Below are positions 1-64,000 of a stretch of 64,000 bases of DNA, piece after piece. This stretch comes from Polyangiales bacterium (GTDB lineage Bacteria > Myxococcota_A > Polyangia > Polyangiales > Houyiibacteriaceae), in NCBI GenBank assembly GCA_965227405.1, contig OZ245758.1, positions 1,705,693 to 1,769,692 of the forward strand, in the 5' to 3' direction. The stretch's first letter is position 1, and each line of letters starts with the position of its first letter. The position numbers were made by a program, and so were the translations under genes. The notes beneath the pieces are model-generated. The model was not told where the DNA came from and did not search any database. It saw only the letters and a program-made list of their open reading frames with translations.

Positions 1-16
1 CACAACTCGTCGCCGC

Positions 17-406
17 TCACTTGGGATACGCAACCAACGCCGACACGGCATCTCCGTCGCGCACGAGTCGAATCTTGTACGTACCTGCGTCGACCGTTAC
101 CGATTCATCGTCACGGTCCAGCTCGGGCAGCGTCGGATCTTCATCCCACTCCAGCCCTTTCGGCAACGCACCTTTGTAGTACTCGCGAATCAGCTGAACA
201 CACACAACCGCGTTACCCCCAAAGTCGATCTGATAGCCGAGCGCATCCATAGCTTCCGCATGACCGTCACCGTCCTCGTCGATCTCGATCACGACGCAAG
301 GTTCCAACGCACGCTTCACCTCGTCGTCGTCTCGCGCCTTTCCCAGGAGCTCACAAAGCTCGTCACCGTTCATGGGGCCAATCCTAATATCCGGGGCAAG
401 TTTCAA
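17..406 (-). CDS. hypothetical acidic protein
   Basis: 129-aa ORF with its stop inside the window. No recognisable catalytic motif. Dispersed repeat copy A lies immediately 5' of its start codon. Confidence 0.4.
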   Translation of the reverse strand: MKLAPDIRIGPMNGDELCELLGKARDDDEVKRALEPCVVIEIDEDGDGHAEAMDALGYQIDFGGNAVVCVQLIREYYKGALPKGLEWDEDPTLPELDRDDESVTVDAGTYKIRLVRDGDAVSALVAYPK

Positions 407-436
407 GAACCCCCGAGAAAACAGCCGATTTTGAGG

Positions 437-474
437 CAGGTCCGGGTAAGCAGTAAACGCGTCCCAGGATTTAC
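437..474 (+). repeat. dispersed intergenic repeat, copy A (core CAGGTCCGGGTAAG-N7-AAACGCGTCCCAGGATTTAC)
   Basis: The same ~38-bp core recurs at 8007-8045 (+), 19302-19340 (+) and 19088-19129 (-). Confidence 0.6.
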
Positions 475-535
475 TCGTGCGCGGCGTCTTTGGGTTCGCT
501 GCCAGGATTTACTCGTGCGCGGCGTCTTTGGGTTC
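464..535 (+). repeat. perfect 34-bp tandem duplication (two copies separated by GCTG)
   Basis: CCAGGATTTACTCGTGCGCGGCGTCTTTGGGTTC occurs at 464-497 and again at 502-535. The second copy encodes the last 8 codons plus the stop of the VOC gene on the minus strand. Confidence 0.8.
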
Positions 536-985
536 CTCGCTTGTCGCAGCTGTACGTTCGTCGAGTTCGATCACGTTTCGGTCAGGATCTCGAATGAAGA
601 TCGCCGACAAACCTTTGAACTCGATGCTGCCCGTAATCGCAATGTCGTGTTTGGCGAGAAATGTCCGCACGGGTTCAAGCGCACTCACGCGCAACGCCAT
701 GTGCGTATAGCCCGGTGCTTTGTCCGCGACGTCCATCAACACGTTCTTCCCATCTTCGGGTGTTGTCGCCGGACCGAGAAGGTTCAGTACGATGCCGCAG
801 GGGTGCTGCATGATCACCGGGTGTCCTTGTTCAAACCCGCTTTCGGAACGCAGCTCAAAACCGAGAAGCGCATAGAACGCGATGGACCGCTGCTTGTCGC
901 GAATCCGAATCCCAACGTGATCCACCTTTTGAATGTCGATCATGACCACTCCACCAACTGCGTCCAATCCTTGAAGCTGGTCCAT
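509..985 (-). CDS. VOC family protein (glyoxalase / bleomycin-resistance / dioxygenase fold)
   Basis: 158 aa. The N-terminal IDHVGIRIRDKQRSIAFYALLGFEL is a typical VOC beta-alpha-beta-beta-beta start. Stop TAA at 509-511. Confidence 0.7.
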   Translation of the reverse strand: MDQLQGLDAVGGVVMIDIQKVDHVGIRIRDKQRSIAFYALLGFELRSESGFEQGHPVIMQHPCGIVLNLLGPATTPEDGKNVLMDVADKAPGYTHMALRVSALEPVRTFLAKHDIAITGSIEFKGLSAIFIRDPDRNVIELDERTAATSEEPKDAAHE

Positions 986-1785
986 CCGACGTCGGGATAG
1001 CTGCTCTGCAGCGAAGCAATGTCCACGCTAAAGCCGGTATTCGCGAACCACGCATACATCGTGGCCATGTCCTCAAACTGATCCCGCACCTCGTCGAGAC
1101 TCTGTTCTTGGTACTGAATCGACCGTCCAAACACCGTACCAAGCACATCCGCCATCTGTGGTCCGGTGATTTGGTCTGCCGCGATATCCACGTGTTTCCC
1201 CACAAACTGCGCCGCATTGGCGATGACGTACGCGACGAACTTGCCGATGTCTGCGGTCGAGATCATCTGGAGCGACACATCCGCAGGCAACGCTTGTCGC
1301 CACACGCCATCGCGTAGCGCCTGGATGTTCCAGGGGAACAACACGTTGTCATAGAAGAACGCCGGCGCGATCGATGTCCAAGGCACATCCAACGTTCGAA
1401 GGTGCTCTTCGATCTGGTGCTTGCTGTCGAAGTGCGGAATGCCAGTCTTGTTCTGTGCGTCGGCGACGGACGAAAACAAAATGTGCGCACCTGTTTGAGC
1501 GAGCGCATCCACAGCGGCACATCCGTGCACTACCTCTTGATCGACACCCGCTGCAGGTGTGGTCACCACGAACGCAAACTTCGTGTCTTTTCCGGCGTCG
1601 CTCACCGAACCCGAGTCTGCGAAATCGCCGCGGACAAGCACAGCTCCGGCCTGCTCGAGCGCGAGTGCTTTGGGTTTCGAAACGTCTCTCACCATCGCTC
1701 GAACATCGTGTCCTGCAGCGAGAAGTGCGCGCGCAACCGCGCCCCCCACATTTCCCGTCGCACCTGTAACTAGAACCAGACTCAT
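940..1785 (-). CDS. NmrA-family NAD(P)-binding protein (atypical SDR)
   Basis: MSLVLVTGATGNVGG Rossmann motif at the N-terminus. ATG at 1785 preceded by GGAGGT. Divergent from a LysR gene. Confidence 0.8.
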   Translation of the reverse strand: MSLVLVTGATGNVGGAVARALLAAGHDVRAMVRDVSKPKALALEQAGAVLVRGDFADSGSVSDAGKDTKFAFVVTTPAAGVDQEVVHGCAAVDALAQTGAHILFSSVADAQNKTGIPHFDSKHQIEEHLRTLDVPWTSIAPAFFYDNVLFPWNIQALRDGVWRQALPADVSLQMISTADIGKFVAYVIANAAQFVGKHVDIAADQITGPQMADVLGTVFGRSIQYQEQSLDEVRDQFEDMATMYAWFANTGFSVDIASLQSSYPDVGWTSFKDWTQLVEWS

Positions 1786-1823
1786 ACCTCCAGAGTGGGT
1801 TGACCTTCTGACCCGCACAAGAG

Positions 1824-1838
1824 ACGTTGTAGGAACGT
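1824..1838. promoter_or_regulatory. putative LysR-type binding box ACGTT-N5-AACGT
   Basis: Perfect 5-bp inverted repeat in the 80-bp divergent intergenic region between the NmrA and LysR genes. Confidence 0.35.
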
Positions 1839-1865
1839 TATGTCCCGAAATCGGGCCAGGACCAG

Positions 1866-2699
1866 ATGACGCGGTTTAGCGACGTGGACGTGTTTGTGGC
1901 CGTTGCCAAAGCGCGGTCGTTTCGTGCTGCTTCCGTTGAACTGGGCGTGAGCAAATCGACAGTAAGTCGAGCGATCGAACGGCTCGAAGCACATGTCGGC
2001 GCCGCGCTGGTGGTTCGCGATCGAAGTGGTCACCGGCTCACCGATGCAGGCGAGTCATACCTTCGTTACGCCGAGGACGCGTACCGTGCGTTGACCGAGG
2101 GTGAGCGTGCTGTCGCCGCGCTCGACACAACGCTGGAGGGGACCGTGCGCATGTCCGCTCCACCTGCGTTGGGCCCACTTCTCGTGTCGGAAGTGCTCAC
2201 CGAGTTTATGAAGCGTTATCCGCAAGTGGTGGTTGAACTGGCGCTGAGCGACGCGATGGTCAGCTTGGGCACGGAGCCGATCGACATCGCCGTCCGTGCT
2301 GGAGCACGGTTGGTGCGTTCGAATCAGCGCGCACATCGCTTGGCGCGGGTTCCGTTCCTGGCCGTCGCAACGCCTGGCTTGGCGAAGTCCTTGGACGGGT
2401 CCGCACCCTTGATCGAAGTAGGAACAACCAAGAAGCGACGCCGAGGAACGATCTGCCTGCGTGTAAACGACTTTGCAACCGCGAAGGCAGCGGCGCTTCA
2501 GGGCGTTGGTGTTGCAACACTCCCCGCGGTACTCGTCTCGCACGAGCTTCGCGCCGAACAGCTTGTGCAAGTGTTTCCGGATTGGTCGCTGCCCACCGCC
2601 AACTACTGGGCGGTCGTTCCGCGGGCCGGTGTGGCGCCGCGAGTGGCAGCGTTGCTCGACCATCTCAAGAGCGGGTTCGCGCGCCTCGCCAAAGACTAG
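1866..2699 (+). CDS. LysR family transcriptional regulator
   Basis: N-terminal HTH FVAVAKARSFRAASVELGVSKSTVSRAIERLE, followed by a substrate-binding domain of LysR length (277 aa). Confidence 0.85.
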   Translation: MTRFSDVDVFVAVAKARSFRAASVELGVSKSTVSRAIERLEAHVGAALVVRDRSGHRLTDAGESYLRYAEDAYRALTEGERAVAALDTTLEGTVRMSAPPALGPLLVSEVLTEFMKRYPQVVVELALSDAMVSLGTEPIDIAVRAGARLVRSNQRAHRLARVPFLAVATPGLAKSLDGSAPLIEVGTTKKRRRGTICLRVNDFATAKAAALQGVGVATLPAVLVSHELRAEQLVQVFPDWSLPTANYWAVVPRAGVAPRVAALLDHLKSGFARLAKD

Positions 2700-2801
2700 G
2701 TGTGGTCCAAAGGGCTCAAACGGCTGAAATTCCGAATGATCTCGGTAAGCGTAAAACGCTAGGTGTGGGAATTTCTCTACTCGTCCCCAGAATTCACCGG
2801 T

Positions 2802-3782
2802 TCACTCTGCGGGTTCGAAGCGGAACACCGGGGGTTCTTCGTGGGTGACTACGATCGCAGTCGTCACGATCGCTCCGGCAAGCAGAACGCCAAGGAGCGA
2901 TAGTCCTAAGCGCAACGCAGTTCGGCTTTCTTTCAGCGCCTCAACGGTACGTTGTGCACTCAACGCGTCGGTCTCGGTTCGATGGGCAAGACCCGTATGC
3001 AGGTTCAACCCTTCCGTCTCATCCGGCCGGACACGCACGATGATGTCCGCATCCAATGAGTCCGCGATCTCGCGCAGCGTGTCGTCCGAGAACTCGTAGA
3101 GCTGAGCCACGATCGTCTCGGGTGATGCCGCGGGCAAATCCACCTGCGTGGTTTCGGCTTCGGGATCCAACGAAAGCGAAAGCGAGCGTGACTCTCTCAA
3201 CGGCGCCGCAATCGTGAAGTGATGCCGCCCCGGAGCACCACGCGCCGTAATCGGAGCGTCTCCAACTTCGCGTCCGTTCATGCGCACCTGCGCTCCGCTT
3301 GGTGAGGTTGTAAACGCACGTGACGCAGGAGCACGCGATCGCGCCTCACGGGCCAACTCGGCGTAGCGTGCACGCACATCCGGAGGAAACGCGACCGGCG
3401 GCAACTCAGCGTCCGGCCTCAGACGAGCGGCTTCACGCAACGCTGTTTCGACCTCCTCGGGGTGTTCGAGGTTCGATTCGATCAACGCGCGGTACGCCCA
3501 AACCAAATGCAGCTGGTCAAAATCCGCTTCGGTTTCGCCGTCGGACTCCAACAACGACTGCGCTCGAGCCAGCTCTTCCAACGCCTGCGGGCTCTCGAAC
3601 GCCAACGCGTGTGCTCGCGCCGCTGCAAGATGAGGTTCGGCGCGTTGGGCCGCGGTCGCTGCAGGTTCGTGTTCGTCCACACGCCACTCGGCCTGCGTCT
3701 CTCCCTGTGCCTCGGGATGCGCGATCACCCACACGTTCGGTGCACCACAGCCCGCCAACAAGAGCGTGAACACGAACTTCAT
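2802..3782 (-). CDS. PEGA-domain lipoprotein with C-terminal transmembrane anchor
   Basis: MKFVFTLLLAGC lipobox. PEGA-like SGAQVRMNGREVGDAPIT...GRHHFTI. C-terminal hydrophobic LSLLGVLLAGAIVTTAIVV. Confidence 0.5.
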   Translation of the reverse strand: MKFVFTLLLAGCGAPNVWVIAHPEAQGETQAEWRVDEHEPAATAAQRAEPHLAAARAHALAFESPQALEELARAQSLLESDGETEADFDQLHLVWAYRALIESNLEHPEEVETALREAARLRPDAELPPVAFPPDVRARYAELAREARSRAPASRAFTTSPSGAQVRMNGREVGDAPITARGAPGRHHFTIAAPLRESRSLSLSLDPEAETTQVDLPAASPETIVAQLYEFSDDTLREIADSLDADIIVRVRPDETEGLNLHTGLAHRTETDALSAQRTVEALKESRTALRLGLSLLGVLLAGAIVTTAIVVTHEEPPVFRFEPAE

Positions 3783-5260
3783 CGCCAGTCCACGTCCCGG
3801 ACAAAGAGCCACGCAGAGCGCTCCGCGGCGATCACTGCTGCATCGAATGTGCTCACGCCACCGTGAATCAAAATGCTCTCATCATCGAGCTGCACCGCAT
3901 CGTGCAGAAGCATCAGTGGACCTGCAGGGTAGCTCACACTGTTCGCTTCGAGTGTCGCGGCTTGTGCCGTGCACGCACACGGGTCCACCGGAATGCGCAA
4001 GCCACTCCCTTCCCCAACCACCAGTAATTCATTCGGAAGCGCAAAACTGCGGTGGTAGGTGCGGGTCTCGGGCAGCGATGCGGTTCGACGCAGCACCCCA
4101 CCTTCCGGGCGGTCCAACCAACACCAAACGTCGTCCAGCTCGACTTCCTCTTCCACGCCCTCTTCCCGGATTACGCCGCCAACGACGTACACTGCACCCC
4201 CGCCTTGTTCGCAGGGCACGTACGTCGCGCTCATCTCTGCCCAGCCGAGCGGCGGTTCCGGATCGGTGTCCACATCAACGAAACACGGACTACCTTCGCA
4301 ATCGGTCAGGGCCAGTTCGAACAGCGGTCCGGGTTCTTCAAACAATCCACCAGCCAAGAACGCTCCACGTCCCAACGTCAGTGGTGCAACCGCTGGAAGA
4401 CTCCGAGCCACCCCTCCGGTCGCTTCGCGCGGCTCGAACGAGAACGTGTCGTCGTGCACTTCCATCCGCGAAAACGCGGGCATCAAGGGTGGCGCAGACG
4501 GCATCCCGCCAAAGAACGCCAACCCGTCCGCAAGAAGCACCGCGGCACTGGAACATCGCGGTGCAGCAAGCGGACGCGTGATCGGCGCAGCCTCGGGCGG
4601 CCACAACACTTCGATCGTTTCGTCGCATCCAAGAAAAGGATTTTGTCCACCGGCGATCAGGACTCGCCCATCGCGGAGCGTCAGTGTCGGCGCGAACAAA
4701 CGCTGCGTGGACAGTTCGCCGATCTCCACAAAGCGCCCACTGGTGATGTCGTAGCGCTCCACGACACGAACCGGGTTTGTCGGAACGAACGAAGCGTCCA
4801 ACATGGCAGCTCCACCCGCAATGATCGCTCCATCAACAGTCGCACTGATCGATTGAAGAAGGCGTGCGTGCACAGGCTGTCCACGCGTGGGCGCGATTTC
4901 GTCGGCACATCCGACTTGAACCGGAATCGTGTACGGCGGACCACGATGTTCGAAGTTCGCGCGTCCAACCGCACGCCGTCGCAACGCGCACACACCTTCA
5001 CGCGTCGACGCGGCAACCTCGAGTCGGTAGCGGCGCCCGTTCCGCAACACCCCGCCCTTCGCCAGATCGGCGAGCAGATCGCGGCCACGCGTTTCGACGA
5101 CCACCTCGTTACGCGCGTCGTACACCCGAAGGTCAACGTCGACGAAATCACGCTCCGGGTTGAGCCCCGCCGTCGGCACCATGCGAACCGAGATCACCTC
5201 CGGATCCGCACACGCGAGAAACAGGCAGAGCAGCACGCGCCACATGCGCGCAAGATACAC
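3779..5260 (-). CDS. Kelch-repeat beta-propeller lipoprotein
   Basis: Signal LLCLFLACA. Recurrent Kelch-like blades (GRVLIAGG, ILIHGG, YVVGG). 493 aa. Confidence 0.55.
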   Translation of the reverse strand: MYLARMWRVLLCLFLACADPEVISVRMVPTAGLNPERDFVDVDLRVYDARNEVVVETRGRDLLADLAKGGVLRNGRRYRLEVAASTREGVCALRRRAVGRANFEHRGPPYTIPVQVGCADEIAPTRGQPVHARLLQSISATVDGAIIAGGAAMLDASFVPTNPVRVVERYDITSGRFVEIGELSTQRLFAPTLTLRDGRVLIAGGQNPFLGCDETIEVLWPPEAAPITRPLAAPRCSSAAVLLADGLAFFGGMPSAPPLMPAFSRMEVHDDTFSFEPREATGGVARSLPAVAPLTLGRGAFLAGGLFEEPGPLFELALTDCEGSPCFVDVDTDPEPPLGWAEMSATYVPCEQGGGAVYVVGGVIREEGVEEEVELDDVWCWLDRPEGGVLRRTASLPETRTYHRSFALPNELLVVGEGSGLRIPVDPCACTAQAATLEANSVSYPAGPLMLLHDAVQLDDESILIHGGVSTFDAAVIAAERSAWLFVRDVDWR

Positions 5261-6032
5261 CGGCGCTCACCTCGATTCCCATGCGTTGCAAGGGTTCGAC
5301 GACAGAACGCTGAACCGCACGACGCGCCGACTCTGCCCACTCGCTTGCGGTCATCCAGCCCAGCGCGTGCACCAAACTTGGATCGACAGGGTCGGGAGGA
5401 AGGTTCTGAAGTTGTTGCAGCTGCTGATCGAGTGCTTGCTGCGCAACTTCGCCTAACCGCGCACGCATCGTTTCGTCGGGTTGCGCCCACTCGAGGATCC
5501 ACCAACCCAGCTGCGAATGCGGAGCTTCATCTCGGACGATCCGATCGAGCACCGCACGGATCACGGGATGCGTCGAGCACGCTCGGGTTCCGGCGAGAAC
5601 CGGAAGGCTGAAGGCCTCGCCCACACAACACGTACGTACTGCGATCGCCAGCGCTTGCTCCAACGCAGAGCCGGGCATCTTGGGCGTCACCTTCAGGTCA
5701 ACCGGCGGCGAGATGCCACCACCGAGCGCTAGAGCGATACGCGTGTTGAGCTCCACGTGGAACATCTCGTCCGCGACAAACGAACCTGCGCATGCGACCA
5801 AGTCGATCGGAGCACCGGCTTCCAGCAACGAGGTTTGCAGTGTCGCAAACGCTGCCGCGGAGCAGTACTCCTGGTACGCACCGTATGTCCACGCAGCGCG
5901 TGCTGCGGTGACAAAGGGTTCGGGGTACGCACTGGGATCGAGCGACGCGAAGTCCACATCAAGTGAGCGCTCCCGACGCACACGCCGTTCAGCTGCACCT
6001 CCGAACCAGCCAACGCGGAACGGCTCACCCAT
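5148..6032 (-). CDS. hypothetical protein, possible ferritin-like / di-iron fold
   Basis: Two E-x-x-H motifs (ADEMFH, RDEAPH) in predicted helices. Overlaps the downstream Kelch ORF by ~100 nt, so one of the two starts is probably mis-set. Confidence 0.4.
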   Translation of the reverse strand: MGEPFRVGWFGGAAERRVRRERSLDVDFASLDPSAYPEPFVTAARAAWTYGAYQEYCSAAAFATLQTSLLEAGAPIDLVACAGSFVADEMFHVELNTRIALALGGGISPPVDLKVTPKMPGSALEQALAIAVRTCCVGEAFSLPVLAGTRACSTHPVIRAVLDRIVRDEAPHSQLGWWILEWAQPDETMRARLGEVAQQALDQQLQQLQNLPPDPVDPSLVHALGWMTASEWAESARRAVQRSVVEPLQRMGIEVSAGVSCAHVARAALPVSRVCGSGGDLGSHGADGGAQPGA

Positions 6033-6210
6033 CGTTGCTGGGATAGTTCGGGCGCTTGAAGTTCCCGACGGGGGGCGGCGGTTCCTCTTCGGCTTCGTCG
6101 CGTTCTTCTTGCCGCGGTTCTTCGGGCTCTTGTTCAGGTTCTGCGGCGTGTGCAGATGCGCCCCATGAAGAGGCTGCGAGGGTCGCGATCATCAACCAGC
6201 GTGAGGACAT
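6025..6210 (-). CDS. small acidic secreted protein
   Basis: 61 aa. Signal peptide MIATLAASSWGASAHA followed by a Glu/Pro-rich tail. Its stop overlaps the ATG of the next gene (gATGggTGA). Confidence 0.3.
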   Translation of the reverse strand: MSSRWLMIATLAASSWGASAHAAEPEQEPEEPRQEERDEAEEEPPPPVGNFKRPNYPSNDG

Positions 6211-6352
6211 GCCTAGAACCTAGTGCGCATAATCCCCTGTGTTGTCAGGGTTTCGTAAAGGTCGGCCCGAACTGCAGCGTGTCTGCGCACAGCGCTTGCA
6301 ACGTCTCCTCAATTGGTCCGAGCGCTGACACAGCTCGGCACAAGGAGGAAAT

Positions 6353-7163
6353 GATGCGACGTATTCTCGGATGGCTTTTGATCGCGGCACTTGGTGCTTG
6401 CGGATCCGAGGTTCCTGACGCCGGTAACGAACTCGTTTTGAATGACGAAGCCGTCGGACTGGGATTCAACGCGATGGGCATCACCACCAGTCCAGAAGGA
6501 CAGGTCTTCTTGCTTGCCGGCAACCAAGTCTTTGAGCGCATCGAGGGCGAGTGGACGTCGCGGTGGAGCGCCGAAGCTGGCACACCGATTCTCCAAGACA
6601 TCGTCGCACTGGGTGAAGACCGCTTTGCATTGACCACACGCAACATGGGCTTTGAACTCTTCTTGGAGAGCGGCGAGCTGGTTCAGCACTTCTGCTACAT
6701 CCCCGGCGACGACATTCGCGAAGAGGATCCGCCGCAGACCCCGACGCCGACGGTCGAGATCAGCCGCAGTGTGGCCTACGCGGTTGAAGAGAACCTGATC
6801 GTGGCCAACCCGCAAACGATCACCGATGACGTTCGTCAGCGCCCGATGTTCTCCGAGGTCGCGATCTTTGATCGCACCAGTGGTGAGGAACTGCAGTTCC
6901 GCAACCTTCGTGACGCGGACTTCTCTGCGGGTGGACTCGCCGTTCTCGACTTCCCGACGCTTCTTGCGGGCGACGGTTCGATGCTGGTCGAGATCGACTT
7001 CAACACGGGTGACAAGCGTCGCTTCTTGGGTCTTGCTGGCCTCGGCATTGCGGAGATCGAGGGTCTGGCCATCGATCGTGAGGCAGGCGAATTGCTCGTT
7101 CTTGACGGGGTTTCGCAGCGTCTTGTGACGCTGAACCTGGACCAGGTGGAGGCTGCGCGATGA
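6353..7163 (+). CDS. lipoprotein, tandem paralog 1
   Basis: MMRRILGWLLIAALGACGSE lipobox. About 70% identical to the next gene across the full length. Confidence 0.7.
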
Positions 7164-7957
7164 AGCGTCTTTCCTTCCTGATTGTGCTGCTCGCTGCGTG
7201 TGGTTCGAACGTTCCGCAGGGTGGTGATGAACTGGTTCTCGATGATCGTGCAATGGAACTCGAAGCGCGTGTTCAGGGGATTACGAGCGCGAACGGCGTC
7301 GTCTACGCGTTGGGCGACAACAGCGTGTTTCGTCGCATCGAGGGTGAGTGGTCACGCGTTTGGACCGCGGAACCGGGCGTGCTCGAACTCTTGGATATTG
7401 TGGCGCTTGGCGATGAGCGTTTCGCTCTGACGACTCGCAATATGGGATTCGAGCTGGACTTGAGCACCGGTGCGTTGACCGAGCACTTTTGTTACGAGCC
7501 TGGCGACATTCCGCGTGACCCCGTTCCGCAGCAACCGCAACCGACGGTCGAGATCAGCCGGAGTGTGGCGTACGCCGCCGAAGAGAACCTGATCGTCGCG
7601 AACCCGCAGACGGTCACTGACGATGTTCTTCAGCGAGGCGTGTTCTCGGAGGTTGCGATCTTTGATCGTACGTCCGGTGAGGAGCTGCGATTCGTGAACT
7701 TGCGCGATGCGGAGTTCTCCGCGGGCGGATTGGTCGTCTTGGATTTCCCGACGTTGATCGCCGGAGAAGGCTCGACGCTCGTCGAGATCGACTTCGAGAC
7801 CGGCAACAAGCGCAACTTCCTCGGACTTGGTGGGCTGAACATCACCGCCATCGATGGACTCGCGATCGATCGTGAAGCCAACGAGCTGCTCGTCTTGGAT
7901 GCAGCCACCCAACGCTTGGTGACCCTGGACCTCGAGCAGGTTCTGCGCGCTCGCTGA
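7160..7957 (+). CDS. lipoprotein, tandem paralog 2
   Basis: MKRLSFLIVLLAACGSN lipobox. ATGA overlap with paralog 1. Shared blocks include DIVALG-ERFALTTRNMGFEL and VEISRSVAYA.EENLIVANPQT. Confidence 0.75.
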   Translation: MKRLSFLIVLLAACGSNVPQGGDELVLDDRAMELEARVQGITSANGVVYALGDNSVFRRIEGEWSRVWTAEPGVLELLDIVALGDERFALTTRNMGFELDLSTGALTEHFCYEPGDIPRDPVPQQPQPTVEISRSVAYAAEENLIVANPQTVTDDVLQRGVFSEVAIFDRTSGEELRFVNLRDAEFSAGGLVVLDFPTLIAGEGSTLVEIDFETGNKRNFLGLGGLNITAIDGLAIDREANELLVLDAATQRLVTLDLEQVLRAR

Positions 7958-8006
7958 TTTTTGGGCTCGTTCCGAAAAAGCGCCTTGGATTTGGCGGTTT
8001 TTCGAG

Positions 8007-8054
8007 CAGGTCCGGGTAAGTACTACACGCGTCCCCAGGATTTACCTGGGGACG
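8007..8054 (+). repeat. dispersed repeat copy B, extended into a perfect hairpin CGTCCCCAGG-ATTTA-CCTGGGGACG
   Basis: Core matches copies A, C and D. The 10-bp arms at 8030-8039 and 8045-8054 are exact reverse complements. Lies 35 bp upstream of the MBL gene start. Confidence 0.6.
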
Positions 8055-8088
8055 TAAACGCGTCGGGGCGACTGTAGACTACGCGTGA

Positions 8089-8988
8089 GTGCAACGCTTT
8101 CTGCCCGAACACGTTCCGCCCGAGCGTCTGCATCCGCAGGGCGCACCTGGGGACGGGCTGCGTATTCGTTGGCTCGGCACAGCCGGTCACGTGGTGCAAA
8201 GCGGGTCCACAACCGTTCTGCTCGATCCCTTTCTCTCCCGTCCCGGGTTACTCGCAACCGGCTTTGGACGACTGCGTCCCAATCCCGACGCGTGGTGGCG
8301 TTGGATCCCAAAGTCCGTCGACGCAATCGCCTGCGGGCACAGCCACTACGACCACATCATGGACGCGCCGGAGATCGCCAAGCGGACCGGCTGTTTGCTC
8401 ATGGGTTCGCGTACGACGCTTAGCTTTGCCCGCGCACATGGGGTTGCCGAGTCCCAACTTCGAGAAGTTCCCCCAAGCGGCGCCGTCCTTCGCGTCGGCG
8501 ACATCGACATACGTTTCGTCCCAAGCCTTCATGGACGCATCGCCGCAGGACGCGTACCTCTACCCGGCGAAGTACACAGTCCGCCCAAACTTCCAGCGCG
8601 TGTCTTCCACTACCGGATGGGCGGTGCGTTTGGCATCCACCTCACAACACCGTGGGGTCGCGTCTATCACAACGGCAGTGCTGACCTTGTGGACGCAGAG
8701 CTCCAAGGCCTGGGCGCGGAAGTCATGCTGGTCGGGCTGGCGGGTCGACAAGCGACGCCTTTCTACCTGCCCCGCATGCTTGGCATCTTGAAACCTCGCT
8801 TCGTGATCCCGACGCACCACGATGCCTTCTTTGCTCCTTTAGACGAAGGCGTGAAGCTGCTGCCGAGCATCGATCTGCCAGGCTTCCTGAAGCAGGTTGC
8901 CGCGATCGACCACCGAGTCGACGTTCGGCTCCCCACGTACGAGAGCATCTGTCGAATCAACGACCACGCGGTCTTTCACTCGCGCTAA
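8089..8988 (+). CDS. MBL-fold metallo-hydrolase
   Basis: HxHxDH-type motif ACGHSHYDH and a later HHD motif. GTG start at 8089. Confidence 0.7.
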   Translation: MQRFLPEHVPPERLHPQGAPGDGLRIRWLGTAGHVVQSGSTTVLLDPFLSRPGLLATGFGRLRPNPDAWWRWIPKSVDAIACGHSHYDHIMDAPEIAKRTGCLLMGSRTTLSFARAHGVAESQLREVPPSGAVLRVGDIDIRFVPSLHGRIAAGRVPLPGEVHSPPKLPARVFHYRMGGAFGIHLTTPWGRVYHNGSADLVDAELQGLGAEVMLVGLAGRQATPFYLPRMLGILKPRFVIPTHHDAFFAPLDEGVKLLPSIDLPGFLKQVAAIDHRVDVRLPTYESICRINDHAVFHSR

Positions 8989-9120
8989 GGCCAGAATCCC
9001 TGTGCAAGACAGGGACAATCGTGAGGCGTATTTTTCTGAAAATCGCGTGATGGATTTGTGAGCCTGCGTCCACGAAGAGAGTGAAGACACCGAGCTTCGT
9101 GTCTGACAACTAGGTTTGAT

Positions 9121-9163
9121 TGCCCGGTAGATCCACTGGATTTGCCGGGCATCTTTTTGTTTG
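9121..9163 (+). terminator. rho-independent terminator candidate
   Basis: TGCCCGG, a 15-nt loop, then CCGGGCA followed by TCTTTTTGTTTG. Lies 133 bp after the MBL stop. Confidence 0.5.
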
Positions 9164-9278
9164 AAATCCATGTTTTACGGATTTGAGACGGACCCGCACA
9201 CTGGCACAAAGCGGCATTCAAAAACTCAATGAATCAGGCTCAAACCAGTTGGAACGGGACGTGCTCAATGAGGACACC

Positions 9279-10400
9279 ATGATGCGCTCCACACAACTTC
9301 CGCTCCTTACTCTTTTGGCGTTGCCACTCATTGTCGGCGCCGACGAATGCGAATCCGATCCGCCCGACGAATGTATCTGCACCGCAGACTACGCTCCGGT
9401 CTGCGGTGTCGACGGCGAGACGTACAGCAACGCTTGCGAAGCCAGCTGCGCGATGGTCGAGATCGAACACGAGGGTGAGTGCACCCCTGATCCGATGCTC
9501 TGCTTTGACGACGGCGACTGCGCCGCGGGCAACTACTGCGACCACGACGAGTGCTTGAGTCCCTGCGAAGAAGGCGAAGTCTGCCCCGCTGTTTGCTACG
9601 GACAATGCGAACCCATTCCCCATCCCTGGTGCGAAACCGACGCGGACTGCGAAGCGGGCTTCGTCTGCAACGCAACGTGCTCCGCGCTTCCCTGTGAAGG
9701 CGAAGGCTGTGATGAGCTTCCGCCCAGCTGCACCGGCATCTGCGAGCCGGAACCGACATGCATCTGCCCCGATATTTGGGCTCCGGTCTGTGGCGCCGAT
9801 GGCGTGACCTACGGCAACGGCTGCGAAGCAGAGTGTGCGGGTGTCCCCGTCAACCACGAAGGCGAGTGTCGCCATGACTGCGTGTGCCCGGACATCTGGG
9901 CTCCGGTTTGCGGTGCAGACGGCAACACCTACGGCAACGGTTGCGAAGCCGAGTGCGCCGGTGTGCCCGTGGAATACGACGGTGAGTGCCGCCACGACTG
10001 CATCTGCCCCGATGTGTGGGCTCCTGTCTGCGGTGCGGACGGACACACCTACGGCAACGAATGTGAAGCGTCGTGCGTGGGCGTGAGCATCGAGCACGAA
10101 GGCGAGTGCGGCGGATGCGCATGCCCGCGCGTGTACGATCCGATTTGCGGATCGGACGGCAACACCTACAGCAACCCGTGTGAGGCACGCTGCGCCGGGG
10201 TCGAGATCGACTACCACGGCGAATGCCGGACCGATCCGCCTCCTCGCGAAACCTGTTACAGCGACGAGGACTGTCGTGGCGGCTACTGCGACCTCTCAGT
10301 CTGCCTCGATCCCTGTGAGCCTGGTGAGGCGTGCCCCGACGTGTGCGTAGGATTGTGCACCTACGATGGCGGCGAGCCTCCGCCCGTTCCAGAAGCATGA
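9279..10400 (+). CDS. secreted protein with five tandem Kazal-type inhibitor domains flanked by Cys-rich modules
   Basis: Signal MMRSTQLPLLTLLALPLIVGA. Five repeats of C-x6-PVCG-DG-TY-N-C-E-x-C-x9-C. The N- and C-terminal modules (CFDDGDCAAGNYCDHDEC... and CYSDEDCRGGYCDLSVC...) resemble each other. Confidence 0.7.
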   Translation: MMRSTQLPLLTLLALPLIVGADECESDPPDECICTADYAPVCGVDGETYSNACEASCAMVEIEHEGECTPDPMLCFDDGDCAAGNYCDHDECLSPCEEGEVCPAVCYGQCEPIPHPWCETDADCEAGFVCNATCSALPCEGEGCDELPPSCTGICEPEPTCICPDIWAPVCGADGVTYGNGCEAECAGVPVNHEGECRHDCVCPDIWAPVCGADGNTYGNGCEAECAGVPVEYDGECRHDCICPDVWAPVCGADGHTYGNECEASCVGVSIEHEGECGGCACPRVYDPICGSDGNTYSNPCEARCAGVEIDYHGECRTDPPPRETCYSDEDCRGGYCDLSVCLDPCEPGEACPDVCVGLCTYDGGEPPPVPEA

Positions 10401-10403
10401 CCT

Positions 10404-10431
10404 GACGTGATGTTCAGGACGTGATGTTCAG
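10404..10431 (+). repeat. tandem 14-bp direct repeat (GACGTGATGTTCAG x2)
   Basis: Perfect repeat immediately after the Kazal stop codon. Confidence 0.7.
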
Positions 10432-10470
10432 CGCCGGCACGCTTCTCGTGTCGGCGTTGACGCGTCTTAT
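10432..10470 (+). terminator. hairpin, possible terminator
   Basis: CGCCGGCACG, loop CTTCT, CGTGTCGGCG (one G-U wobble pair), then T-containing TTGACGCGTCTTATT. Confidence 0.3.
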
Positions 10471-10500
10471 TCGAGATCGACGAGACGAATCGGTACCATT

Positions 10501-13452
10501 GTGAGGATGGCGGGGCCCTTCGAGCGCGCACGAATCCGATGGATTCGAGAAGGCGCGAGCGATGAAGCGGACGAGTACGACGTTCGTACGATCAGCGTCC
10601 GCGCCATGTTCGTGAAAATGAGCAATCCGCCGAAAGCGGGTACACGTGGACGCGCGGAGTTGCTCGACCGCGATGGCAATCCCGTAATCGTGGGAACGAT
10701 TCGCGTTGTCTTCATGCGACCCGACTCGGGTGTCGGCGTGGAGTTCCTGGACACACGCACGATGCCTCCGCCCGCACCTGGCTCGCGGCGGTCTGCACGT
10801 CCAAGTGCGCCTCCCCAAATCGAGGCAGTCACGATTCCGAAAGCGCCTCGCACACCGACGGCGCGTCCCATCAAGAAACGAAAGAGCTCCGGTCCGCCTG
10901 CACCGACACCAACCTCGACGACTTCGATTCCGCCGCCTCCCAAGACACCCGTTCCTGAGAAGCCGCGTGCACCGAGTCCGATTCGACCCTCGCGACCACC
11001 CTCAAAGACTCCGGTGCCAACGCTTCCGCGTGCGCCCACTCCACTTGCGTCCACACCTCCGCCACGAAAACCAACGACTCGACCTCCGCCTCCAATGGAG
11101 GAACCCGAAGCCGTTGTGGCACGTGATGTTCGCGTCACGGGTGCGCCGCCCAAGCGATCACGTTCGCGAAAGCCCACCGCCGTGGGTGTGCCGCAGCCGG
11201 TCGCCACGCGTCAGCGTCGACATCGTTCGAAGAAGGCCACGATTGCAGGCATGGCTCCGGTCGTGGCGCCGCCGCCCAAGCCTTCTGACGCGCCATCCGA
11301 TTCGCAACCGGGCGGGCTGAAGCTCGATCTTGGCTCGCTCGAACCCACGGCACCGAGTGTTGAATCCGAGGCGCCCAAGCTCCAACTCGATGCGCCCAAG
11401 CTACAACTCGATGCACCCAAGCTTGATGTCCCCGCATTGAGCTTGGATGACGAAGCTCCGCTCCTGGAGCTCAACACCGACGCGCCTTTGGCACTCCCAA
11501 CGCCAACGGAAATCCCTCCCGCACCGGAGGACTTTGATCTTCCGATGCCAGACTTGGGCGACCTCTCGGAGCTGGAACCGCCGCCTTCGAAACCGCCGGT
11601 TGAAGCAGAGCCTGCGAAGGACGACATCCTCGCCAAACTCGCAGCGCCTGCGTCGCAACCTTTGGACCTGGGTGACGACGACCTTCCTGAACTCGAGATC
11701 GAAGCACCCAAACCCAAGACGCCCTCGATCATCATCGAGCCGCAGCTTCTGGAAGAAGCGCGACGGCTTACCGATCCACCGCCTCCTGAAGCGCCCAAAC
11801 AAGCGCGCCTCTCCACGCGCGTCAAAGCTCCAGGTGCGAGCGCGGACGTTGCGATCGGAATCGACCTCGGAACCAGCAACACATGTGTGTCGGCCGTGCT
11901 TGACGGTCGCCCCCAAGTCATTCCAACCAGGTGGGGCACAACCACGATTCCCTCGATGCTCTCGATCATCGATGGACGCGTCATGGTGGGACATGCGGCT
12001 GCGAAGCGTTCGATCATGAACCCGCAAAGCACCATCTACGGCAGCAAGCGTTTGCTCGGTCGCACGTACTCCCAAGATGTACACGAAGAGTTTCAGCCCT
12101 ACTTCGCGTACCCCTTGACCGAAACGGACGATCACCGCTTTGGTGCAGCGCTTCCCGACCGCACAGTGTCGTTTCAGGAAGTGGCCGAACGCCTGCTGCG
12201 CGAAGTGCGCGAAGTGGCTGAGCACCACCTCGGCAAATCCGTGGATCTCGCTGTGGTCACGGTGCCCGCGTACTTCGGCGAAACACAGCGCGACGCGGTA
12301 CGGACTGCAGCTCGTGACGCTGGGCTGACGGTTGGACGCATTGTCAACGAGCCCACAGCCGCTGCCGTGGCGTACGGCTATCAGCAGCAAGAGCCGGCGA
12401 CACTTGTGGTGTTCGACCTGGGCGGCGGCACATTCGATGTCTCGGTGTTGCGCGTGGAAGCACGCCGCTTTGAAGTACTGGCGACCGGGGGTGACGCGTT
12501 CCTCGGCGGCATCGACGTCGACGATATTCTCGCGCACTACCTGCTCGAAGAGTTCATGCGCACCGAACGCGTGAACTTCGAGCCCGACTCGCAACAACTC
12601 GCACGTCTTCGCGACGCAGCCGAAGAGTGCAAGCGCGGGCTTTCGATGCAGCACAAGTTTGCTGTGTACTTGCCTCACTTTGCCAACGTGGGTGGCAAGC
12701 CGCGACATCTGCAGGTTGCCGTGGAACAGTCGAAGCTCAACGAGCTGACCAACGATTTCTGCGACCGGTTGATCGACATCACGTCGACGGTGCTGGCAGA
12801 CCAAGGTCTGACCCCGCGCGATGTCGACGACGTATTGCTTGTGGGTGGTGGCACACGACTTCCGCGCGTTCAGGAACGCGTGGAGGAACTCTTCGAGAAG
12901 CGCGCAAGCAAGCGCATCAACCCCGACGAAGCTGTTGCACTCGGTGCGGCGCTGTTGAGCGACGAGAGCGGACTCGTCGACCTGATCGATGTTCTGCCGA
13001 TCTCGATCGGCTACAGCGGCGCGGGGCGAAAGTTCACCCGCTTGATCGCCAAGAACACCTCGGTGCCCGTCAGCCGTTCCTTCATCGTGCGCACCACCGG
13101 CGAGAACCAAGTGTCGTTTCCCATGCCGATTTTCCAAGGCGAGCGCATGGACGCGGCAGAAAACGAGTACTTGGGTACCGTGCGCGTCGAGAACATTCCG
13201 GAAGGGCCGTCGGGTTCGGAACTCGAGCTGACTCTCTCACTCGACGATCAGTGTTTGTTGCACGTCGCAGCACAACACGTCGCGTCAGGAACGGGTCTCG
13301 ATGTGACCCTGGAACGCGATCGGTCCGTGGAAGAAGTGATCCAATCCCTGGGCAAGTACGAAGGCGAACAGCAAGCCCCCACACCAAGGCGTCGTTCGGC
13401 GCTTGGGAACTTCTTCGCCAAGGTTCGCGGGATCTTCAAGAAGAAGAAATGA
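10501..13452 (+). CDS. Hsp70 (DnaK-family) chaperone paralog with N-terminal PilZ-like domain and long Pro-rich repetitive linker
   Basis: N-terminal RARIR...ISVRAMFV...GTIRVVF resembles PilZ. The 380-aa Pro/Ala/Lys linker carries LQLDAPK repeats. The C-terminal half reads IGIDLGTSNTCVSAV...VTVPAYFGETQRDAVRTAARDAGL...VFDLGGGTFDVSVL, the Hsp70 NBD motifs, followed by a substrate-binding domain. Confidence 0.8.
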   Translation: MRMAGPFERARIRWIREGASDEADEYDVRTISVRAMFVKMSNPPKAGTRGRAELLDRDGNPVIVGTIRVVFMRPDSGVGVEFLDTRTMPPPAPGSRRSARPSAPPQIEAVTIPKAPRTPTARPIKKRKSSGPPAPTPTSTTSIPPPPKTPVPEKPRAPSPIRPSRPPSKTPVPTLPRAPTPLASTPPPRKPTTRPPPPMEEPEAVVARDVRVTGAPPKRSRSRKPTAVGVPQPVATRQRRHRSKKATIAGMAPVVAPPPKPSDAPSDSQPGGLKLDLGSLEPTAPSVESEAPKLQLDAPKLQLDAPKLDVPALSLDDEAPLLELNTDAPLALPTPTEIPPAPEDFDLPMPDLGDLSELEPPPSKPPVEAEPAKDDILAKLAAPASQPLDLGDDDLPELEIEAPKPKTPSIIIEPQLLEEARRLTDPPPPEAPKQARLSTRVKAPGASADVAIGIDLGTSNTCVSAVLDGRPQVIPTRWGTTTIPSMLSIIDGRVMVGHAAAKRSIMNPQSTIYGSKRLLGRTYSQDVHEEFQPYFAYPLTETDDHRFGAALPDRTVSFQEVAERLLREVREVAEHHLGKSVDLAVVTVPAYFGETQRDAVRTAARDAGLTVGRIVNEPTAAAVAYGYQQQEPATLVVFDLGGGTFDVSVLRVEARRFEVLATGGDAFLGGIDVDDILAHYLLEEFMRTERVNFEPDSQQLARLRDAAEECKRGLSMQHKFAVYLPHFANVGGKPRHLQVAVEQSKLNELTNDFCDRLIDITSTVLADQGLTPRDVDDVLLVGGGTRLPRVQERVEELFEKRASKRINPDEAVALGAALLSDESGLVDLIDVLPISIGYSGAGRKFTRLIAKNTSVPVSRSFIVRTTGENQVSFPMPIFQGERMDAAENEYLGTVRVENIPEGPSGSELELTLSLDDQCLLHVAAQHVASGTGLDVTLERDRSVEEVIQSLGKYEGEQQAPTPRRRSALGNFFAKVRGIFKKKK

Positions 13453-14288
13453 GCGTTCGGCGTCTGGCCGATTGGCGCGTGCACCCTGTGGTGTTCGGCG
13501 GGATGAACCTGTCGATCGAAGGACGCCCACAACGAGCCCAAGCGATCGAGACGATTCGCGCCGCACGCGACGCAGGTTGTCAGGTGTTCGATACCGCCGA
13601 CGTCTACGGACTGCCTGGTGAGCCGCACCACAACGAAGCACTCTTACGCGAAGCACTCGGTTCGGACGCGCGCATCATCACCAAGGGTGGTGTGCGACGC
13701 GTTGGAGATGCGTGGGAGCACCATGCTCATCCCGACGATCTCGAGGCTGCGTGCGAACGTTCGCTTCAGACATTGGGGTCGTTCGAGCTGTATCAGCTGC
13801 ATGCCGTCGACGAGAACGTGCCGATCGAAGAAAGTGTCGGCGCACTGTCGAGACTTCGCGATCGCGGTTGGTTTCAACACATCGGCGTGTCGAACGTGAG
13901 TTTCGAACAAGTTCAACGCGCATGCACGACAACCACGATCGTGAGCGTGCAGAACGAAGCATCTCCTTTTGTTGCGCCGGATACTCGCGTCCTCTCGTAC
14001 TGCGAAGAACAGGAGATCGCGTTTCTCGCGTATGCGCCAATGGGAGGTTGGCGCGCAGGACAAACCGCGCACCTACCCGCGCTTCAGCGTGCGGCTCAAA
14101 GCGTTGGGTGTACGCCCTTTGAGGTTGTTGTGCGTTGGTTGCTCGCGGTGTCCCCCAACCTGCTTCCCGTGTGCGGCGCGTCGACACCCATCAAAGCCAC
14201 ATCGAGCATTCGGCAGTCCGAAGCGCTGGATACCGACTTGGCCGATGCTTTGACGCGCGAATTGTGGCAACCGTTGCGGGCGCGATAG
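13449..14288 (+). CDS. aldo/keto reductase
   Basis: ATG overlaps the Hsp70 stop (ATGA). Motifs DTADVYG, ...LREAL..., and QLH...IGVSN are typical of AKR. Confidence 0.75.
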   Translation: MSVRRLADWRVHPVVFGGMNLSIEGRPQRAQAIETIRAARDAGCQVFDTADVYGLPGEPHHNEALLREALGSDARIITKGGVRRVGDAWEHHAHPDDLEAACERSLQTLGSFELYQLHAVDENVPIEESVGALSRLRDRGWFQHIGVSNVSFEQVQRACTTTTIVSVQNEASPFVAPDTRVLSYCEEQEIAFLAYAPMGGWRAGQTAHLPALQRAAQSVGCTPFEVVVRWLLAVSPNLLPVCGASTPIKATSSIRQSEALDTDLADALTRELWQPLRAR

Positions 14289-14298
14289 GGTTGCCACG

Positions 14299-15414
14299 AT
14301 GGCGATTGAACGCATCGGTATTCTCACGGGTGGTGGTGACTGCCCCGGTTTAAACGCAGTGATTCGCGCAGCGGTACGTGTCGCCAAAGCGCGTTACGGC
14401 TGGGAAGTGTTCGGAATCGAAGACGCGTTCAACGGCTTGGTCGATCTCGAGTACAAGGCGCCCCGCGGCAACCGATGGCTCGAACTGAGCGACGTGCGCG
14501 GGATCATCGAACAGGGCGGAACGATCCTCGGCACATCGAACAAGAGCGATCCCTTTCAGTACATTTCAGAGGGTCGCGCGATCGATGTGTCGGATCGCGT
14601 GATGGCCAACTACGAGAAGATGAAGCTCGACGCGATCATCTCGATTGGTGGCGACGGTTCGATGTTGATCGCGCAGCGCTTCATCGAGAAGGGAATGAAG
14701 ATCGTGGGTGTGCCCAAGACGATCGACAACGACCTTGCTGGGACCGATCAGACGTTTGGTTTCGACACGGCACTCAACGTTGCAACCGAGGCTATCGATC
14801 GCATTCGCGACACCGCAGAGAGTCACGATCGCGTGATGGTTGTCGAGGTCATGGGGCGCGACGCAGGTTTCATTGCGCTACATGCCGGAATGGCGGCGGG
14901 CGCAGATGCGATTCTGATCCCGGAGATCCCGTACAAAGTGAAGCCGCTGGCGCAGATGCTTCACGAGAGGCGAGCAAACGGGAAGCACTACAGCATCATC
15001 GTGGTCGCTGAAGGCGCGCGTCCCGTGGATGGAGAAGCGAGTGTTCTCGAGCACAAGCTCGGTGAAATGCGGCGTTTGATGGGCGCGGGCCACCGGTTGG
15101 CGCAACAACTTGGCGAACTCACCGACGCGGACATGCGCGTCACGGTGTTAGGTCATATCCAACGTGGTGGGGCACCGAGTGCGTTTGATCGCGTGCTGGG
15201 AACACGTTTTGGTGAAGCCGCGGCGCATCTCGTCGCGCGCGAGAAGTTCAACCATATGGTGGCGTTGCGCGGGGGTTCGATCGTAGAGGTCCCGATTGCA
15301 GATGCGGTGTCGACCCCTAAACGCGTCGAACCGATGGGCGAGCTGGTATCCACCGCTCGAGCCATCGGTATTCGGTTTGGCGACGGGGGAACGAGTCAGA
15401 CCATTCGCCCCTGA
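14299..15414 (+). CDS. pfkA: ATP-dependent 6-phosphofructokinase
   Basis: IGILTGGGDCPGLNAVIRA, GGDGS, and VGVPKTIDNDL are canonical PfkA motifs. Confidence 0.85.
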   Translation: MAIERIGILTGGGDCPGLNAVIRAAVRVAKARYGWEVFGIEDAFNGLVDLEYKAPRGNRWLELSDVRGIIEQGGTILGTSNKSDPFQYISEGRAIDVSDRVMANYEKMKLDAIISIGGDGSMLIAQRFIEKGMKIVGVPKTIDNDLAGTDQTFGFDTALNVATEAIDRIRDTAESHDRVMVVEVMGRDAGFIALHAGMAAGADAILIPEIPYKVKPLAQMLHERRANGKHYSIIVVAEGARPVDGEASVLEHKLGEMRRLMGAGHRLAQQLGELTDADMRVTVLGHIQRGGAPSAFDRVLGTRFGEAAAHLVAREKFNHMVALRGGSIVEVPIADAVSTPKRVEPMGELVSTARAIGIRFGDGGTSQTIRP

Positions 15415-15427
15415 ACGCGTCGTTCAG
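15411..15427. terminator. 17-nt palindrome CTGAACG-CGT-CGTTCAG shared by convergent stops
   Basis: Overlaps the pfkA stop and the stop of the minus-strand small ORF. No T-tract. Confidence 0.25.
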
Positions 15428-15609
15428 ATCTGGTCGTGCGTCCACTCGACGAGGCGTCGTGTGGTCTCGTCGCGGTCTTGATCGCGAAGCTTCGTGCGCA
15501 ACGTCGTGGTGACGAAGGCGTCGAGACTTGTGCCTTCACCTTCGGCTGCAGCGACGAGGCGGGCGAGAAGTTCGTGGTCGATGGCGAGTGAAAGCTTCTG
15601 CGTCTGCAT
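15424..15609 (-). CDS. small ribbon-helix-helix-like (antitoxin-like) protein
   Basis: 61 aa. LSLAIDHELLARL...GTSLDAFV resembles an RHH/CopG-type N-terminus. No cognate toxin ORF is evident. Confidence 0.35.
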   Translation of the reverse strand: MQTQKLSLAIDHELLARLVAAAEGEGTSLDAFVTTTLRTKLRDQDRDETTRRLVEWTHDQI

Positions 15610-15772
15610 GGGTCGGCCACGCTAACAGCCGAACCGAAAACGGACTTGCAAAGCGCGTGAGGTTTCCCATTGGCGCGACGCGTCATGAGCGAGCGTTCAG
15701 AATTCGAGCGTGCGTTGGTGCGTGTTGTGGACAGTTTTGCGAGCGCCCTAAACCGCTGAAACACAAGGGGAA

Positions 15773-16858
15773 TTGAGCGGTTCGCAAGCAAGCAAAGAGG
15801 CGTGTTTCGACGTACAATTGAACGTGGATTTTGTAGACGCTGTTCGTGCGCGACCAGGGATGTACGTCGGTGGAGCCGACGCGTTCGGTTTGCACCACAT
15901 GCTTTGGGAAGTTGTCGCGAACTCGCTGGACCAACACCTGATCGGTCACGCGAGTCACATCGACGTTCGAACGCACGACGACGGGAGCATCGAAGTTTGC
16001 GACGACGGTGCGGGCATTCCGATGACGCAGTTCGACAACGGCGATGGATTTCTCGAGCGCGCGATGACGACTTTTCGATCCGATGCAACTTTCGACGATC
16101 ACGCACCCCACTTGCACCTCACTGGAGGCGGAACGGGGTTGATGCCCATCTGCGCGCTTTCCGAATGGATCGACGTGGAGGTGTGCAGGAGCCAACGCCG
16201 TTTCCATCAGAGATTCGAGCGAGGACGCGTTGCTTCTGAACTCATCAAACTCGGGCCCTCACAGAGATCTGGCACAAGCGTTCGATTCAAACCCGACAAG
16301 TCCATTTTTGAGGCCGCGACCTGGGACGTCGATCGAATTCAGGAACGGCTCCACCAACTCTGCGCACTGATGCCGGGTCTCCGTGCATCGCTCAACGATC
16401 AGCTCTTCGGCCCGAGCGAACTTCGGGATTTGTTGGAGGGGGATGCATCTCTGGCTGGACCGTTCGAGATTGTGGCTTCGCACGATCTGATGACAGTTCG
16501 GCTCGTGATGTGTTGGTCCGATCGTAATGATCGCGCCGGCAACAGTGTCCGTAGTTTCGCGAACGCCATGCAGACGAAAGAGGGCTCGCACGTTCGTGGA
16601 TTCATGGAAGGATTAGCCGCTGCAATGGTTCGGTTGGGAGCGAGAAAGGGTTCGTGGGTGGATGCCTTCGAACATCTCTCTCGCGGAATGAGCGCCGTCA
16701 TCAGCGTCATGTTGATCGACCCAAGCTACGGCGCTCCAACACGTGATCGTCTTGTTCATCCTCGGGTGCGCGAGTTGATCAAGCGCACCGTTGCTGAACA
16801 ACTCCCTGCACAACTACCAGCGACGATGCGCGACGAACTGCTATCGCGTCTGCGCTGA
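15773..16858 (+). CDS. GyrB N-terminal paralog (GHKL ATPase + transducer domain only; no Toprim or C-terminal domain)
   Basis: VRARPGMYVGG...GLHHMLWEVVANSLD...DDGAGIP aligns to GyrB residues ~1-390. The protein ends where the GyrB 43-kDa fragment ends. Catalytic-loop residues are substituted (QTK becomes PTR, GLHGVG becomes GGTGLM). Confidence 0.7.
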   Translation: MSGSQASKEACFDVQLNVDFVDAVRARPGMYVGGADAFGLHHMLWEVVANSLDQHLIGHASHIDVRTHDDGSIEVCDDGAGIPMTQFDNGDGFLERAMTTFRSDATFDDHAPHLHLTGGGTGLMPICALSEWIDVEVCRSQRRFHQRFERGRVASELIKLGPSQRSGTSVRFKPDKSIFEAATWDVDRIQERLHQLCALMPGLRASLNDQLFGPSELRDLLEGDASLAGPFEIVASHDLMTVRLVMCWSDRNDRAGNSVRSFANAMQTKEGSHVRGFMEGLAAAMVRLGARKGSWVDAFEHLSRGMSAVISVMLIDPSYGAPTRDRLVHPRVRELIKRTVAEQLPAQLPATMRDELLSRLR

Positions 16859-16891
16859 CTTCGGGACGTGGCCAGCATTCCGCTTCGCTCT

Positions 16892-16927
16892 GGAAGCTCG
16901 GAGGCTCGGAAGCTCGGAAGCTCGGAC
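16892..16927 (+). repeat. 10-bp microsatellite (GAAGCTCGGA-like, ~3.5 units)
   Basis: GGAAGCTCGGAGGCTCGGAAGCTCGGAAGCTCGGA, intergenic. Confidence 0.6.
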
Positions 16928-16970
16928 AACACAGGCCTAGGCGACGATACCGATATTGTTTCTAAGTCAG

Positions 16971-17002
16971 CCAAGTGACCAAACCAGTCTTTGGTCGCTT
17001 GG
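16971..17002. terminator. 13-bp-stem hairpin between convergent genes (bidirectional terminator candidate)
   Basis: CCAAGTGACCAAA, loop CCAGTC, TTTGGTCGCTTGG (one G-U wobble). AAAAAA tract nearby. Confidence 0.4.
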
Positions 17003-17050
17003 CACGTCTTTGAGTCTTCGAAAAAATAGATGGTCTCCCAGAACTACCCG

Positions 17051-18931
17051 CTACTCAGCAGGCGGCGGCTCCTCTTCGGTTCCACCCAGCGTAAACGAGA
17101 GATAACCACTCTCATCCGCAACAACCTCGGACACGCTCAGCGGGACACCCAGGTCCGGCAGCGTGATCGCCAGTCCGTCGAGCAGACCACTGATCTGACT
17201 GCCAACGATTCCTTTGAGCGCACCTTCGAGGCCACGCACCGACGCGGGTCCAAGCTCAACACGCGGCGACTCGAGCAACCACACGTGCGTGGTACTGGCT
17301 TCGGATACGTAGACCGGAACAACTTCGCCTTCGCCACCCTCGAGTGAGAGACCCATCTCGATGTGGGTTCCGAACACGAAGAGCGTCTCACCGCCCGCGC
17401 GAATGGTGAGCTTCAGTTCGCCAAGTCCAATGAACACATCCGGATCGACTTCGAGCTCGCTTCCTTCAACGGGTTGCGCCGCAGCCCAGCTGATCGGAGC
17501 AAGCTCTGCATCGATGTCGATCTCCAGAGGCGTGGCGTCGTCGAACGTACCGGGCGTGTAGAGCGTGCGAAGTTCGCGCGCGAGAATCGCGAGAGCACCA
17601 ACGTTGAGGAACGCGCTCGCAGACTCATCTGCATCCGCGGTCAGGTCGTCGATCTGCAGTGCACCACCACCCCAGGCACCGTGAAGCAGCTGACCGACAA
17701 GACCTGGATCCAAGTAGAGCGTGCCTGGTGCAGCTGCTGGAGCAGTGGGCGGCAAGTGCGGTGCACCCGGTGCCGTCGGACCACCACCGGGACCGGTCAC
17801 ACTCGCACCGACGGTGGCCATCAGCACGCCATCCACCGGCTCCAGTCCCGTCAGGCAGAGCGCGACTTCCATCGGCACATCGAAGAACGCCATCTCCTCG
17901 GTGACGTCGAGAATGTTGATGTCCATGTCGAGGAAAGGACCGATGAGGTCGTTCACCATGGGCTGAAGCTGACCCTCCATCTTGTCCGCGATGCTGCCCT
18001 CCACGAGCTCGCCGATGATCTCGCCGCCCAAGCCAATGATGGTACCGATCAACCCGCTGCCTCCGCTGAGACGCAAGTCCAGATCGAACGAGGTGAGTTC
18101 GACGGTAACGTCGTCGGCTTCGAAGCGCGTAACGCACTCACCGGGGGCGGGCGGCAATGCGCGAAGCGGCACGTGAACCTCAACCGTGATCTGATCCGCT
18201 TCGCTGTTCGGACGAACCGTGACCGTCTGGCCAATCGCGTTGCACTGTCCCTGGAAGCCGACCGCTACGTCGGGAAGAATGACCGTGAGATCCAGCCGAC
18301 CATCTTCGAGAACGGATGCAGAGATCTGAAGCTCACCGTGGCTGACCCGGTTCACGTAGAGCTGGCACATGTCGTCGTTGATCAACTCGCTTCCGGGCGG
18401 AAGCTCTGAAGCCAGGTCGATGTCACCCCCCAAAAGGTCACCGACACTCCCGGCGAGCCCGGAGAGAATCTCGTCGTTGAGCGCGATCACTGCCGCGCCG
18501 CTGTTGCGTTCACCTTCGGGCACGTAGGCGGAGCGAAGCAGTGAGCGGTGGCCACTGACCGAGTGACCTTCGATGTCGTGTGCGCGAAGCTCGACTAAGT
18601 TGAGACCCGGCTCGACGACAGCCGTGGCGGTGAAGCTTCCGTCGGCAGCCGTGGGCACGGTGGTGGGCGGGTCACCTGCTTCAACGCGATCCAAGCCCAA
18701 GCTGGCGCGGGCTTCACCCGTGATCGGAAGGTCCGTCGACTCGAGCCGACCGTAGGGGTCCGTGCTGGAGGTATCGAGAACCAGCGAGTACCCACCTGGC
18801 CCAAGCGGGTCCATCGGAACCACGGGAGGATCCTCGCCGGGCGGGTCTTCGCCGAAGCGGTCTGTCTCGACCACCGAACTCGCCGTTCCCACACATCCGA
18901 AGAGCCCCAGAAGCACCAACCATCGCGTCAT
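17051..18931 (-). CDS. secreted hypothetical protein (626 aa)
   Basis: MTRWLVLLGLFGCVG signal and lipobox. Gly/Asp/Leu-rich with no recognised domain. Confidence 0.55.
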   Translation of the reverse strand: MTRWLVLLGLFGCVGTASSVVETDRFGEDPPGEDPPVVPMDPLGPGGYSLVLDTSSTDPYGRLESTDLPITGEARASLGLDRVEAGDPPTTVPTAADGSFTATAVVEPGLNLVELRAHDIEGHSVSGHRSLLRSAYVPEGERNSGAAVIALNDEILSGLAGSVGDLLGGDIDLASELPPGSELINDDMCQLYVNRVSHGELQISASVLEDGRLDLTVILPDVAVGFQGQCNAIGQTVTVRPNSEADQITVEVHVPLRALPPAPGECVTRFEADDVTVELTSFDLDLRLSGGSGLIGTIIGLGGEIIGELVEGSIADKMEGQLQPMVNDLIGPFLDMDINILDVTEEMAFFDVPMEVALCLTGLEPVDGVLMATVGASVTGPGGGPTAPGAPHLPPTAPAAAPGTLYLDPGLVGQLLHGAWGGGALQIDDLTADADESASAFLNVGALAILARELRTLYTPGTFDDATPLEIDIDAELAPISWAAAQPVEGSELEVDPDVFIGLGELKLTIRAGGETLFVFGTHIEMGLSLEGGEGEVVPVYVSEASTTHVWLLESPRVELGPASVRGLEGALKGIVGSQISGLLDGLAITLPDLGVPLSVSEVVADESGYLSFTLGGTEEEPPPAE

Positions 18932-19087
18932 GCCTTGGATAGTGCAAACCCCGGACCAGCAAGGGATTTCGACCAATAGTCGTAATATCGGACCAACCCG
19001 CGAAGCCTGTTTCGACGTTTGTAGACCGCGGGGTCACAAGACCCGGTCCCCCCACCCCGTCCCATTCTGGCAGAGGTAATTTTGGGG

Positions 19088-19129
19088 AGGTGAATTCTGG
19101 GGACGGTGAAACTGCTTACCCGAACCTGC
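19088..19129 (-). repeat. dispersed repeat copy D (inverted orientation)
   Basis: The reverse complement reads GGCAGGTTCGGGTAAGCAGTTTCACCGTCCCCAGAATTCACC. Confidence 0.55.
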
Positions 19130-19301
19130 CCATAAACAGCCACGAAACATTGGGCTTTACTGAGTTCTACCCAAAAACCACTGATCCCAGAGGAGCGATA
19201 ATTCGTGGCGCAACGGCTACGGACGTGGTCGCAAACCAGTCGTTGGGCTTCATTTTTGCGTGGGTTTTCAAACAGCTCCGCACTTTCGGGCGATATCAGA
19301 G

Positions 19302-19340
19302 CAAGTCCGGGTAACTAGTAAACGCGTCCCCAGAATTCAC
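19302..19340 (+). repeat. dispersed repeat copy C
   Basis: CAAGTCCGGGTAACTAGTAAACGCGTCCCCAGAATTCAC, abutting the radical SAM gene stop. Confidence 0.55.
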
Positions 19341-19341
19341 T

Positions 19342-20403
19342 TCAGCCTAGGTGGACTGGAAGACGACGTGAGCCCCAGGTTCCTGGGTTCGTGTGGAAGA
19401 CTCCCGCGACCCTTTCGCCGCACGCTGCGCACGCACCTTCGTTCAGGTTCCAACGTTGGATGGTGTAGCCGTCTCGGGCGATCACGGTCTCACCACACGA
19501 CGGGCAATACGTACTCTGCCCGCGCGGATCGAACACGTTCCCGGTGTAGACGTAACGCATCCCGGTTTCCATCGCGATGTCGCGCGCACGCACTAACGTC
19601 GACGCGGGTGTTCACGGCTTGTCTCGCATCCGAAAGTCCGGATGAAACGCACTGAAGTGCAGGGGCACATCTGGACCCAGTGTCTCGAACACCCACCGAT
19701 TCAGTTCACGTAACTCAGCTTCGCTGTCGTTCTCGCCAGGAATCAACAAGGTGGTGATCTCCACCCACACGTCGGTCTCGTGCACCAAGTACTCGAGTGT
19801 CTCCAACACGGGACGCAACTCTGCACTACACAGCTTCCGATAGAACCGTTCGGTAAACCCCTTCAGGTCCACGTTCGTAGCGTCGATCACCGAGAAAAGA
19901 TCACGACGCGCCGCAGGCGTAATGTACCCCGCGGTCACAGCCACGCTCTTGATGCCCTGCGCACGACACGCCACCGCAGTGTCCATGGCGTACTCGAGAA
20001 AGATCACAGGATCGTTGTAGGTGTACGCGACACTGGCACACCCCAAACGCTTGGCGGCTGCGGCAATCTGCGCCGGCTCTGCGCTGTCCATCAAGCGATC
20101 CATCTCGCGCGACTTCGAGATCGACCAGTTCTGACAAAACTTGCACGTGAGGTTGCACCCCGCGGTTCCAAAACTCAGCACGGGTGTCCCAGGAAGAAAG
20201 TGCGACAGAGGCTTCTTCTCGATCGGGTCCACGCAGTACCCACTCGACCTTCCATACGTCGTCAGAACCAGCTGATCGCCCTGCCTCGCACGGACAAAAC
20301 ACAGCCCACGCTGCCCCTCGTTGAGCGTGCAATGCCGCGGACACACGTCACAGCGAATGCGCCCTTCGTCCTCACTCCAATGTCGCGCAGGGTGCATTCG
20401 CAA
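19342..20403 (-). CDS. AmmeMemoRadiSam-system radical SAM enzyme, interrupted by an in-frame TGA at 19612-19614 (possible pseudogene, readthrough or sequencing error)
   Basis: The 263-aa part has CNLTCKFC (CxxxCxxC) and family-typical blocks. The 83-aa part continues in the same frame (MRARDIAMETGMRYVYTGNV...). The two ORFs are separated only by TGA in ...DKP-*-TPAST... Confidence 0.6.
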
Positions 20404-20419
20404 CCACTATAGTAAGGGC

Positions 20420-21193
20420 ATGCGCGTTCGTCCCGCAGCCATCGCCGGGCTCTTCTACAGCGACGACGTCGACACCCTGCGCGCATCGGTCCGCAAGTTC
20501 ATCGACGACGCACCCGAGAGTTCACTCCACCCCAAAGCGTTGGTCGCTCCACACGCAGGCACCATCTACTCCGGACCCACCGCCGGCTACGCATACAAGC
20601 TCATCCCCAACTCGGTGCAACGCGTCGTGTTGCTCGGACCCGCACACCGTGTCGCCGTTCGCGGCTTGGCTGTACCGAGTGTCGACGCGTTCGAAACACC
20701 GCTTGGAAACGTCACGCTCGACCGAGATGCGATCGCCGCCGCACTCCAACTGCCGCACGTGCATCAAGACGATGCTCCCCACGCCCAAGAACACTCGCTC
20801 GAGATTCACCTCCCCTTCTTGCAAGAACACTTGGGCAGCTTTCAACTCGTCCCCTTCGTGGTCGGCCAAGCAACGGCTGCAGAAGTTGCCGAAGTGCTCG
20901 CGCTCTTATGGGGTGGTGACGAAACACTGATCTTGATCAGCAGTGACCTCTCCCACTTTCACGACTACGAAACAGCACGGCGCATGGACGCGGAGACAAC
21001 GGCTGCGATCGAGTCATTGGACGCACACAAACTCCACTACGAATCCGCATGCGGTCGCGTTCCGCTTTCCGGGCTGCTCGCGGTGGCCAAAGAGCGCGAC
21101 ATGAAGGTGCACACTCTCGACGTCCGCAACTCGGGAGACACCGCGGGCACGCGCGAACGCGTGGTTGGCTACGGCGCATATGCTTTCGTCTGA
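20420..21193 (+). CDS. MEMO1-family protein (AmmeMemoRadiSam system protein B)
   Basis: AGLFYSDD...VAPHAGTIYSGPTAGYAY...HSLEIHLPFL...ISSDLSHFH are MEMO hallmark motifs. Confidence 0.8.
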   Translation: MRVRPAAIAGLFYSDDVDTLRASVRKFIDDAPESSLHPKALVAPHAGTIYSGPTAGYAYKLIPNSVQRVVLLGPAHRVAVRGLAVPSVDAFETPLGNVTLDRDAIAAALQLPHVHQDDAPHAQEHSLEIHLPFLQEHLGSFQLVPFVVGQATAAEVAEVLALLWGGDETLILISSDLSHFHDYETARRMDAETTAAIESLDAHKLHYESACGRVPLSGLLAVAKERDMKVHTLDVRNSGDTAGTRERVVGYGAYAFV

Positions 21194-21734
21194 AGCACGC
21201 GCACGGCTGTTGGAGATTGCGACGCAAGCTGTCGAAGCGGCAGCTCACAACCAAACGTTTTCGATCGACGCACACTCCGAAGCCGAAGAACTGCGACCGC
21301 TCCGCGCCACCTTCACCACACTTCGGACAGCCGATGGCTCGCTTCGCGGTTGCACGGGGGTTGTGAAGGCGTTCAGACCGCTCGCCGAAGACATCGCCAG
21401 CACCGCACGGGGTGCCGCCGTTGCCGACCCGCGATTTGAACGCGTGCAACCTCAAGAACTCGACGGGCTCGCAATCTCACTATCCGTACTCACACCGATA
21501 CAAGCGCTCGAAGTCCGCAGCGAGCAAGAGCTGCTCGACATCGTCCGCCCCAACGTCGACGGAGTGATGCTCACGGACGGAACAAAACGCGGTCTCTTCC
21601 TGCCCTCGGTTTGGGAAAGTCTTCCTGAACCGCGCGACTTTCTCGATCACCTCTTGGCGAAAGCACGCATGCGTTCGTGGTCACCCTCAACTCAAGCGCA
21701 TCGTTTTCAAGTCGAGAAGATCACGCCTTCTTGA
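21180..21734 (+). CDS. AMMECR1-domain protein (AmmeMemoRadiSam system protein A)
   Basis: LRGCTG...DPRF...GLFLPSVWE core of the AMMECR1 domain. Confidence 0.8.
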   Translation: MLSSEARARLLEIATQAVEAAAHNQTFSIDAHSEAEELRPLRATFTTLRTADGSLRGCTGVVKAFRPLAEDIASTARGAAVADPRFERVQPQELDGLAISLSVLTPIQALEVRSEQELLDIVRPNVDGVMLTDGTKRGLFLPSVWESLPEPRDFLDHLLAKARMRSWSPSTQAHRFQVEKITPS

Positions 21735-22425
21735 GCGACTCGCGAATCTCCTGCAGCGCTTCGTGCGAACTCACGGCGAGGATCAGCAACTCACAAATGA
21801 TGCGCGCCAAGATCAACACGCCGATCGCACCCAAAGGCGCGAGCATCAACATCGCCAAACCGACGCCGACCGCACCGTTGATGATCGCGATCACCGCGTT
21901 GTACCAACCCATCAAGAGTACGGCGACAGCTTCGATCCACGACAAGGCGTAGAGCACTTTCGCCAATGTCCGCGTGACCACTTTGTCGAGGTTGAAGTCG
22001 ACAAACGCGCGTGCGAGAGACTTGAACGCGTCCCCGTCAAAGCTGCCAATCGCTTCGGTGAGTGCGGCTGCGGCCGGAGTTTGCGGCAACTGCACCGGTT
22101 GGGATTCAACCGACATGGCTGGCCCACCAAGAGGCGGTTGCGACGTCGAAGGAGGCGGCTGCGACGCGGTCACCGCGGGCGGTACAGGCTGGCCCTGAAT
22201 CGTCTTGTTCCCGACCACGGTATCGACACCGCTGTCGTGAACGATCATCTCTGGAGAGAACGGTTGCGTGGCCGGTCGAAACGGCGGAGGCGGCGGAACC
22301 GAGCCAGCCGCTGGAGGCGGCGACGAAGGTGTAGGGGGTGGGACTGAAGCCGGCGGACGCGAAGGCGTGGGTGGGGGAGGCGGCACCGATGCAGTGGGTT
22401 TGGGAGGTGAGCCGTCCTCAGTCAT
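21721..22425 (-). CDS. Pro-rich membrane protein with C-terminal DUF4282-like domain
   Basis: The N-terminal 100 aa is about 40% Pro. The C-terminus has two hydrophobic helices (VLYALSWIEAVAVLLMGWYNAVIAIINGAVGVGLAMLMLAPLGAIGVLILARII). Confidence 0.5.
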   Translation of the reverse strand: MTEDGSPPKPTASVPPPPPTPSRPPASVPPPTPSSPPPAAGSVPPPPPFRPATQPFSPEMIVHDSGVDTVVGNKTIQGQPVPPAVTASQPPPSTSQPPLGGPAMSVESQPVQLPQTPAAAALTEAIGSFDGDAFKSLARAFVDFNLDKVVTRTLAKVLYALSWIEAVAVLLMGWYNAVIAIINGAVGVGLAMLMLAPLGAIGVLILARIICELLILAVSSHEALQEIRESLKKA

Positions 22426-22457
22426 GTCTTTGGGGTATCAGTTGCGCGACGAAGCGG

Positions 22458-22745
22458 TCAACTCTCGCGCTGTCCGGGTCGGGGAGCACCCGGACGTGAG
22501 CTGCGTGTTCGCGCGACGGCTTCGATCTCGTTCACTGCCTGCGCAACGGTTCGACCGGTTCGCGCACGAAAGAGTTTCTGCACGATCGAAAGTTCGTTCG
22601 GACCGATTCTCATCGCAGTGGCCAGCTTCTCGCCGCTTAGCCCGTTCAGCGCATTCCGAAGAAGTTCGCGCTGCGATCCACTCAAGCCATACCGTCGTGC
22701 ATAGCTCGAGAGCACTGTCGCTTTTTCGCCCATGCGCGACGACAT
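22458..22745 (-). CDS. small HTH protein (LuxR/GerE-like)
   Basis: LSGSQRELLRNALNGLSGEKLATAMRIGPNELSIVQKLF resembles a GerE-type HTH. Confidence 0.4.
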   Translation of the reverse strand: MSSRMGEKATVLSSYARRYGLSGSQRELLRNALNGLSGEKLATAMRIGPNELSIVQKLFRARTGRTVAQAVNEIEAVARTRSSRPGAPRPGQRES

Positions 22746-22856
22746 TGCAGGTCACATGCCGTGCGCTTTTCCCTCGTTTTTGTCGTCCGAACACCACCAC
22801 GCGTAGTGGATGCCCCACAGTTCGGAGGTTGCGTCCTACGCGCTTGGAGAAGCGCC

Positions 22857-23273
22857 CTACGAGCCTGGTGAAGCCTGCTGCAGCCAGTCGGTATGCACCG
22901 AAAAGGTCGTCATCGGGCCTGCGTGATCTCGAATTCGAATCCCAAGCGAACCGCCACTTCGCGTGCGCAACGTCGCACGAAGATGCGCCGCTCCACGCAC
23001 CGGAAGATCGAAGCGTCCGTACTGCCGTAGCGGCACCTCTGCGATCGTCGGTCCCTCTGCACCATCGTGACGAATCTCGAAACGCAACTTGGGCTCCATC
23101 GTGCGGAAGCGATTCCAGCTCTCGCCCTCGACACCATACGAAACCGTCACCTGACCATCCGGTCGCTTGGTCAGGTTGAGATCAACAAACACAACCGAGG
23201 GATGACCTTGCGCACTCACTGCTGTGGCTCCGATAAGGAGCAAACCGATCACTGAAAGTTTTGTACCGCCCAC
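22857..23273 (-). CDS. secreted hypothetical protein
   Basis: GTG start chosen at the signal peptide TKLSVIGLLLIGATAVSAQG. The ORF is open further upstream, to 23441. Confidence 0.4.
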   Translation of the reverse strand: MGGTKLSVIGLLLIGATAVSAQGHPSVVFVDLNLTKRPDGQVTVSYGVEGESWNRFRTMEPKLRFEIRHDGAEGPTIAEVPLRQYGRFDLPVRGAAHLRATLRTRSGGSLGIRIRDHAGPMTTFSVHTDWLQQASPGS

Positions 23274-23493
23274 AGACTCCCGCCGGGTGTTTCGTAGAAC
23301 CCACACGCGACTCGCGTGTAACGGGTGCTCGACATGTTGATGTAGTGCCCGTGCTCGCTGAATGGTTCGCCAGGACCTTCGTCCCACATCGCCTGCAAGC
23401 AACCGGTGATGACCTGACCGACGTCCCGCCAGCCCGGACATTCATTTTGTGCGTTTCCTCGTCATTGTACCCAATGCGCGGCGCACACCAAAG

Positions 23494-23856
23494 CTAGGTG
23501 CTGTATCCCACGTTCGTCACAAGACGAATGGTTCGGACATCTTCACGCCGAACGATCTGCTTGAGAACTTCGAGCGGAACCTGACCGATGATCTGTGTGC
23601 CGGTTCGAATCAAGAGCATCTCCGAGAGAACGCGTTCGTCCGGATCGGCTTCAAACTCGACGCGGATCGGAATTCGTTCTCCGTCACGCGCACGAACACG
23701 ATCGCGCAACGGACGATCCAACTTGGCCATCTCAGAACGCGTGAAGCGCACATCACGGGCGTCTTCCACGTCGGTTGCATTCGACGACGAGGAGGTTGCA
23801 CAGCCCACGAAACAAAGGGGGAGGACGAGAGCGATAGTTCGGATGAGTACGGTCAT
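23494..23856 (-). CDS. lipoprotein, hypothetical
   Basis: MTVLIRTIALVLPLCFVGC lipobox. Confidence 0.5.
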   Translation of the reverse strand: MTVLIRTIALVLPLCFVGCATSSSSNATDVEDARDVRFTRSEMAKLDRPLRDRVRARDGERIPIRVEFEADPDERVLSEMLLIRTGTQIIGQVPLEVLKQIVRREDVRTIRLVTNVGYST

Positions 23857-24000
23857 GCCTTCTTCAAGTGTTTGGATGCGAGCGGCAAGGCTCACGTTCA
23901 GGCGTTCGTAAATTGGCGGCGAAACGTTACGAAGTTTGACCAGTGTGGAAAATTTCGCGCTCGCGTTGCCGGTGCTTCCCCAGACGCTAAGGTTATCGAC

Positions 24001-24408
24001 GTGGCCGACAAGCCCGACGCTTCCAGTTCGTCCGGTTCACCCGAGCAATCGGCAACGCCTGAACACGCAGCGAAGAAGTCGGAGTCGGACACCAAGAAGC
24101 CTGAAGACGTGGTGTTGATCCACGGACGCAACGACGACGGCGCACTGCAGATCCTGCGCAAGAAAGGCGACGAGCTTTCGGCGGGCGAACTGCGCCCCAT
24201 CGAAGAAGGCAAACCCATCCAGGGCGACGTGGTGACGCTGCGTCCGCGCAAAGAGATGCCCCTGCTTTGCGACGTCGAAGAAGAAGTGAAATTGCCGCGA
24301 CCGAAGGGCACCAAGAAGCCGGCAAAGGTAGCGTCGGATCAGTATCGCGCCGGATGGGAAAAGCTCTGGGGTCGACGCGCGCGAACGCGCAAGTCCAAAT
24401 CGAACTAG
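24001..24408 (+). CDS. hypothetical Lys/Glu-rich protein
   Basis: Protein-like charged composition. GTG at 24001 is the only in-frame start after the overlapping minus-strand lipoprotein gene. Confidence 0.3.
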   Translation: MADKPDASSSSGSPEQSATPEHAAKKSESDTKKPEDVVLIHGRNDDGALQILRKKGDELSAGELRPIEEGKPIQGDVVTLRPRKEMPLLCDVEEEVKLPRPKGTKKPAKVASDQYRAGWEKLWGRRARTRKSKSN

Positions 24409-24411
24409 ATC

Positions 24412-25479
24412 ATGCGTCACTCGATCACGCTATTCATGTTGGCGATGCTCGTCGCATGCGGCGACGACGATGGGACGCTGGATGCCTCCATGGATGCACG
24501 CGCCATCGACGCGCCCGGCATGGATGTTCCCGGAGTCGATGCTCCTGGGGTGGATACGGGTCCCGATGCCACTCCCGATCGATGCGGAGAGTGCAGTGCC
24601 AGCGCTCCGTGGCAGTGCGAGACGTGTTTACCGACACCACTGCAAGAGATCAGCGCGATCGAACTCGATGGGAAGATCTGGGTTGTCGGCGGTTTCAACG
24701 GATCGCTCCGGGTCGAAGCACGGGTTCGGGTGTACGACCCAGCAACGAACGAATGGGAGGACGGCCCATCACTTCCCGACACGCGTCATCACGTTCAGCT
24801 CGCAACGTTCGACGGAGACCTCTACGTGTTCGGCGGAATGCGGTCGGGGTTCGTTCCGCTCTCCACGGTGTATGTTCTGCGTTCGGGCGCAGACAGCTGG
24901 ACCGAGCTCGACCAGATGCCTAGCGACCGCGCCGCAGGGTTCGCGGGCCGCATCGGTGATTTGATTTACGTCGCGGCCGGACAAGGCGATGGACGAAACG
25001 ACACGGAGCGACTCGACGACGCCGCACCAATCTTCATCTTCGACCCCTCCGATGACACATGGAGCGTCGGTGCGAGCATCCCTTCGGTGCGTGAACACTG
25101 CGCTGGTTTTGTGCTCAACGACGAGCTCTACATCGTGGGTGGACGACCGCTATCGCTGGAACCCACCTACGACACGGTCGAGATCTACAACCCCGCGACC
25201 GACGAGTGGCGCGAAGGTCCAGACATGCCCACTCGCCATGGCGGTTTCGCCGCAGCCGTGCTCAACGGTGTTGCCTATGTCTCGGGCGGAGAGGAACGCG
25301 ATCAAGCGTTGACCTCGTTTGAGGCGTTCGATGGATCCACGTGGACGCGCTTGGACGATGTCCCAACACCGCGGCACGGACACGCGATGGCTGCCATTGG
25401 CGACCGAGTGTGGGTGATTGGCGGCGCAGACGAGCCGGTTTTCGCGGCGGTGGATGTCGTCGAATCGTTCGTCCCTTGA
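24412..25479 (+). CDS. Kelch-repeat lipoprotein
   Basis: MLAMLVACG lipobox. Six or more Kelch blades (KIWVVGGF, DLYVFGG, LIYVAAG, LYIVGG, VAYVSGG, RVWVIGG). Confidence 0.75.
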   Translation: MRHSITLFMLAMLVACGDDDGTLDASMDARAIDAPGMDVPGVDAPGVDTGPDATPDRCGECSASAPWQCETCLPTPLQEISAIELDGKIWVVGGFNGSLRVEARVRVYDPATNEWEDGPSLPDTRHHVQLATFDGDLYVFGGMRSGFVPLSTVYVLRSGADSWTELDQMPSDRAAGFAGRIGDLIYVAAGQGDGRNDTERLDDAAPIFIFDPSDDTWSVGASIPSVREHCAGFVLNDELYIVGGRPLSLEPTYDTVEIYNPATDEWREGPDMPTRHGGFAAAVLNGVAYVSGGEERDQALTSFEAFDGSTWTRLDDVPTPRHGHAMAAIGDRVWVIGGADEPVFAAVDVVESFVP

Positions 25480-25494
25480 TGCTATGAGCACGCG

Positions 25495-26304
25495 GTGCGT
25501 TACCGCGACATCGATCTGCACTACGGGTGCGAGCGCGATCGACTGCCTCTGCACCTGCAACGAGCGTTTGTCGAACTCGACGCCGATGCCTCAACGCGGT
25601 CGTGGATCGACGAGTGCATTTCGAACCCGCATGGCGCCATGATCGCTGCGGCACGTGCGGTTGCCCGCAAAGTGATGAGCGACTTCGACGCCAACGGAAT
25701 GCTCAACGCTCACGACATGCGCGTCCTCGGAACAGAACAAGCAAAGCGCCTGCTGAGCACGAACCACCTCGGTGGGCGCTTGCTCGATGTCGGCGCAGGC
25801 GATGGGCGTGTGACCGCTGAACTGGCGCCGTTGGTTGATGCAGTGGTCGCGACAGAGACTTCGACTCCGATGATCGATCGGTTACGCAAGCGTGGTTGGA
25901 CCGCATACGAGACCGATTTGGTCGAGGGCGGACTGCCGGACGAGGGCACGTTCCAGCTCATTGCGCTTCTCAATGTCATCGATCGAACGTCTCAACCGAT
26001 TTCGTTGCTTGAGGCGCTGCTACCGCGACTCGCGCCCGGCGCTCAGCTGATCGTTGCGGTCCCGTTTCCGCTCAAACCGCACGTGCACGTTGGGCCGCTT
26101 ACGGTCGATCCAGAAGAGCTGCTTCCCATTGTCGACGGCGGCTGGGAGGCCCAGGCTGCCGCGCTCGACGAGATCTTGTTTGCGCCGATCGGGTATCGTG
26201 TCGATGTGCTGAGCCGAGTGCCGTACTTGTGTCGCGGTTCGAAGCGTAAGCCTGTTACCACCTTGGACGATGCCGTGTTCGTCCTGAGTGCAAGTGCAGC
26301 ATGA
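25495..26304 (+). CDS. class I SAM-dependent methyltransferase
   Basis: GTG start. Motif I LLDVGAGDGRVT and a post-I acidic residue. Confidence 0.65.
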   Translation: MRYRDIDLHYGCERDRLPLHLQRAFVELDADASTRSWIDECISNPHGAMIAAARAVARKVMSDFDANGMLNAHDMRVLGTEQAKRLLSTNHLGGRLLDVGAGDGRVTAELAPLVDAVVATETSTPMIDRLRKRGWTAYETDLVEGGLPDEGTFQLIALLNVIDRTSQPISLLEALLPRLAPGAQLIVAVPFPLKPHVHVGPLTVDPEELLPIVDGGWEAQAAALDEILFAPIGYRVDVLSRVPYLCRGSKRKPVTTLDDAVFVLSASAA

Positions 26305-26441
26305 GCTACCGCGAGCCCGCCAAGCCAAAGACACCGAAGCCGCGAATCAGCGGTGGTCCAGCAATGGTGATCGCAGTCGTTATCGCCTTGGTGACGCTCT
26401 CACTCGCGGTCATGTGGCTAAGCGCCACCCACGGCAGCTAA
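26301..26441 (+). CDS. 46-aa single-TM protein, translationally coupled to the methyltransferase
   Basis: ATGA overlap. GGPAMVIAVVIALVTLSLAVMWL is a hydrophobic helix. Below the ORF-track length cutoff. Confidence 0.3.
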   Translation: MSYREPAKPKTPKPRISGGPAMVIAVVIALVTLSLAVMWLSATHGS

Positions 26442-26445
26442 TCGA

Positions 26446-27330
26446 CTAGGCGCCGCAAGCACCACCGAAGATGCAGTCGGTTGTGGTTCCAGGCGGGCAA
26501 CTTCCGGTACACGCGCTCGGTTCGACTTCGGCACCGCAGCAACCGAGTTCATCGACCTCGTAGCAAGGAATCGGCGCCGGTCGTGCTTCGTCTTCGGACG
26601 GAGGTGCACCGCCGCCGGATCGATCGTTGATCTCACCGCAGCGCGACTCCTCGACACTTCCGGCGGGACACGCGCCACTGCACGCGTTTCGCTCCACGAT
26701 GCCACCGCAGCAGCCTTCGAAGAGCACTTCGCGACACGCTTCCGTGGGCGGGAGCAAACCAGGAGCTGGGAAGCCGGTGCACTCGTACTCGAAGATGGAG
26801 CCCGTGGGACATCCACAGGACGTCGGCTCACCCACGTACTCGCCACAACAACCTTCGCCCAGGTCGGTGAAACAAGCAGCAGGCGGTTCGGCGGCACCTG
26901 CATCGGGCGACGGACGTCGATCGGCTCCCGCATCCGGCAGCGGCGCACCCGCGTCGCTCTCCACCGTTTCGGGACAACCACACGTCGGGATGAATCCTGC
27001 GGTGCACTCCGACACGGGACGACTTCCCGCCGGACAGACTTCACAGCTCTCCGTAAACACGGGTGCACCGCAACAGTCGTCGCCCAAATCTTGTCTGCAG
27101 TTCAGCGGCACTTCGCAGCGCTCTTCGCATCCGGTCACGCGACACTCGCTGCGTTCGATCATTCCGGAGGGACACGCTTCACAGACGGACACCTCGGCAG
27201 CACGACCATCGCAACAGCCCAGCGAATCCGCAGCAAAGCACGTCTTGGTTGCATCGCAGCGAGTCGACTTCGAACTAAAACAACCGACCAACGAGAGCGA
27301 AACACTCGCAAGAATCATCCAACGCATCAT
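26446..27330 (-). CDS. Cys-rich secreted lipoprotein with CCG-motif repeats, tandem paralog 1
   Basis: MMRWMILASVSLSLVGC lipobox. Repeated LGCCDG / DCCGAP / EGCCGE motifs. Confidence 0.6.
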   Translation of the reverse strand: MMRWMILASVSLSLVGCFSSKSTRCDATKTCFAADSLGCCDGRAAEVSVCEACPSGMIERSECRVTGCEERCEVPLNCRQDLGDDCCGAPVFTESCEVCPAGSRPVSECTAGFIPTCGCPETVESDAGAPLPDAGADRRPSPDAGAAEPPAACFTDLGEGCCGEYVGEPTSCGCPTGSIFEYECTGFPAPGLLPPTEACREVLFEGCCGGIVERNACSGACPAGSVEESRCGEINDRSGGGAPPSEDEARPAPIPCYEVDELGCCGAEVEPSACTGSCPPGTTTDCIFGGACGA

Positions 27331-28259
27331 CACGCTCCACATCCCCCGCCAAAGGCGCAATCCATGGAGCTCCCGGGCGGGCACTCCCCCGTGCAGAAGT
27401 CGATTTCCACTTCTGCGCCACAACAACCATCGGCGTCGACCTCGTAGCAAACCGCACGAATGGGCGCTCCGGCATCGTCTGCACCCGCGTCAGGCACACC
27501 AGCATCCGCAGGCGGGTCCGCAGGCTCGTCCATCGGAGGTTCTGCCGGACGCGCGTCGCTTCCGGGTCGGAACCGATCACACGCGGACTCTACGACCGAG
27601 CCCGCCGGACACTCACCGCTGCACGCGTTGCGCTCTACGATGTCCCCGCAGCAGCCCTCGCCGAAGTTCAGTCGGCACACCTCGATCGGGAAAAAGTCTG
27701 CGTCACCCTCGACCGCGAAGTTGGCGCACTCATACTGCGGCACGGTACCCACGGCGCAGCCGCACTCGCCTTCGGTTCCGGCGAGGTTGCCACAGCAGCC
27801 TTCACCAAGGTCGACGTAACAATCGACCTCCGAACGGCGCGGTGCTTCCCGATCTGCACCGTCCTCGGGCGGGATCAACGTCGTCTCGAAACAACCGCAC
27901 TCAGGAACGAACCCGCCACACGACGTCGCCGGTCGACTTCCCATCGGGCAGGTATCGCAGCTCTCGCTGAACACCGGCGCGCCGCAGCAACTCTCGCCCA
28001 AGTCCTGCACGCAGTTGAGTGGAATCTCGCAGGGGTCGTCGCAGCCCGCGACGCGACATTCGGAACGTTCGATCATCCCGGAAGGGCACGCATCGCACGC
28101 CGACACCTCGACACTCGATCCATCGCAGCACCCGAGCGCATCTGCGGCAAAGCAGGTCTTTCGGGCGTCGCATCGGTTGGATTTGGAGGAGAAGCAGCCA
28201 CCCGCCAAGAGGGCGGAAACAGCCAGAATTTGAGTCAAAATGTGCCAGCGGGCATGCAT
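27330..28259 (-). CDS. Cys-rich secreted lipoprotein with CCG-motif repeats, tandem paralog 2
   Basis: MHARWHILTQILAVSALLAGGC. Collinear with paralog 1, e.g. KSNRCDARKTCFAADALGCCDG against KSTRCDATKTCFAADSLGCCDG. Confidence 0.6.
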   Translation of the reverse strand: MHARWHILTQILAVSALLAGGCFSSKSNRCDARKTCFAADALGCCDGSSVEVSACDACPSGMIERSECRVAGCDDPCEIPLNCVQDLGESCCGAPVFSESCDTCPMGSRPATSCGGFVPECGCFETTLIPPEDGADREAPRRSEVDCYVDLGEGCCGNLAGTEGECGCAVGTVPQYECANFAVEGDADFFPIEVCRLNFGEGCCGDIVERNACSGECPAGSVVESACDRFRPGSDARPAEPPMDEPADPPADAGVPDAGADDAGAPIRAVCYEVDADGCCGAEVEIDFCTGECPPGSSMDCAFGGGCGA

Positions 28260-28360
28260 GTAGAGGGATGGAGCACGCGCCATGCCACTCGTGAATACAG
28301 GGAAATTCGCAACCCACCGCGACTGACTCGACCTGGCACGAGTGATGCTCTTCCGCAGGT

Positions 28361-31246
28361 ATGGCTCGCATTGCGATGGTGATCTTGGTTCTCGGCTGCA
28401 CGGCCGCGGATGAAGGCCTGCGCATCAACGAGCTGGTGGCGAGCAACGCTGGAGTCGCCGTCGATGAACGCGGCGAAACCGAAGACATCGTCGAGTTGAT
28501 CAACACCGGAACCGAACGCGTCTGGTTGGATGACTACAAGCTTGCCGACGGAGACAGCGTGGTTCGCTTGCCGGAACTTCCACTCGCGCCGGGTGAACGG
28601 ATCGTGTTCTACGCCGACGGAGAGATCCTCGAAGGCGAACGACACCTTCCCTTTCGACTCAAGTCGTCGGGAGAGACACTCGAGTTGCGTGGTGCAGGGC
28701 GTGTCGACCGCGTGGAGTTTCCCACGTTGGCGGAGAACGAGAGCTTCGCGCGTTTTCCAGACGGCTTTGGCGACATGCAGGTGTGTCGCTATGCATCACC
28801 TGGCCGAAGCAACGGTGAGCGCTGTGGTCCACCACTTCCCGAAGACGTCTCAGTGGAACCCTTCGCGCCCTACGCGTGGCCTGAGCGCTTCCCGGTTGGC
28901 GCCGCGGGTGTTCGTATCGTCGAGTTGGGACTTCGCGGTGACGCGCCCTTTGTCGAAGTGCTCAACGAAGGTGCGACTCCCTCGGACTTGAGTGGCTACG
29001 CGCTTCAGATCGATCCGCATCGTCCAGGGCAGGCCTTTCCATCACGAGTCGAGGCGACCCCGCTTACCGGCACGTTGGCTCCTGGTCAGCACGCTGTGTT
29101 TGATGTCTCCGTTCCCGAAGCACTCGCAACGGACCCGAACTTCGAAGGCGTGGTCACGCTCTTTGAAAGCTCGCGTGCTCATGATCGGGTGGACTTCATG
29201 GCCTGGCCCAGCGGCGCCACGTTGACCCAACTTGAAGGCTCGGGTTCGTTCGTGTTTTGCACCGTTGAAAGCCCGGGCTCAGCCAACACGGAGTGCAGCC
29301 CCTTGGCGTCACGCACCATCGGCGACCGGCTGCGTCATCTGCGCACGCCTGGCGATTTTGGAGCGCTCGCTGCCGGTGGAACCAACTTGGGTGTGCGCGC
29401 CGTGAAGTTCGTCCTCGACATGGAGAACGACGACCTGGTCCACCTGCTCAGTTCCGAAGCGTACGACCTGCACTACACGTTCGTCCGCGAAGCGATCGAT
29501 GGTGAAGAACCGCTCGATCGTTGCGACCCGGTCGAAGCGGCGACCTTCCGAGAGGGTTGGGGCAAGTTCAGCAATGAGCAGTACTCCGCAGTCGACACGC
29601 GTCGCTACTTGCTCGGAACTCTCCTGGATCACGCGGGTGCCGATGCCCATACCGTGGAGTTCGCGACGGGTGATCGCATCACCGGCGAACTCATGCATCG
29701 CGCGTTCTTTGGCGTGGTGGCTCGAACCGACGCACCCCGCGATTGGGCATTGCGTCCGCAAGGCGCATCGCAGTCCGAAAAGATGCGCAGCATCGAGGGT
29801 ACGGTTCCCATCATCGGTGAAGAGTCGATTCGGGCTGGCGTGCGCTTTCAACCGCTCAACGCCGCAGTTGGGTTTGGAATCCTGCGCTTTATCCCCGCGA
29901 CCGACTTGGAAGACGAACCCTTGGGTGGCGACGTCATTGTCATCACAGACGACGTGCCGAACGACATCCCGCTCGTGGGAGGAGTGATCACCGAAGCACT
30001 GCAGACCCCGCTTGCACACATCAACGTGCTGAGCCGAGGCCGTGGCACTCCAAACATGGCGCTGCGCGACGCTCGCAACGACTCGCGCATCATGGGTCTG
30101 ATCGATCAACTCGTGCGTTTGGAAGTCAGCGAAGGTGCGTTCGACATTCGAGCGGCGTCAATCGAAGAAGCCGAAGCGTTTTGGGAGTCGCTGCGTCCCG
30201 AAGGACCCCGGTTGTCGCCGCGGATCGACACATCTGTCACGGCATTGGTTTCGTTGAGCAGCGCAGGCATGGACGATGTGCCTTCCATCGGTGCCAAGGC
30301 CGCACAGCTCGCCGAACTCTCACGCTTGGAGTCGATGCGTCCCGGGTGTCCGGGTCTGATTCAGACTCCTGAGATGGCGTTCGCCGTTCCGGTGCACCAC
30401 TACGTGCGGCACTTCGAACAAAGTGGAGCCGCTGCGCTTCTCGAACAGGAAGAAGCACGTCCGGAGTTCCGTGCGGATGTCCGCGTGCGCGCCGACGCGT
30501 TGTTTCGTGTCCGCGCTGCGATGTTGGACCATCCGGTCGATGTCGACTTGCTTCGCGAAATCAACAGCGCGATGGCCGCTCGTTGGGGCACGAGTACCCG
30601 TGTGCGTTTCCGAAGCAGCAGCAACGTCGAAGACCTCACCGAGTTCAGCGGTGCGGGCTTGTACACCTCAATGAGTGCGCAGTTGGACGACCCCGAGCGT
30701 AAGGTTGAGGATGCTCTTCGAATCGTATGGGCGAGTTTGTGGAACGGACGGGCGTACGAAGAGCGCGAACGCGGACACATCGACCGAAGCACGGTCGCCA
30801 TGGGTGTGCTCGTTCATCCGGCGTTCCAGTCTGAACTTGCGAACGGAATCGGGATCAGCCGAAACGTGCTCGACCTGACTCGTGGCGACATGCACTACTT
30901 CAACATCCAGGTCGGCGAAGCGAGCGTGGCCAACCCTGCACCCGGCGTTCGCACCGACGAGTTGCTCTATCGCTGGGGGCGGTCGCCCCGAGTCGTTTAT
31001 CAGAACCGCTCGTCCCTAACGCCCTTCGACATCATGAGCGACGACGAGCTCGACTTTGCCGCGTGTCAGCTTCGAGCCATTCATGACGGGTTCCGCCAAC
31101 TGCTGGACCCCGAACGTGAAGACGCCTTCTTTGCGATGGACATCGAGTTCAAGCTGGTTGGCGAAAGTCGCGAACTGGTGGTCAAACAAGCCCGTCCCTA
31201 CGACGTCGGAAACGCTGAAGTCCCCGCCGATTGCCGGTCGTTCTGA
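28361..31246 (+). CDS. secreted lipoprotein: two lamin-tail domains + PEP-utilising swivel-His domain + PPDK_N-type ATP-grasp domain
   Basis: Lipobox VLGC. LTD signatures INELVASN...VELINTG and RIVELGL...VEVLNEG. Mobile-His block GGVITEALQTPLAHINVLSRGRGTP. PPDK_N block SIGAKAAQLAEL...RFRSSSNVEDLTEFSGAGLYTS. Confidence 0.7.
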   Translation: MARIAMVILVLGCTAADEGLRINELVASNAGVAVDERGETEDIVELINTGTERVWLDDYKLADGDSVVRLPELPLAPGERIVFYADGEILEGERHLPFRLKSSGETLELRGAGRVDRVEFPTLAENESFARFPDGFGDMQVCRYASPGRSNGERCGPPLPEDVSVEPFAPYAWPERFPVGAAGVRIVELGLRGDAPFVEVLNEGATPSDLSGYALQIDPHRPGQAFPSRVEATPLTGTLAPGQHAVFDVSVPEALATDPNFEGVVTLFESSRAHDRVDFMAWPSGATLTQLEGSGSFVFCTVESPGSANTECSPLASRTIGDRLRHLRTPGDFGALAAGGTNLGVRAVKFVLDMENDDLVHLLSSEAYDLHYTFVREAIDGEEPLDRCDPVEAATFREGWGKFSNEQYSAVDTRRYLLGTLLDHAGADAHTVEFATGDRITGELMHRAFFGVVARTDAPRDWALRPQGASQSEKMRSIEGTVPIIGEESIRAGVRFQPLNAAVGFGILRFIPATDLEDEPLGGDVIVITDDVPNDIPLVGGVITEALQTPLAHINVLSRGRGTPNMALRDARNDSRIMGLIDQLVRLEVSEGAFDIRAASIEEAEAFWESLRPEGPRLSPRIDTSVTALVSLSSAGMDDVPSIGAKAAQLAELSRLESMRPGCPGLIQTPEMAFAVPVHHYVRHFEQSGAAALLEQEEARPEFRADVRVRADALFRVRAAMLDHPVDVDLLREINSAMAARWGTSTRVRFRSSSNVEDLTEFSGAGLYTSMSAQLDDPERKVEDALRIVWASLWNGRAYEERERGHIDRSTVAMGVLVHPAFQSELANGIGISRNVLDLTRGDMHYFNIQVGEASVANPAPGVRTDELLYRWGRSPRVVYQNRSSLTPFDIMSDDELDFAACQLRAIHDGFRQLLDPEREDAFFAMDIEFKLVGESRELVVKQARPYDVGNAEVPADCRSF

Positions 31247-31289
31247 GCTTTTACGTAGCTCGAACATCCCGGCACCAAGATCGCGTTAC

Positions 31290-31811
31290 CTTGTAGACAT
31301 GGAAGATCGCTTTACGCGCCGAGGGTTTGTGGGGGTCTTGGCTGCCGGCGCCGCAAGCGCGCTTTGGCTACCGAAAGCCCGCGCGATCGATCCCATTCGG
31401 TTGGAAGCCCGGTGGACTCAACAGCTCAACGACCGCACGCTCAACCTCACTCTGTGGGTCAAATCGTTGGGCTCCGAAACACATGAAGCCGCACCCCATG
31501 CCATCGAACTCCGCGCAGAGTTTCGTTCGCCTACCGCGCGGCACGCACTAACGTTCGAGCCCATCGTCGAAGAACGCCGTCCTATCCGCACGCGTTCGGG
31601 ACGTCGCATCGAGCGTCGGATCTTCGTGAGTGAGCGCGAGATTTACTACGACTCCTTCCGAACAACCCTGCCGGATGGGTTGCAGGGTGAAGGCGTGTTG
31701 CACATCGAAGCGCGCAGGCGTGTTTCTGTGCAGCAAACCGCAGAGCGTTACCGACCCATGACCACGGCGCTCGCACAGATTCGCGCCCAGGTTCCCGTCC
31801 AGTTCACGTGA
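31290..31811 (+). CDS. Tat-signal secreted hypothetical protein
   Basis: RRGFVGVLAAGAASALW is a twin-arginine motif. Confidence 0.55.
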   Translation, partial: LVDMEDRFTRRGFVGVLAAGAASALWLPKARAIDPIRLEARWTQQLNDRTLNLTLWVKSLGSETHEAAPHAIELRAEFRSPTARHALTFEPIVEERRPIRTRSGRRIERRIFVSEREIYYDSFRTTLPDGLQGEGVLHIEARRRVSVQQTAERYRPMTTALAQIRAQVPVQFT

Positions 31812-32773
31812 CGACGGACCAGCTGGTCTCGTGGCTTCTCGGCACGGGTCATTTGGAGCAACTCGATGTCGATGGCCGACCTTTGGGCGAAGCCGCATCG
31901 CGGGCGTACGTACGTGCGGAGCAAGACGAGCAGGTTCGTGCGTTCGGTGACTCGCGTGACCACACCGGACTCCCGTGCAACATCGCAGCGCTAGCCCAAC
32001 TGCGCGGTCATTGGGAAACCGTCACAGCGTGGGTGGGACGCGCGTTTCGCAACCAACCCGATTGCATGGGTCGAGTCGCGCGCCGAGCTCATCTCGCCAC
32101 TCGGGTGGCGCCGCTCTTGGCGTTGCGCGGTCATCCCGTCAGCGTCGAACACGCAGCACTCTTCAAAACCTTTCTCGGGTTCAATGAAGTGTCGTTGGCA
32201 CTCCTGCTCGAGGAGCGCGTCGACTACGAGCAGCCCGCACGACCCTTGGACGAATGGGTTGATGAGCGCCCATGGCTGATCGGCGACCGTCAGGTCTGCG
32301 CAGGAACTCGCGCGCAAATCAAACGTGCCTGGGAAGCACTTCAGGCGGATGTCGAGGGACCTGAGCCCGAGCCGTGGCTTGTGGCTGCCGCCGATGCGTG
32401 CCGCGAACTCGAAGCTCTCGTGGCTGCATCTGCTGGCGCCGCTCGTGTGGCGCTTCATCGCGGCGCAGATCCATCCGCACTCGGTGCACATCTCATCGAC
32501 GCAACCGTCGTTCCTCGCGCAGTCGAAGCGCTTCGCAACGCACCGAACGCAGGCGTCGTTCACACCACGTTGTTGTTCGAAGCGGGCGGCATCCCCACCT
32601 CACTTCGCGCGTTCGTCGAGGCCATCGCCAACTCTCGTCCAACGGACGAAGCACTCTTGGAGTGCGCGCAGCAACCGGCGAACCGTCTCTGCGCTGCGCT
32701 TGGACGCGAGTCGAGTCCGCTAAGCGCAGCCGCGTTTACACGCTATGGTGAAACAGAAACGGCTGGGTCATGA
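31808..32773 (+). CDS. hypothetical protein
   Basis: ATGA-coupled to the upstream Tat protein. 321 aa, no signal peptide. Confidence 0.5.
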   Translation: MTTDQLVSWLLGTGHLEQLDVDGRPLGEAASRAYVRAEQDEQVRAFGDSRDHTGLPCNIAALAQLRGHWETVTAWVGRAFRNQPDCMGRVARRAHLATRVAPLLALRGHPVSVEHAALFKTFLGFNEVSLALLLEERVDYEQPARPLDEWVDERPWLIGDRQVCAGTRAQIKRAWEALQADVEGPEPEPWLVAAADACRELEALVAASAGAARVALHRGADPSALGAHLIDATVVPRAVEALRNAPNAGVVHTTLLFEAGGIPTSLRAFVEAIANSRPTDEALLECAQQPANRLCAALGRESSPLSAAAFTRYGETETAGS

Positions 32774-33272
32774 CGACACGCCCACCCGCCCGGACGCGCA
32801 GATCGCCCAACCAAGTTTCGAGACACGCATGGATCCCGTCGCTTCGTACCGGCCGCACGATGGAGACATCTTGCACGCGACCACCAACGACACTCCACTC
32901 GACCACCACGCGTCCTCGAGCTGTGTGGTCTTCCTGAAGCACTTCGTTGTAGCAAGCCGTGAGTTCGTCCAAGCGGCCCTCGAGCGCAGCGCGGAGCGTG
33001 TTCTCAGGAATCCGTCCGCGTGAGTACGAAGGCGCCAAGAGATGGATCGTTCCGGTTGGTGCGGGCTGATCTCCGTGGAGTGCTTGCGCGAGGTCACCGG
33101 GAGTCTTCGTAGCGACGACCTCAGGACGGGGCGGAGGTGGAGGCGGAGGCTCAGGTGCGGGCACGAGCATCTCTTCCGCTTCGCGCGGTCTGTCACGCAG
33201 CTCGCGTTGAGGTTCCGGATCTCCGGAACATGCGAACGAGACAGCAATCACCACCAAGATCAATCGCAGCAT
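32736..33272 (-). CDS. lipoprotein with AgmX/PglI-like (TonB-C-like) C-terminal domain
   Basis: Lipobox VSFACSG. Pro-rich spacer. C-terminal block LDELTACYNEVL...GRVVVEWSVVGGRVQDVSIV...ACLETWL. Confidence 0.45.
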   Translation of the reverse strand: MLRLILVVIAVSFACSGDPEPQRELRDRPREAEEMLVPAPEPPPPPPPRPEVVATKTPGDLAQALHGDQPAPTGTIHLLAPSYSRGRIPENTLRAALEGRLDELTACYNEVLQEDHTARGRVVVEWSVVGGRVQDVSIVRPVRSDGIHACLETWLGDLRVRAGGRVVMTQPFLFHHSV

Positions 33273-36200
33273 CAGACGCCGAGAAGAATACCCTCGGTTG
33301 CCGTTCCCGTCGCGGACTCGATTGCACGCGCGTAGGTTTCGACCTGAACCACGTAGGTGTCGTGCGCACCAACGGCGTCAAGATCGGTTTTGTAGTCCAC
33401 CACGATCCACTTGGTGCGACCAAACGCATCGTCTTCACGAAACGCCAAGTCGATCACGCCTTCCACGAGAGTGCCGTCTGCCAATCGTTCGAAGATCGGC
33501 ACTTCGCGTCGATGCTCCGAAGCTTGGTGTGCTCGTTCGATCAACGGATGGGCAAACGCGCGCACGACGGCTTCCACGGCGGCGCTCTGTTCGGTTTCTG
33601 GGGCGCCCAATAGCTTGCCTTGTGCGCGCGTCACCGCGTCGATCAGTTCGCGACTCGCGTCAAAGGGCACCTCGGCGAGGGCTGCGTGCACCAACGTACC
33701 GAATCGCGCACCCATCGGACGCTTGGGGGTCCATGCACCGGTGCTGAGTACCGCGACACCGCGACCTTCCGGTGCGCGTTCGGCGGAAAGCGAACTCACG
33801 GTGCGGACGACTTCCGACGCGGCACTTGCCCGCTCCAGTGTCGCCGCGCGCGTCCGCACCCACGACGTGTGGGTCTCTGTACTGGGTGCTGCGCCTTCGC
33901 CTCGTGGCTCGAGCAAGACACGACGACGCATCTCCGCGCCACCTTCACCGTGAAGTTTAAGGGCTGTCGGGTCCCACCACACCGCTTCCACCCCGTCGGC
34001 CGTGCGATGCAATCCCGGACGCACCGTCATCGAAACTGCACGGGCGACTTTCTCCGATCGCTCGAGCACCGTGTCTTGGCCTTCAAACGCAGGACACCCT
34101 GGACCGGGTCGCATCGCCTCGGCTTCTTCTGGAGAGGGATAGAGCCCAGCATAGAGTGTCTTGAGCCAGCTCTCTTCGATCGGACCGTCACCCGGCGCGG
34201 GCACCACAAGAAGTTCCGTTGCGCGTGTCGCCGCCACGTAAGCAATCCGAACGCGCTCTGCGAGGTCGGCCGACAACGCCTCCGCCTGATGCGTTCGCAC
34301 ATCGGCAGGCGTCGCGTAGCACAAAGGCATCGCCCAGAGTTTTCGTTCGGCATCAACGTGACGGCTCGGTTCGTCGCGCGTTTCCTTGGCGGTGGGATCA
34401 CACAACACAACGACGGGAAACTCGAGCCCCTTGGCTTTGTGCACCGTCATCAGACGCACGCCTTCGTCACCTTCGCGAACCATTCCGCTTTCCTGGGAAC
34501 CCGCGCGCTCAGACTGCGCATCCACCCACGAAATAAACGCGCGGAACGATGTCGCCCCACGACCGTCCATGCGTCGCGCATGCTCGACGAAGCGATCGAC
34601 GTTGGACAGAGTTTGTTTCGGCGAAGGCCAGAACGAGAGAATCGCCGTTCCACGCGTGGCTTCGAGAAAACTGGTCACCGTGTCTGCAATCGGGCGACGG
34701 TTTCGTTGCATGTGCAGTTCGCCCAGCACCTCAAGCGCCGTCCCCACCGCACGTTCCGCGTCTCCGAGCTCCCACGAACTTCGGTCTGCAAACGGATGAA
34801 AGGGATGGTGCTCGCGACCAACTTTGTCCCGCGCCACGCTGCGATAACTCAGCAACGTCGGATCATCGATGCCAAAGAAAGGCCCGCGAAGCACCGAGTA
34901 CACCGCAAGCGGATCGTCGGGCCATTCGATCGCAGCACAGACTTGGCGTAAGGCAGCGATCTCCTCGCGTGCGTAGAACGTGCGACCACCGTGCAGGATG
35001 TGTGGCACCCCACGTTGGGCGAATCCCTGCACGTACGGACTTGTCACATCACGCCACGCGCTCGACAGCCGCGTAAACAGTAGCGCGACGTCGCCCCACG
35101 CGATCGGACGCCCTTGCACCGTCCAACCACTCTCGGTGACGAGCCAATGCACGAACGCGCAGATCGACTCGGCACTCGAACGTTCGAGTGCACCCACGAA
35201 GTAGTTGATTCCAAAGTCGCCGTATGGATGCGGAATCGGAGCTACTACGATCGACGGTTGTTCGTTACGTGCTGCCCGATGCGGAGAAAGCGGGACGTAC
35301 TTCGCTTGATGCTCCGCGCCCTCCATCCGCGCTTTGAAGGCGTGGTTGACCGTACGTTGAAGCGAAGGGACCGCACGAAAGCTGGTTGAGAGCTCCAGCA
35401 CCTCGCCACCGGCCCAGAGCACACTCGCTTTGGCGTGCTCGTACACGGCCAAGTCTGCGCGCCGAAAACGGTAAACCGCTTGCTTGGGATCGCCGACGAC
35501 GAAGAGCTTTCCTGGCTTGAGCCGCACTTTTCGCCAGTCGTCGACGCGTGAATCCGAAGCCGCCAACAAGAAGAGCACCTCAACCTGCACGGGGTCGGTG
35601 TCCTGAAACTCATCGACAAAAATGTGGGTAAAGCGCTGCTGAAGTTCAGTCCGCACGTCGCTTCGCTTTCGCAAAAGCTCACGCGTCTGAACCAAGAGAT
35701 CCAAGAAGTCGAGTTGACCTGCCGCGCGTTTGCGCCGCTCGTACTCCGCAACGCGAGGCCACAGTTCGGCCTGCAGCGCGGCTGCGAGATCCATCTCGGC
35801 GTCTTCGACGTAGCGACGCACCACCTGGTACGCCTCGTCACGCGACTGCAGCACTTCGTCGCGTGGAAGCCCGGCGAACTGTGCGCCGTATCCCTTCCAA
35901 CGCCAATGACCTTGGCTCTTGCGTCCAAAATCGCGCAGATCGGCTTCGAGTCGATCAATCGTTTGTCGGCGTGCACGTTCACGTGATTCTTCAGGCCGAG
36001 CATCGATCGCGCTCAGTCGTGCATCGGCATCTTGTGCGAAGCGCCAGATCGCGGTGATCGACTTCGTCAGATGGTTGTCGGGAAGATCCGGCTTTGTCGC
36101 CAACTCACCCAAGTCCCGAAGCACCTCCAGCACCTCGAGCAATCGCATCTCACGCTGAAACGGCGGTCGTGACCATGGTGTGGGAAAGTCTCGGTGCTCC

Positions 36201-36736
36201 ACCAGTTTCCGCACTGCGTCGCGCAACAGCTCACGTGGACCGGTATCGCGTCCCCAGCGCTTCATGTGCAGCACGCGAGCGACCCCCGGTGGTGGATCAT
36301 GCAGCGCCTGACCAAACCAGGTATCGAATGTCTGGTTCACGAGACGCTCGACCTCGTCGTCGGAGCACACCGTGAAAAGCGGATCGATTTCGGCTTCGAC
36401 CGGACGCTCTCGAAGCATCTCGCCGCAGAACCCATGGATCGTGCCCACAAACGCGAGTTCCAATTCTGCGAGCGCGCGAACAAAGCGTGCTTCAGTCTCC
36501 GGATCCGCCTCGCGACGAGCTCGCTCGAGTTCATCGCGCAGCTTGATCTTCATCTCGCCGGCGGCCTTCTCCGTGAAGGTCACCGCGACCATTCGCTCAA
36601 GCCGACCACCCGCAGCAACAGCCGCCACAATGCGACCGATCAGTGCGGTTGTTTTGCCAGTTCCTGCGGCGGCTTCGACAACAAAGGTGGTCTCCAGGTC
36701 CTCGCGAATGCGTCGGCGTGCTTCGGCGTCACGCAT
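33272..36736 (-). CDS. addA: AddA-type UvrD-family helicase / PD-(D/E)XK nuclease
   Basis: Walker A AAAGTGKTTAL and UvrD motifs. C-terminal VVDYKTD nuclease motif. The ATG overlaps the addB TGA by one nucleotide (TGATG). Confidence 0.8.
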   Translation of the reverse strand: MRDAEARRRIREDLETTFVVEAAAGTGKTTALIGRIVAAVAAGGRLERMVAVTFTEKAAGEMKIKLRDELERARREADPETEARFVRALAELELAFVGTIHGFCGEMLRERPVEAEIDPLFTVCSDDEVERLVNQTFDTWFGQALHDPPPGVARVLHMKRWGRDTGPRELLRDAVRKLVEHRDFPTPWSRPPFQREMRLLEVLEVLRDLGELATKPDLPDNHLTKSITAIWRFAQDADARLSAIDARPEESRERARRQTIDRLEADLRDFGRKSQGHWRWKGYGAQFAGLPRDEVLQSRDEAYQVVRRYVEDAEMDLAAALQAELWPRVAEYERRKRAAGQLDFLDLLVQTRELLRKRSDVRTELQQRFTHIFVDEFQDTDPVQVEVLFLLAASDSRVDDWRKVRLKPGKLFVVGDPKQAVYRFRRADLAVYEHAKASVLWAGGEVLELSTSFRAVPSLQRTVNHAFKARMEGAEHQAKYVPLSPHRAARNEQPSIVVAPIPHPYGDFGINYFVGALERSSAESICAFVHWLVTESGWTVQGRPIAWGDVALLFTRLSSAWRDVTSPYVQGFAQRGVPHILHGGRTFYAREEIAALRQVCAAIEWPDDPLAVYSVLRGPFFGIDDPTLLSYRSVARDKVGREHHPFHPFADRSSWELGDAERAVGTALEVLGELHMQRNRRPIADTVTSFLEATRGTAILSFWPSPKQTLSNVDRFVEHARRMDGRGATSFRAFISWVDAQSERAGSQESGMVREGDEGVRLMTVHKAKGLEFPVVVLCDPTAKETRDEPSRHVDAERKLWAMPLCYATPADVRTHQAEALSADLAERVRIAYVAATRATELLVVPAPGDGPIEESWLKTLYAGLYPSPEEAEAMRPGPGCPAFEGQDTVLERSEKVARAVSMTVRPGLHRTADGVEAVWWDPTALKLHGEGGAEMRRRVLLEPRGEGAAPSTETHTSWVRTRAATLERASAASEVVRTVSSLSAERAPEGRGVAVLSTGAWTPKRPMGARFGTLVHAALAEVPFDASRELIDAVTRAQGKLLGAPETEQSAAVEAVVRAFAHPLIERAHQASEHRREVPIFERLADGTLVEGVIDLAFREDDAFGRTKWIVVDYKTDLDAVGAHDTYVVQVETYARAIESATGTATEGILLGV

Positions 36737-39700
36737 CAGCGCTGCCTCCGGATTTGAACCAAGCGTTGCAACGGACCTGGCGCGCGACGGTGCTTCAACA
36801 GTGCGCGACGCTCTTCGTGCGGCCCGCACACAGGTTTGTAGTCACACCAACGACACCCGTCTTCGATCGGTGCGGCGGGAAAGAAACCACGCTGAAGATG
36901 TGCTGCGACAAGCTCGAGATACGCGTTGACCTGGTCGCGCCCCGAGCGATCGAGCGCGACGTCTCGCACCGCAAAGTCGCCGCGACTCGTGCAGTAAAAC
37001 AGGCGACCGCCCTCCACGGTGGTGTCGGGATAGAGCTGTTCAAGGGCCAAGGCGTAAAGCAAGGGCTGCAGGACCCGACCACCACCGATTTGCGTCTCGG
37101 CTTTGACGTAACGCGGCACGCGTCCTGTCTTGCTATCGGTTGCGCGCAACACATCGCCTTTGCGCTCGACCAAGTCGATCGCTCCGCGAAGCAGCATGTC
37201 GGCGTGCAGCTGTACGGGCTCGGGGCTCGATCGAGCGTCCCGCCGAGTCCCGCGCGTAAGACCAAACGCGAGTTCGAACGCATCGGGTTCCCAGTCTTGC
37301 GCAGCCAGAACACTCAGCCACTCGTGCAGATCATGGCGCATGTCCGCGACCGACTCTTCCCATACCCGCGGAATCGCGGGCACGAGTTCTTCGGCATACT
37401 CCTGCGCAAGCTCGTCAATGACGTGGTCCAGCAGTGTGCGCACACGTGCAACCGCCTCAAGTGTATCGAGGGGCAGCATCTTGTCGTCCCGTGCACGCGT
37501 CAGCGTTTCGAACTGGATGTCGTGAATCAGCGAACCGCGTTGCAACGGGTTGAGCTGCTCGATCGCTTCAGGGACCTCGCGCGTTTCCAAGCGGAACAGC
37601 GTGTAGAGCGCGAAACGGTACGGACACGTCGCAAATGACTGAAGTGCGGTCGCCGAAAACGGTCGTGCCCCTGGTTGATGGCGTTCGAGCAGCTGCGTGC
37701 GCGGATCCTTGGGCGCCAACACGAGCCCATCGGCGGAGGTCCACTTGCCGGAAAGCCAACGCCGGGCTCGAAATCCAAGCGCACGTTTGGCGTGTGCGTT
37801 CGCATCGAGCAAGTACGCCATCCCGCCTTTTTGTTTGTCGCGAAACGCGTTGCGCAGTGTCGCCAAGTCAAACTCCGCCGCATCGATCGCAGCGAGAGGA
37901 TCGTTGGGCGCCGGCCAACCGGTGTGCGTCGGACTGGCCTCCACCGCCTCCGACTTGAGCGCGTCAAAACTGGGCAGTTCGCCACGTGCGGCACGCGCAA
38001 CTTCCAACGCATAGAACGAGGGAACGCGTGGACGCGAGCGCTCCAGATCCACATCCGGCCACGACAACACCACGCGCTGCTTGGCGGCCCCGAGCGCAAG
38101 GCGCAGCGACAGCTTCTCTGCATCCATTGCATCTGCGCGCGTTTGAAGCTCCACCGCAAGCTGAAGTCTCGACGCGTCGAGCAGCAAGGGATCTTCCAAC
38201 ACGCGCTTCGGAAACAATCGTTCGGCAAGACCCGGGACGAACACCATCTCGAACCGCGTGCCGCGAATCTCTGCGGTGGTAGCGACGAACACACCGTCGA
38301 CACGCTCGGTCGGACGCTGCAGCAGCTGAGTGAGCCGCGGTTCCAGAACGCGTTTGACCTCGGGTAAGTCGATGGGTCCCACCGGCCCCAAAGGTGCGAG
38401 TTCTCGAAGCACACGAAGCACCGTTTCCGGATGCCGAATCGCACGCGTCGCAATTGCTTCGAGACGCGTGAGCCACTCTCCCCAACGCGCGTGTTCGGGC
38501 AACTCCGAGAGCGCATCCAAGATCGGCATTGCAAAGAGCCGCAGGGACACGAGTTGCGCACGTCGCCGAATCAGTCCCGCACGTCGTGGATCGTCGGGAT
38601 CCAGCGTTCGGTGCTCGCGCTCGAGTCGCGAATGCAACACATCGAGACGTCGCTCCCAACGATCTCTGCCGCCGATCACCGCGGCATCGACAATCAATGT
38701 CTCCCAGTCGCGTGGGACTCGGAGCGTGCCCGCAATCGCGTTCGAATCTAGGTCCGCTGGCGCTTCATCGTGAACCGGTTCGGGCAACTGCAGACCGATC
38801 GGCATCTGCTCTTCGTCCGGGACAACCCAGAGATCCTGTGCTTCAGGCGGCGCGCCTTCCTCCAACTCAGGCACCACACCCAGCGAGAGATACTCGCCGA
38901 ACGCACGAGCGCTCAGCCCTTCGTGTTTGCAGCTCAACAACGCGAGCAGGGCTCGACCACTCGGATCGGGCGCGTGCGTACCCCGTGTGAAGCGGAGTGG
39001 AATCGAGGCACGACGAAACGCCTCAACGAGGTGCGGGCGGTACGGTCCCGGCGTGTGCAGCACCACCGCGATCTGGTCAAAACGCAAACCGTCTCGCGCC
39101 GCTCGCATACACCGACGTGCAATCTCCACGCATTCACGACTCGGTCCGGGCGCCGAAACGATCGTCACTGTCGAGTCGGGCGGATCCGTTGTCTCAATCG
39201 GCTCGAAGAGACGCATGCGTGCTCGTGAGAGCGAATCGACCAAGGGCTCTTCGACCGTTTCGCGCGGAGCACACACCTCCGAAAGCAGTCTCCATGCGCG
39301 CTCGTCTCCCGCGGGCAGTGTGATCAAGCCGTCGTCGCCCGCAATGGTTGCTGCCAACTTCGCTTCGAGCGGACTGGTGATCACCGGATCGAGGATCACC
39401 GTTGCTCGTGCTTCACCCGTCATCGCGGCGCGCAACACATCCGCACGATCTGCCAGCTGAGCAAGCGCGAGTTCTTCCTCAAAACCGCGACGGATCGCTT
39501 CGAGTTCGTCGTGCCCAACCTCGGCCAATGCACCCGCGGGCAACTCGCCCAATCGAACATCGTGCAACGTTCGCGCGAGAGCACTCGGCAGCCCAGGTTG
39601 GTCTGCAATCGGTGTGAATCGTCCCAAGCGATCGGCGATTCCCAAACGATGCACCACGCGAGCGCACACAGCATCCAACGCGAGCGACGAAGCAGCGCTG

Positions 39701-39933
39701 AGTTTCTTGCGGCCAAGTGGGAGCAGCGAACGACGCGCAATCAACGCACCCCACGAGACCGCTTCCCATCCAAACGTGGCGCCTTCGCGAACAACCGTAC
39801 GCAACAAACGCGATGCTGCTTCACGTGTGGGCGCGGCAATCCAAACCGGCTCATCACGTCGGCGTTCGGAAAGCCACGAACGAGCAGTCGCGAGACGAAG
39901 CTCAGCAGCGTGACTGGCGATGAGCCGCGGCAT
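36736..39933 (-). CDS. addB: AddB-type subunit (degenerate helicase fold + C-terminal Fe-S PD-(D/E)XK nuclease)
   Basis: No Walker A. C-terminal CRWCDYKPVC (Cx2Cx5C) plus an upstream Cys are typical of the AddB iron-staple nuclease. Confidence 0.7.
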   Translation of the reverse strand: MPRLIASHAAELRLATARSWLSERRRDEPVWIAAPTREAASRLLRTVVREGATFGWEAVSWGALIARRSLLPLGRKKLSAASSLALDAVCARVVHRLGIADRLGRFTPIADQPGLPSALARTLHDVRLGELPAGALAEVGHDELEAIRRGFEEELALAQLADRADVLRAAMTGEARATVILDPVITSPLEAKLAATIAGDDGLITLPAGDERAWRLLSEVCAPRETVEEPLVDSLSRARMRLFEPIETTDPPDSTVTIVSAPGPSRECVEIARRCMRAARDGLRFDQIAVVLHTPGPYRPHLVEAFRRASIPLRFTRGTHAPDPSGRALLALLSCKHEGLSARAFGEYLSLGVVPELEEGAPPEAQDLWVVPDEEQMPIGLQLPEPVHDEAPADLDSNAIAGTLRVPRDWETLIVDAAVIGGRDRWERRLDVLHSRLEREHRTLDPDDPRRAGLIRRRAQLVSLRLFAMPILDALSELPEHARWGEWLTRLEAIATRAIRHPETVLRVLRELAPLGPVGPIDLPEVKRVLEPRLTQLLQRPTERVDGVFVATTAEIRGTRFEMVFVPGLAERLFPKRVLEDPLLLDASRLQLAVELQTRADAMDAEKLSLRLALGAAKQRVVLSWPDVDLERSRPRVPSFYALEVARAARGELPSFDALKSEAVEASPTHTGWPAPNDPLAAIDAAEFDLATLRNAFRDKQKGGMAYLLDANAHAKRALGFRARRWLSGKWTSADGLVLAPKDPRTQLLERHQPGARPFSATALQSFATCPYRFALYTLFRLETREVPEAIEQLNPLQRGSLIHDIQFETLTRARDDKMLPLDTLEAVARVRTLLDHVIDELAQEYAEELVPAIPRVWEESVADMRHDLHEWLSVLAAQDWEPDAFELAFGLTRGTRRDARSSPEPVQLHADMLLRGAIDLVERKGDVLRATDSKTGRVPRYVKAETQIGGGRVLQPLLYALALEQLYPDTTVEGGRLFYCTSRGDFAVRDVALDRSGRDQVNAYLELVAAHLQRGFFPAAPIEDGCRWCDYKPVCGPHEERRALLKHRRAPGPLQRLVQIRRQR

Positions 39934-39996
39934 CGACCGAGAATGGCGGAAGCTATCGCAAAGCGAAAGTGAGGAAAGCGGCGGCCCTATGTAATG

Positions 39997-40012
39997 AAAA
40001 CCCGAAGGTTTT
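39997..40012. terminator. AT-rich hairpin AAAACC-CGAA-GGTTTT in a locally AT-rich island
   Basis: Lies between the stop of the 687-aa gene and the addB start. Weak stem. Confidence 0.3.
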
Positions 40013-40051
40013 AATAGAAGGAAGGACCGCCATGGCCTCGTGCGAACGCTA

Positions 40052-42115
40052 TCACAGCAGCGTGGACAAATCGAAAGCCGTGAAGTCGTTGTCCTGATTC
40101 ACGGGGCGAAACACGTACGCTGCCTCGTCACGCAGCTGCACATCGCGATCGTCATACGCCACACACATCCCGTCATCGCTTTGTGGCACGTGACGAAACA
40201 AGTCGTGCACCGTGGGCATCGTGTCCACGTACTCCAAGAACGCAGGCATGATCTTCCCGAGCACTTTCGTGTTTGACGCGGCCGAGTTGACGCGCCCGTA
40301 AAGGTTGGCGTCGACGTACACCAAGTGACGCTTCTTCACGTCGAGATACGCGATGTACTTGGTCAGGTTGCCACCCCGAACCGGAAACGAAAGTTGAACG
40401 CGTGAGGGCTCGAACATTTTCCCTGTCTCGGGTTTCTCACCCCACTGCAGCGCGGCTTGAACGTCGACCGCTTCGTCGAACGACTTGCGCGAGTAGCAGA
40501 GGATCGCCCACACGCCGTATCGCACACCCTCCTTCGCGAGCTTGCTCAAGTACAAGTCGATCAGCTGACATGCCCGGCCCTTCAGGTCTTTGGAGTTGGT
40601 GGGATCACCGCTAAAGACTGCCGTGCCATTGCGAAACGTGGCTTTGTTCCACGTGCAGGTGCCCATGGGCGTCCATTTGCTGTCGAAGAACGACCAGCCG
40701 TTGTCGTACCAAAGATTGGAACTCGTCCGGCCCGATTCCCAGTAGCTCGCCGTTCGTAGGAACGTGACCTTTCTTGGAATCTGAAACACGGTGCCGCGAC
40801 CGTAGGGAGTCAGATCCGAATCGTTGGACTGCAGACGAACGTTTGCGACGCGTGGATCCAAGCGCACCGTCGGAACAACCTTGGAGACGCGCTGTGCAAT
40901 CGCAGCCTCGAGCTTTTGTATGAGCGCGTTGCGAACTTTCTTCGGCACGCGACGTTCAGCGGTCTGAGGCCGGGTTTGCATCTTGGTCCAGTTGCCCTTG
41001 GGGGCGAACACGCGGAACCCACGATCGTGGTCGGTTTCAAAGTGGCGAAGAGTTTTGAGCAGCTGCAGTGTGCTCAGCTTGGGAATCACGTGTTCAAACG
41101 ACCCGGCAGCATCCGCACCAAAGAGCAGAAGCATGTGGTGCAGCCGACGCATGAACAGACCGGGTCGCTGCTTGAGCAAGACCAGGGCCTGCGGATCTTG
41201 GGCGTCAACACAACGCTCCAGTTCGGACTCGAACGTGGAAATCTGTCCGCCTTTGTAGAGAACGTCGTAGATGGCGACGCAACGCGGGAAGCGCTTCGCC
41301 CAATCGCCAGGTCGCAGTGCGCGAAACAATCGTTTGAACCGTTCACGACGACGCGCGACGTCTTCATCCAAGTTCGCTGCACCCTCCAGCATGGTCAGGA
41401 GTGCGCGACGTTCTCCACGCTTGAAGGAACGCAGCTTGGTGTTCTCTCGAAGTGACACGTCGCCTTCGCTCATCGCAACCGCAAGACGCAACACATCCGT
41501 CGCTGTGGAGAGCTCCGGTGGGTGCCCCAACTCAAGCAGGAGTGCCGCGAGTCGAATGAGGTTCTCTTTGAACGGTGACGCCGCTGGAACGACGGAGTGC
41601 AGCCGTGGTGCAAGCACCGCAACTTGCTCCCACTGACCGCCAGTCCACCGCGCAGGCAGGCGCAACAACGACGCGTAAATCTCGCCGAGCGTGTCCTCTT
41701 GTGCGACTTGCAACACGCGAAGCTGGATTTCCTCATCCATCGCTTCGCGCGGTGCTTCGTCCTCACGCACCAGGTCGTTAGGCACTCCCCAGTACATCAG
41801 GATCTGACGAAGCCAGTAGTCAGCCTCGTCCATCGCGAGAACCTCAGAGGGGAAGTTCTTGTAGACGACATGCTCCGCCATGTTCTTGTCGTCGCCCGTC
41901 ACCGCCATCAGCGCTTCTTCCAACGACAACCACCACGCTTCGATGTCGGCGGCAGATGCCTTTGCCAACGCTTCAAACCCCTGGTGCGTGAGAGCGAAAC
42001 CGTAGTGCGTGATGTTCGCAATGATCGTCGCTAGCGCAGCTTGATCGATCGCCTTCGCACCGGGATTGGGAACGACAACACGTCCGTGGCGCAGCAAGAG
42101 CTCTGCGTCCTTCAT
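40052..42115 (-). CDS. hypothetical 687-aa protein, translationally coupled to the MoaD-MoaE fusion gene
   Basis: The ATG at 42115 overlaps the upstream stop as ATGA. No motif I can assign. Trp/Tyr-rich C-terminal half. Confidence 0.55.
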   Translation of the reverse strand: MKDAELLLRHGRVVVPNPGAKAIDQAALATIIANITHYGFALTHQGFEALAKASAADIEAWWLSLEEALMAVTGDDKNMAEHVVYKNFPSEVLAMDEADYWLRQILMYWGVPNDLVREDEAPREAMDEEIQLRVLQVAQEDTLGEIYASLLRLPARWTGGQWEQVAVLAPRLHSVVPAASPFKENLIRLAALLLELGHPPELSTATDVLRLAVAMSEGDVSLRENTKLRSFKRGERRALLTMLEGAANLDEDVARRRERFKRLFRALRPGDWAKRFPRCVAIYDVLYKGGQISTFESELERCVDAQDPQALVLLKQRPGLFMRRLHHMLLLFGADAAGSFEHVIPKLSTLQLLKTLRHFETDHDRGFRVFAPKGNWTKMQTRPQTAERRVPKKVRNALIQKLEAAIAQRVSKVVPTVRLDPRVANVRLQSNDSDLTPYGRGTVFQIPRKVTFLRTASYWESGRTSSNLWYDNGWSFFDSKWTPMGTCTWNKATFRNGTAVFSGDPTNSKDLKGRACQLIDLYLSKLAKEGVRYGVWAILCYSRKSFDEAVDVQAALQWGEKPETGKMFEPSRVQLSFPVRGGNLTKYIAYLDVKKRHLVYVDANLYGRVNSAASNTKVLGKIMPAFLEYVDTMPTVHDLFRHVPQSDDGMCVAYDDRDVQLRDEAAYVFRPVNQDNDFTAFDLSTLL

Positions 42116-42768
42116 GTCAGATTCACCCAGTGTGCGGTCCCGTCGGGCGCCCATTCTTTCTTCCAGATCGGCACACTCTCTTTGATCGCGTCGAGCGCCT
42201 CACGACATGCGGCAAACGCTTCCGCACGATGCGCACCCGCCGCCCCGACCACCACAGCGAGATCCCCAACTTTGAGTTCGCCGATACGATGCACCGCCGC
42301 GAGTCGCACACCGTGTTTCGTAGTGAGCTCGTTCAGGATTCGTCGTGTCTCGGCGATTGCCATCTTGGTTTGCGCTTCGTAGTCAAGTCGCGCGACTGGC
42401 TTCCCCTCATGATGGTCGCGCACAACCCCCGTGAAGATCACAACACCACCGGCGCCAGGATGCGCTACGGCCCGGAACACCTCATCGATCGAGAGTGGTT
42501 CGTCGCGCACGTCGGCGAGCAGATCGCTTCCTCCGGCCACCGGTGGCAGCACATCGACGCGATCGCCTGGTGTGATCGTGTCTCGACCCGACCGGAGCTC
42601 TTCGTTGATCGCCAGTCGCATGCGCGGCAAATGCGGTGCGAGTTGGGGATGCTTCGCGGCAAGAAGCTCAAGAAACGCTGGAAGCGCCAACGGGTTGTCG
42701 AGCTCCAGTTGTTCTTCACGCGCGCCAACCAGTTCACGCGCTGCCGCGTGGTAGTGCACCTCGACCAT
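42112..42768 (-). CDS. MoaD-MoaE fused molybdopterin synthase (MoaX-like)
   Basis: N-terminal MoaD ending in LPPVAGG. C-terminal MoaE blocks VVIFTGVVRDHHEG...HRIGELKVGD...PIWKKEW. Confidence 0.75.
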   Translation of the reverse strand: MVEVHYHAAARELVGAREEQLELDNPLALPAFLELLAAKHPQLAPHLPRMRLAINEELRSGRDTITPGDRVDVLPPVAGGSDLLADVRDEPLSIDEVFRAVAHPGAGGVVIFTGVVRDHHEGKPVARLDYEAQTKMAIAETRRILNELTTKHGVRLAAVHRIGELKVGDLAVVVGAAGAHRAEAFAACREALDAIKESVPIWKKEWAPDGTAHWVNLT

Positions 42769-42775
42769 ACACGCA

Positions 42776-43189
42776 GTGTCTCAAATATTTCGGCGCCCGG
42801 TACCATGGAGCGTGGCGAACGTTCGGCCCACATCGGAAGCAGACTGGTTGCACCGCACAATCGCGGAGTGGACCGAGATGGAAGCCGGAGAGAGCCGCTC
42901 GTTTCGTGTCCCGATCGGCGGGTATCTGTTGGTCAAAACGGGTCAGGTGTTTGTGCAAAGTGAACACGCCAGACAGTCCGCGCTCTCAGGTCCGACGAAA
43001 GCCGCGATGGGTGGCGGGTCGATTCGCATCGAAGCTCAATCCGATGCAGCGGTCGCGCTAGGAACGATTCGGACGTATCTCGGCGTCGTCATCGACGTCG
43101 ACGCCGGCTACGCCAGTGAGTTGTGGGCACTTCTTGGTACGAACGTCGGAAAGAGACCGCGCGCTCGTTATGGTGCGCGCACGCAGTAG
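42776..43189 (+). CDS. hypothetical protein
   Basis: 137-aa ORF convergent on the Cys-rich lipoprotein gene. Composition is protein-like. Confidence 0.35.
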   Translation: MSQIFRRPVPWSVANVRPTSEADWLHRTIAEWTEMEAGESRSFRVPIGGYLLVKTGQVFVQSEHARQSALSGPTKAAMGGGSIRIEAQSDAAVALGTIRTYLGVVIDVDAGYASELWALLGTNVGKRPRARYGARTQ

Positions 43190-43950
43190 CGATTGACGCA
43201 GGCAGGCTCGGGCCGAGGTGTAGGCTCGCCAGGCTCACAGTCTTCGACCGAAGCGAGTTCTTGAAGATGTGTTTCAGCTTGCCTGCGTTTGCGCCGATGG
43301 ACCACCAGGTAGTCACCGCATCCCGGATCATCGAGAACGATGCAATCGGTGGGACGGCGACAACCGAGTCGAAGTTCCTGATTGCCAACGTCTCGGCGAG
43401 TGCACAGTCCCTCTGCGCAGTCGGCAACCAAAGCGGGAGCGTGGGAGTGCGCGCTGCAGCTCATAACCGCGGCACGTCGGTCATACTGCTCTTGAAGCGA
43501 AGCCGCGAAATCACGATGGATCACATCCACCATTCCACACACGCCTCCCACCACCACACAATCGTTCTTGGTCGAACAACGATAGGCAGAACTTGCTGCC
43601 CGACACTCACCATCGAAGCAGTACGCCACCGATTCGCCCAAGCTGTGACTGACGCCGAGCGTAGGTTCGCACTCGGCGCTCGAGCGAAGCTCAGCCATTT
43701 GCGCTTCGTACGTTTGAGCTCGATCCGTATGCACACCCACTTCGCGTGAGCATTGGTCTCGCCCGACAACACAATCCGAATGTACCGAGCACAGTGTTTC
43801 CGTCGTTCGGTCGGTTTCCGGGGCAGCCGACTCGGGTGTTGGATTGGGGGCGGGAACTTGCGACTCGGTGGGCGCCTCGTTCGCTCCACACGCGAGCACG
43901 AGAGTAAACCCTAGGGACAGGTAAACTCGTTTACCGTGCCTAAGAGTCAT
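43168..43950 (-). CDS. Cys-rich lipoprotein
   Basis: MTLRHGKRVYLSLGFTLVLACG lipobox. 20 Cys in the mature part. Confidence 0.5.
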   Translation of the reverse strand: MTLRHGKRVYLSLGFTLVLACGANEAPTESQVPAPNPTPESAAPETDRTTETLCSVHSDCVVGRDQCSREVGVHTDRAQTYEAQMAELRSSAECEPTLGVSHSLGESVAYCFDGECRAASSAYRCSTKNDCVVVGGVCGMVDVIHRDFAASLQEQYDRRAAVMSCSAHSHAPALVADCAEGLCTRRDVGNQELRLGCRRPTDCIVLDDPGCGDYLVVHRRKRRQAETHLQELASVEDCEPGEPTPRPEPACVNRYCVRAP

Positions 43951-43963
43951 AGCGGTTACGGCC

Positions 43964-45106
43964 TTACTCATCTTTGAGTTGGGCTTTGAGTTTCTTGGCC
44001 GCCATCGCGTAGCCACCGTCCGCACCATCGACGAAGTGAAAATGGTCTTGATCATGTTGACGGATCACGCAGGTCATCAACGCAGCCCCTGCAGAGTGAT
44101 GCCCGAACACCACGTTTGGGGTCGACTCGAGCAACTCCAAGATCCGGCCGCGCTGCTCGACGCTGACATCAAGCACCATACGCAGCATGTCGTCGAACTT
44201 TCGAAAATCGGTGTTCTGCACGACCTGTTGTCGATACACGCTTCCCGGAAAACCCAGCGCATCGACTTTTCGCGCCAACAGAAACCGTCCGATTGCGGTG
44301 AGCGCACGCGCCTTGGTTTTCCGCGACCAGTAGTTGAACCCGCTGGTCTCGCCACTTTGCAATCGTGCTTCGGCATCAAACCGATTTGGATCGCGCGCAA
44401 GTTGCAGGTTGCCCTCGGACACCGGCCGTCCATCGCCACTTAGAATCGCCTCCACGCCTTCGATCACCGCACGGTACGTTTCGCTTTGCGCTGCAGGATC
44501 TTCCGACGTCGCACGCACCAGTAGGGTCAGCACTTCGCCACGCTGCGCGTGCAGTGGTTGCCACCGACACTCGAATCCTTCGAAGCTCGCTGACGCGGGT
44601 CCACTCTCGATCGAATGTGCCTCTTCGTCGTCTTTGATTCGACGCTCGGCTTCGCTCACACCAGTGCCCGCCAACAACGCAAGCGTCACGTGGTCACTGA
44701 TCGAGTGCTTGCCGACCAGCACGGGAAAGCCGTCTTCGCGAAGCGTCCGAATCGATACGATGCCGAGGCGCAACGGCAATCCAAACGCGTCAGTCGACCG
44801 CGCTTGAACTTCACGCAATGCCGTCGACACCGCTGGAACCAACGAGTCGGGAATCAGAATCGTTGCGCCGTCCCCACCAAACACAAAGGGGATCTGCACA
44901 TCGCCCGCAGCATTTCGCGCCGCGACAATCGACGCTGCGCCCACGACGTTCACGTCTTTGTAGCGCCCTGCTTCGATCGCTTTGGTCGAACCACGAACGT
45001 CGGTGACGATCATGAACCAGGAGTCCGGAGCTTGCCGATACCGTGACAGATCAGCAGCATCACCGAACGCATCGATGAGCGGCAGATCGGCGTAAAACGA
45101 CTCCAC
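43964..45106 (-). CDS. hypothetical protein, nucleotidyl-cyclase-like N-terminus (DUF3095-like)
   Basis: MIVTDVRGSTKAIEAG...FGGDGATI resembles the class III cyclase metal-binding motif. Assignment is from memory only. Confidence 0.4.
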   Translation of the reverse strand: MESFYADLPLIDAFGDAADLSRYRQAPDSWFMIVTDVRGSTKAIEAGRYKDVNVVGAASIVAARNAAGDVQIPFVFGGDGATILIPDSLVPAVSTALREVQARSTDAFGLPLRLGIVSIRTLREDGFPVLVGKHSISDHVTLALLAGTGVSEAERRIKDDEEAHSIESGPASASFEGFECRWQPLHAQRGEVLTLLVRATSEDPAAQSETYRAVIEGVEAILSGDGRPVSEGNLQLARDPNRFDAEARLQSGETSGFNYWSRKTKARALTAIGRFLLARKVDALGFPGSVYRQQVVQNTDFRKFDDMLRMVLDVSVEQRGRILELLESTPNVVFGHHSAGAALMTCVIRQHDQDHFHFVDGADGGYAMAAKKLKAQLKDE

Positions 45107-45116
45107 GGGCAGGAGC

Positions 45117-46160
45117 TTACCAGGGGCGCACTTCGGGATGGGCTCGCAGCACTCGAGCTTGTCCCGCAGTCAGCTCGGTTCCCCCTTCATCTTCAGCAAA
45201 CATGAGGTTTCGTTCCTCACCGAGTCCGACTGGCGTGTCCTCGATCGGATCCACGAGAAGACCGGACTGACTGGGATGAAAAATCCCTAACCAGTGACAC
45301 GACTCGTGCGCCATCCGACGGCCGAGCTGAGCAGGATCGCGATCGAGCGCAACGGCAACTCCACCCGGCATCCCCACCGCACCTGGAATCCCACTGGCGT
45401 TTCCTGTGATGGCGTCTTCGAACTCGTCGATGAGGAAAACATGCAAGCCCGACCGTCGCGCGCCCTCATCAAAGAGCATGTGCAGATCGCCCTCACCTTC
45501 GGTGTCGTGGATGACTCCGTAGCGGGTGGGCACGTTCCTGAAACGAACGCTTCGGATGTCGATGGAGGCTTGAGCGAGGATCCGTTCCAACTCCCCGATC
45601 GCATCGTGGATCAGTTCAGACTCCGCCGCGTCATCCGCGCGCAACAGCTCGGATGCAAAATACAAGTTCAGGTCAACGACGCCGCGTTCAGGGACTGTGT
45701 CTCGAACGAACAGACGCACATCAACGGGTACGTCCACAGGTCGTCCCACGGCATCTGTCACGCCCACTTCCAACACGTAGCGCCCCGGCACGACACGTTC
45801 ACGTGCAGCGTCGCCGTTGGGAAACAACGCCGCGGATACGCCACGTCCTGGCAAGACAGGATTGATGCTTTTGAACTGCGGGCCAAATCGCCCCAAGAGA
45901 AGACGCTCGCTCTCCAGCACGTCAGGAGCGAAGTCTGCTGCCACGAGCGCACCACGAGGCCCCGTCAGTTGGGACACATAGTGTTGATGGTCGTCCTGAC
46001 CCTGAATCACGATCATGAATGCAGCCCCACTGGACAGCTCGAACTCGATCCGGGTCGTGTTTGTCGCAACACCCAACTCGAGAACGCGAATATCTGGGGA
46101 CAACCTGGCCGGGGTGCTTTGGCACGCCAACACCAGACCCAAGACGCCGAGCACCCGCAT
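45117..46160 (-). CDS. metzincin-like zinc metalloprotease lipoprotein
   Basis: Lipobox LVLAC. HESCHWLGIFH matches HExxHxxGxxH. Confidence 0.6.
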   Translation of the reverse strand: MRVLGVLGLVLACQSTPARLSPDIRVLELGVATNTTRIEFELSSGAAFMIVIQGQDDHQHYVSQLTGPRGALVAADFAPDVLESERLLLGRFGPQFKSINPVLPGRGVSAALFPNGDAARERVVPGRYVLEVGVTDAVGRPVDVPVDVRLFVRDTVPERGVVDLNLYFASELLRADDAAESELIHDAIGELERILAQASIDIRSVRFRNVPTRYGVIHDTEGEGDLHMLFDEGARRSGLHVFLIDEFEDAITGNASGIPGAVGMPGGVAVALDRDPAQLGRRMAHESCHWLGIFHPSQSGLLVDPIEDTPVGLGEERNLMFAEDEGGTELTAGQARVLRAHPEVRPW

Positions 46161-46166
46161 TGCGAT

Positions 46167-47072
46167 TTAGGCTTCGGCGCGGCCCGAAAGTTCAGGACCC
46201 GCGTCGCTCAGCATTTCCAGAAGCGTTTCCTTCACGTCGCGAATCAGCGCGCTGTGGCGATGCTGTTTGCTCGTCACCACCCACACGTCCCACTCCAAGA
46301 TCAAATCGCTGACCCGTTGCAACTGCGTTTGCTTGTCGGCCATCACGCACGGCAGCAGAGCCACGCCGATGCCGCTTATGACCGCGGCCATGGTCGACGC
46401 GTAAGGAAACGCAATCAGTGCCTGCTCGGCTGGCGGCTCGAGGGTCTCGTTCCACTTCGAGCCGGGTGATGTCGCCGACGCAACCACGATTCGATGCCCC
46501 TCAAGTCCTCGAATTGGTCGTTGGGGCGTGCCGAATTTGCTGAGGTACCCGCAGCTCGCGTACACGGCGAATCCAAACGTACCCGCCTTGCGCGCCAGAT
46601 CGGCAGCGCCTCCAGGTGAGGCACCCTTGGGGTGGGTGCGAATCGCCAAGTCTGCTTCGTGACGACTGATGTCAACACGTGCGATGCCCGCCATCGTATC
46701 GAACGTGACGTCGGGAAAACGTTCTTGCAGCTGAGCGAGACGCGGGATCAAAAAGTCCATCGCCAAGATCGGACTTGCGGCAATACGGACCGGACCGTCG
46801 GCGGAGCCAAACATGGTCGCGGCTTTGGCGGACAGGTCTGCGATCGAACTTGCGACCTGACGAGCATAGGGTTCGATCGCGAGCCCCACGCTATTCAACT
46901 TGATGCCGGTCTTGGTGCGATCAAACACCGGACCGCCGAGCGCTTCCTCCAAGGCAGCAAGCCGTCGACTCACCGTGGAGTGGTCCACACCCAACGCCGC
47001 TCCGGCACCCTTGAGTGATCCACTTTCGCAGAGCGCCACAAACACCCGTACGTCATCCCATTTCAGCGGCAT
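46167..47072 (-). CDS. LysR family transcriptional regulator
   Basis: DDVRVFVALCESGSLKGAGAALGVDHSTVSRRLAALE is an HTH. ATG at 47072 preferred over TTG at 47087. Confidence 0.8.
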   Translation of the reverse strand: MPLKWDDVRVFVALCESGSLKGAGAALGVDHSTVSRRLAALEEALGGPVFDRTKTGIKLNSVGLAIEPYARQVASSIADLSAKAATMFGSADGPVRIAASPILAMDFLIPRLAQLQERFPDVTFDTMAGIARVDISRHEADLAIRTHPKGASPGGAADLARKAGTFGFAVYASCGYLSKFGTPQRPIRGLEGHRIVVASATSPGSKWNETLEPPAEQALIAFPYASTMAAVISGIGVALLPCVMADKQTQLQRVSDLILEWDVWVVTSKQHRHSALIRDVKETLLEMLSDAGPELSGRAEA

Positions 47073-47091
47073 CGACTCGAGGCGCAAACCT

Positions 47092-47106
47092 GCAAGAGGT
47101 GCTTGC
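47092..47106. promoter_or_regulatory. putative LysR-type box GCAAG-N5-CTTGC
   Basis: Perfect 5-bp inverted repeat 20 bp upstream of the lysR ATG, in the divergent region shared with the giant gene. Confidence 0.3.
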
Positions 47107-47160
47107 TCTTTTGTGGACTCCCCGACTGTAGGTGCACCTGGTTAGGGTGAGGCGTCCACC

Positions 47161-50100
47161 ATGAAAAGTCATGTGAATCCGCGGCTGTATCGGGGAGTTG
47201 CCGCAGTTTTCCCCTTGATTTTCACCCTTTTGGCCATGTTGGCGGTCGGCTGTAAAGACGGCCCCTCGAACCCAGAAGAGTCGACCTGTGTGCGTGATAA
47301 TGCACAGATCGATGAGCGCGCGGCGTGCGTGACCGATGAGCACTGCCCCTGCGGAGCCCACTGCTCGCTCGGTGAGTGCGTCGCCGACTGCCGGTCCAAC
47401 TCGGATTGCGATGGCGGCGAGCGCTGCGACCTGTTCGGGTACTGCCGCGACGAAAACGACACGACGCGCATTCCAGAGTTTGCGCCCGTCGAGCAAGGCA
47501 CGCTGGTACTCGGCGCGTCTCGTATGGACATCGACGACCCGGCCGAACCTGTGCGCGTTCGCATCTCGGCGCACGGGCGGGCACTTGGACCGATACGGGC
47601 ACTTGCCGAAGCCAACCTCGAAGTGAGTTGCGACGCGGGGACAACGTTCGCGCAAGAGTGTCGCTTCGATTCGCTCGAGGTGGACTCGTCTACCGAGGTG
47701 TGGGTCCAAGCCACCGAGCCCTTGGACGACGACGAAATTCGTGTCGTCCGCATCTTCACGGGCACTCAGCGCGACTTGGTCAGCTTCACCTCACCGACGA
47801 ACGTGCTTGCGGCGCTTGACCGATTGATCCCCACGGACGCACCGCGCGCGATTGGTGGACCCTTGGAAGGCACCTACCTTGGCCGCGCACGCTTGGTGCG
47901 CTCTTCCGTCAGCGACAATCCCAGCAGCATAGGTGAACGACTGAGCTCCCCCGAGGTCTTCGAGATCAGTGCTGAGATTCACGCGGACGCCGACGTGGGC
48001 TCCGCAATCGTCGCGCTGCAGGACCCCGCAGCGATTCTCGCCGGAACCGAAGAATGGATCGCGGACCTCGATGTCGCCGCAGACGGAACCGGCACCATCG
48101 ATTTTCCGACCACGCTTCTTCACACGGGCATGGCTTCGTTTGGCGAACCCGTGGAGATCCTTCTCGAGACGCCACCCGCTGACGTTCTCGTCGACGTCGT
48201 TGGCGCGCGCACGGTTTCGTTCACGCTCACGACGCGTCAGGTCGGCTCATTGACCAGAGGCCTGGCGGTGCAGTCGGCGTGGAGCATCACGCTCTTTCGC
48301 GTGGGAGATTTGGAAAGCGCGACGCGCCCGACCGTGCCCGCAGACGCGACCGCAAGCGTGGATGCCACGCGAGCCAACCTCGACACGAATCTGGAGTCCG
48401 TCATTGACACGGAGCTTCTTGGGTTGGTGTCCAGCCCCGATCATCTCTTCGGGGTTCGCAACAGCGTATGGCCAGCCTTCGAAGGTGCTGGAGACAATCT
48501 GATCGCCTGCGCGCTTCCTTCGCCCAACCAGGAGGTCATCGATAGCGCGTGGATTGCGTTCTTCGCGGACGAAGAGATCCCGATTGGCGGAACATCCTCG
48601 ACATTTGAGTTTTCCGCGCAAAGGCTGTGGATCGAAACCGACCTTGAGATGTACCTGATGTCACCTGACACCAGTCCGCTTCTCGAGCTCGTTGCCGCCG
48701 ACCATCTCGAAGAGAACCCCATCACGGGCTTTGGTACGGAGCATTTCTTTGCCTTCAGCGCGCCAAGCTTTGACGGCGCGTTGCCCTGCGAGTTCGATTC
48801 GTCGGCTGACATCATCCAGTCGAGCAACGGCGCATGCGGGGGCGACCCACGGATCAACGCGATTTACCCCCTCAACAACAGCACACCGGTGGACGTATGC
48901 GCCGAGATGGCCGCGAGATACGACTGCGAAATCGTCGATTCGGCACCCGGCGACGTGGCGACGATGCACGCCGAGATGCGAACCCAGGGAATCGAATTCG
49001 GCTGCGGCAACCAGTACGACCAAGACATCGAGCTCCAAGTTCAGCGCCGGTGCGTGTTTCCTGATCCGCCCGAGCCTCACTTGGTGCCCCGCCGCTGCGG
49101 TGAGCTTGCGAGCTGCTTCGACCCGAGCTCCGTCGCACCCGAGCCCGACGGAGGCATTGGCGGCTCGGCACGCTTCGGGTCGACGGTCGAAACTATCTCT
49201 GGTGACCTTCAATGCGACGTGGGCTCTGGTGTGCGCGGCGCCATGCTCGCGGTCGATCTCAACGAGGCCGATCTGAAAGCGCCTGCGATGCTCCGGGCAT
49301 GCATCGCGGAGTTGGAGGCATTGAACGACGACCCGAGCGCGGCGACCGGTCTGGGCGAGCTCTTCGCGCCAGCCGAGTGTGTGAACGCAACCCGCTTGTT
49401 CTACGCCGCGAGCCAAGCGCTGGAGTCGACTCGCGTCCGTACGGCGAATCCGAGGATCTCGATCCGCGCTGACGAGGAAGCACTCGCCATCCGGCTCTTG
49501 CAACGCTGGGTGCAGCTGCATGGGTTCATCGCCCGCCAGTCCGCTCAAGCCGAACGCTTGGCGCAGTTGATTCGACGACTCGATCCCTCCGACGACGCGC
49601 TTCCTCCACCGATCGACGAAGTGTTGGCGAGTTCGCTGCAGGGCTGGAACCTCTTGCTCCACCCTCGTTTTGCCGACGCGATCGCGAACCTGGATCCGGC
49701 AACAGTCGCATCGCCCGACTACCGTTCACGGACCGCGCCCGCGTTTGTCGATCCGGTACTGAGTGGTCGAGAGCAAGGCGACGGACTCGCGGTTGCCATC
49801 CTCGACACGCTGACCGCCCAAATGGAGCTGGTTGAGGTTCGACTGGAACGAGCACAACGCACGGGTGACCTCGAAGCTCTCGATCGCGCTTTTGAGGTGC
49901 TGCGTCATGTAAACCTGATGCGCCCCCTCGCACAGCACCTGTTCAATCAAGCATCGAGCACGGGCATTCCGGTCTGGCAGGAACGCTACCAACGCGCTCA
50001 GGTGCAACTGGACGGCAACATCGCGAGCGCCTTTGTGCAAATGCAATCGATCCGTGAAGGCCGCAATCCATTCGGGATCGAAGAAGACGATCTTCCGCTC

Positions 50101-52422
50101 TACTTCTTGGCGGACACAATTGGTGCGGGAGGACGCTTCACCGCCATCTCGGATTTCCTCTTGGGACCGAACCCTGCGGCCGCCAGTAACTTCGCTCCGT
50201 TCTCGATTCGTCAGGCTGCGGAGTCGCTCGATGATGCACGTGACGCGTGGACCGCATTTCGCGACCGAGAAACGCAACGTATGCAGTCCGCGGCAGAGCT
50301 CGACGAACGCCTCGAAGAGATCAATCTCCGCTTCGGTGGCGAACTAACCAGCTACTGCGGTGCACCTGCGGGACTCGACACGGTAGACGTGCTCGACGGT
50401 TGGGATGCCGCACACGGCGAGGCGTTCAATGCCGAAACATGCTTCTACAACCGCGACGAGCCAGGTTGTTCGTTCGACCTAGGCACGTGGGCGCAAAACG
50501 TCACCACAGATGACCTGCTCTTCCAATACTGCGTGGCGGATGAACTCGCGCAACGCACTGGTGAACTGCCGGCGCTTGAAGTCGAGTCGACACGCGAGGT
50601 GCTGGAAGACTTCATGGCGTGTGCATCCGACGCGGTCTTCCCAGTCACATGCGGCACCGGCTCGTGCATGGAATGTCGCAGCGGAACCGTGATCTTCGAA
50701 CCGCAGCCGGCCGTACTCAATGGTCTGGTCAACGGTGCACCGAACGGCGTCATCGATGCCGCGCGCGCATCGTGTCGCACCCAGTTCCCCACTGCGATCC
50801 CCAATCTTCCCGGCCTGGCAGAGATCAACGTGCCCGCGCTCGAAAACGCCGCGTGCTACCGAGGCTCGTTGGGGCAGGCTGCGCTCACCGCACGTGCTGT
50901 AGCGCAAGACGTCGAAATCGCGCGTTCGGAGTTTGCCGAGTTCCAAGAACGCTACGACATCGCCATGAACAGCTGCATGATTTTGCAGTTGGGCAACATG
51001 TCGCTTGAGTCTGCCACGGCGACCCACAACGCAACCATGCGCAGACTGCGCAACTCGAAACTCGCCGCCGATGCAGTCGCGAACTCTGCGCGTGCCGTCA
51101 AAGAGTGCGCCGCGACGGCAGGTTCGCCGGGTAACCCGTATGCTGCTGGTGCGTCATGTGCCGCAGGCGCAGCCGAAGGCGTTGCCGAGTCGGTGTCGGA
51201 TGCGTTTCAGCGCGACATGGAGGAAGCGCAGGACAACCACGATGCATTGATGGCGATGATCGAAAACGACATCGCCGAAGATCAGTGCTTCAACGACGCA
51301 GAGATGGAGCTCGTGGGTGTGCGCACCGCAGGGCTCCGCATTCAACGAGCGGCCTCGGACCTCCAGCTTGCCCTCTTTCAGATGAGTGAGCTGCAGATCC
51401 TGGCGACCACCGCATACAACGATGGACGTGGGTCGCTCGAGGCGGCCCGAGACCGCGCGGTCGCGCCGATGGCTCACGACTACTGGCTCGACGAGAAGCT
51501 GGAGACCTACGTGCGCCGTATGCGCAATGCGACTCGCATCGCGTACCTGACCGTGCGTGCCGTCGAGTACGAGTTCCAGCAGAGTCTTGACGCGCGAGGC
51601 CTCGTGTTGGCGGCAGAAGTCCCCGATGATCTGGAGCAAGCGCTCGACGAGCTTTGGTCGACCGCAGGCACTCGTCGGATCAACGGCAATGCGCCGACCG
51701 ATCTCAAGGTTGTCGTGAGTCTCAAGCGCAACTTGCTCCAGCTCGCGAACAACGCGAGCCAACCTCCGGGATACTCCGCGCTCACCGACACCGATCGGCT
51801 GCGCCTGCTTCTCCTGGATCCGCGCTACGAGGTGTACGAGGACGGCGAGTTCGTCGGCCGCGCGATCCCGTTCAACCTGGCACCGCTGGAGGAGCTCGGA
51901 CTAGGTCGCACCGCGGGTGTGTCTGTGTTTGCTCGAAACTCGTGCGCCGAGCGCCTGTGGAGTGTGAATGCGACGATTCACGGGGATGAGGATCGACTCT
52001 TCATCGGGGACGACCCTTCGTTCGTCGACATCCAACTCTTGAAGGCCAACACGTTCTATAGCCAGTGGTGTACCGACGGGGCCGACACCGACTTTCAAGA
52101 GGCCAGTGTGCGTCCCTCGCGAAACCTCTTTGCAGATCCAAGCTCAGGGTCGCTCGTCGGTGACGAACTGGGGTTGGGCAACGAGACCAGCTTGTTCAGC
52201 CGAGCTCGCATGCAGGCATTCTTCAATGTCGATCGCGACGAGTTCTCGGAAGACGACTTCGCGAACGGAGACAGCACCGAACTCGCAGCGCGTGGCCTGT
52301 ACGGACGCTACGCCATCTTCCTCCCCGCCGGTGTTCTCAGCGACGGAGGAAGTGACGGACTTAACCTCAATGCGATCGAGGATATCTTGCTGCGCTTGGA
52401 CTACGTATCGGTGGCTCGGTGA
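47161..52422 (+). CDS. giant (1753 aa) secreted lipoprotein with N-terminal Cys-rich module
   Basis: Lipobox LAVGC. CxDxxCxCGxxC-style module in residues 40-100. The remainder has no recognised domain. Confidence 0.7.
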   Translation: MKSHVNPRLYRGVAAVFPLIFTLLAMLAVGCKDGPSNPEESTCVRDNAQIDERAACVTDEHCPCGAHCSLGECVADCRSNSDCDGGERCDLFGYCRDENDTTRIPEFAPVEQGTLVLGASRMDIDDPAEPVRVRISAHGRALGPIRALAEANLEVSCDAGTTFAQECRFDSLEVDSSTEVWVQATEPLDDDEIRVVRIFTGTQRDLVSFTSPTNVLAALDRLIPTDAPRAIGGPLEGTYLGRARLVRSSVSDNPSSIGERLSSPEVFEISAEIHADADVGSAIVALQDPAAILAGTEEWIADLDVAADGTGTIDFPTTLLHTGMASFGEPVEILLETPPADVLVDVVGARTVSFTLTTRQVGSLTRGLAVQSAWSITLFRVGDLESATRPTVPADATASVDATRANLDTNLESVIDTELLGLVSSPDHLFGVRNSVWPAFEGAGDNLIACALPSPNQEVIDSAWIAFFADEEIPIGGTSSTFEFSAQRLWIETDLEMYLMSPDTSPLLELVAADHLEENPITGFGTEHFFAFSAPSFDGALPCEFDSSADIIQSSNGACGGDPRINAIYPLNNSTPVDVCAEMAARYDCEIVDSAPGDVATMHAEMRTQGIEFGCGNQYDQDIELQVQRRCVFPDPPEPHLVPRRCGELASCFDPSSVAPEPDGGIGGSARFGSTVETISGDLQCDVGSGVRGAMLAVDLNEADLKAPAMLRACIAELEALNDDPSAATGLGELFAPAECVNATRLFYAASQALESTRVRTANPRISIRADEEALAIRLLQRWVQLHGFIARQSAQAERLAQLIRRLDPSDDALPPPIDEVLASSLQGWNLLLHPRFADAIANLDPATVASPDYRSRTAPAFVDPVLSGREQGDGLAVAILDTLTAQMELVEVRLERAQRTGDLEALDRAFEVLRHVNLMRPLAQHLFNQASSTGIPVWQERYQRAQVQLDGNIASAFVQMQSIREGRNPFGIEEDDLPLYFLADTIGAGGRFTAISDFLLGPNPAAASNFAPFSIRQAAESLDDARDAWTAFRDRETQRMQSAAELDERLEEINLRFGGELTSYCGAPAGLDTVDVLDGWDAAHGEAFNAETCFYNRDEPGCSFDLGTWAQNVTTDDLLFQYCVADELAQRTGELPALEVESTREVLEDFMACASDAVFPVTCGTGSCMECRSGTVIFEPQPAVLNGLVNGAPNGVIDAARASCRTQFPTAIPNLPGLAEINVPALENAACYRGSLGQAALTARAVAQDVEIARSEFAEFQERYDIAMNSCMILQLGNMSLESATATHNATMRRLRNSKLAADAVANSARAVKECAATAGSPGNPYAAGASCAAGAAEGVAESVSDAFQRDMEEAQDNHDALMAMIENDIAEDQCFNDAEMELVGVRTAGLRIQRAASDLQLALFQMSELQILATTAYNDGRGSLEAARDRAVAPMAHDYWLDEKLETYVRRMRNATRIAYLTVRAVEYEFQQSLDARGLVLAAEVPDDLEQALDELWSTAGTRRINGNAPTDLKVVVSLKRNLLQLANNASQPPGYSALTDTDRLRLLLLDPRYEVYEDGEFVGRAIPFNLAPLEELGLGRTAGVSVFARNSCAERLWSVNATIHGDEDRLFIGDDPSFVDIQLLKANTFYSQWCTDGADTDFQEASVRPSRNLFADPSSGSLVGDELGLGNETSLFSRARMQAFFNVDRDEFSEDDFANGDSTELAARGLYGRYAIFLPAGVLSDGGSDGLNLNAIEDILLRLDYVSVAR

Positions 52423-53445
52423 CTACCAACGACCCATGATGCGGCTGATGAAATCGTAGGGGTAGCCAAAAGCCGGCTTGGTGACCTCGTTGAGCTTCTC
52501 GACCGCATCCGCTGGCAGCTCCAGCGTCGCTGCGTGAAGGTTGTCGTCGAGCTGCTTGCGGTTTCGCGCACCGAAGATCACGGAACTCACCGATGGTTGA
52601 GCAATCAACCACGCCAACGCGACTTGCGGCACGGACGCATCCACTTCAGCAGCCACCGAGCGCAGCAAATCCACCGCTTCCCACTCACGATCTCCAAACC
52701 GGCCAAAGCGCTCCTGCCACTTCGCGTACCGCGAGCCTTCGGTCGGCGCTTGGTCGCGGTGGTACTTGCCGGTCAGGAAGCCGCCGGCCAGAGGCGACCA
52801 GGGCAGAATCCCAAGTCCGTGTTCTTGGCAGAGCGGAATGTGCTCGCGTTCCAAGTTCCGTTCGACCAACGAGTACTGGGCTTGCAGCGTCACGAATCGC
52901 TCCAGTCGTTGTGTGCGACTGGTCCATAAACTATCGGCCAAACGATATGCCGCGTAGTTCGAACAGCCGACGTACCGAACCTTCCCTGCGCGCACGAGAT
53001 CGTCGAGGGCCCGAAGCGTTTCCTCCTCGGGCGTGTTCGTGTCCTGCATGTGGATTTGATACAGGTCGATGTGATCGGTCTGCAGGCGACGCAGCGAATC
53101 TTCGCAGCACTTGATGATGCGATAGCGCGATGCACCGCTCTTGTTCGGACCGCTCCCCATCACGAAGCGAAACTTGGTCGCGAGCACTACTTCGTCACGC
53201 CGACCATGCTTCTCAAAGAAGCGACCGATCACCCGTTCGCTCAGTCCGTCTTGACCGTACACGTCTGCGGTGTCGATGAAGTTGCACCCTTGGTCGAGCG
53301 CGTGACTCAGCAGCTGGTGGCTTTCGTCTTCCGGCGTGCCCAGCTGGTGCATGAAGCTGTTTTCGTCCGCTTCGCCAAACGTCATTGTGCCGAAGCAAAC
53401 AGTCGATACGTTGAGCCCGGTGCTTCCTAATTGGCGGTATTTCAT
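52423..53445 (-). CDS. aldo/keto reductase
   Basis: MKYRQLGSTGLNVSTVCFGTMTFG is a canonical AKR N-terminus. DTADVYG and catalytic-tetrad context follow. Confidence 0.8.
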   Translation of the reverse strand: MKYRQLGSTGLNVSTVCFGTMTFGEADENSFMHQLGTPEDESHQLLSHALDQGCNFIDTADVYGQDGLSERVIGRFFEKHGRRDEVVLATKFRFVMGSGPNKSGASRYRIIKCCEDSLRRLQTDHIDLYQIHMQDTNTPEEETLRALDDLVRAGKVRYVGCSNYAAYRLADSLWTSRTQRLERFVTLQAQYSLVERNLEREHIPLCQEHGLGILPWSPLAGGFLTGKYHRDQAPTEGSRYAKWQERFGRFGDREWEAVDLLRSVAAEVDASVPQVALAWLIAQPSVSSVIFGARNRKQLDDNLHAATLELPADAVEKLNEVTKPAFGYPYDFISRIMGRW

Positions 53446-53522
53446 GTCGCCCTTTGTCGGGCCCAAGCATCCATCACGCAAGACTTCATGACAGCCCTTT
53501 ACGTGTATGTCAGCCTTCCGCC

Positions 53523-54581
53523 GTGTCGTTGCCGCTGATCCCGCCGAAGGCCGCGAAAGCGCTCGGCTACTCGCTCGACGAAATTGCCATCGAGCTCACC
53601 GTGTACTGCAACCTTCGCTGCAAGATGTGCAGCGTGTGGGAAATCCGTGAACACGGTGTCCCACTCGATCTCGCCAAGAAGATCTTGGACGACGCGCGCT
53701 CGCTGGGCGCCAAGCACTTCACGCCCTGCGGTGCAGAGTCGTTCATGCGCAAAGACTTTCTCGACATCGTCGAGCACGCGCATAGCATCGGGTTCACCAA
53801 ACAAGATGTGGTGACCAACGGCACGATGATCACCGACGAACATCTCGATCGTTTGCAGCAGGTGCCGTCGATCGAACTGCACATCTCGATCGACGGGCCC
53901 GAAGACGTACACGACGACCTGCGTGGTGAAGGCAACTACGCCAAGTCCGTGGAGACCGCGCGCAAGTGCATCGAACGGGGTATCGCGGTCGGCTTGAGCG
54001 GCGTGATTCTCAAAGAGTCGCTGCCCCACTTAAAGGCGCTGGTGACACTCGCGCACAACTTGGGGATCGGCGAAGTAAGTTTCCAGCCTTTCCAAACAGA
54101 GATCAGCGGACCCGAAAAAGACATCGCGCGCTTCTCCCTGATGCGAACACCGCGAGACCAAATCGTGGCGTGTCTTGAGGACCTTGCCGAGCACGCCGAG
54201 AAGCTGGGCGTGAAGATCTTCACCGAGTCGCTGTTCGGCGTCATCCCGGACTACCTGGCATTCGGCAAGCGACCCATCCCGCCGGGCGGCTGCTTTTTGC
54301 CCAGTAAATTCCTGCTGATCGACTGGCGGGGAGACGTGTACCCCTGTTTCTTCATGCGAAGTGAAGCGGATCGCATGGGGAACGTCTACAACGACGTGAT
54401 CACCGACATCTGGCATTCGGCACACCATCGTCAGCTGCAAACGCTGGCGCTGACTGAGCGCTGCCCGGGATGTCTTGCCGCGTGCAGCGACGTCGAGAGT
54501 TTCGACGACGCCGACCAACAAGCCGACGTCACCTACGCCCCGCCGCGTCAGGTGCTGCTCGACGCCATGGAGAAAGCGTGA
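53523..54581 (+). CDS. radical SAM / SPASM-domain protein 1
   Basis: YCNLRCKMC (CxxxCxxC) near the N-terminus. C-terminal Cys cluster CFF...CPGCLAAC is typical of SPASM or twitch domains. GTG start inferred, with no in-frame ATG upstream of the cluster. Confidence 0.7.
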   Translation: MSLPLIPPKAAKALGYSLDEIAIELTVYCNLRCKMCSVWEIREHGVPLDLAKKILDDARSLGAKHFTPCGAESFMRKDFLDIVEHAHSIGFTKQDVVTNGTMITDEHLDRLQQVPSIELHISIDGPEDVHDDLRGEGNYAKSVETARKCIERGIAVGLSGVILKESLPHLKALVTLAHNLGIGEVSFQPFQTEISGPEKDIARFSLMRTPRDQIVACLEDLAEHAEKLGVKIFTESLFGVIPDYLAFGKRPIPPGGCFLPSKFLLIDWRGDVYPCFFMRSEADRMGNVYNDVITDIWHSAHHRQLQTLALTERCPGCLAACSDVESFDDADQQADVTYAPPRQVLLDAMEKA

Positions 54582-55789
54582 ACCTGCCGCTGCCCGTCGC
54601 TGAGGCGCTTCCGACCAGCTCTGTCACCAAAGTGAAGACTCGCACCTGTTCCTGCGGCGAAGTTGTTTCGCATCGGATGAGTGGTCTGGAAGCGCTGGAA
54701 ACCCAAATCTGCCCGAAGTGCGGTAACGAACTGCTCTTTACGAACTACGAGCGGATGGACATCGCGATGAGCGAGTACTGCAACCTCACCTGTCAGATGT
54801 GTCGGCGTCCTTCGGAAACGTTGTTCATGGACGCCGAGGTGTGCAAGCGAGTGGTGAGCGAAGCAGCACAAATCGGAATCGAAACGGTGAGCTTCTCCGG
54901 TGGCGAACCGTTTGTTCATCCCAAGATTCTGGAGATTCTGGAACACGCGTTTTCCGTGGGCGTGAAAGTCCAGATGGTCAGCAACGGCACGCTGATCAAA
55001 GAGAAGCACCTCGACCTGCTGAGCAACCTCGATTGCCTGACGATCAGCATCGACGGAACTGAGGACGCGCACGACCACATTCGCCAACGTAAAGGTACGT
55101 GGAAACGCAGCATGCAGACGCTGAGGCTGCTGACCGAGAAGTCCGACATTCAGTGGGGCACCAACACGGTGATGCAGAAGGACAACTGGCACTGTCTGCT
55201 CGACTCGTTCCGCGCCATTCAGGAAGTCGGTGGATTCAAGTACGCCTACTGCGGCTTTTCTCACGTCGAAGTCGTTCCCGAAATCGCGCATCTGCAGATG
55301 ACCAAAGAGCAGAGCCAGAGCGCGTTTCAGCAGATTCAGCAGATCGAGAAGGAGTGCGCCAAAACCAACACGTGGTTCAACGACCGCGAGATGCTTTTGC
55401 AGCACTTCGATACGTACGCGCAGAAGTCCGACCGCTATCGGCCTATGGACGGCTGCAAGATTCCGCAGAAGTTCATCGGGTTTTCCGACCACGGGTTCTA
55501 CCTGTGTTGGCACCAAGGCCGGAACATCAAAATGGACTCGTTGATCGACGCGCTTCGCACGGACGTGGCGCGAGATATCGTTCGCGAGGGACTCGAGAAG
55601 CGGTGTGTGGCGTGCAACTGCTTCAACTACTCGTGGGATGACGAGTGGAACGCCGGGATCATGGCGAGTGCACGTGCAGGCGACAGCGTCGCGGGTGTGA
55701 TCGCATTCAAAGATCCTTCGCGCGTAAAGCTCAAGCTAGTGAGCGGTGGTGCAGGCAACACCATCGATATGCACGACGACGGGGTGTAG
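54578..55789 (+). CDS. radical SAM / SPASM-domain protein 2 with N-terminal zinc-ribbon
   Basis: GTG overlaps the upstream TGA (GTGA). Zinc ribbon CSCGEVV...CPKCGNE. rSAM YCNLTCQMC. C-terminal CLCWHQG...CVACNCF. Confidence 0.7.
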   Translation: MNLPLPVAEALPTSSVTKVKTRTCSCGEVVSHRMSGLEALETQICPKCGNELLFTNYERMDIAMSEYCNLTCQMCRRPSETLFMDAEVCKRVVSEAAQIGIETVSFSGGEPFVHPKILEILEHAFSVGVKVQMVSNGTLIKEKHLDLLSNLDCLTISIDGTEDAHDHIRQRKGTWKRSMQTLRLLTEKSDIQWGTNTVMQKDNWHCLLDSFRAIQEVGGFKYAYCGFSHVEVVPEIAHLQMTKEQSQSAFQQIQQIEKECAKTNTWFNDREMLLQHFDTYAQKSDRYRPMDGCKIPQKFIGFSDHGFYLCWHQGRNIKMDSLIDALRTDVARDIVREGLEKRCVACNCFNYSWDDEWNAGIMASARAGDSVAGVIAFKDPSRVKLKLVSGGAGNTIDMHDDGV

Positions 55790-56227
55790 ATGCGACGGTT
55801 CGGGCTTTGTTTGGTGTGCTTGGTGGTGGGTGTGTTGTCTGTAAGCGCACAAAACGACCAAGAAGTTCTCGGCCCTGGCCTTTACATCTACCAAACGCGA
55901 ATCACCGAAGCGTCATGCAACGACGCGACGCGTACCGGGTATGTCGACAGCTACGTCGCGGCGATCAACGGGATTCCGCGGAGTCGTTCGATGGACATGA
56001 TGCTCACCAACAGCGACTACTGGAAAGAGTGGGACATCAACATCCAAGCCAACGGAACCGTGGTCGGGACGGCTCGAGTACGAAACCGTTCAGCGCGGTT
56101 CGAAGTTCGTCGGAACGGTTCTCGTTTTACCGGCACCGGTTTTCGCGAGTACACGTCGAATGGAACGCGTTGTCGGATCGAGTTCGACGCATTATTGCGG
56201 CGGATAGACGTGCAGACACGGCGCTAA
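55790..56227 (+). CDS. 145-aa secreted protein coupled to rSAM protein 2
   Basis: TAG and ATG are adjacent. Signal MRRFGLCLVCLVVGVLSVSAQ. The mature part is Asn/Arg/Thr/Gly-rich with 2 Cys. Confidence 0.55.
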   Translation: MRRFGLCLVCLVVGVLSVSAQNDQEVLGPGLYIYQTRITEASCNDATRTGYVDSYVAAINGIPRSRSMDMMLTNSDYWKEWDINIQANGTVVGTARVRNRSARFEVRRNGSRFTGTGFREYTSNGTRCRIEFDALLRRIDVQTRR

Positions 56228-56228
56228 C

Positions 56229-57170
56229 TTAGCCGTCGATCACGGGCAATCGCGGGCCACCTCGACGAACTGGCTCCGCCGCTGTTCGCTTCGGTCCGCT
56301 CTTCAGATCACCGCCGCGCCGCACATCCTCCGGACGCTTGTCCCACGCGTCGAGCACGTCCTTGTCCATCAGGTGCGTCGGTCGCACGTTGCCGATCGCG
56401 CGCATCATCACGCTCTTGATGTCCGGCTTGGTCGCCTCGAGCTGCGCCAACAGCGCTTTGGTCGCCTCGCGCTTCAGACCATCCTGAGAGCCACACAAGT
56501 TGCACGGCAGGATCGGGAACTGCAGCTCCTCTGCAAGCTCTGCGATGCGCGCCTCTTCGCATTCGATCAACGGACGGATCACTTTGAAACGCCCATCATC
56601 GGTGGTGTACACGGCCGGCATTGCCTGCATCTTTCCTGCGTAGAAAAGATTCATCAGCAGCGTTTCAAGCGAGTCGTCGCGATGATGCCCCAGGGCGATC
56701 TTGTTGCATCCCAATCGTTCGGCCGCTGTGTAGAGAATGCCGCGTCGCAATCGTGAGCAAAGCGCACAGTAGGTCGACTTCGCATCCAGCTTGTCCGTGA
56801 CCACCGTGTAGGTGTCTTCACGCAAAATCTCGTAGCGATAGCCACTCTGATCCAGCCACTCGACCAACTTGGTTCCGTCGTATCCCGGTTGGACCTGGTC
56901 GAGATGCACCGCGATCAGTTCCACTTCGAACGGCACTCGTGGCTGCAGGTTTCCCAGCAAGTGCAGCATCGTGTAGCTGTCCTTGCCGCCGCTCAGCGCC
57001 ACCATGATTCGGTCGCCAGGCTCGAGCAGATCCCAGCTGACACAGGTTTCCTTGAGCTGTTTGTACAGGCGCTTCTCGGTAGGACTCTTCGACACGGAGC
57101 GAAAAGCATGAATCGGAGAAGCGATGCGTGCTAGGTGTCCACCCGTGGCCGCCCTCATCGGAGTCAACAC
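56229..57170 (-). CDS. ttcA: tRNA 2-thiocytidine(32) synthetase
   Basis: PP-loop SGGKDS. CxxC pairs (CALCSRLRRG, CNLCGSQ). Collinear with E. coli TtcA. Confidence 0.8.
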   Translation of the reverse strand: MLTPMRAATGGHLARIASPIHAFRSVSKSPTEKRLYKQLKETCVSWDLLEPGDRIMVALSGGKDSYTMLHLLGNLQPRVPFEVELIAVHLDQVQPGYDGTKLVEWLDQSGYRYEILREDTYTVVTDKLDAKSTYCALCSRLRRGILYTAAERLGCNKIALGHHRDDSLETLLMNLFYAGKMQAMPAVYTTDDGRFKVIRPLIECEEARIAELAEELQFPILPCNLCGSQDGLKREATKALLAQLEATKPDIKSVMMRAIGNVRPTHLMDKDVLDAWDKRPEDVRRGGDLKSGPKRTAAEPVRRGGPRLPVIDG

Positions 57171-58083
57171 GCCCTACCTTCGCGGCGAGTACGGCCATGA
57201 TTTGGCGCCAAACGGACGATTCCCGGACTGGCCGGTCGAGTTCGACCCCATGCACGCGTTCCGACCCGTCGCGGAAGCAGCCTGGCTTGGATTCGGCGCC
57301 GTACGGGTGTGGTTGTGTGAAAACGGCGAAGGCATCGTGGGCGATGTCGAGTCTGTCCATCCGGATCTTCTGGAAGCGATTCGCATTTTTCAGGAAGGCG
57401 CCGCACTCAACGGCGTGCGGGTGTATTGGACGCTTCTCGATGGCAACGCTGTTGTGCGTGAGGGCGATCCGATCACGCGTTCGATTTTGACCGATGCCGA
57501 AACGCGGAAGCGTTTTGTCTCCAACATCGTACTTCCCATTGCCGACGTTCTGGATCCGAACGTCACGTTCGCACTCGAAGTGATCAACGAGCCGGAAACC
57601 GCGACCCCCGAGTGCTTCGACGCTGCGGAGAAGCGCGCTCCGGGAGCCAAACCGGTTGCTTGGGAAGACATCGGCACGACCATTCGCGCATGCAGCGAAG
57701 CCGTCGACGCGCACGTTGTCACCGCGGGAACGATGCACGTGTTTCTGGAGAAGCTCTGGCACGTCGATCCCAAACTGGGTGCAGTCGATATCCACGTCTA
57801 CCACCCCAACGGTGGACTGCCTTCGAAGGACGACTTGGTCGAGTATGTGGGCGACGAAGCAGTCCGTGCGCTTCCGCTGATTGCAGGCGAGTGCGGGATT
57901 CCCAAAGACCCCGGCCCCGAAGAACCGCAGTCGTTGTGTAACTTCATCCACAACGCGGACAAGCTCGACTACGCGGGAGCTTTCCTGTGGCAGCTTCGCG
58001 GTGACCTCATCGACGTACAGGTGAAGCAGCGCCCACCGACCAAGCTCGGTTGGGACGTCAAGCACGTACTCGCCGCTCGGTGA
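57124..58083 (+). CDS. clan GH-A glycoside hydrolase (GH5-like)
   Basis: EVINEPE acid/base motif and IAGECG nucleophile motif. The start is uncertain because it overlaps the ttcA 5' end. Confidence 0.5.
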   Translation: MRARCPPVAALIGVNTPYLRGEYGHDLAPNGRFPDWPVEFDPMHAFRPVAEAAWLGFGAVRVWLCENGEGIVGDVESVHPDLLEAIRIFQEGAALNGVRVYWTLLDGNAVVREGDPITRSILTDAETRKRFVSNIVLPIADVLDPNVTFALEVINEPETATPECFDAAEKRAPGAKPVAWEDIGTTIRACSEAVDAHVVTAGTMHVFLEKLWHVDPKLGAVDIHVYHPNGGLPSKDDLVEYVGDEAVRALPLIAGECGIPKDPGPEEPQSLCNFIHNADKLDYAGAFLWQLRGDLIDVQVKQRPPTKLGWDVKHVLAAR

Positions 58084-58095
58084 TACGCTGAATAC

Positions 58096-59973
58096 ATGCG
58101 ATGGGGATTGTGCAGCGCACTTGTGCTGCTTGGTTTGGCATGTGGGGATGACTCGGACGGCGTGGATGCGGCCGTCGACGGTGGCGGTCGCGATACCGGC
58201 ATCGACGCAACAACCGACACCGAAGAGCCCTTTGACGCAGCGTCTTGTGACGGCCTGCAGTTCCCCGCGTTGACGCGCGCGCGAATCGCGATCAGCGAGG
58301 GCTCAGACACCTACGCCGTCGACCTCGAATGGACAGGTGGCAGCGACCAAGTCGAAGCCGAAGTCGGTGTTGAGGTCGACGGAGAGTTTGCCGTTGCGAT
58401 GGATGCGGTCGACGCGGCCACGGCGAGCGGACAAGCCCAGGTCGACAAGACGCTCCAAGATCTCTTCATCCGCTTGGTTGGCGTGCGCGGTCCATGTCGG
58501 GTCAACGGCGCAGCCGTACGTTTAGCCAAGCCGGACTACGCTGACCCCGCGCGTTGGGGCAACGACTGGATCCGCGTGGTCAGCCACACGCACACCATCG
58601 CGGACATCAAAGCCAACGCAGGCGGTCCCGTGTTTGCAAATCGCATCAACTGGTTCAATGGCTGCTTCGACGTGCTTGGCGACATGGAAGCTTGTCACGA
58701 ACTGCTCTTGCGCAGCTTCAGCGAAAGCGGTGTGCAATGGCTGGTGGATGCAGCAGCCGACAACGGCATCGACGCTGTCATCCTCACCGACCACGACAAC
58801 GTGGGCATTTGGTTCACCGATGTGTTCCGACGCTACAACCAAGCCGACGCCGATGGTCCGAGTGTCGTGCCGGGCATGGAGTGGACCAGCGCGTTCGGTC
58901 ACTTGACTGTCGTCGGGAACTTCCTGCCGGAAATCGATCCGAGTTCCAGCATCTACGACCTGGAGTTCGCCCAACAGATCCACGGCTCGACGCCTCTGCC
59001 ACCAGATGAGTGCGACGATACCGACGAAAACCACGACGTGAATCAGCCTGCGTTTGATGGACCGGACGCTCCGTGTACGCGAGCCGATCATCGGGGTCAT
59101 GGCGATGATCCGATCAGCATGATGGATGCGATGGTCAGTATCGACGAGCTCCATCGTCGAGGCGCACTGGTGTACATCAACCACCCCACACAAAACGCAG
59201 TGATCGAACCTCCGATGCGGTGGGCCTTGGGCAACGATCGCGTGGATGGGGTCGAGGTCAACACGCCCGATCCCACACTCACCAACCGCAATGCACCCGA
59301 GTGGTGGCGCGACAATGGACTGCGCGAAGGTCGACGCTGGGTAGGCATCGCCGGTACCGACTGCCACGTCAACGGACCGCCCTACGACGGCGACACTGGT
59401 TGCAACTCATTCCACGGCATCGTCGACCTCACGCACATGGACGCGCCGTACATGTGGGTCAAACCGGTTGGCTCGACCTCCGCGGCTGCGGTCAACGACC
59501 CCGACTTGGTCGTGGCGGCATTGCGCGAAGGGCGTGTGACCGTCGTACAAGACACCGATCCGGCGGTTGTGGTCGACCTCGGCATTGATGTGAACGACGA
59601 CGGACTCATCGACTACTGGAGCGGCTCGACCGTACCGGCATGCGAACAACCCGGTCGTGACGCGTTCACTGTCCAAGTTCGTGTGCGCGCCGTGCAACGC
59701 CACAACTACAACGTGAACATTTGGCGCAACGCCGCTGAAGAACGAATCCTCGACCGCGAAGAGATTCGCGCCAACGAGATTTGGATGGGCACGTCGCGCT
59801 TCTCGCGCTCAACCGACATTCCTGCCGGAGCCGAACACGGTTTCATCACCGCGTGGGTACGCGAAGACATCACGTTGAGCACCGACAACGACGCTGGGTT
59901 CAGCAATCCGATCTACTTCGAAGCCGGAACGGCGGATGTTGCGTGCAACACGCGCAACAGCGATGGGCTCTAA
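58096..59973 (+). CDS. PHP-domain metallophosphoesterase-like lipoprotein
   Basis: Lipobox LGLACG. IRVVSHTHT, ILTDHD and later His/Asp clusters. Confidence 0.5.
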   Translation: MRWGLCSALVLLGLACGDDSDGVDAAVDGGGRDTGIDATTDTEEPFDAASCDGLQFPALTRARIAISEGSDTYAVDLEWTGGSDQVEAEVGVEVDGEFAVAMDAVDAATASGQAQVDKTLQDLFIRLVGVRGPCRVNGAAVRLAKPDYADPARWGNDWIRVVSHTHTIADIKANAGGPVFANRINWFNGCFDVLGDMEACHELLLRSFSESGVQWLVDAAADNGIDAVILTDHDNVGIWFTDVFRRYNQADADGPSVVPGMEWTSAFGHLTVVGNFLPEIDPSSSIYDLEFAQQIHGSTPLPPDECDDTDENHDVNQPAFDGPDAPCTRADHRGHGDDPISMMDAMVSIDELHRRGALVYINHPTQNAVIEPPMRWALGNDRVDGVEVNTPDPTLTNRNAPEWWRDNGLREGRRWVGIAGTDCHVNGPPYDGDTGCNSFHGIVDLTHMDAPYMWVKPVGSTSAAAVNDPDLVVAALREGRVTVVQDTDPAVVVDLGIDVNDDGLIDYWSGSTVPACEQPGRDAFTVQVRVRAVQRHNYNVNIWRNAAEERILDREEIRANEIWMGTSRFSRSTDIPAGAEHGFITAWVREDITLSTDNDAGFSNPIYFEAGTADVACNTRNSDGL

Positions 59974-61139
59974 GTAGGGAACGCGAGCACGACAGTTGTC
60001 GTGTTGTGGAACCCACTCATGTCGCCCGCTGCCAACGCGATCTCACCGTAGGTCTCAAAGCCTGCAAGCGGAACATCGCCCAACACGGACGACATGCCTT
60101 GTACGGCGTCGCCAAACTGCTCGCCAAGAATCAGATTTCGGCAGATGCAGTCGAACACAATCGCGCCAGCAACCTGTCCGTCGAGTTGGCCGCCGGCGGA
60201 TTTCGCCGCTGCGATAGCCGCATCGACTTGTCGCCCTGCTGAACTCTCTGTGATGCGGAATGTCGCTCCCGCAGGAACCCCGCATGCGAAGTTCAATGAG
60301 CCATCGGCGCCCTTCGAAAGCGGTGCTCGAATCTTGAGCGCTTCGCCACTCTGTAAACCCGCTTCAAAACGTAGGAGGTAGGCGCCCACCTCATCTTCCG
60401 GCAACGCGTCGACGTCGATTCCGGCCGCCTTTGCCGCTGCACGCGTGTGTTCCACCCACACATCCCAGGCAGGTCGACCACCGATTGTTTGCACGGTCGC
60501 ACCTTCGGCGGCGGTGACTTCGAGTTCGTCGGAGAGAGCGTGATGTCCATGCGCAACACCTACCGCGAGTGGTTTCGCAGATCGAATCTCGGCGATCACG
60601 ACAGCATCCGACGCGTGCTCTGATCCACACGCGACGAAAGTCTCCTTCATCGCAAGATCATCGCCTGCAGCGCCCCCAGCCAGAGCAACACCTTCGCCCA
60701 AAAGCGAACCCGCCCACAAAGTCACTTCTTCGCTCCGGCCGACAAGCGGATCGAGAAGTAGAATTGCAGTTCGATGCGGGAGGTCACGCGCATCGCTCGC
60801 TTCAAGTTGCTCGAGTGCGCTTCGAACCGCGCCTTCAGGATCCTCAGCAACGCCGCGACCGAGCCCCGCACGAACAGCGAAATCACCAGCGACCGCCACG
60901 GCGACAGTCGTACCTTTGGCATTCAAACTGGCTTCTGTGAACTCGCCCGCAGTGGAGGCACCGAGCACCACAGCGTCCGCGAACCGCGTTTGTAGCGATG
61001 CACACACGGATGCCAGAGACTGCGTTGTTGACGCAAAGGCCATCACCAAAGCCGGCGTGCTTCCCGCGAGGCGGGTTTCAAGCGCCTCACCAATCGAGTT
61101 CGCGTCGGTGCCATGTGCTGTCGCAAAGGTTGTGGTCAT
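59970..61139 (-). CDS. FIST-domain sensory protein
   Basis: FIST-N and FIST-C organisation ending in GFETYGEI. Confidence 0.6.
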   Translation of the reverse strand: MTTTFATAHGTDANSIGEALETRLAGSTPALVMAFASTTQSLASVCASLQTRFADAVVLGASTAGEFTEASLNAKGTTVAVAVAGDFAVRAGLGRGVAEDPEGAVRSALEQLEASDARDLPHRTAILLLDPLVGRSEEVTLWAGSLLGEGVALAGGAAGDDLAMKETFVACGSEHASDAVVIAEIRSAKPLAVGVAHGHHALSDELEVTAAEGATVQTIGGRPAWDVWVEHTRAAAKAAGIDVDALPEDEVGAYLLRFEAGLQSGEALKIRAPLSKGADGSLNFACGVPAGATFRITESSAGRQVDAAIAAAKSAGGQLDGQVAGAIVFDCICRNLILGEQFGDAVQGMSSVLGDVPLAGFETYGEIALAAGDMSGFHNTTTVVLAFPT

Positions 61140-61141
61140 GT

Positions 61142-61363
61142 CTATCTCCTCAGGTGCAGCCGACTCATGGTGAAGCGTGCCGTGATCCCCACGAGTCCCC
61201 CTCGAAGCGCAATTCGCTCGAGCAAGCGAAGAGCACTTGCGCGGTCGAACCTGTCTCCGAGTCCGAGAGTCGCCGCCGCTTCTTGCACCACCTGTTTTGC
61301 GACGGAGTCGCCCAGCGGCTCGGCAAGAAGTGCGATGAGCTCTCGTTGAGTCATCACCAACAC
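61142..61363 (-). CDS. small hypothetical protein upstream of the FIST gene
   Basis: 73-aa ORF ending 3 nt before the FIST ATG. Confidence 0.3.
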   Translation of the reverse strand: MLVMTQRELIALLAEPLGDSVAKQVVQEAAATLGLGDRFDRASALRLLERIALRGGLVGITARFTMSRLHLRR

Positions 61364-61458
61364 ATTCTACGTTGATGCACACGTTGTGCCGAGGCCCGCG
61401 CACGACTTCTCGCGTGCATCGGTGGTTCGTACAGCCCGCAGTGTGGACGATCTGACCT

Positions 61459-62262
61459 TTAGCGGGCTTCAAACGCGACGATGTTGGGCACCTGCCAGAA
61501 GACATCGTTGTCGTCGTTTTCGTTGAAGCCGTCCTCGTAACTTCCAATCTCGGCAACGCGGTGCCCCTCCGTGTTGACCACAAGCGAGGCTTCGGGTCCG
61601 CCTTCCATGTAGATCATCCCGCGGATCCCGTGACCATCGGCAAGCATGCGGTTGAGCACGGTCATCCGATATGGTGTTCGCGTATGCATGAAGACTGCAC
61701 GCCCTTCGTCATCCACACCGAAGCCGGCTGCACTGTAGCGCTTGCGATTGGGCCAAGGGACTGCACGACCACGACAATCCACCATGCGATACGCCTGAAG
61801 CACATTTTGGTAGCGACGCGTAAACGCGTCCAAGCCATGACCGCATCCACGACCCCCAATCGCTAGCGGTGCTGCACTACCACGTGCCTCGAAGCCCACG
61901 ACGCCACGATATTTGCTCACGCGACGATTCGACGCGACCGAGCCGTCTTGCATCATGAACCCTACGCTTCGACCGCTGGGCAAGAACATGCCTGCGTTGA
62001 TGCCTCCGGCCAGACTGTGGTCACGCACCCAGCGAGGCAGCGAGCGTCGCTCTCCGTGTCGTTCTTCGGTGAGGATGCGCAACCGGTACTGCGAGAGATC
62101 GACGCGGACCAACGTGATGATGCGGTTGCCGACTGGAATTTCCGGAGCGACCGAGGCGCGGATTCGTTCGACGACGATTCCGGGTTCGTCCGCTGAAGTG
62201 GAGCCAACGAGAACAATTGAAGCCAAGCTGCTCAGCGCAGCAAAGAAGAGGACGCGTTTCAT
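61459..62262 (-). CDS. phosphodiester glycosidase family (DUF2233 / NAGPA-like) secreted protein
   Basis: Signal MKRVLFFAALSSLASIVLVGS. GGINAGMF block. Confidence 0.6.
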   Translation of the reverse strand: MKRVLFFAALSSLASIVLVGSTSADEPGIVVERIRASVAPEIPVGNRIITLVRVDLSQYRLRILTEERHGERRSLPRWVRDHSLAGGINAGMFLPSGRSVGFMMQDGSVASNRRVSKYRGVVGFEARGSAAPLAIGGRGCGHGLDAFTRRYQNVLQAYRMVDCRGRAVPWPNRKRYSAAGFGVDDEGRAVFMHTRTPYRMTVLNRMLADGHGIRGMIYMEGGPEASLVVNTEGHRVAEIGSYEDGFNENDDNDVFWQVPNIVAFEAR

Positions 62263-62433
62263 CGGAGACTCGAACTGAAGTGTCGCCCGCGCCTATTTCC
62301 GGCTCTGGTTGCGCGCGTTAGCGTTTTACGTGGCTCTTACATTCATTTTGGTCGCGGCTCGGATGGATTCACGTTTGGCGTCGTTTCGACCCTGCGTTGG
62401 TCCAGACGTTCTTCGACCAAAATGGCTAGATTT

Positions 62434-62691
62434 TTAGTCGAACTCCTCTTCGTCGAGGGTGTCCTGCTTCATTGCGGGCTTCTTCTTCTTCGGCGCTTCG
62501 ACCTTCTTCTTCGCAACGCCCTTGCGCGTCGTCTTGCTTCCCTTGCGCGTCTTCTTCCACGCCATCTTCCAGGCGCGACGCTTCGCTTGGTACTCCTGGC
62601 CCTCTTCGGTTTCGAACCACTCCCGCCTGGTCATGCCCTCCGGCGTGGGCGGCATTTCGGGCTTTGGTGGTAGCTCGTCCGAGTCGCTCAA
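62434..62691 (-). CDS. small Lys-rich hypothetical protein
   Basis: 85 aa with a KKKVEAPKKKKP tail. 4-nt overlap with the upstream gene. Confidence 0.35.
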   Translation of the reverse strand: MSDSDELPPKPEMPPTPEGMTRREWFETEEGQEYQAKRRAWKMAWKKTRKGSKTTRKGVAKKKVEAPKKKKPAMKQDTLDEEEFD

Positions 62692-63989
62692 AGAAGAATC
62701 TCAGACACTGTGTTCACGGCTCGGCCCGCGGGTCCGAGCTTCGCGGTCACACCCATCCGGGCAAGCATCGTGTTGTACACGTCGATGCCCTCGACGTTGT
62801 CGAGATCCACGATCTCATTTGTACGGAACCGATCGTTGGCACCGGTAATCGCGTGGAAGATCCCACTAAGCTCACGCGGCACGTCGTTGTGACGCCCGTC
62901 GCCGCTCTCCGTGCTGATCATGAGCATGGAGTTGTCGAGAATCGTTTTTCCGTTCTCGTCCGCATGCGCCGGGTCATCGAGGGCGCTCAACAAGTACGCG
63001 ACTTCGCGCATCTTCATGTGCAAGTGTGCCTTGAGCTGCACGTTCCCGTCGGTGCGCCCGTTGAACGCGTGCCAATACTCGTGGCTGCACCCCTGCGCAC
63101 CACCGCGACCCCGATCGCGTCGATCGTCAAAGTCGTAGCTCGTGCTCATGTGGTCGTAGTTGCCCGTCACGCGAATGCGCTCACCTGCACTCAGGAACGT
63201 CGCACAGCCAAAACGAGCCAGGTCGCACTGCACCGCCAACACGAAAAGGTCGGCCTGAATGCGCCAGTGGTTCACCAACGCTTCAAGCGTGATGTCGATG
63301 CCTTCGCCGCCCGGATCGGCTGCGGGCCCATGCGGAATACCGCCCATGCCGGGTCGCTCCGGCACGTCACAAGTCGGTTCCACTTCACCGCCAAAGATCT
63401 GTGTCTCCAGCTCGCGGACTCGGTCGAGGTGGTCGGCAATACGCGTTCGCGACGCCACACCCAGGTTGGACGCGTCGCTTTGATAGTGCCGGTACTGGTC
63501 GAGCACGCCATCGAGCACACTGCGGCGAAGTCGCTGACGGCGCTCCGCTTCGGGATCGCCCGTCATCATTCCCGGATCCTCGCCAAAGATGCGGTCGAAG
63601 AGCGCGGGTGGGTTGTCGATCATCGTACCCGCGGGCGAGCCATCCGCGTTCCAACTGTGCAGGTACCGATAGGGACGATCGTCGCGACGGAAGTACGTGC
63701 CGGTGCACAACGTCGGGATGATTCCCGCAGGGAGTCCATCCGGATGCACGTGGCGTCGAACCAGCTGCTCCGCGGTCGAACCGCCGGCAACGGTCAAGTC
63801 CATGGCAGGCGTAGCGGCAAACGCAGCCCCCGAACCATCGTAGTGCGCGTTGACACCACCGATGTCGGCGCGGACTTGGTTCACACCTCGAAGGACCAAC
63901 AACTTGTCCTGCACCACGGAGAGCGGCTCCATCGGACCAGAGAAGCCCAACGACTGCAGCGGTGTCGGGAAGCCGAGACCGAAGAACAC
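62688..63989 (-). CDS. DUF1552-like protein, 5' end beyond window
   Basis: The ORF is open to the window edge. Family assignment is from memory of conserved His-rich blocks. Confidence 0.4.
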   Translation of the reverse strand: MFFGLGFPTPLQSLGFSGPMEPLSVVQDKLLVLRGVNQVRADIGGVNAHYDGSGAAFAATPAMDLTVAGGSTAEQLVRRHVHPDGLPAGIIPTLCTGTYFRRDDRPYRYLHSWNADGSPAGTMIDNPPALFDRIFGEDPGMMTGDPEAERRQRLRRSVLDGVLDQYRHYQSDASNLGVASRTRIADHLDRVRELETQIFGGEVEPTCDVPERPGMGGIPHGPAADPGGEGIDITLEALVNHWRIQADLFVLAVQCDLARFGCATFLSAGERIRVTGNYDHMSTSYDFDDRRDRGRGGAQGCSHEYWHAFNGRTDGNVQLKAHLHMKMREVAYLLSALDDPAHADENGKTILDNSMLMISTESGDGRHNDVPRELSGIFHAITGANDRFRTNEIVDLDNVEGIDVYNTMLARMGVTAKLGPAGRAVNTVSEILL

Positions 63990-64000
63990 GTTGAATGCGC

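Follow-up and report, generated by a model that had tools for sequence, protein, structure and literature searches.

The 64-kb stretch of DNA that we analysed (the window) contains five to six copies of a small dispersed repeat: four good ones (units A–D), a degenerate unit E and a possible sixth, unit F, which is also degenerate. Five of the six are grouped within 19 kb. All copies lie in non-coding DNA, as the original prediction had said, although coding density is ~90% and such DNA therefore makes up ~10% of the sequence. The ORFs that overlap the units gave no Pfam match, and the units keep no consistent reading frame relative to the neighboring genes. In units A–D, a full unit is ~95 nt long and consists of a weakly conserved left half of ~55 nt followed by a well-conserved core of ~40 bp. 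The core is built from two blocks, box-1 and box-2, with the layout GCAGGTCCGGGTAAG, a variable 6-nt spacer, and ACGCGTCCCCAGRATTYAC. Pairwise identity is 77–86% in the core vs. 45–62% in the left half, and the longest exact stretch common to any two cores in the window is 19 nt.

The repeat family is real, and its copy number is far above chance. The pattern CGTCCCCAGRATTYAC has four matches in the window vs. 0.13 expected, GTCCGGGTAAG with at most one mismatch has four vs. 0.48 expected, and GGGTAAS-N9-CGTCCCCAG matches units B, C and D exactly. When each of units A–D was left out in turn, a hidden Markov model (HMM) recovered it with E-values between 3e-9 and 7e-15. The four copies that had been reported are thus all present, but the count was incomplete, since unit E had been missed and unit F may be a further member. 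Likewise, the unit exceeds the reported length of ~38 bp, as similarity extends ~55 nt to the left of the reported core. The consensus itself has to be revised: GGGTAAG and ACGCGT are separated by 6 nt rather than 7 nt, and the literal consensus has no matches even when three mismatches are allowed.

Unit A (382–475, plus strand; core 435–474; leave-one-out E 8e-12) has the most diverged left half of the four good copies, and a CCC run where the others have CCCC. A sister strain has CCCC at this position, so the run reflects a 1-nt deletion in the window. The unit leads into a tandem duplication with a 38-nt period (464–539, with repeats at 464–501 and 502–539; 34 nt, 100% identical), in which the final 11 nt of unit A (CCAGGATTTAC) are repeated together with the 3' end of a glyoxalase-family gene. 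The TAA stop of that gene (509–511, minus strand) consequently sits within the duplicated tip of the unit. Unit E (2701–2798, plus strand) was recovered through its box-2 part only, with a leave-one-out E of 0.001–0.04. It has an exact box-2, CGTCCCCAGAATTCAC, at 2782–2797 and a degenerate box-1-like CTCGGTAAG near 2742, with ~20 nt inserted between the two boxes, and the sister strain carries an additional 5-nt deletion. This unit occupies the entire spacer between two convergent genes, one of the LysR family (stop at 2697–2699) and one encoding a PEGA protein (stop at 2802–2804).

Unit B (7953–8046, plus strand; core 8005–8045; leave-one-out E 4e-14) begins directly after the TGA of the gene at 7160–7957 and lies 43 nt upstream of a metallo-beta-lactamase-fold gene. 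Its left half contains an A-tract/stem/T-tract hairpin, AAAAAGCGCC..GGCGGTTTTT. The palindrome that had been described at this copy, CGTCCCCAGG-ATTTA-CCTGGGGACG, is exact and perfect at 8030–8054 and is built from the unit's own box-2. It is followed by scrambled partial pieces of the core on the plus strand (GTAAACGCGTC and TAGACTACGCGT, 8055–8087), and a stretch of 60 nt near the unit contains ACGCGT three times, vs. 82 times in the entire 64 kb. Unit D (19088–19181, minus strand; core 19088–19129; leave-one-out E 3e-9), which matches the sister strain at 100% identity, lies 111–156 nt upstream of a gene for a 641-aa protein. Unit C (19247–19341, plus strand; core 19302–19340; leave-one-out E 7e-15) ends 1 nt from the TGA of a radical SAM gene (19342–19344, minus strand). 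The possible unit F (43903–43945, minus strand; HMM E 0.04–0.6) has a degenerate core, CGGTAAACGAGTTTACCTGTCCCTAGGGTTTAC, and lies in a convergent spacer 20 nt past the stop of a DUF3095 gene. Proximity to gene starts, which had been proposed for all copies, therefore applies to units B and D only; the cores of units A, C and E adjoin the stop codons of minus-strand genes and end 0–4 nt from them. Overall, five of ten unit ends are within 4 nt of a stop codon.

Units D and C together form an inverted doublet (19088–19340) with both cores facing outward. The doublet has a terminal inverted repeat, GTGAATTCTGGGGACG, that is perfect at 16 of 16 positions, and arms of 43 nt with 77% complementarity; as single-stranded DNA it is predicted to fold into a long hairpin (z −4.7). 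For comparison, we used related loci (L002–L008, L014 and L015) amounting to ~35–40 kb of distinct syntenic DNA at ~80–88% protein identity. No copy of the repeat was found in this related sequence, and the region is syntenic with the relatives except for the units. In two of these genomes (L014 and L015), where the radical SAM protein is 85–88% identical, the site is empty: the sequence after the stop codon aligns to the window at ~19061 and runs leftward from there, in descending coordinates. The segment that is absent from both (19062–19341, ~280 nt) corresponds to the doublet plus ~27 nt with a degenerate third tip (CCAGAATGGGA). Although the ancestral spacer offered 118 nt, the doublet was inserted no more than 1 nt away from the TGA of the radical SAM gene. 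At the site of unit B, one relative (L003) has a 45-nt spacer and others (L005–L008) have an extra gene, and the unit is absent in all of them. The repeat pattern had no matches in GTDB species genomes or viral contigs and only four, of chance quality, in JGI metagenomes, and the family showed no sequence similarity to anything in the libraries searched.

The sister strain is represented by one 18.8-kb contig, 97.8% identical to the window and spanning positions 439 to 19334. Both of its ends fall inside cores, the start in core A and the end in core C. The contig comes from the Logan assemblies, which we take to have been made with a k=31 assembler; as the cores in the window share at most 19 nt exactly, contig breaks within them imply that the genome holds more near-identical copies in other places. 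No presence/absence polymorphism of units was seen between the two strains. Cores A–D have no substitutions in ~150 nt between them, against an overall difference of about 2.1%, a hint that the cores are under constraint or subject to gene conversion rather than being neutral junk.

What kind of sequence is this? The original prediction had offered a REP/MITE-like element, a shared operator or a small structured RNA, and the first of these fits best. The family is multi-copy and limited to non-coding DNA; two strains of a single myxobacterium-like species have it, and it is absent from the orthologous sites of relatives. Because these intergenic repeats are missing at the same sites in relatives, they are most likely a small mobile DNA element of an ordinary kind, and not an RNA gene or a gene switch. 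The perfect 16-nt termini of the doublet, the decaying copies and the contig breaks in cores of the sister strain point the same way. With a probability of roughly 0.6, we assign the family to lineage-specific, non-coding and non-autonomous small insertion elements of the MITE/REPIN class.

Bacterial MITEs are 50–800 bp long, non-coding, multi-copy and overwhelmingly intergenic, with the transposase encoded elsewhere (PMC11602168, PMC3184786). The present repeats, with non-coding units of ~95 nt and a doublet of 254 nt, fall within that range, have dispersed intergenic copies and empty orthologous sites, and share small size, lack of coding capacity, copy number and intergenic placement with such MITEs as Correia/CREE of Neisseria, RUP of Streptococcus pneumoniae and ERIC of enterobacteria. 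The doublet also has terminal inverted repeats longer than 15 bp, and the family is lineage-specific. Unlike MITEs, no copy has a consistent target-site duplication of 2–10 bp (the empty-site comparison permits at most 1–2 nt), and the ends of single units do not form a significant inverted repeat, with matches at 7–10 of 15 positions (p 0.37–0.83 for A–C and 0.015 for D). Conservation is also strongly asymmetric, the core being kept far better than the left half; this asymmetry and the invariance of the cores between strains both speak against the MITE/REPIN assignment.

REPINs consist of two conserved inverted sequences around a less conserved spacer and can form a long hairpin, their single copies resemble remnants, and a route has been described from doublets to palindromes with only one REP (PMC3116915). 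In such a system, the D+C doublet has a counterpart, as do the lone units A, B and E and the palindrome at B. However, the 40-bp core is not a short G+C-rich palindrome like a REP, as it forms only a weak, interrupted helix of eight pairs that depends on G-U pairing; the doublet measures 254 nt rather than ~100 nt; and single units are no more decayed than the members of the doublet. Most REPIN-RAYT systems are ancient and passed on vertically, whereas relatives with 80–88% protein identity lack this family, and the window contains no RAYT gene. More generally, none of its sizeable ORFs has a transposase, integrase or RAYT (Y1 transposase) domain. Another point of comparison is the MIRU repeats of mycobacteria, which take up short spacers and reach the stop codons of the genes on either side. 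The units described here do the same, but MIRUs occur as tandem arrays within operons and have small ORFs that overlap neighboring genes, while the present copies are single or inverted, are also located between genes that converge, and keep no constant reading frame relative to their neighbors.

We infer mobilization by a transposase, and likewise the identity of the replicative unit, along the following lines. The conserved core would be the end recognized by a transposase or recombinase whose gene lies in another part of the 9.07-Mb genome. The mobile form would probably be the inverted doublet with its cores outward, as at 19088–19340, and the single units A, B, E and F would be half-elements or decaying remnants; in the window, one doublet stands against three or four single copies, and these numbers are small. 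Signs of decay include the 1-nt deletion in A, the sequence inserted within E and the 5 nt that E has lost in one strain, and the degenerate state of F. Rearrangements are grouped at the box-2 tip: unit A has the 38-nt tandem duplication, unit B the palindrome followed by scrambled pieces, and unit D a degenerate extra tip beside it. Such traces would be expected after repeated cleavage or hairpin formation at the end of an element.

An alternative that we consider unlikely is that the unit acts at the RNA level, either as a module of 3'-UTRs or terminators or as a small sRNA with several gene copies. On the strand complementary to the one used in the original prediction, it comprises the core and then a hairpin with an A tract and a T tract at its sides, and it would terminate or stabilize the transcript that reaches it from upstream, or yield a free sRNA. 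In A, C and E, the core does begin 0–4 nt past the stop of a co-oriented gene, but B and D are not downstream of one, the unit is missing from the orthologous 3' ends of relatives, and the motif is not conserved across species. The left half can fold into an A-tract/stem/T-tract hairpin, but a convincing one (A5, a 4-bp G+C stem and T5) is found in B only, and none of the 15 terminator-like sites in our scan is a unit. Six base pairs stay paired through double changes among four sequences and the cores lack substitutions between strains; the consensus folds (−7.6 and −8.9 kcal/mol for the two strands) nevertheless have almost no covariation term, a check with low power at only 4–5 sequences. 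Folds of single sequences are no better than those of shuffled ones (z −2.0 to +1.1) and differ between copies, leaving no common fold, and Rfam returned nothing at E up to 5 besides two chance-level matches.

Somewhat less probable again is that the units are recombination scars, either what is left of attachment sites or resolution sites, or else copies spread by gene conversion and duplication, with no dedicated transposase involved. The missing target duplications, the lack of clear terminal inverted repeats on single units, the tandem and inverted duplications local to the tips and the grouping of five of six copies within 19 kb are all compatible with scars. Against them stand the clean insertion of the doublet at a stop codon and the otherwise syntenic region, and the surrounding DNA has no tRNA gene, no gene for an integrase or a recombinase and no island-like composition. 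We give about the same low credence to an asymmetric ~95-nt unit outside the MITE class, devoid of terminal inverted repeats and target duplications, whose core would be a constrained protein-binding site and which would insert precisely by stop codons.

The least probable reading makes the core a shared regulatory site, either an operator or a promoter module, that is bound by a transcription factor or an alternative sigma factor, with the palindrome at B as the full dyad and the flanking genes co-regulated: two conserved blocks around a variable 6-nt spacer resemble a bipartite protein site, cores are invariant between strains, B and D lie 43 nt and 111–156 nt upstream of gene starts and a LysR-family regulator gene is nearby, but E is between convergent genes, three of five cores (A, C and E) face gene 3' ends and adjoin stops, orientation and distance to start codons vary, dyad symmetry is present in B only, no unit has a sigma-70-like promoter or, by inspection, sigma-54 or ECF spacing, the flanking genes have no functional relation, and the motif is absent upstream of the relatives' orthologous metallo-beta-lactamase-fold and 641-aa genes.

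Read as a MITE/REPIN-class element, the repeat is an ordinary kind of feature, but the family is new. It would gain larger importance only if the apparent preference for sites near stop codons, or the constraint on the 40-bp core, holds genome-wide; otherwise, it is an ordinary feature. Precise insertion adjacent to stop codons, if true, would suggest that targeting works in a new way, such as integration of single strands (HUH-type or IS110-like) at the ends of genes; another possibility is domestication of the element as a 3'-end module. The units have remodeled several short spacers and gene 3' ends, with one stop codon lying inside an element tip and one convergent spacer consisting of an element entirely. 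Since the repeats sit at these points, short-read assemblies of the species break there. Small dispersed repeats are poorly cataloged in Myxococcota, and a well-defined family would be a useful marker of recent genome dynamics and for strain typing in this lineage.

The window is part of a contig of 9,074,070 bp with ~60% G+C. Its gene content looks typical for Polyangia-type Myxococcota (an AmmeMemoRadiSam system and Kelch, PEGA, Kazal and DUF1552 proteins), and the nearest GTDB match, at 65% protein identity, comes from a Polyangiaceae MAG. The four repeat copies of the original prediction, A at 437-474 (+), B at 8007-8045 (+), C at 19302-19340 (+) and D at 19088-19129 (-), are all present. 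Chance can be ruled out as their source, since matches to the core patterns far exceed expectation: CGTCCCCAGRATTYAC occurs four times in the window (0.13 expected), GTCCGGGTAAG with at most one mismatch four times (0.48 expected), and CGTCCCCAG seven times (0.68 expected). GGGTAAS-N9-CGTCCCCAG is exact in units B, C and D, and the core termini are of the type GTGAATTCTGGGGACGCG...GCAGGTCC. The consensus first proposed contained two errors. The spacer from GGGTAAG (box-1) to ACGCGT (box-2) is 6 nt and not N7, and written literally the consensus is unmatched even with three mismatches. The C-run reads CCC in copy A vs. CCCC in the other copies. The palindrome reported in B, CGTCCCCAGG-ATTTA-CCTGGGGACG, is exact at 8030-8054. 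The count of four held as far as it went but missed a fifth copy, E, with box-2 exact at 2782-2797, a degenerate box-1 (CTCGGTAAG) ~40 nt upstream of it and ~20 nt inserted between the boxes, as well as a possible sixth, degenerate core, F, at 43903-43941 on the minus strand (HMM, E 0.04-0.6).

Similarity between the copies runs leftward past the reported core, where a repeat search adds ~13 nt, and the aligned left halves contain the ordered blocks TTTTTGGG, AAAGCNCC, TTTCGGGCGNTTT and GAGCAGG. Pairwise identity is 45-62% in the left half vs. 77-86% in the core. Left-half homology is weak when that half is taken alone, where self-detection is weak, and is upheld only by full-unit leave-one-out alignments: whole-unit HMMs recovered each of A-D (E 3e-9 to 7e-15) in alignments that cover nearly all 97 model positions. 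For this reason we describe the repeat, as judged from alignment, as a unit of ~95 nt whose right-hand 40 bp form a well conserved core. The units span 382-475 (A), 7953-8046 (B), 19247-19341 (C), 19181-19088 (D) and 2701-2798 (E). Terminal inverted repeats on single units were tested and are not significant. A coding origin of the core, considered from a three-base periodicity of its few substitutions, was rejected: there are only four variable sites, two frames fit equally well, and the ORFs overlapping the units have no Pfam match. A search of the translated core (QVRVSSKRVPRIY frame) against 1.8 billion proteins returned unrelated repeat proteins only.

As predicted, every unit lies in non-coding DNA, in a region where coding density is ~90% (first 20 kb). 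The predicted closeness to gene starts applies to B, 43 nt upstream of a metallo-beta-lactamase-fold gene, and to D, 111-156 nt upstream of a 641-aa gene, but not to A, C and E, whose core tips adjoin stops. The tips of C and E are 1 nt and 4 nt from minus-strand stop codons, respectively, and the TAA of a glyoxalase-family gene lies inside the duplicated tip of unit A. The left ends of B and E abut stop codons of plus-strand genes, and the 102-nt spacer between convergent genes consists wholly of unit E. The units seem to favour sites 0-4 nt from stop codons. A consensus scan found no promoter-like or terminator-like site in any unit, and a search of the window for tRNA and tmRNA genes found none. 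Elsewhere, a gene at 9183-10400 encodes five Kazal-type protease-inhibitor domains as DNA repeats of 117-120 nt. The AmmeMemoRadiSam radical SAM gene (19342-20403, minus strand) has an in-frame TGA at 19612-19614 (…FRMRDKP*TPAST…), where orthologues have Arg (DKPRTP), as would result from a CGA-to-TGA change. The frame is intact for 83 more codons up to the normal stop, and the TGA marks a nonsense mutation or pseudogene, or else a sequencing error.

Metagenome and SRA assemblies of ~66% G+C contain orthologues, 78-88% identical, of the proteins encoded next to the units. We compared seven syntenic loci from these relatives: L003 and L005-L008, which run from the PEGA gene to PFK, and L014 and L015, which run from Memo through the radical SAM gene, L014 extending further into the orthologue of the 641-aa gene. 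The unit is absent from all of them by HMM and box patterns. At the C/D site in L014 and L015, the radical SAM TGA is followed directly by sequence aligning to window ~19061 and leftward, in descending coordinates. The window has ~280 extra nt (19062-19341), which correspond to the D+C doublet plus ~27 nt with a degenerate third tip. The insertion begins at most 1 nt from the radical SAM stop, and the same spacer is 118 nt in L014. The B site is a 45-nt spacer in L003 and holds an extra 375-aa gene in L005. That gene (L005 10838-11965) lies between a pair of paralogues and the metallo-beta-lactamase-fold gene; it is cut down to its first ~25 nt in L003 (10808-10852), and in the window (7958-8088) unit B stands in its place. 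The spacer holding unit B is a hot spot for gene loss and insertion. The paralogues, which are of unassigned function and have no Pfam match, are in tandem at 6150-7163 and 7160-7957, where the stop of one gene overlaps the start of the next. A stretch of 300 nt is 76% identical between them, and the pair is kept in relatives (~70% and 80% identity). Beside unit E, the end of the PEGA gene is remodelled by three codons: the protein ends …FRFEPAE* in the window (2802-2816) vs. …FRVE* in L003 (5661-5675). Searches with the exact core pattern gave no matches in GTDB species genomes, JGI metagenomes or viral contigs. A looser pattern had four matches in JGI metagenomes, which show no likeness beyond the pattern and are thus chance hits. 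Distant-mode BLAST with the repeat against plasmids gave no match.

A closer comparison is provided by a sister strain, represented by an 18.8-kb Logan contig (sample SRR23272290) that is 97.8-98% identical to the window. Its copy A has the full CCCC, which places a 1-nt deletion in copy A of the window, and its E carries an additional 5-nt deletion. No difference between the strains occurs in B, in D or in the part of C that can be read; the left half of C has two substitutions. Cores A-D have no substitutions in ~150 nt, vs. an average of 2.1% (p about 0.04), a weak hint in these alignments that the cores may be under constraint or homogenisation. The contig spans window 439 to 19334, so that its ends fall inside cores A and C. 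Logan assemblies use k=31, and the longest exact match between any two window cores is 19 nt. Breaks at these positions therefore imply that the rest of the genome contains two or more additional copies, matching A and C over ~30 nt including the variable spacer. A GyrB-like HATPase gene (15773-16858) differs between two strains: window 15855-16681 has no nucleotide match to L009 11606-12664 over the first ~300 codons. The flanks are ~98% identical, and the proteins are 54% identical overall with the last ~60 residues identical; the gene is a sharply dimorphic or replaced allele.

Units D and C lie in inverted orientation, each with its core on the outside, and their outer tips, GTGAATTCTGGGGACG, form an inverted repeat that is perfect over 16 nt. 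Over 43 nt the arms show 77% complementarity, and the 260-nt segment is predicted to fold as a long single-stranded DNA hairpin (z -4.7). This anatomy is that of a MITE or REPIN-like doublet, as MITEs and REPINs are defined in three papers (PMC11602168, PMC3184786, PMC3116915). We infer that the 40-bp core would serve as the end which an enzyme encoded at another place in the genome recognises, that the doublet would be the form that moves, and that copies A, B, E and F would be remnants or half-elements. Small rearrangements cluster at the box-2 tip: a 38-nt tandem duplication at A, the palindrome together with scrambled pieces of the core at B, a partial tip in inverted orientation within E and a degenerate extra tip beside D. 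These fit repeated cleavage or hairpin formation at the element end, and are comparable to a described route from REPIN doublets to palindromes holding one REP (PMC3116915). The duplication at A (464-539), a direct repeat of 34 nt without mismatches at a period of 38 nt, includes the unit tip along with the stop and the 8 preceding codons of the glyoxalase-family gene, whose functional TAA lies inside element-derived GTAAAT; the sister strain has it too, with two differences.

Two other readings had been offered, and neither is supported. A shared operator or promoter would agree with the positions of B and D and with the dyad in B, but dyad symmetry is found in B only, the copies follow no consistent orientation or distance to gene starts, the genes on either side of E converge, and the motif is missing from orthologous upstream regions in relatives. 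Spacing is mismatched for both sigma-54 (GG-N10-GC) and ECF (AAC-N16-CGT) promoters. For a structured RNA, an A-tract/stem/T-tract hairpin with some double changes can be sketched in the left half, but a credible stem is present in B only, there is no Rfam match, the consensus folds reach only ~-8 kcal/mol, and single-unit folds on either strand have z of -2.0 to +1.1 and differ between copies. Several known elements were also considered and dropped: against a Tn3-family 38-bp inverted repeat, the GGGG is internal and TAAG on the wrong strand; against IS66-type GTAAGCG ends, conserved sequence flanks that motif on either side; and integron attC is rejected as RYYYAAC/GTTRRRY core sites are absent and the genes are not cassette-like. 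An orphan CRISPR repeat, a dif/Xer site and a parS half-site were considered and dropped, a type I toxin-antitoxin locus lacks a small hydrophobic ORF with a start codon, and a spliceosomal-looking GTAAGT...CAG is a coincidence.

The REP/MITE-like option is the most likely of the three and gains from the doublet and its terminal inverted repeats. Its filing here is cautious because no target-site duplication is visible at the units, single units lack significant terminal inverted repeats, the 40-bp core, unlike a REP, is not itself a palindrome, and conservation is uneven within the unit, the core exceeding the left half. Transposase, integrase and RAYT domains were searched for within the window and none was found. 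We file the repeat as working like a MITE or REPIN and stop short of calling its membership in either class proven. This assignment does not account for how precisely the units sit beside stop codons or for the invariance of the 40-bp core. Taken together, the units make up a genuine family of small insertion repeats that is intergenic and species-specific; the sequence family is new, and its kind is an ordinary one.

Follow-up and report, generated by a model that had tools for sequence, protein, structure and literature searches.

We describe a gene for a 361-amino-acid protein that matches DNA gyrase subunit B (GyrB) only over its GHKL ATPase and transducer domains and ends there. Stand-alone GyrB43-like proteins of this kind, with a histidine-rich ATP lid, form an undescribed family that we propose here as new. 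Our preferred explanation, which we would put at about one chance in two, is that the protein is an intact, selectively maintained member of a family derived from the GyrB 43K fragment and acts as a gyrase-independent GHKL nucleotide switch.

A stand-alone GyrB-like protein

The gene was found in a window of 64,000 nucleotides, the whole stretch of DNA that was analyzed, and all coordinates refer to it. The gene and its domains are as follows.

15773..16858, + strand: gene for the stand-alone GyrB-like protein (361 aa; GHKL ATPase plus transducer), from the ORF, Pfam, the gyrB profile, and AF2
15833..16417, + strand: GHKL (Bergerat-fold) nucleotide-binding domain, residues ~21-215, from alignment to GyrB/ParE N-terminal fragments in the PDB
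16418..16822, + strand: transducer (second domain of GyrB), residues ~216-350, from Pfam DNA_gyraseB and structural superposition
15610..15772, no strand: divergent intergenic region of 163 bp between a ribbon-helix-helix (RHH)-like gene and the GyrB-like gene, from the sequence

The ORF starts with TTG, and an AAGGGG Shine-Dalgarno sequence lies at ~15765-15770. No sigma-70-like promoter was found in 15610..15772 by consensus scan, a promoter and terminator scan gave nothing convincing close to the gene, and Rfam had no match in the 64-kb window. Pfam analysis revealed only two domains in the protein, HATPase_c and DNA_gyraseB (PF00204; residues 231-348, 47 bits; cutoff, 27). Of the 641 positions of the gyrB profile, the protein aligns collinearly with 21-365. 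It scored 209 bits with the gyrB profile PRK05644 (cutoff, 740) and 191 bits with TIGR01059 (cutoff, 882), below the curated cutoff in both cases, and the parE profiles gave lower scores of 174 and 133 bits. The AF2 model superposes on the GyrB/ParE 43K fold, transducer included; its confidence is low at the P-T-R loop and at the lid, whose mobility would lead one to expect this. An identical protein (P0001) is encoded on an NCBI contig of 9.07 Mb.

A reading made from the sequence alone had called this gene a stand-alone paralog of the GyrB N terminus. The Pfam and profile matches, the lack of Toprim in the window, and the end point shared with relatives all bear this out. The same reading was right that the protein is collinear with GyrB and ends before Toprim; it gave the span as residues ~1-390, and the alignment to E. 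coli GyrB covers residues ~10-368.

An alternative is that a frameshift or an assembly error has broken a gyrB here, or that the gene is a neutrally drifting pseudogene. In its favor, the protein stops exactly at the boundary ahead of Toprim, and the window allele departs from the family consensus in places, with Arg at H99 and a GGGTG loop. Against this, Pfam found neither Toprim (PF01751; EGDSA, DxD) nor the GyrA-binding tail (PF00986) in the protein. When six full-length GyrBs were searched against the 64-kb window by tblastn, only their N-terminal 350 to 370 residues matched, and no GyrB sequence past the transducer was found. No frame after the stop codon encodes Toprim; there, 190 bp are followed by a convergent gene on the opposite strand. 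The end point is common to more than 115 independent relatives, omega is well under 1, and the family motifs are intact in the window copy. A broken gyrB or pseudogene is refuted by these observations (Toprim absence, shared end point, conserved motifs, and omega), and we give it practically no credence. The ORF is a real, intact gene. It is not a frameshift or assembly artifact, since neither the downstream sequence nor the rest of the window holds any remnant of Toprim, and this disposes of the earlier caution that a frameshift or contig break might hide the missing domain. Lacking Toprim and the GyrA-binding tail, the protein cannot cleave DNA, join gyrase, or serve as the cell's GyrB; a canonical gyrB presumably lies elsewhere in the 9.07-Mb genome, gyrase being essential.

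Extent of the family and selection

At 50% identity, the family numbers 115 or more representatives. All are 320 to 500 aa long, none has Toprim, and they end after the transducer as the window protein does. Their sources are Polyangia-type Myxococcota, Lysobacteraceae, and environmental MAGs. In a midpoint-rooted neighbor-joining distance tree, built without bootstrap, the 115 family tips are monophyletic and cleanly apart from 40 canonical GyrBs, and the nearest neighbors of the window protein are P0003 and P0002. The family is under purifying selection: omega of family pairs was 0.10 to 0.33, and that of pfkA and the secreted-protein neighbor was ~0.08.

A profile search of genome contigs with the family alignment returned mostly canonical gyrB, with 5 of 80 loci being family members among the matches listed and the window's own genome not being among these loci; one of the two search patterns used for the genome-contig scan also matches Collinsella and Atopobium GyrB. 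Six of the 120 listed matches in metagenome contigs were real family members, as were none of the 22 pattern matches in viral contigs. Public names of members are limited to "DNA gyrase subunit B," "ATP-binding protein," and "hypothetical protein," and we found no description of the family in literature on 3CWV, DUF7919, or truncated, orphan, or paralogous GyrB. Entries mislabeled as DNA gyrase subunit B may mislead gyrB-based taxonomy and screens for resistance by target duplication.

Members differ at the N terminus. Some keep the canonical strap SYxADSIQVLEGLEAVR, with equivalents of Tyr5 and Ile10, and many have 12 or fewer residues ahead of the RPGMY motif, too short for the canonical dimerization strap. 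Natural fused tandems of the module also occur (P0079 and P0045). In one fusion the partner is DUF7919, otherwise a stand-alone hypothetical protein of 135 to 185 aa whose neighborhoods are varied and uninformative.

The nucleotide pocket is kept and the lid is rebuilt

Three motif stretches were located in the window protein (its own numbering).

15908..15922, + strand: motif I, E46-V-V-A49-N50, with the general-base Glu and the Mg-ligand Asn kept and an Asp45-to-Ala change (E. coli numbering) between them
16088..16138, + strand: rebuilt ATP lid, T106-F-D108-D-H110-A-P112-H113-L-H115 ... G120-T-G122, from the alignment
16736..16744, + strand: P322-T323-R324, which takes the place of the QTK loop (P for Q335; a basic residue kept at K337), from the alignment

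The Bergerat-fold motifs (ExxxN, DxGxG, GxxGxG, and Thr165) are present. Residues E46, N50, D53, D77, G81, and T168 of the window protein pair with E42, N46, D49, D73, G77, and T165 of E. coli GyrB, and the phosphate-loop glycines G120 and G122 pair with G117 and G119; G79 also aligns with the canonical sequence. Residues were then counted in an alignment of 116 family members with 39 canonical GyrBs (E. coli numbering). The pocket is retained almost throughout the family: E42 in 111 members, N46 in 114, D49 in 113, D73 and G77 in all 116, T165 in 112, G117 in 110, and G119 in 115.

The lid of the window protein is FRSDATFDDHAPHLHLTGGGTGLM, which differs from that of E. coli. Relative to E. 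coli, the window protein has T in place of K103, P in place of Y109 and Q335, H in place of K110, and G in place of H116, whereas K103, Y109, H116, Q335, and K337 are found in 39/39 canonical GyrBs and K110 is Lys in 29/39. The same lid changes recur across the family, with K103 replaced by T in 99 members, N107 by H in 104, Y109 by P in 101, K110 by H in 110, and S112 by H in 109; in addition, G102 becomes P or A and G113 becomes L, V, or I. Position 45 is A, G, or S in 114/116 members but D in 39/39 canonical GyrBs. In the transducer loop, Q335 is P in 107 members, T336 is retained in 99, and K337 is basic in 107 (R in 74 and K in 33). D108, H110, H113, H115, and G122 (window numbering) are invariant across a 19-sequence family set. 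We summarize these features as a family signature, E-[VLI]-[VLI]-[AGS]-N, a T-x-D-x-H-x-P-H-x-H lid, and a P-T-[RK] loop, which the window protein carries as EVVAN, TFDDHAPHLH, and PTR.

As judged from the alignment, the altered residues are a conserved signature of the family and not the result of random decay. The sequence-only reading had correctly noted the altered lid and the replacement of QTK by PTR. Its description of the catalytic residues as degenerate is misleading, since 116 relatives show strong conservation of the general base, of the ligands of Mg and adenine, and of a basic residue at K337, and the lid is rebuilt consistently. The same conservation leaves its view that the protein is unlikely to hydrolyze ATP unsupported as stated. 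Nucleotide binding is likely retained. With K103, Y109, K110, H116, and Q335 lost, ATP affinity or hydrolysis may nevertheless be gone despite the presence of the Glu and the Asn.

The histidines suggest another reading, in which the nucleotide pocket is vestigial and the Asp/His cluster of the lid is a metal site, the protein being a metal sensor or chaperone or a binder of some non-nucleotide ligand. The D-x-H-x-x-H-x-H spacing, invariant or nearly so in the family, resembles that of short metal-binding motifs, and the Lys and Tyr phosphate contacts are gone. However, E42, N46, D73, T165, G117, and G119 are as conserved as the histidines, which speaks for continued use of the nucleotide pocket; no metal-homeostasis genes recur in the neighborhoods; and the AF2 lid that would show the geometry of the His cluster is of low confidence. 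We consider a metal site with a vestigial pocket unlikely.

The locus turns over among close relatives

Comparison with close relatives placed two further features around the gene.

15853..16720, + strand: allelic replacement block, highly divergent from the same-species contig L081, from identities in 60-nt windows
16869..17049, no strand: intergenic segment missing from L081, from comparison with L081

Four syntenic alleles of the GyrB-like gene are only 51 to 67% identical, while their flanking genes are 86 to 100% identical; of these alleles, the one in the window has diverged furthest. The differences are scattered along the whole protein, and no localized hypervariable patch was found among the four alleles. 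Both flanks of the replacement block show 97 to 98% nucleotide identity to L081. Across the whole gene, pS between the window and L081 was 0.62 (347 aligned codons), against 2 to 3% nucleotide divergence in the flanks. Synonymous sites are thus near saturation between alleles of one species, and divergent alleles are therefore maintained or exchanged. In the intergenic segment missing from L081, an 8-bp unit, GCTCGGAA, is repeated in tandem in 4.9 copies at 16887-16926.

The gene is absent from L090-L092, which belong to one lineage, L081 carries a relic together with an intact copy, and L011 carries a tandem pair. The GyrB-like gene is an accessory gene with birth-and-death dynamics: its alleles or paralogs are ancient and divergent, and it has been lost, duplicated in tandem, and fused. 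Its gain, loss, and exchange among close relatives indicate that it does not belong to gyrase.

Neighboring genes

The immediate surroundings of the gene are as follows.

15424..15609, - strand: RHH-like gene, 61 aa, from NCBIfam YlcI_YnfO_N, Pfam HicB, and orthologs
15418..15688, no strand: segment of ~270 bp bearing the RHH gene, inverted relative to congeners L090 and L093, from blastn
17051-18976: gene for a 641-aa secreted protein, which converges on the GyrB-like gene

The similarity of the RHH protein to known families is weak (YlcI_YnfO_N, E = 3.7e-5; HicB, E = 0.005; both below the cutoffs), and orthologs in L090, L093, and L094 share 69 to 72% amino acid identity with omega of 0.08 to 0.18. 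The RHH gene had been described as converging on the GyrB-like gene. The gene is real, but it lies upstream and is divergent, in a head-to-head arrangement across the 163-bp spacer, and it converges on pfkA instead. Its divergent orientation in the window is due to an inversion of 270 bp: positions 7157-7424 of L090 and 1596-1868 of L093 match window positions 15685-15418 on the reverse strand. The inverted segment is shared by the window and L081, and no inverted repeats were found flanking it. A toxin-antitoxin pair with the RHH gene was rejected, because the two genes are not co-inherited (L090-L092 have the RHH gene but no GyrB-like gene) and are not co-oriented as an operon. No RHH gene adjoins family members in other lineages. 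It is a conserved neighbor and not an obligate partner.

The neighborhoods of family members differ in every lineage, and across 9 loci only the GyrB-like gene itself is shared, with the exception of one same-lineage pair. The large ORFs of the window encode AddAB-like, PPDK-like, FIST, DUF1552, and Kazal proteins. Neither the 64-kb window nor the other loci contain a PKS, NRPS, or other biosynthetic cluster. A self-resistance duplicate of the target inside a biosynthetic cluster was rejected, as no cluster adjoins the gene.

A possible nucleotide switch or protector of gyrase

The ATPase domain of GyrB is a major target of antibiotics, and recent work has shown that interbacterial toxins attack it too. 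The two main possibilities are a new GHKL switch that holds its nucleotide by histidines or metal and a new kind of gyrase protection, and either outcome would be of interest to topoisomerase enzymologists and for the mining of resistance determinants.

Under our preferred explanation, the protein would be a nucleotide-binding GHKL module, independent of gyrase and probably dimeric. A Mg-adenine nucleotide would be bound in the conserved Bergerat pocket (E46, N50, D77, G81, T168, G120, and G122). The His-rich lid (D108, H110, H113, and H115) would close over the phosphates, directly or via a bound metal ion, and the Arg or Lys of the transducer loop (R324) would sense the gamma-phosphate. The retention of the general base and of a gamma-phosphate-sensing basic residue fits a nucleotide-using protein, whereas a drug sponge would have no obvious need of them. 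We infer a dimeric working form, either a homodimer or a heterodimer. Hints of a dimer come from the fused tandems P0079 and P0045, the tandem pair of L011, the relic beside an intact gene in L081, and the strap of some members. Against the switch, the N terminus of many members is too short for the canonical strap, and presence/absence polymorphism combined with ancient allelic lineages is more typical of conflict genes, such as those of immunity and defense, than of a switch with a housekeeping role.

The latter point favors a target-mimic decoy or immunity protein, which, having kept the shape and pocket of the GyrB ATPase domain, would capture agents aimed at it, either natural products that compete with ATP or protein toxins of rival bacteria directed at the ATP lid. 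The altered lid would escape cleavage or modification, and GyrB and ParE would be spared. The population genetics are conflict-like (divergent alleles, absence from L090-L092, the L081 relic, the L011 pair, and near-saturated synonymous sites between same-species alleles). The hosts, Polyangia and Lysobacteraceae, are predatory, antibiotic-rich soil bacteria, and the adenine-pocket residues used by ATP-competitive inhibitors (D73, N46, T165, and G77) are nearly invariant. Tyr109, the site that FicT AMPylates, is among the residues replaced (by Pro in 101/116 members). The family-wide changes at G102, K103, and G113 also coincide with known toxin target sites. The protease Cpe1 recognizes LHAGGKF and cuts after G101-G102, a second GG motif being G113-G114, and Cpe1 homologs are found in a "Myxococcales bacterium" (PMC12136450).

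Several observations argue against a decoy. No toxin, secretion-system, or biosynthetic genes adjoin the gene in the window or at ~12 other loci, and PADLOC-DB 2.0 gave no match for the GyrB-like protein, the RHH protein, the 641-aa neighbor, or the DUF7919 fusion. The general base E42 and the basic residue at K337 are highly conserved, the Cpe1 recognition motif is mostly destroyed, so that toxin binding is not assured, and the allele differences form no single surface patch. The aminocoumarin contacts vary as well: members have P, R, or A at R76, P79 is variable, and only 73/116 retain R136. On balance, we regard a decoy as possible but doubtful. Its specific form, in which a lid stripped of the double-glycine motifs, Lys103, and Tyr109 titrates Cpe1-type proteases, FicT-type AMPylases, or ATP-site antibiotics off gyrase and topoisomerase IV, seems rather improbable. 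Were it true, it would amount to immunity by target mimicry, unlinked to a cognate toxin gene and subject to birth and death like orphan immunity genes.

A third role would be that of a regulator of gyrase or topoisomerase IV, which would pair at the N-gate with the ATPase domain of a full-length GyrB or ParE to form a heterodimer and, as a half-dead clamp, reduce supercoiling in a dominant-negative manner. The strong structural likeness to the GyrB 43K fragment, transducer included, is consistent with this, as are the canonical N-terminal strap in a subset of members and the basic residue kept at K337. However, the dimer interface (N-terminal strap and ATP lid) is the least conserved or most remodeled part of the protein, 51 to 67% allele identity in near-identical backgrounds is hard to square with coevolution with a single, highly conserved GyrB partner, and the gene is dispensable in congeners. 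We consider such a regulator very unlikely. The sequence-only reading had offered a decoy, a dominant-negative regulator, and a gyrase-independent GHKL protein as possible roles; the last fits best, and the regulator is least supported because the dimerization strap and the lid are not conserved.

Comparison with known systems

The gyrase-independent GHKL module that we favor shares its Bergerat-fold ligands with GyrB43 and ParE43 (E. coli GyrB43, 1EI1 and 4WUB; S. aureus ParE43, 4URL). The 43K fragment is naturally part of a subunit of 640 to 800 aa, whereas in this family it is the whole protein; the canonical lid has K103, Y109, and K110, with Gln335 in the loop, while the family has the T..D.H.PH.H lid, P-T-(R/K), and A, G, or S in place of D45. 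A Myxococcus xanthus protein named "DNA gyrase, B subunit, truncated" (PDB 3CWV, from structural genomics) is likewise short (369 aa) and myxobacterial. In a single-protein search with the window protein it gave E = 4.7e-21, compared with 1e-43 for canonical GyrBs. With the family profile it scored 170 bits, compared with 320 bits for E. coli GyrB, and it aligned well only at profile positions 114-356. As it scores below canonical GyrB, 3CWV seems to represent a truncated lineage of its own that has diverged further; our literature search found no paper citing it.

Aminocoumarin producers carry extra GyrB-related or drug-binding proteins, namely, gyrB(R), parY(R), and sequestration proteins, that shield gyrase from ATPase-site inhibitors and are the model for the decoy idea. 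Both gyrB(R) and parY(R) lie within the biosynthetic cluster and specify full-length, active subunits. Unlike them, the window protein is truncated, has no cluster within 64 kb, and belongs to a family in which R76, P79, and R136 are not conserved. The orphan gyrB of Mycobacterium smegmatis is an extra copy away from gyrA, beside the canonical gyrBA pair (Jain and Nagaraja 2002, cited in PMC2691988). A passage of PMC2691988 speculates that this copy can substitute for GyrB and there treats it as a functional subunit, whereas the window protein, without the catalytic C-terminal half, cannot substitute. The same combination of a GHKL domain and an S5-like second domain is found in the N-terminal domain of MutL, in MORC, and in Topo VI-B, where it acts as an ATP-driven dimerization switch.

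The GyrB-like gene is intact and encodes an N-terminal module only

The sequence-only reading had placed a GyrB N-terminal paralog at 15773-16858, and the ORF call together with Pfam, NCBIfam and PDB matches bore this out. The gene and the genes on either side of it are as follows:

15424-15609, minus strand: ribbon-helix-helix-like (RHH) gene, upstream of the GyrB-like gene and divergent from it, 163-bp spacer
15773-16858, plus strand: GyrB-like gene, 361 aa, TTG start, AAGGGG Shine-Dalgarno sequence directly 5'
17051-18976, minus strand: 641-aa ORF, signal-peptide-like start, 85% conserved in congeners, converging on the GyrB-like gene

HATPase_c and DNA_gyraseB were the sole Pfam matches of the protein. 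The NCBIfam gyrB models outscored the parE models and covered it at profile positions 21 to 365 of 641 (209 bits; cutoff, 740), and the matching PDB sequences were GyrB/ParE N-terminal fragments (1e-43). The lid reads FRSDATFDDHAPHLHLTGGGTGLM and the QTK position reads PTR, in agreement with the substitutions first described. When six full-length GyrBs were compared with the window by tblastn, only their first 350 to 370 residues aligned, at 15833-16816, and no Toprim or tail similarity was found in any frame downstream of the gene or elsewhere in the 64 kb. An identical protein is on record from a 9,074,070-bp NCBI contig, and its end point is common to its relatives. The Toprim domain therefore has not merely been split off by a frameshift or assembly error, and it is very improbable that the gene is an artefact or pseudogene.

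The nucleotide pocket is conserved and the lid is rebuilt

Residue conservation in the family (E. coli GyrB numbering; 116 family members compared with 39 canonical sequences; counts out of 116 in parentheses)
Kept, Bergerat pocket and general base: E42 (111), N46 (114), D49 (113), D73 (116), G77 (116), T165 (112)
Kept, glycines: G117 (110), G119 (115)
Kept, others: H99 (98), D105 (108), T336 (99)
Position K337: R (74), K (33)
Replaced: D45 by A/G/S (114), Q335 by P (107)
Replaced in the lid: K103 by T (99), N107 by H (104), Y109 by P (101), K110 by H (110), S112 by H (109), G113 by L/V/I (104)
Window equivalents, kept pocket residues: E46, N50, D53, D77, G81, T168, G120, G122
Window equivalents, lid: T106, D108, H110, P112, H113, H115; loop: P322, T323, R324

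Judged by these counts of kept and consistently replaced residues, the adenine/Mg pocket and general base are strongly constrained in the family, and the lid, which contacts the phosphates, has been remade along a single conserved pattern. The catalytic residues had been called degenerate, which is the wrong word for a conserved pocket and general base with a lid replaced consistently in most of the 116 members. The dN/dS of family pairs was 0.10 to 0.33, against approximately 0.08 for neighboring genes, although these values are rough because dS is near saturation. The GyrB-like protein is under purifying selection; it is a free-standing module of the GyrB43 type (the N-terminal 43K half of GyrB) whose Bergerat pocket is intact and whose alternative lid is conserved.

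Our preferred reading, to which we give a joint probability of about 0.5, is that of a gyrase-independent, dimeric, nucleotide-binding module. Mg-adenine nucleotide would still be bound, since E42, N46, D73, T165, G117 and G119 rank among the best-conserved residues of the protein. The phosphate contacts lost with the Lys and Tyr may be made instead by the Asp/His cluster, directly or via a metal, and the gamma-phosphate would still be sensed by the Arg/Lys at position 337. That some copies occur fused or in tandem, and that some members keep the canonical strap, suggests that the protein acts as a dimer, and the lack of a Toprim domain or tail suggests that it works apart from gyrase. A purely metal-binding role is less likely, and we regard it as improbable.

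The main rival is a target-mimic decoy, which we consider possible but doubtful. The residues altered family-wide are the targets of lid-directed toxins; Tyr109 is the residue AMPylated by FicT. Cpe1 cuts after G101-G102 in LHAGGKF (PMC12136450). However, the family has destroyed the toxin recognition motif instead of keeping it, its catalytic Glu is conserved, and it varies at the drug-contact residues R76, P79 and R136.

The protein belongs to a distinct family of stand-alone modules

When 1.84 billion representatives were searched exhaustively with a profile, short proteins scored 300 to 477 bits, with canonical GyrBs starting at approximately 330 bits. By motif classification, 96 sequences carried the strict His-lid motif and approximately 24 more were close variants; none of these had a Toprim domain or canonical lid. 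In a midpoint-rooted, distance-based neighbor-joining tree without bootstrap, the 115 family tips formed one clade apart from 40 canonical GyrBs. Named sources include Polyangiales and Polyangiaceae MAGs, Sorangium sp. So ce726, a Kofleriaceae MAG, a Lysobacteraceae MAG, an Alphaproteobacteria MAG and TARA marine metagenomes, with members labeled "DNA gyrase subunit B," "ATP-binding protein" or "hypothetical protein."

The fold and ancestry of the family are already known, and short paralogs are themselves precedented by the natural "truncated GyrB" of M. xanthus, whose structure is solved (3CWV). Since 3CWV scored 170 bits against the family profile, below the 320 bits of E. coli GyrB, it appears to represent a separate truncated lineage. 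Orphan gyrB genes are known in mycobacteria (PMC2691988). A literature search found no description of the family, and what appears to be new is a large monophyletic group of stand-alone GyrB43 modules with a conserved His-rich lid and P-T-(R/K) loop. This is not a categorical surprise; the family is well defined and testable, concerns an important drug and toxin target, and shows an unexpected population-genetic pattern.

One subgroup (P0113, P0129, P0160 and P0167; 472 to 496 aa) has an N-terminal DUF7919 (PF25535) domain containing an H-x-C-x-x-C motif. DUF7919 alone occurs as a 135- to 185-aa hypothetical protein, one of which (locus L088) lies in a mobile/defence-like island with a KAP NTPase, DUF4062 and a D5-type primase.

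The gene has no fixed genomic partner

The gene order in the window is Kazal-repeat protein, Pro-rich Hsp70, aldo-keto reductase (AKR), PfkA, RHH, GyrB-like protein, secreted 641-aa protein and AmmeMemoRadiSam genes. PfkA was 72% identical to Myxococcota MAGs, 70% to a Polyangiales MAG, 65 to 68% to Sandaracinaceae MAGs and 67% to Sandaracinus amylolyticus; the host is a member of the Myxococcota. Family members in other lineages have mutually unrelated neighbors: a glyoxalase and TonB receptor, a cyclase and ABC transporter, a CDP-alcohol transferase and radical SAM enzyme, Pnkp-Hen1, a hybrid histidine kinase, a GST, or an alpha/beta-hydrolase. No PKS/NRPS genes were present within the 64-kb window, PADLOC returned no match, and no viral copies of the family were found. 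The GyrB-like gene is an accessory gene without a fixed genomic partner, and the lack of linked toxin, immunity or biosynthetic genes counts against a decoy.

Several features of these loci were noted in passing. In metagenome contig Ga0209812_10000080 (L184, 1823-5757), a Pnkp RNA-repair gene with PNKP ligase, kinase and phosphatase domains (Pfam) lies directly 5' of a family member; the gene preceding it, judged by its N-terminal sequence only, encodes a putative Hen1. The AmmeMemoRadiSam set (radical SAM, Memo and AMMECR1) lies two genes downstream in the window (19612-21193) and at 5169-7563 in the congener locus L093, and in a Polyangiaceae MAG (L086) the family member is likewise followed by a radical SAM gene. 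Such proximity may reflect residual synteny and not a functional link. The window also encodes:

9183-10400, plus strand: secreted protein with four Kazal-type protease-inhibitor repeats, unusual in bacteria
10501-13452, plus strand: 983-aa Hsp70-family protein, also conserved in L081 and L090, with ~430 additional residues at the N terminus (first a small globular-looking, possibly PilZ-like part, then a very long Pro/Ala/Ser/Thr-rich low-complexity linker)
33272-39933, minus strand: AddA/AddB-type helicase-nuclease pair (UvrD helicase and PD-(D/E)XK)
40052-42154, minus strand: 700-aa ORF
47161-52422, plus strand: 1753-aa ORF
58096-59973, plus strand: 625-aa ORF

The last three and the 641-aa ORF had no Pfam match at E<=1e-5.

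The RHH gene had been described as converging on the GyrB-like gene; it is the secreted-protein gene that does so. RHH is conserved in the same-species locus L081 and in the congener loci L090 to L094 (69 to 92% amino acid identity; omega, 0.08 to 0.18). Because it is kept even at loci without the GyrB-like gene, it is a real gene and not an obligate partner. Together with its upstream region it occupies a 270-bp segment (15418-15688) whose orientation is reversed in the window lineage and for which no flanking inverted repeats were found; in L090 and L093 it is codirectional with pfkA, and in L093 also with the GyrB-like gene.

The gene turns over at a conserved locus

In L081 (Logan SRR23272290), PfkA, AKR and the secreted protein are 100%, 97% and 99.4% identical to those of the window and the flanks are 97 to 98% identical in nucleotide sequence, whereas the GyrB-like protein (P0002) is only ~54% identical. 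The divergence is restricted to approximately 15853-16720 of the window. Directly 5' of the intact P0002 allele lies a decayed window-type relic (L081 4464-4640, corresponding to window ~15773-15900): its first 28 codons at 97% nucleotide identity, followed by frame-shifted fragments of the 3' end ("GGTDTFGLHH," "TRDRLVHPRV" and "RDELLRRL*"). A relic beside an intact allele suggests an ancestral tandem pair or imprecise allele replacement.

Congeners, whose PfkA is 86% identical to that of the window, carry a third allele (L093), a fourth (L094) or none. In L090 to L092 (Logan SRR31366771, SRR31366775 and SRR31366773), the order Kazal, Hsp70, AKR, PfkA, RHH, secreted protein is retained, the GyrB-like gene is absent, and 56 bp separate RHH from the secreted-protein gene. 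As the RHH of L094, which has the gene, is 92% identical to that of L090, presence and absence vary among close relatives. Such birth-and-death behavior at a conserved locus appears to be new; turnover of this kind is conflict-gene-like and favors a decoy.

The four alleles are 51 to 67% identical to each other, that of the window being the most divergent, and between the same-species alleles the synonymous differences approach saturation (pS, 0.62). The alleles therefore did not arise by recent rapid divergence; they are ancient lineages, allelic or paralogous, that recombination or differential loss has sorted. A dominant-negative gyrase regulator fits poorly with the variable strap and lid, and with alleles of 50% identity that would all have to face one conserved GyrB; we consider it very unlikely.

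Tandem duplication recurs in the family. In Polyangiales MAG SGMAG-21 (JBGCFM010000067.1, ~6070-8158), two truncated GyrB-like genes lie in tandem; Glu42 and the His lid are gone from the upstream copy, and the full signature is present in the downstream one. The two copies hardly differ in their middle and C-terminal parts, which points to recent duplication or gene conversion. P0079 (786 aa; Alphaproteobacteria MAG, MCB9742378.1) is a fused tandem of a degenerate module and a His-lid module. P0045 (747 aa) fuses two modules whose lids are canonical (GLHG(V/I)G) but whose QTK is replaced by SPTK and SMTD, and so may be a third truncated lineage. Finally, the intergenic segment at 16869-17049 of the window is missing from L081; within it, at 16887-16926, an 8-bp unit, GCTCGGAA, is repeated in tandem in 4.9 copies.
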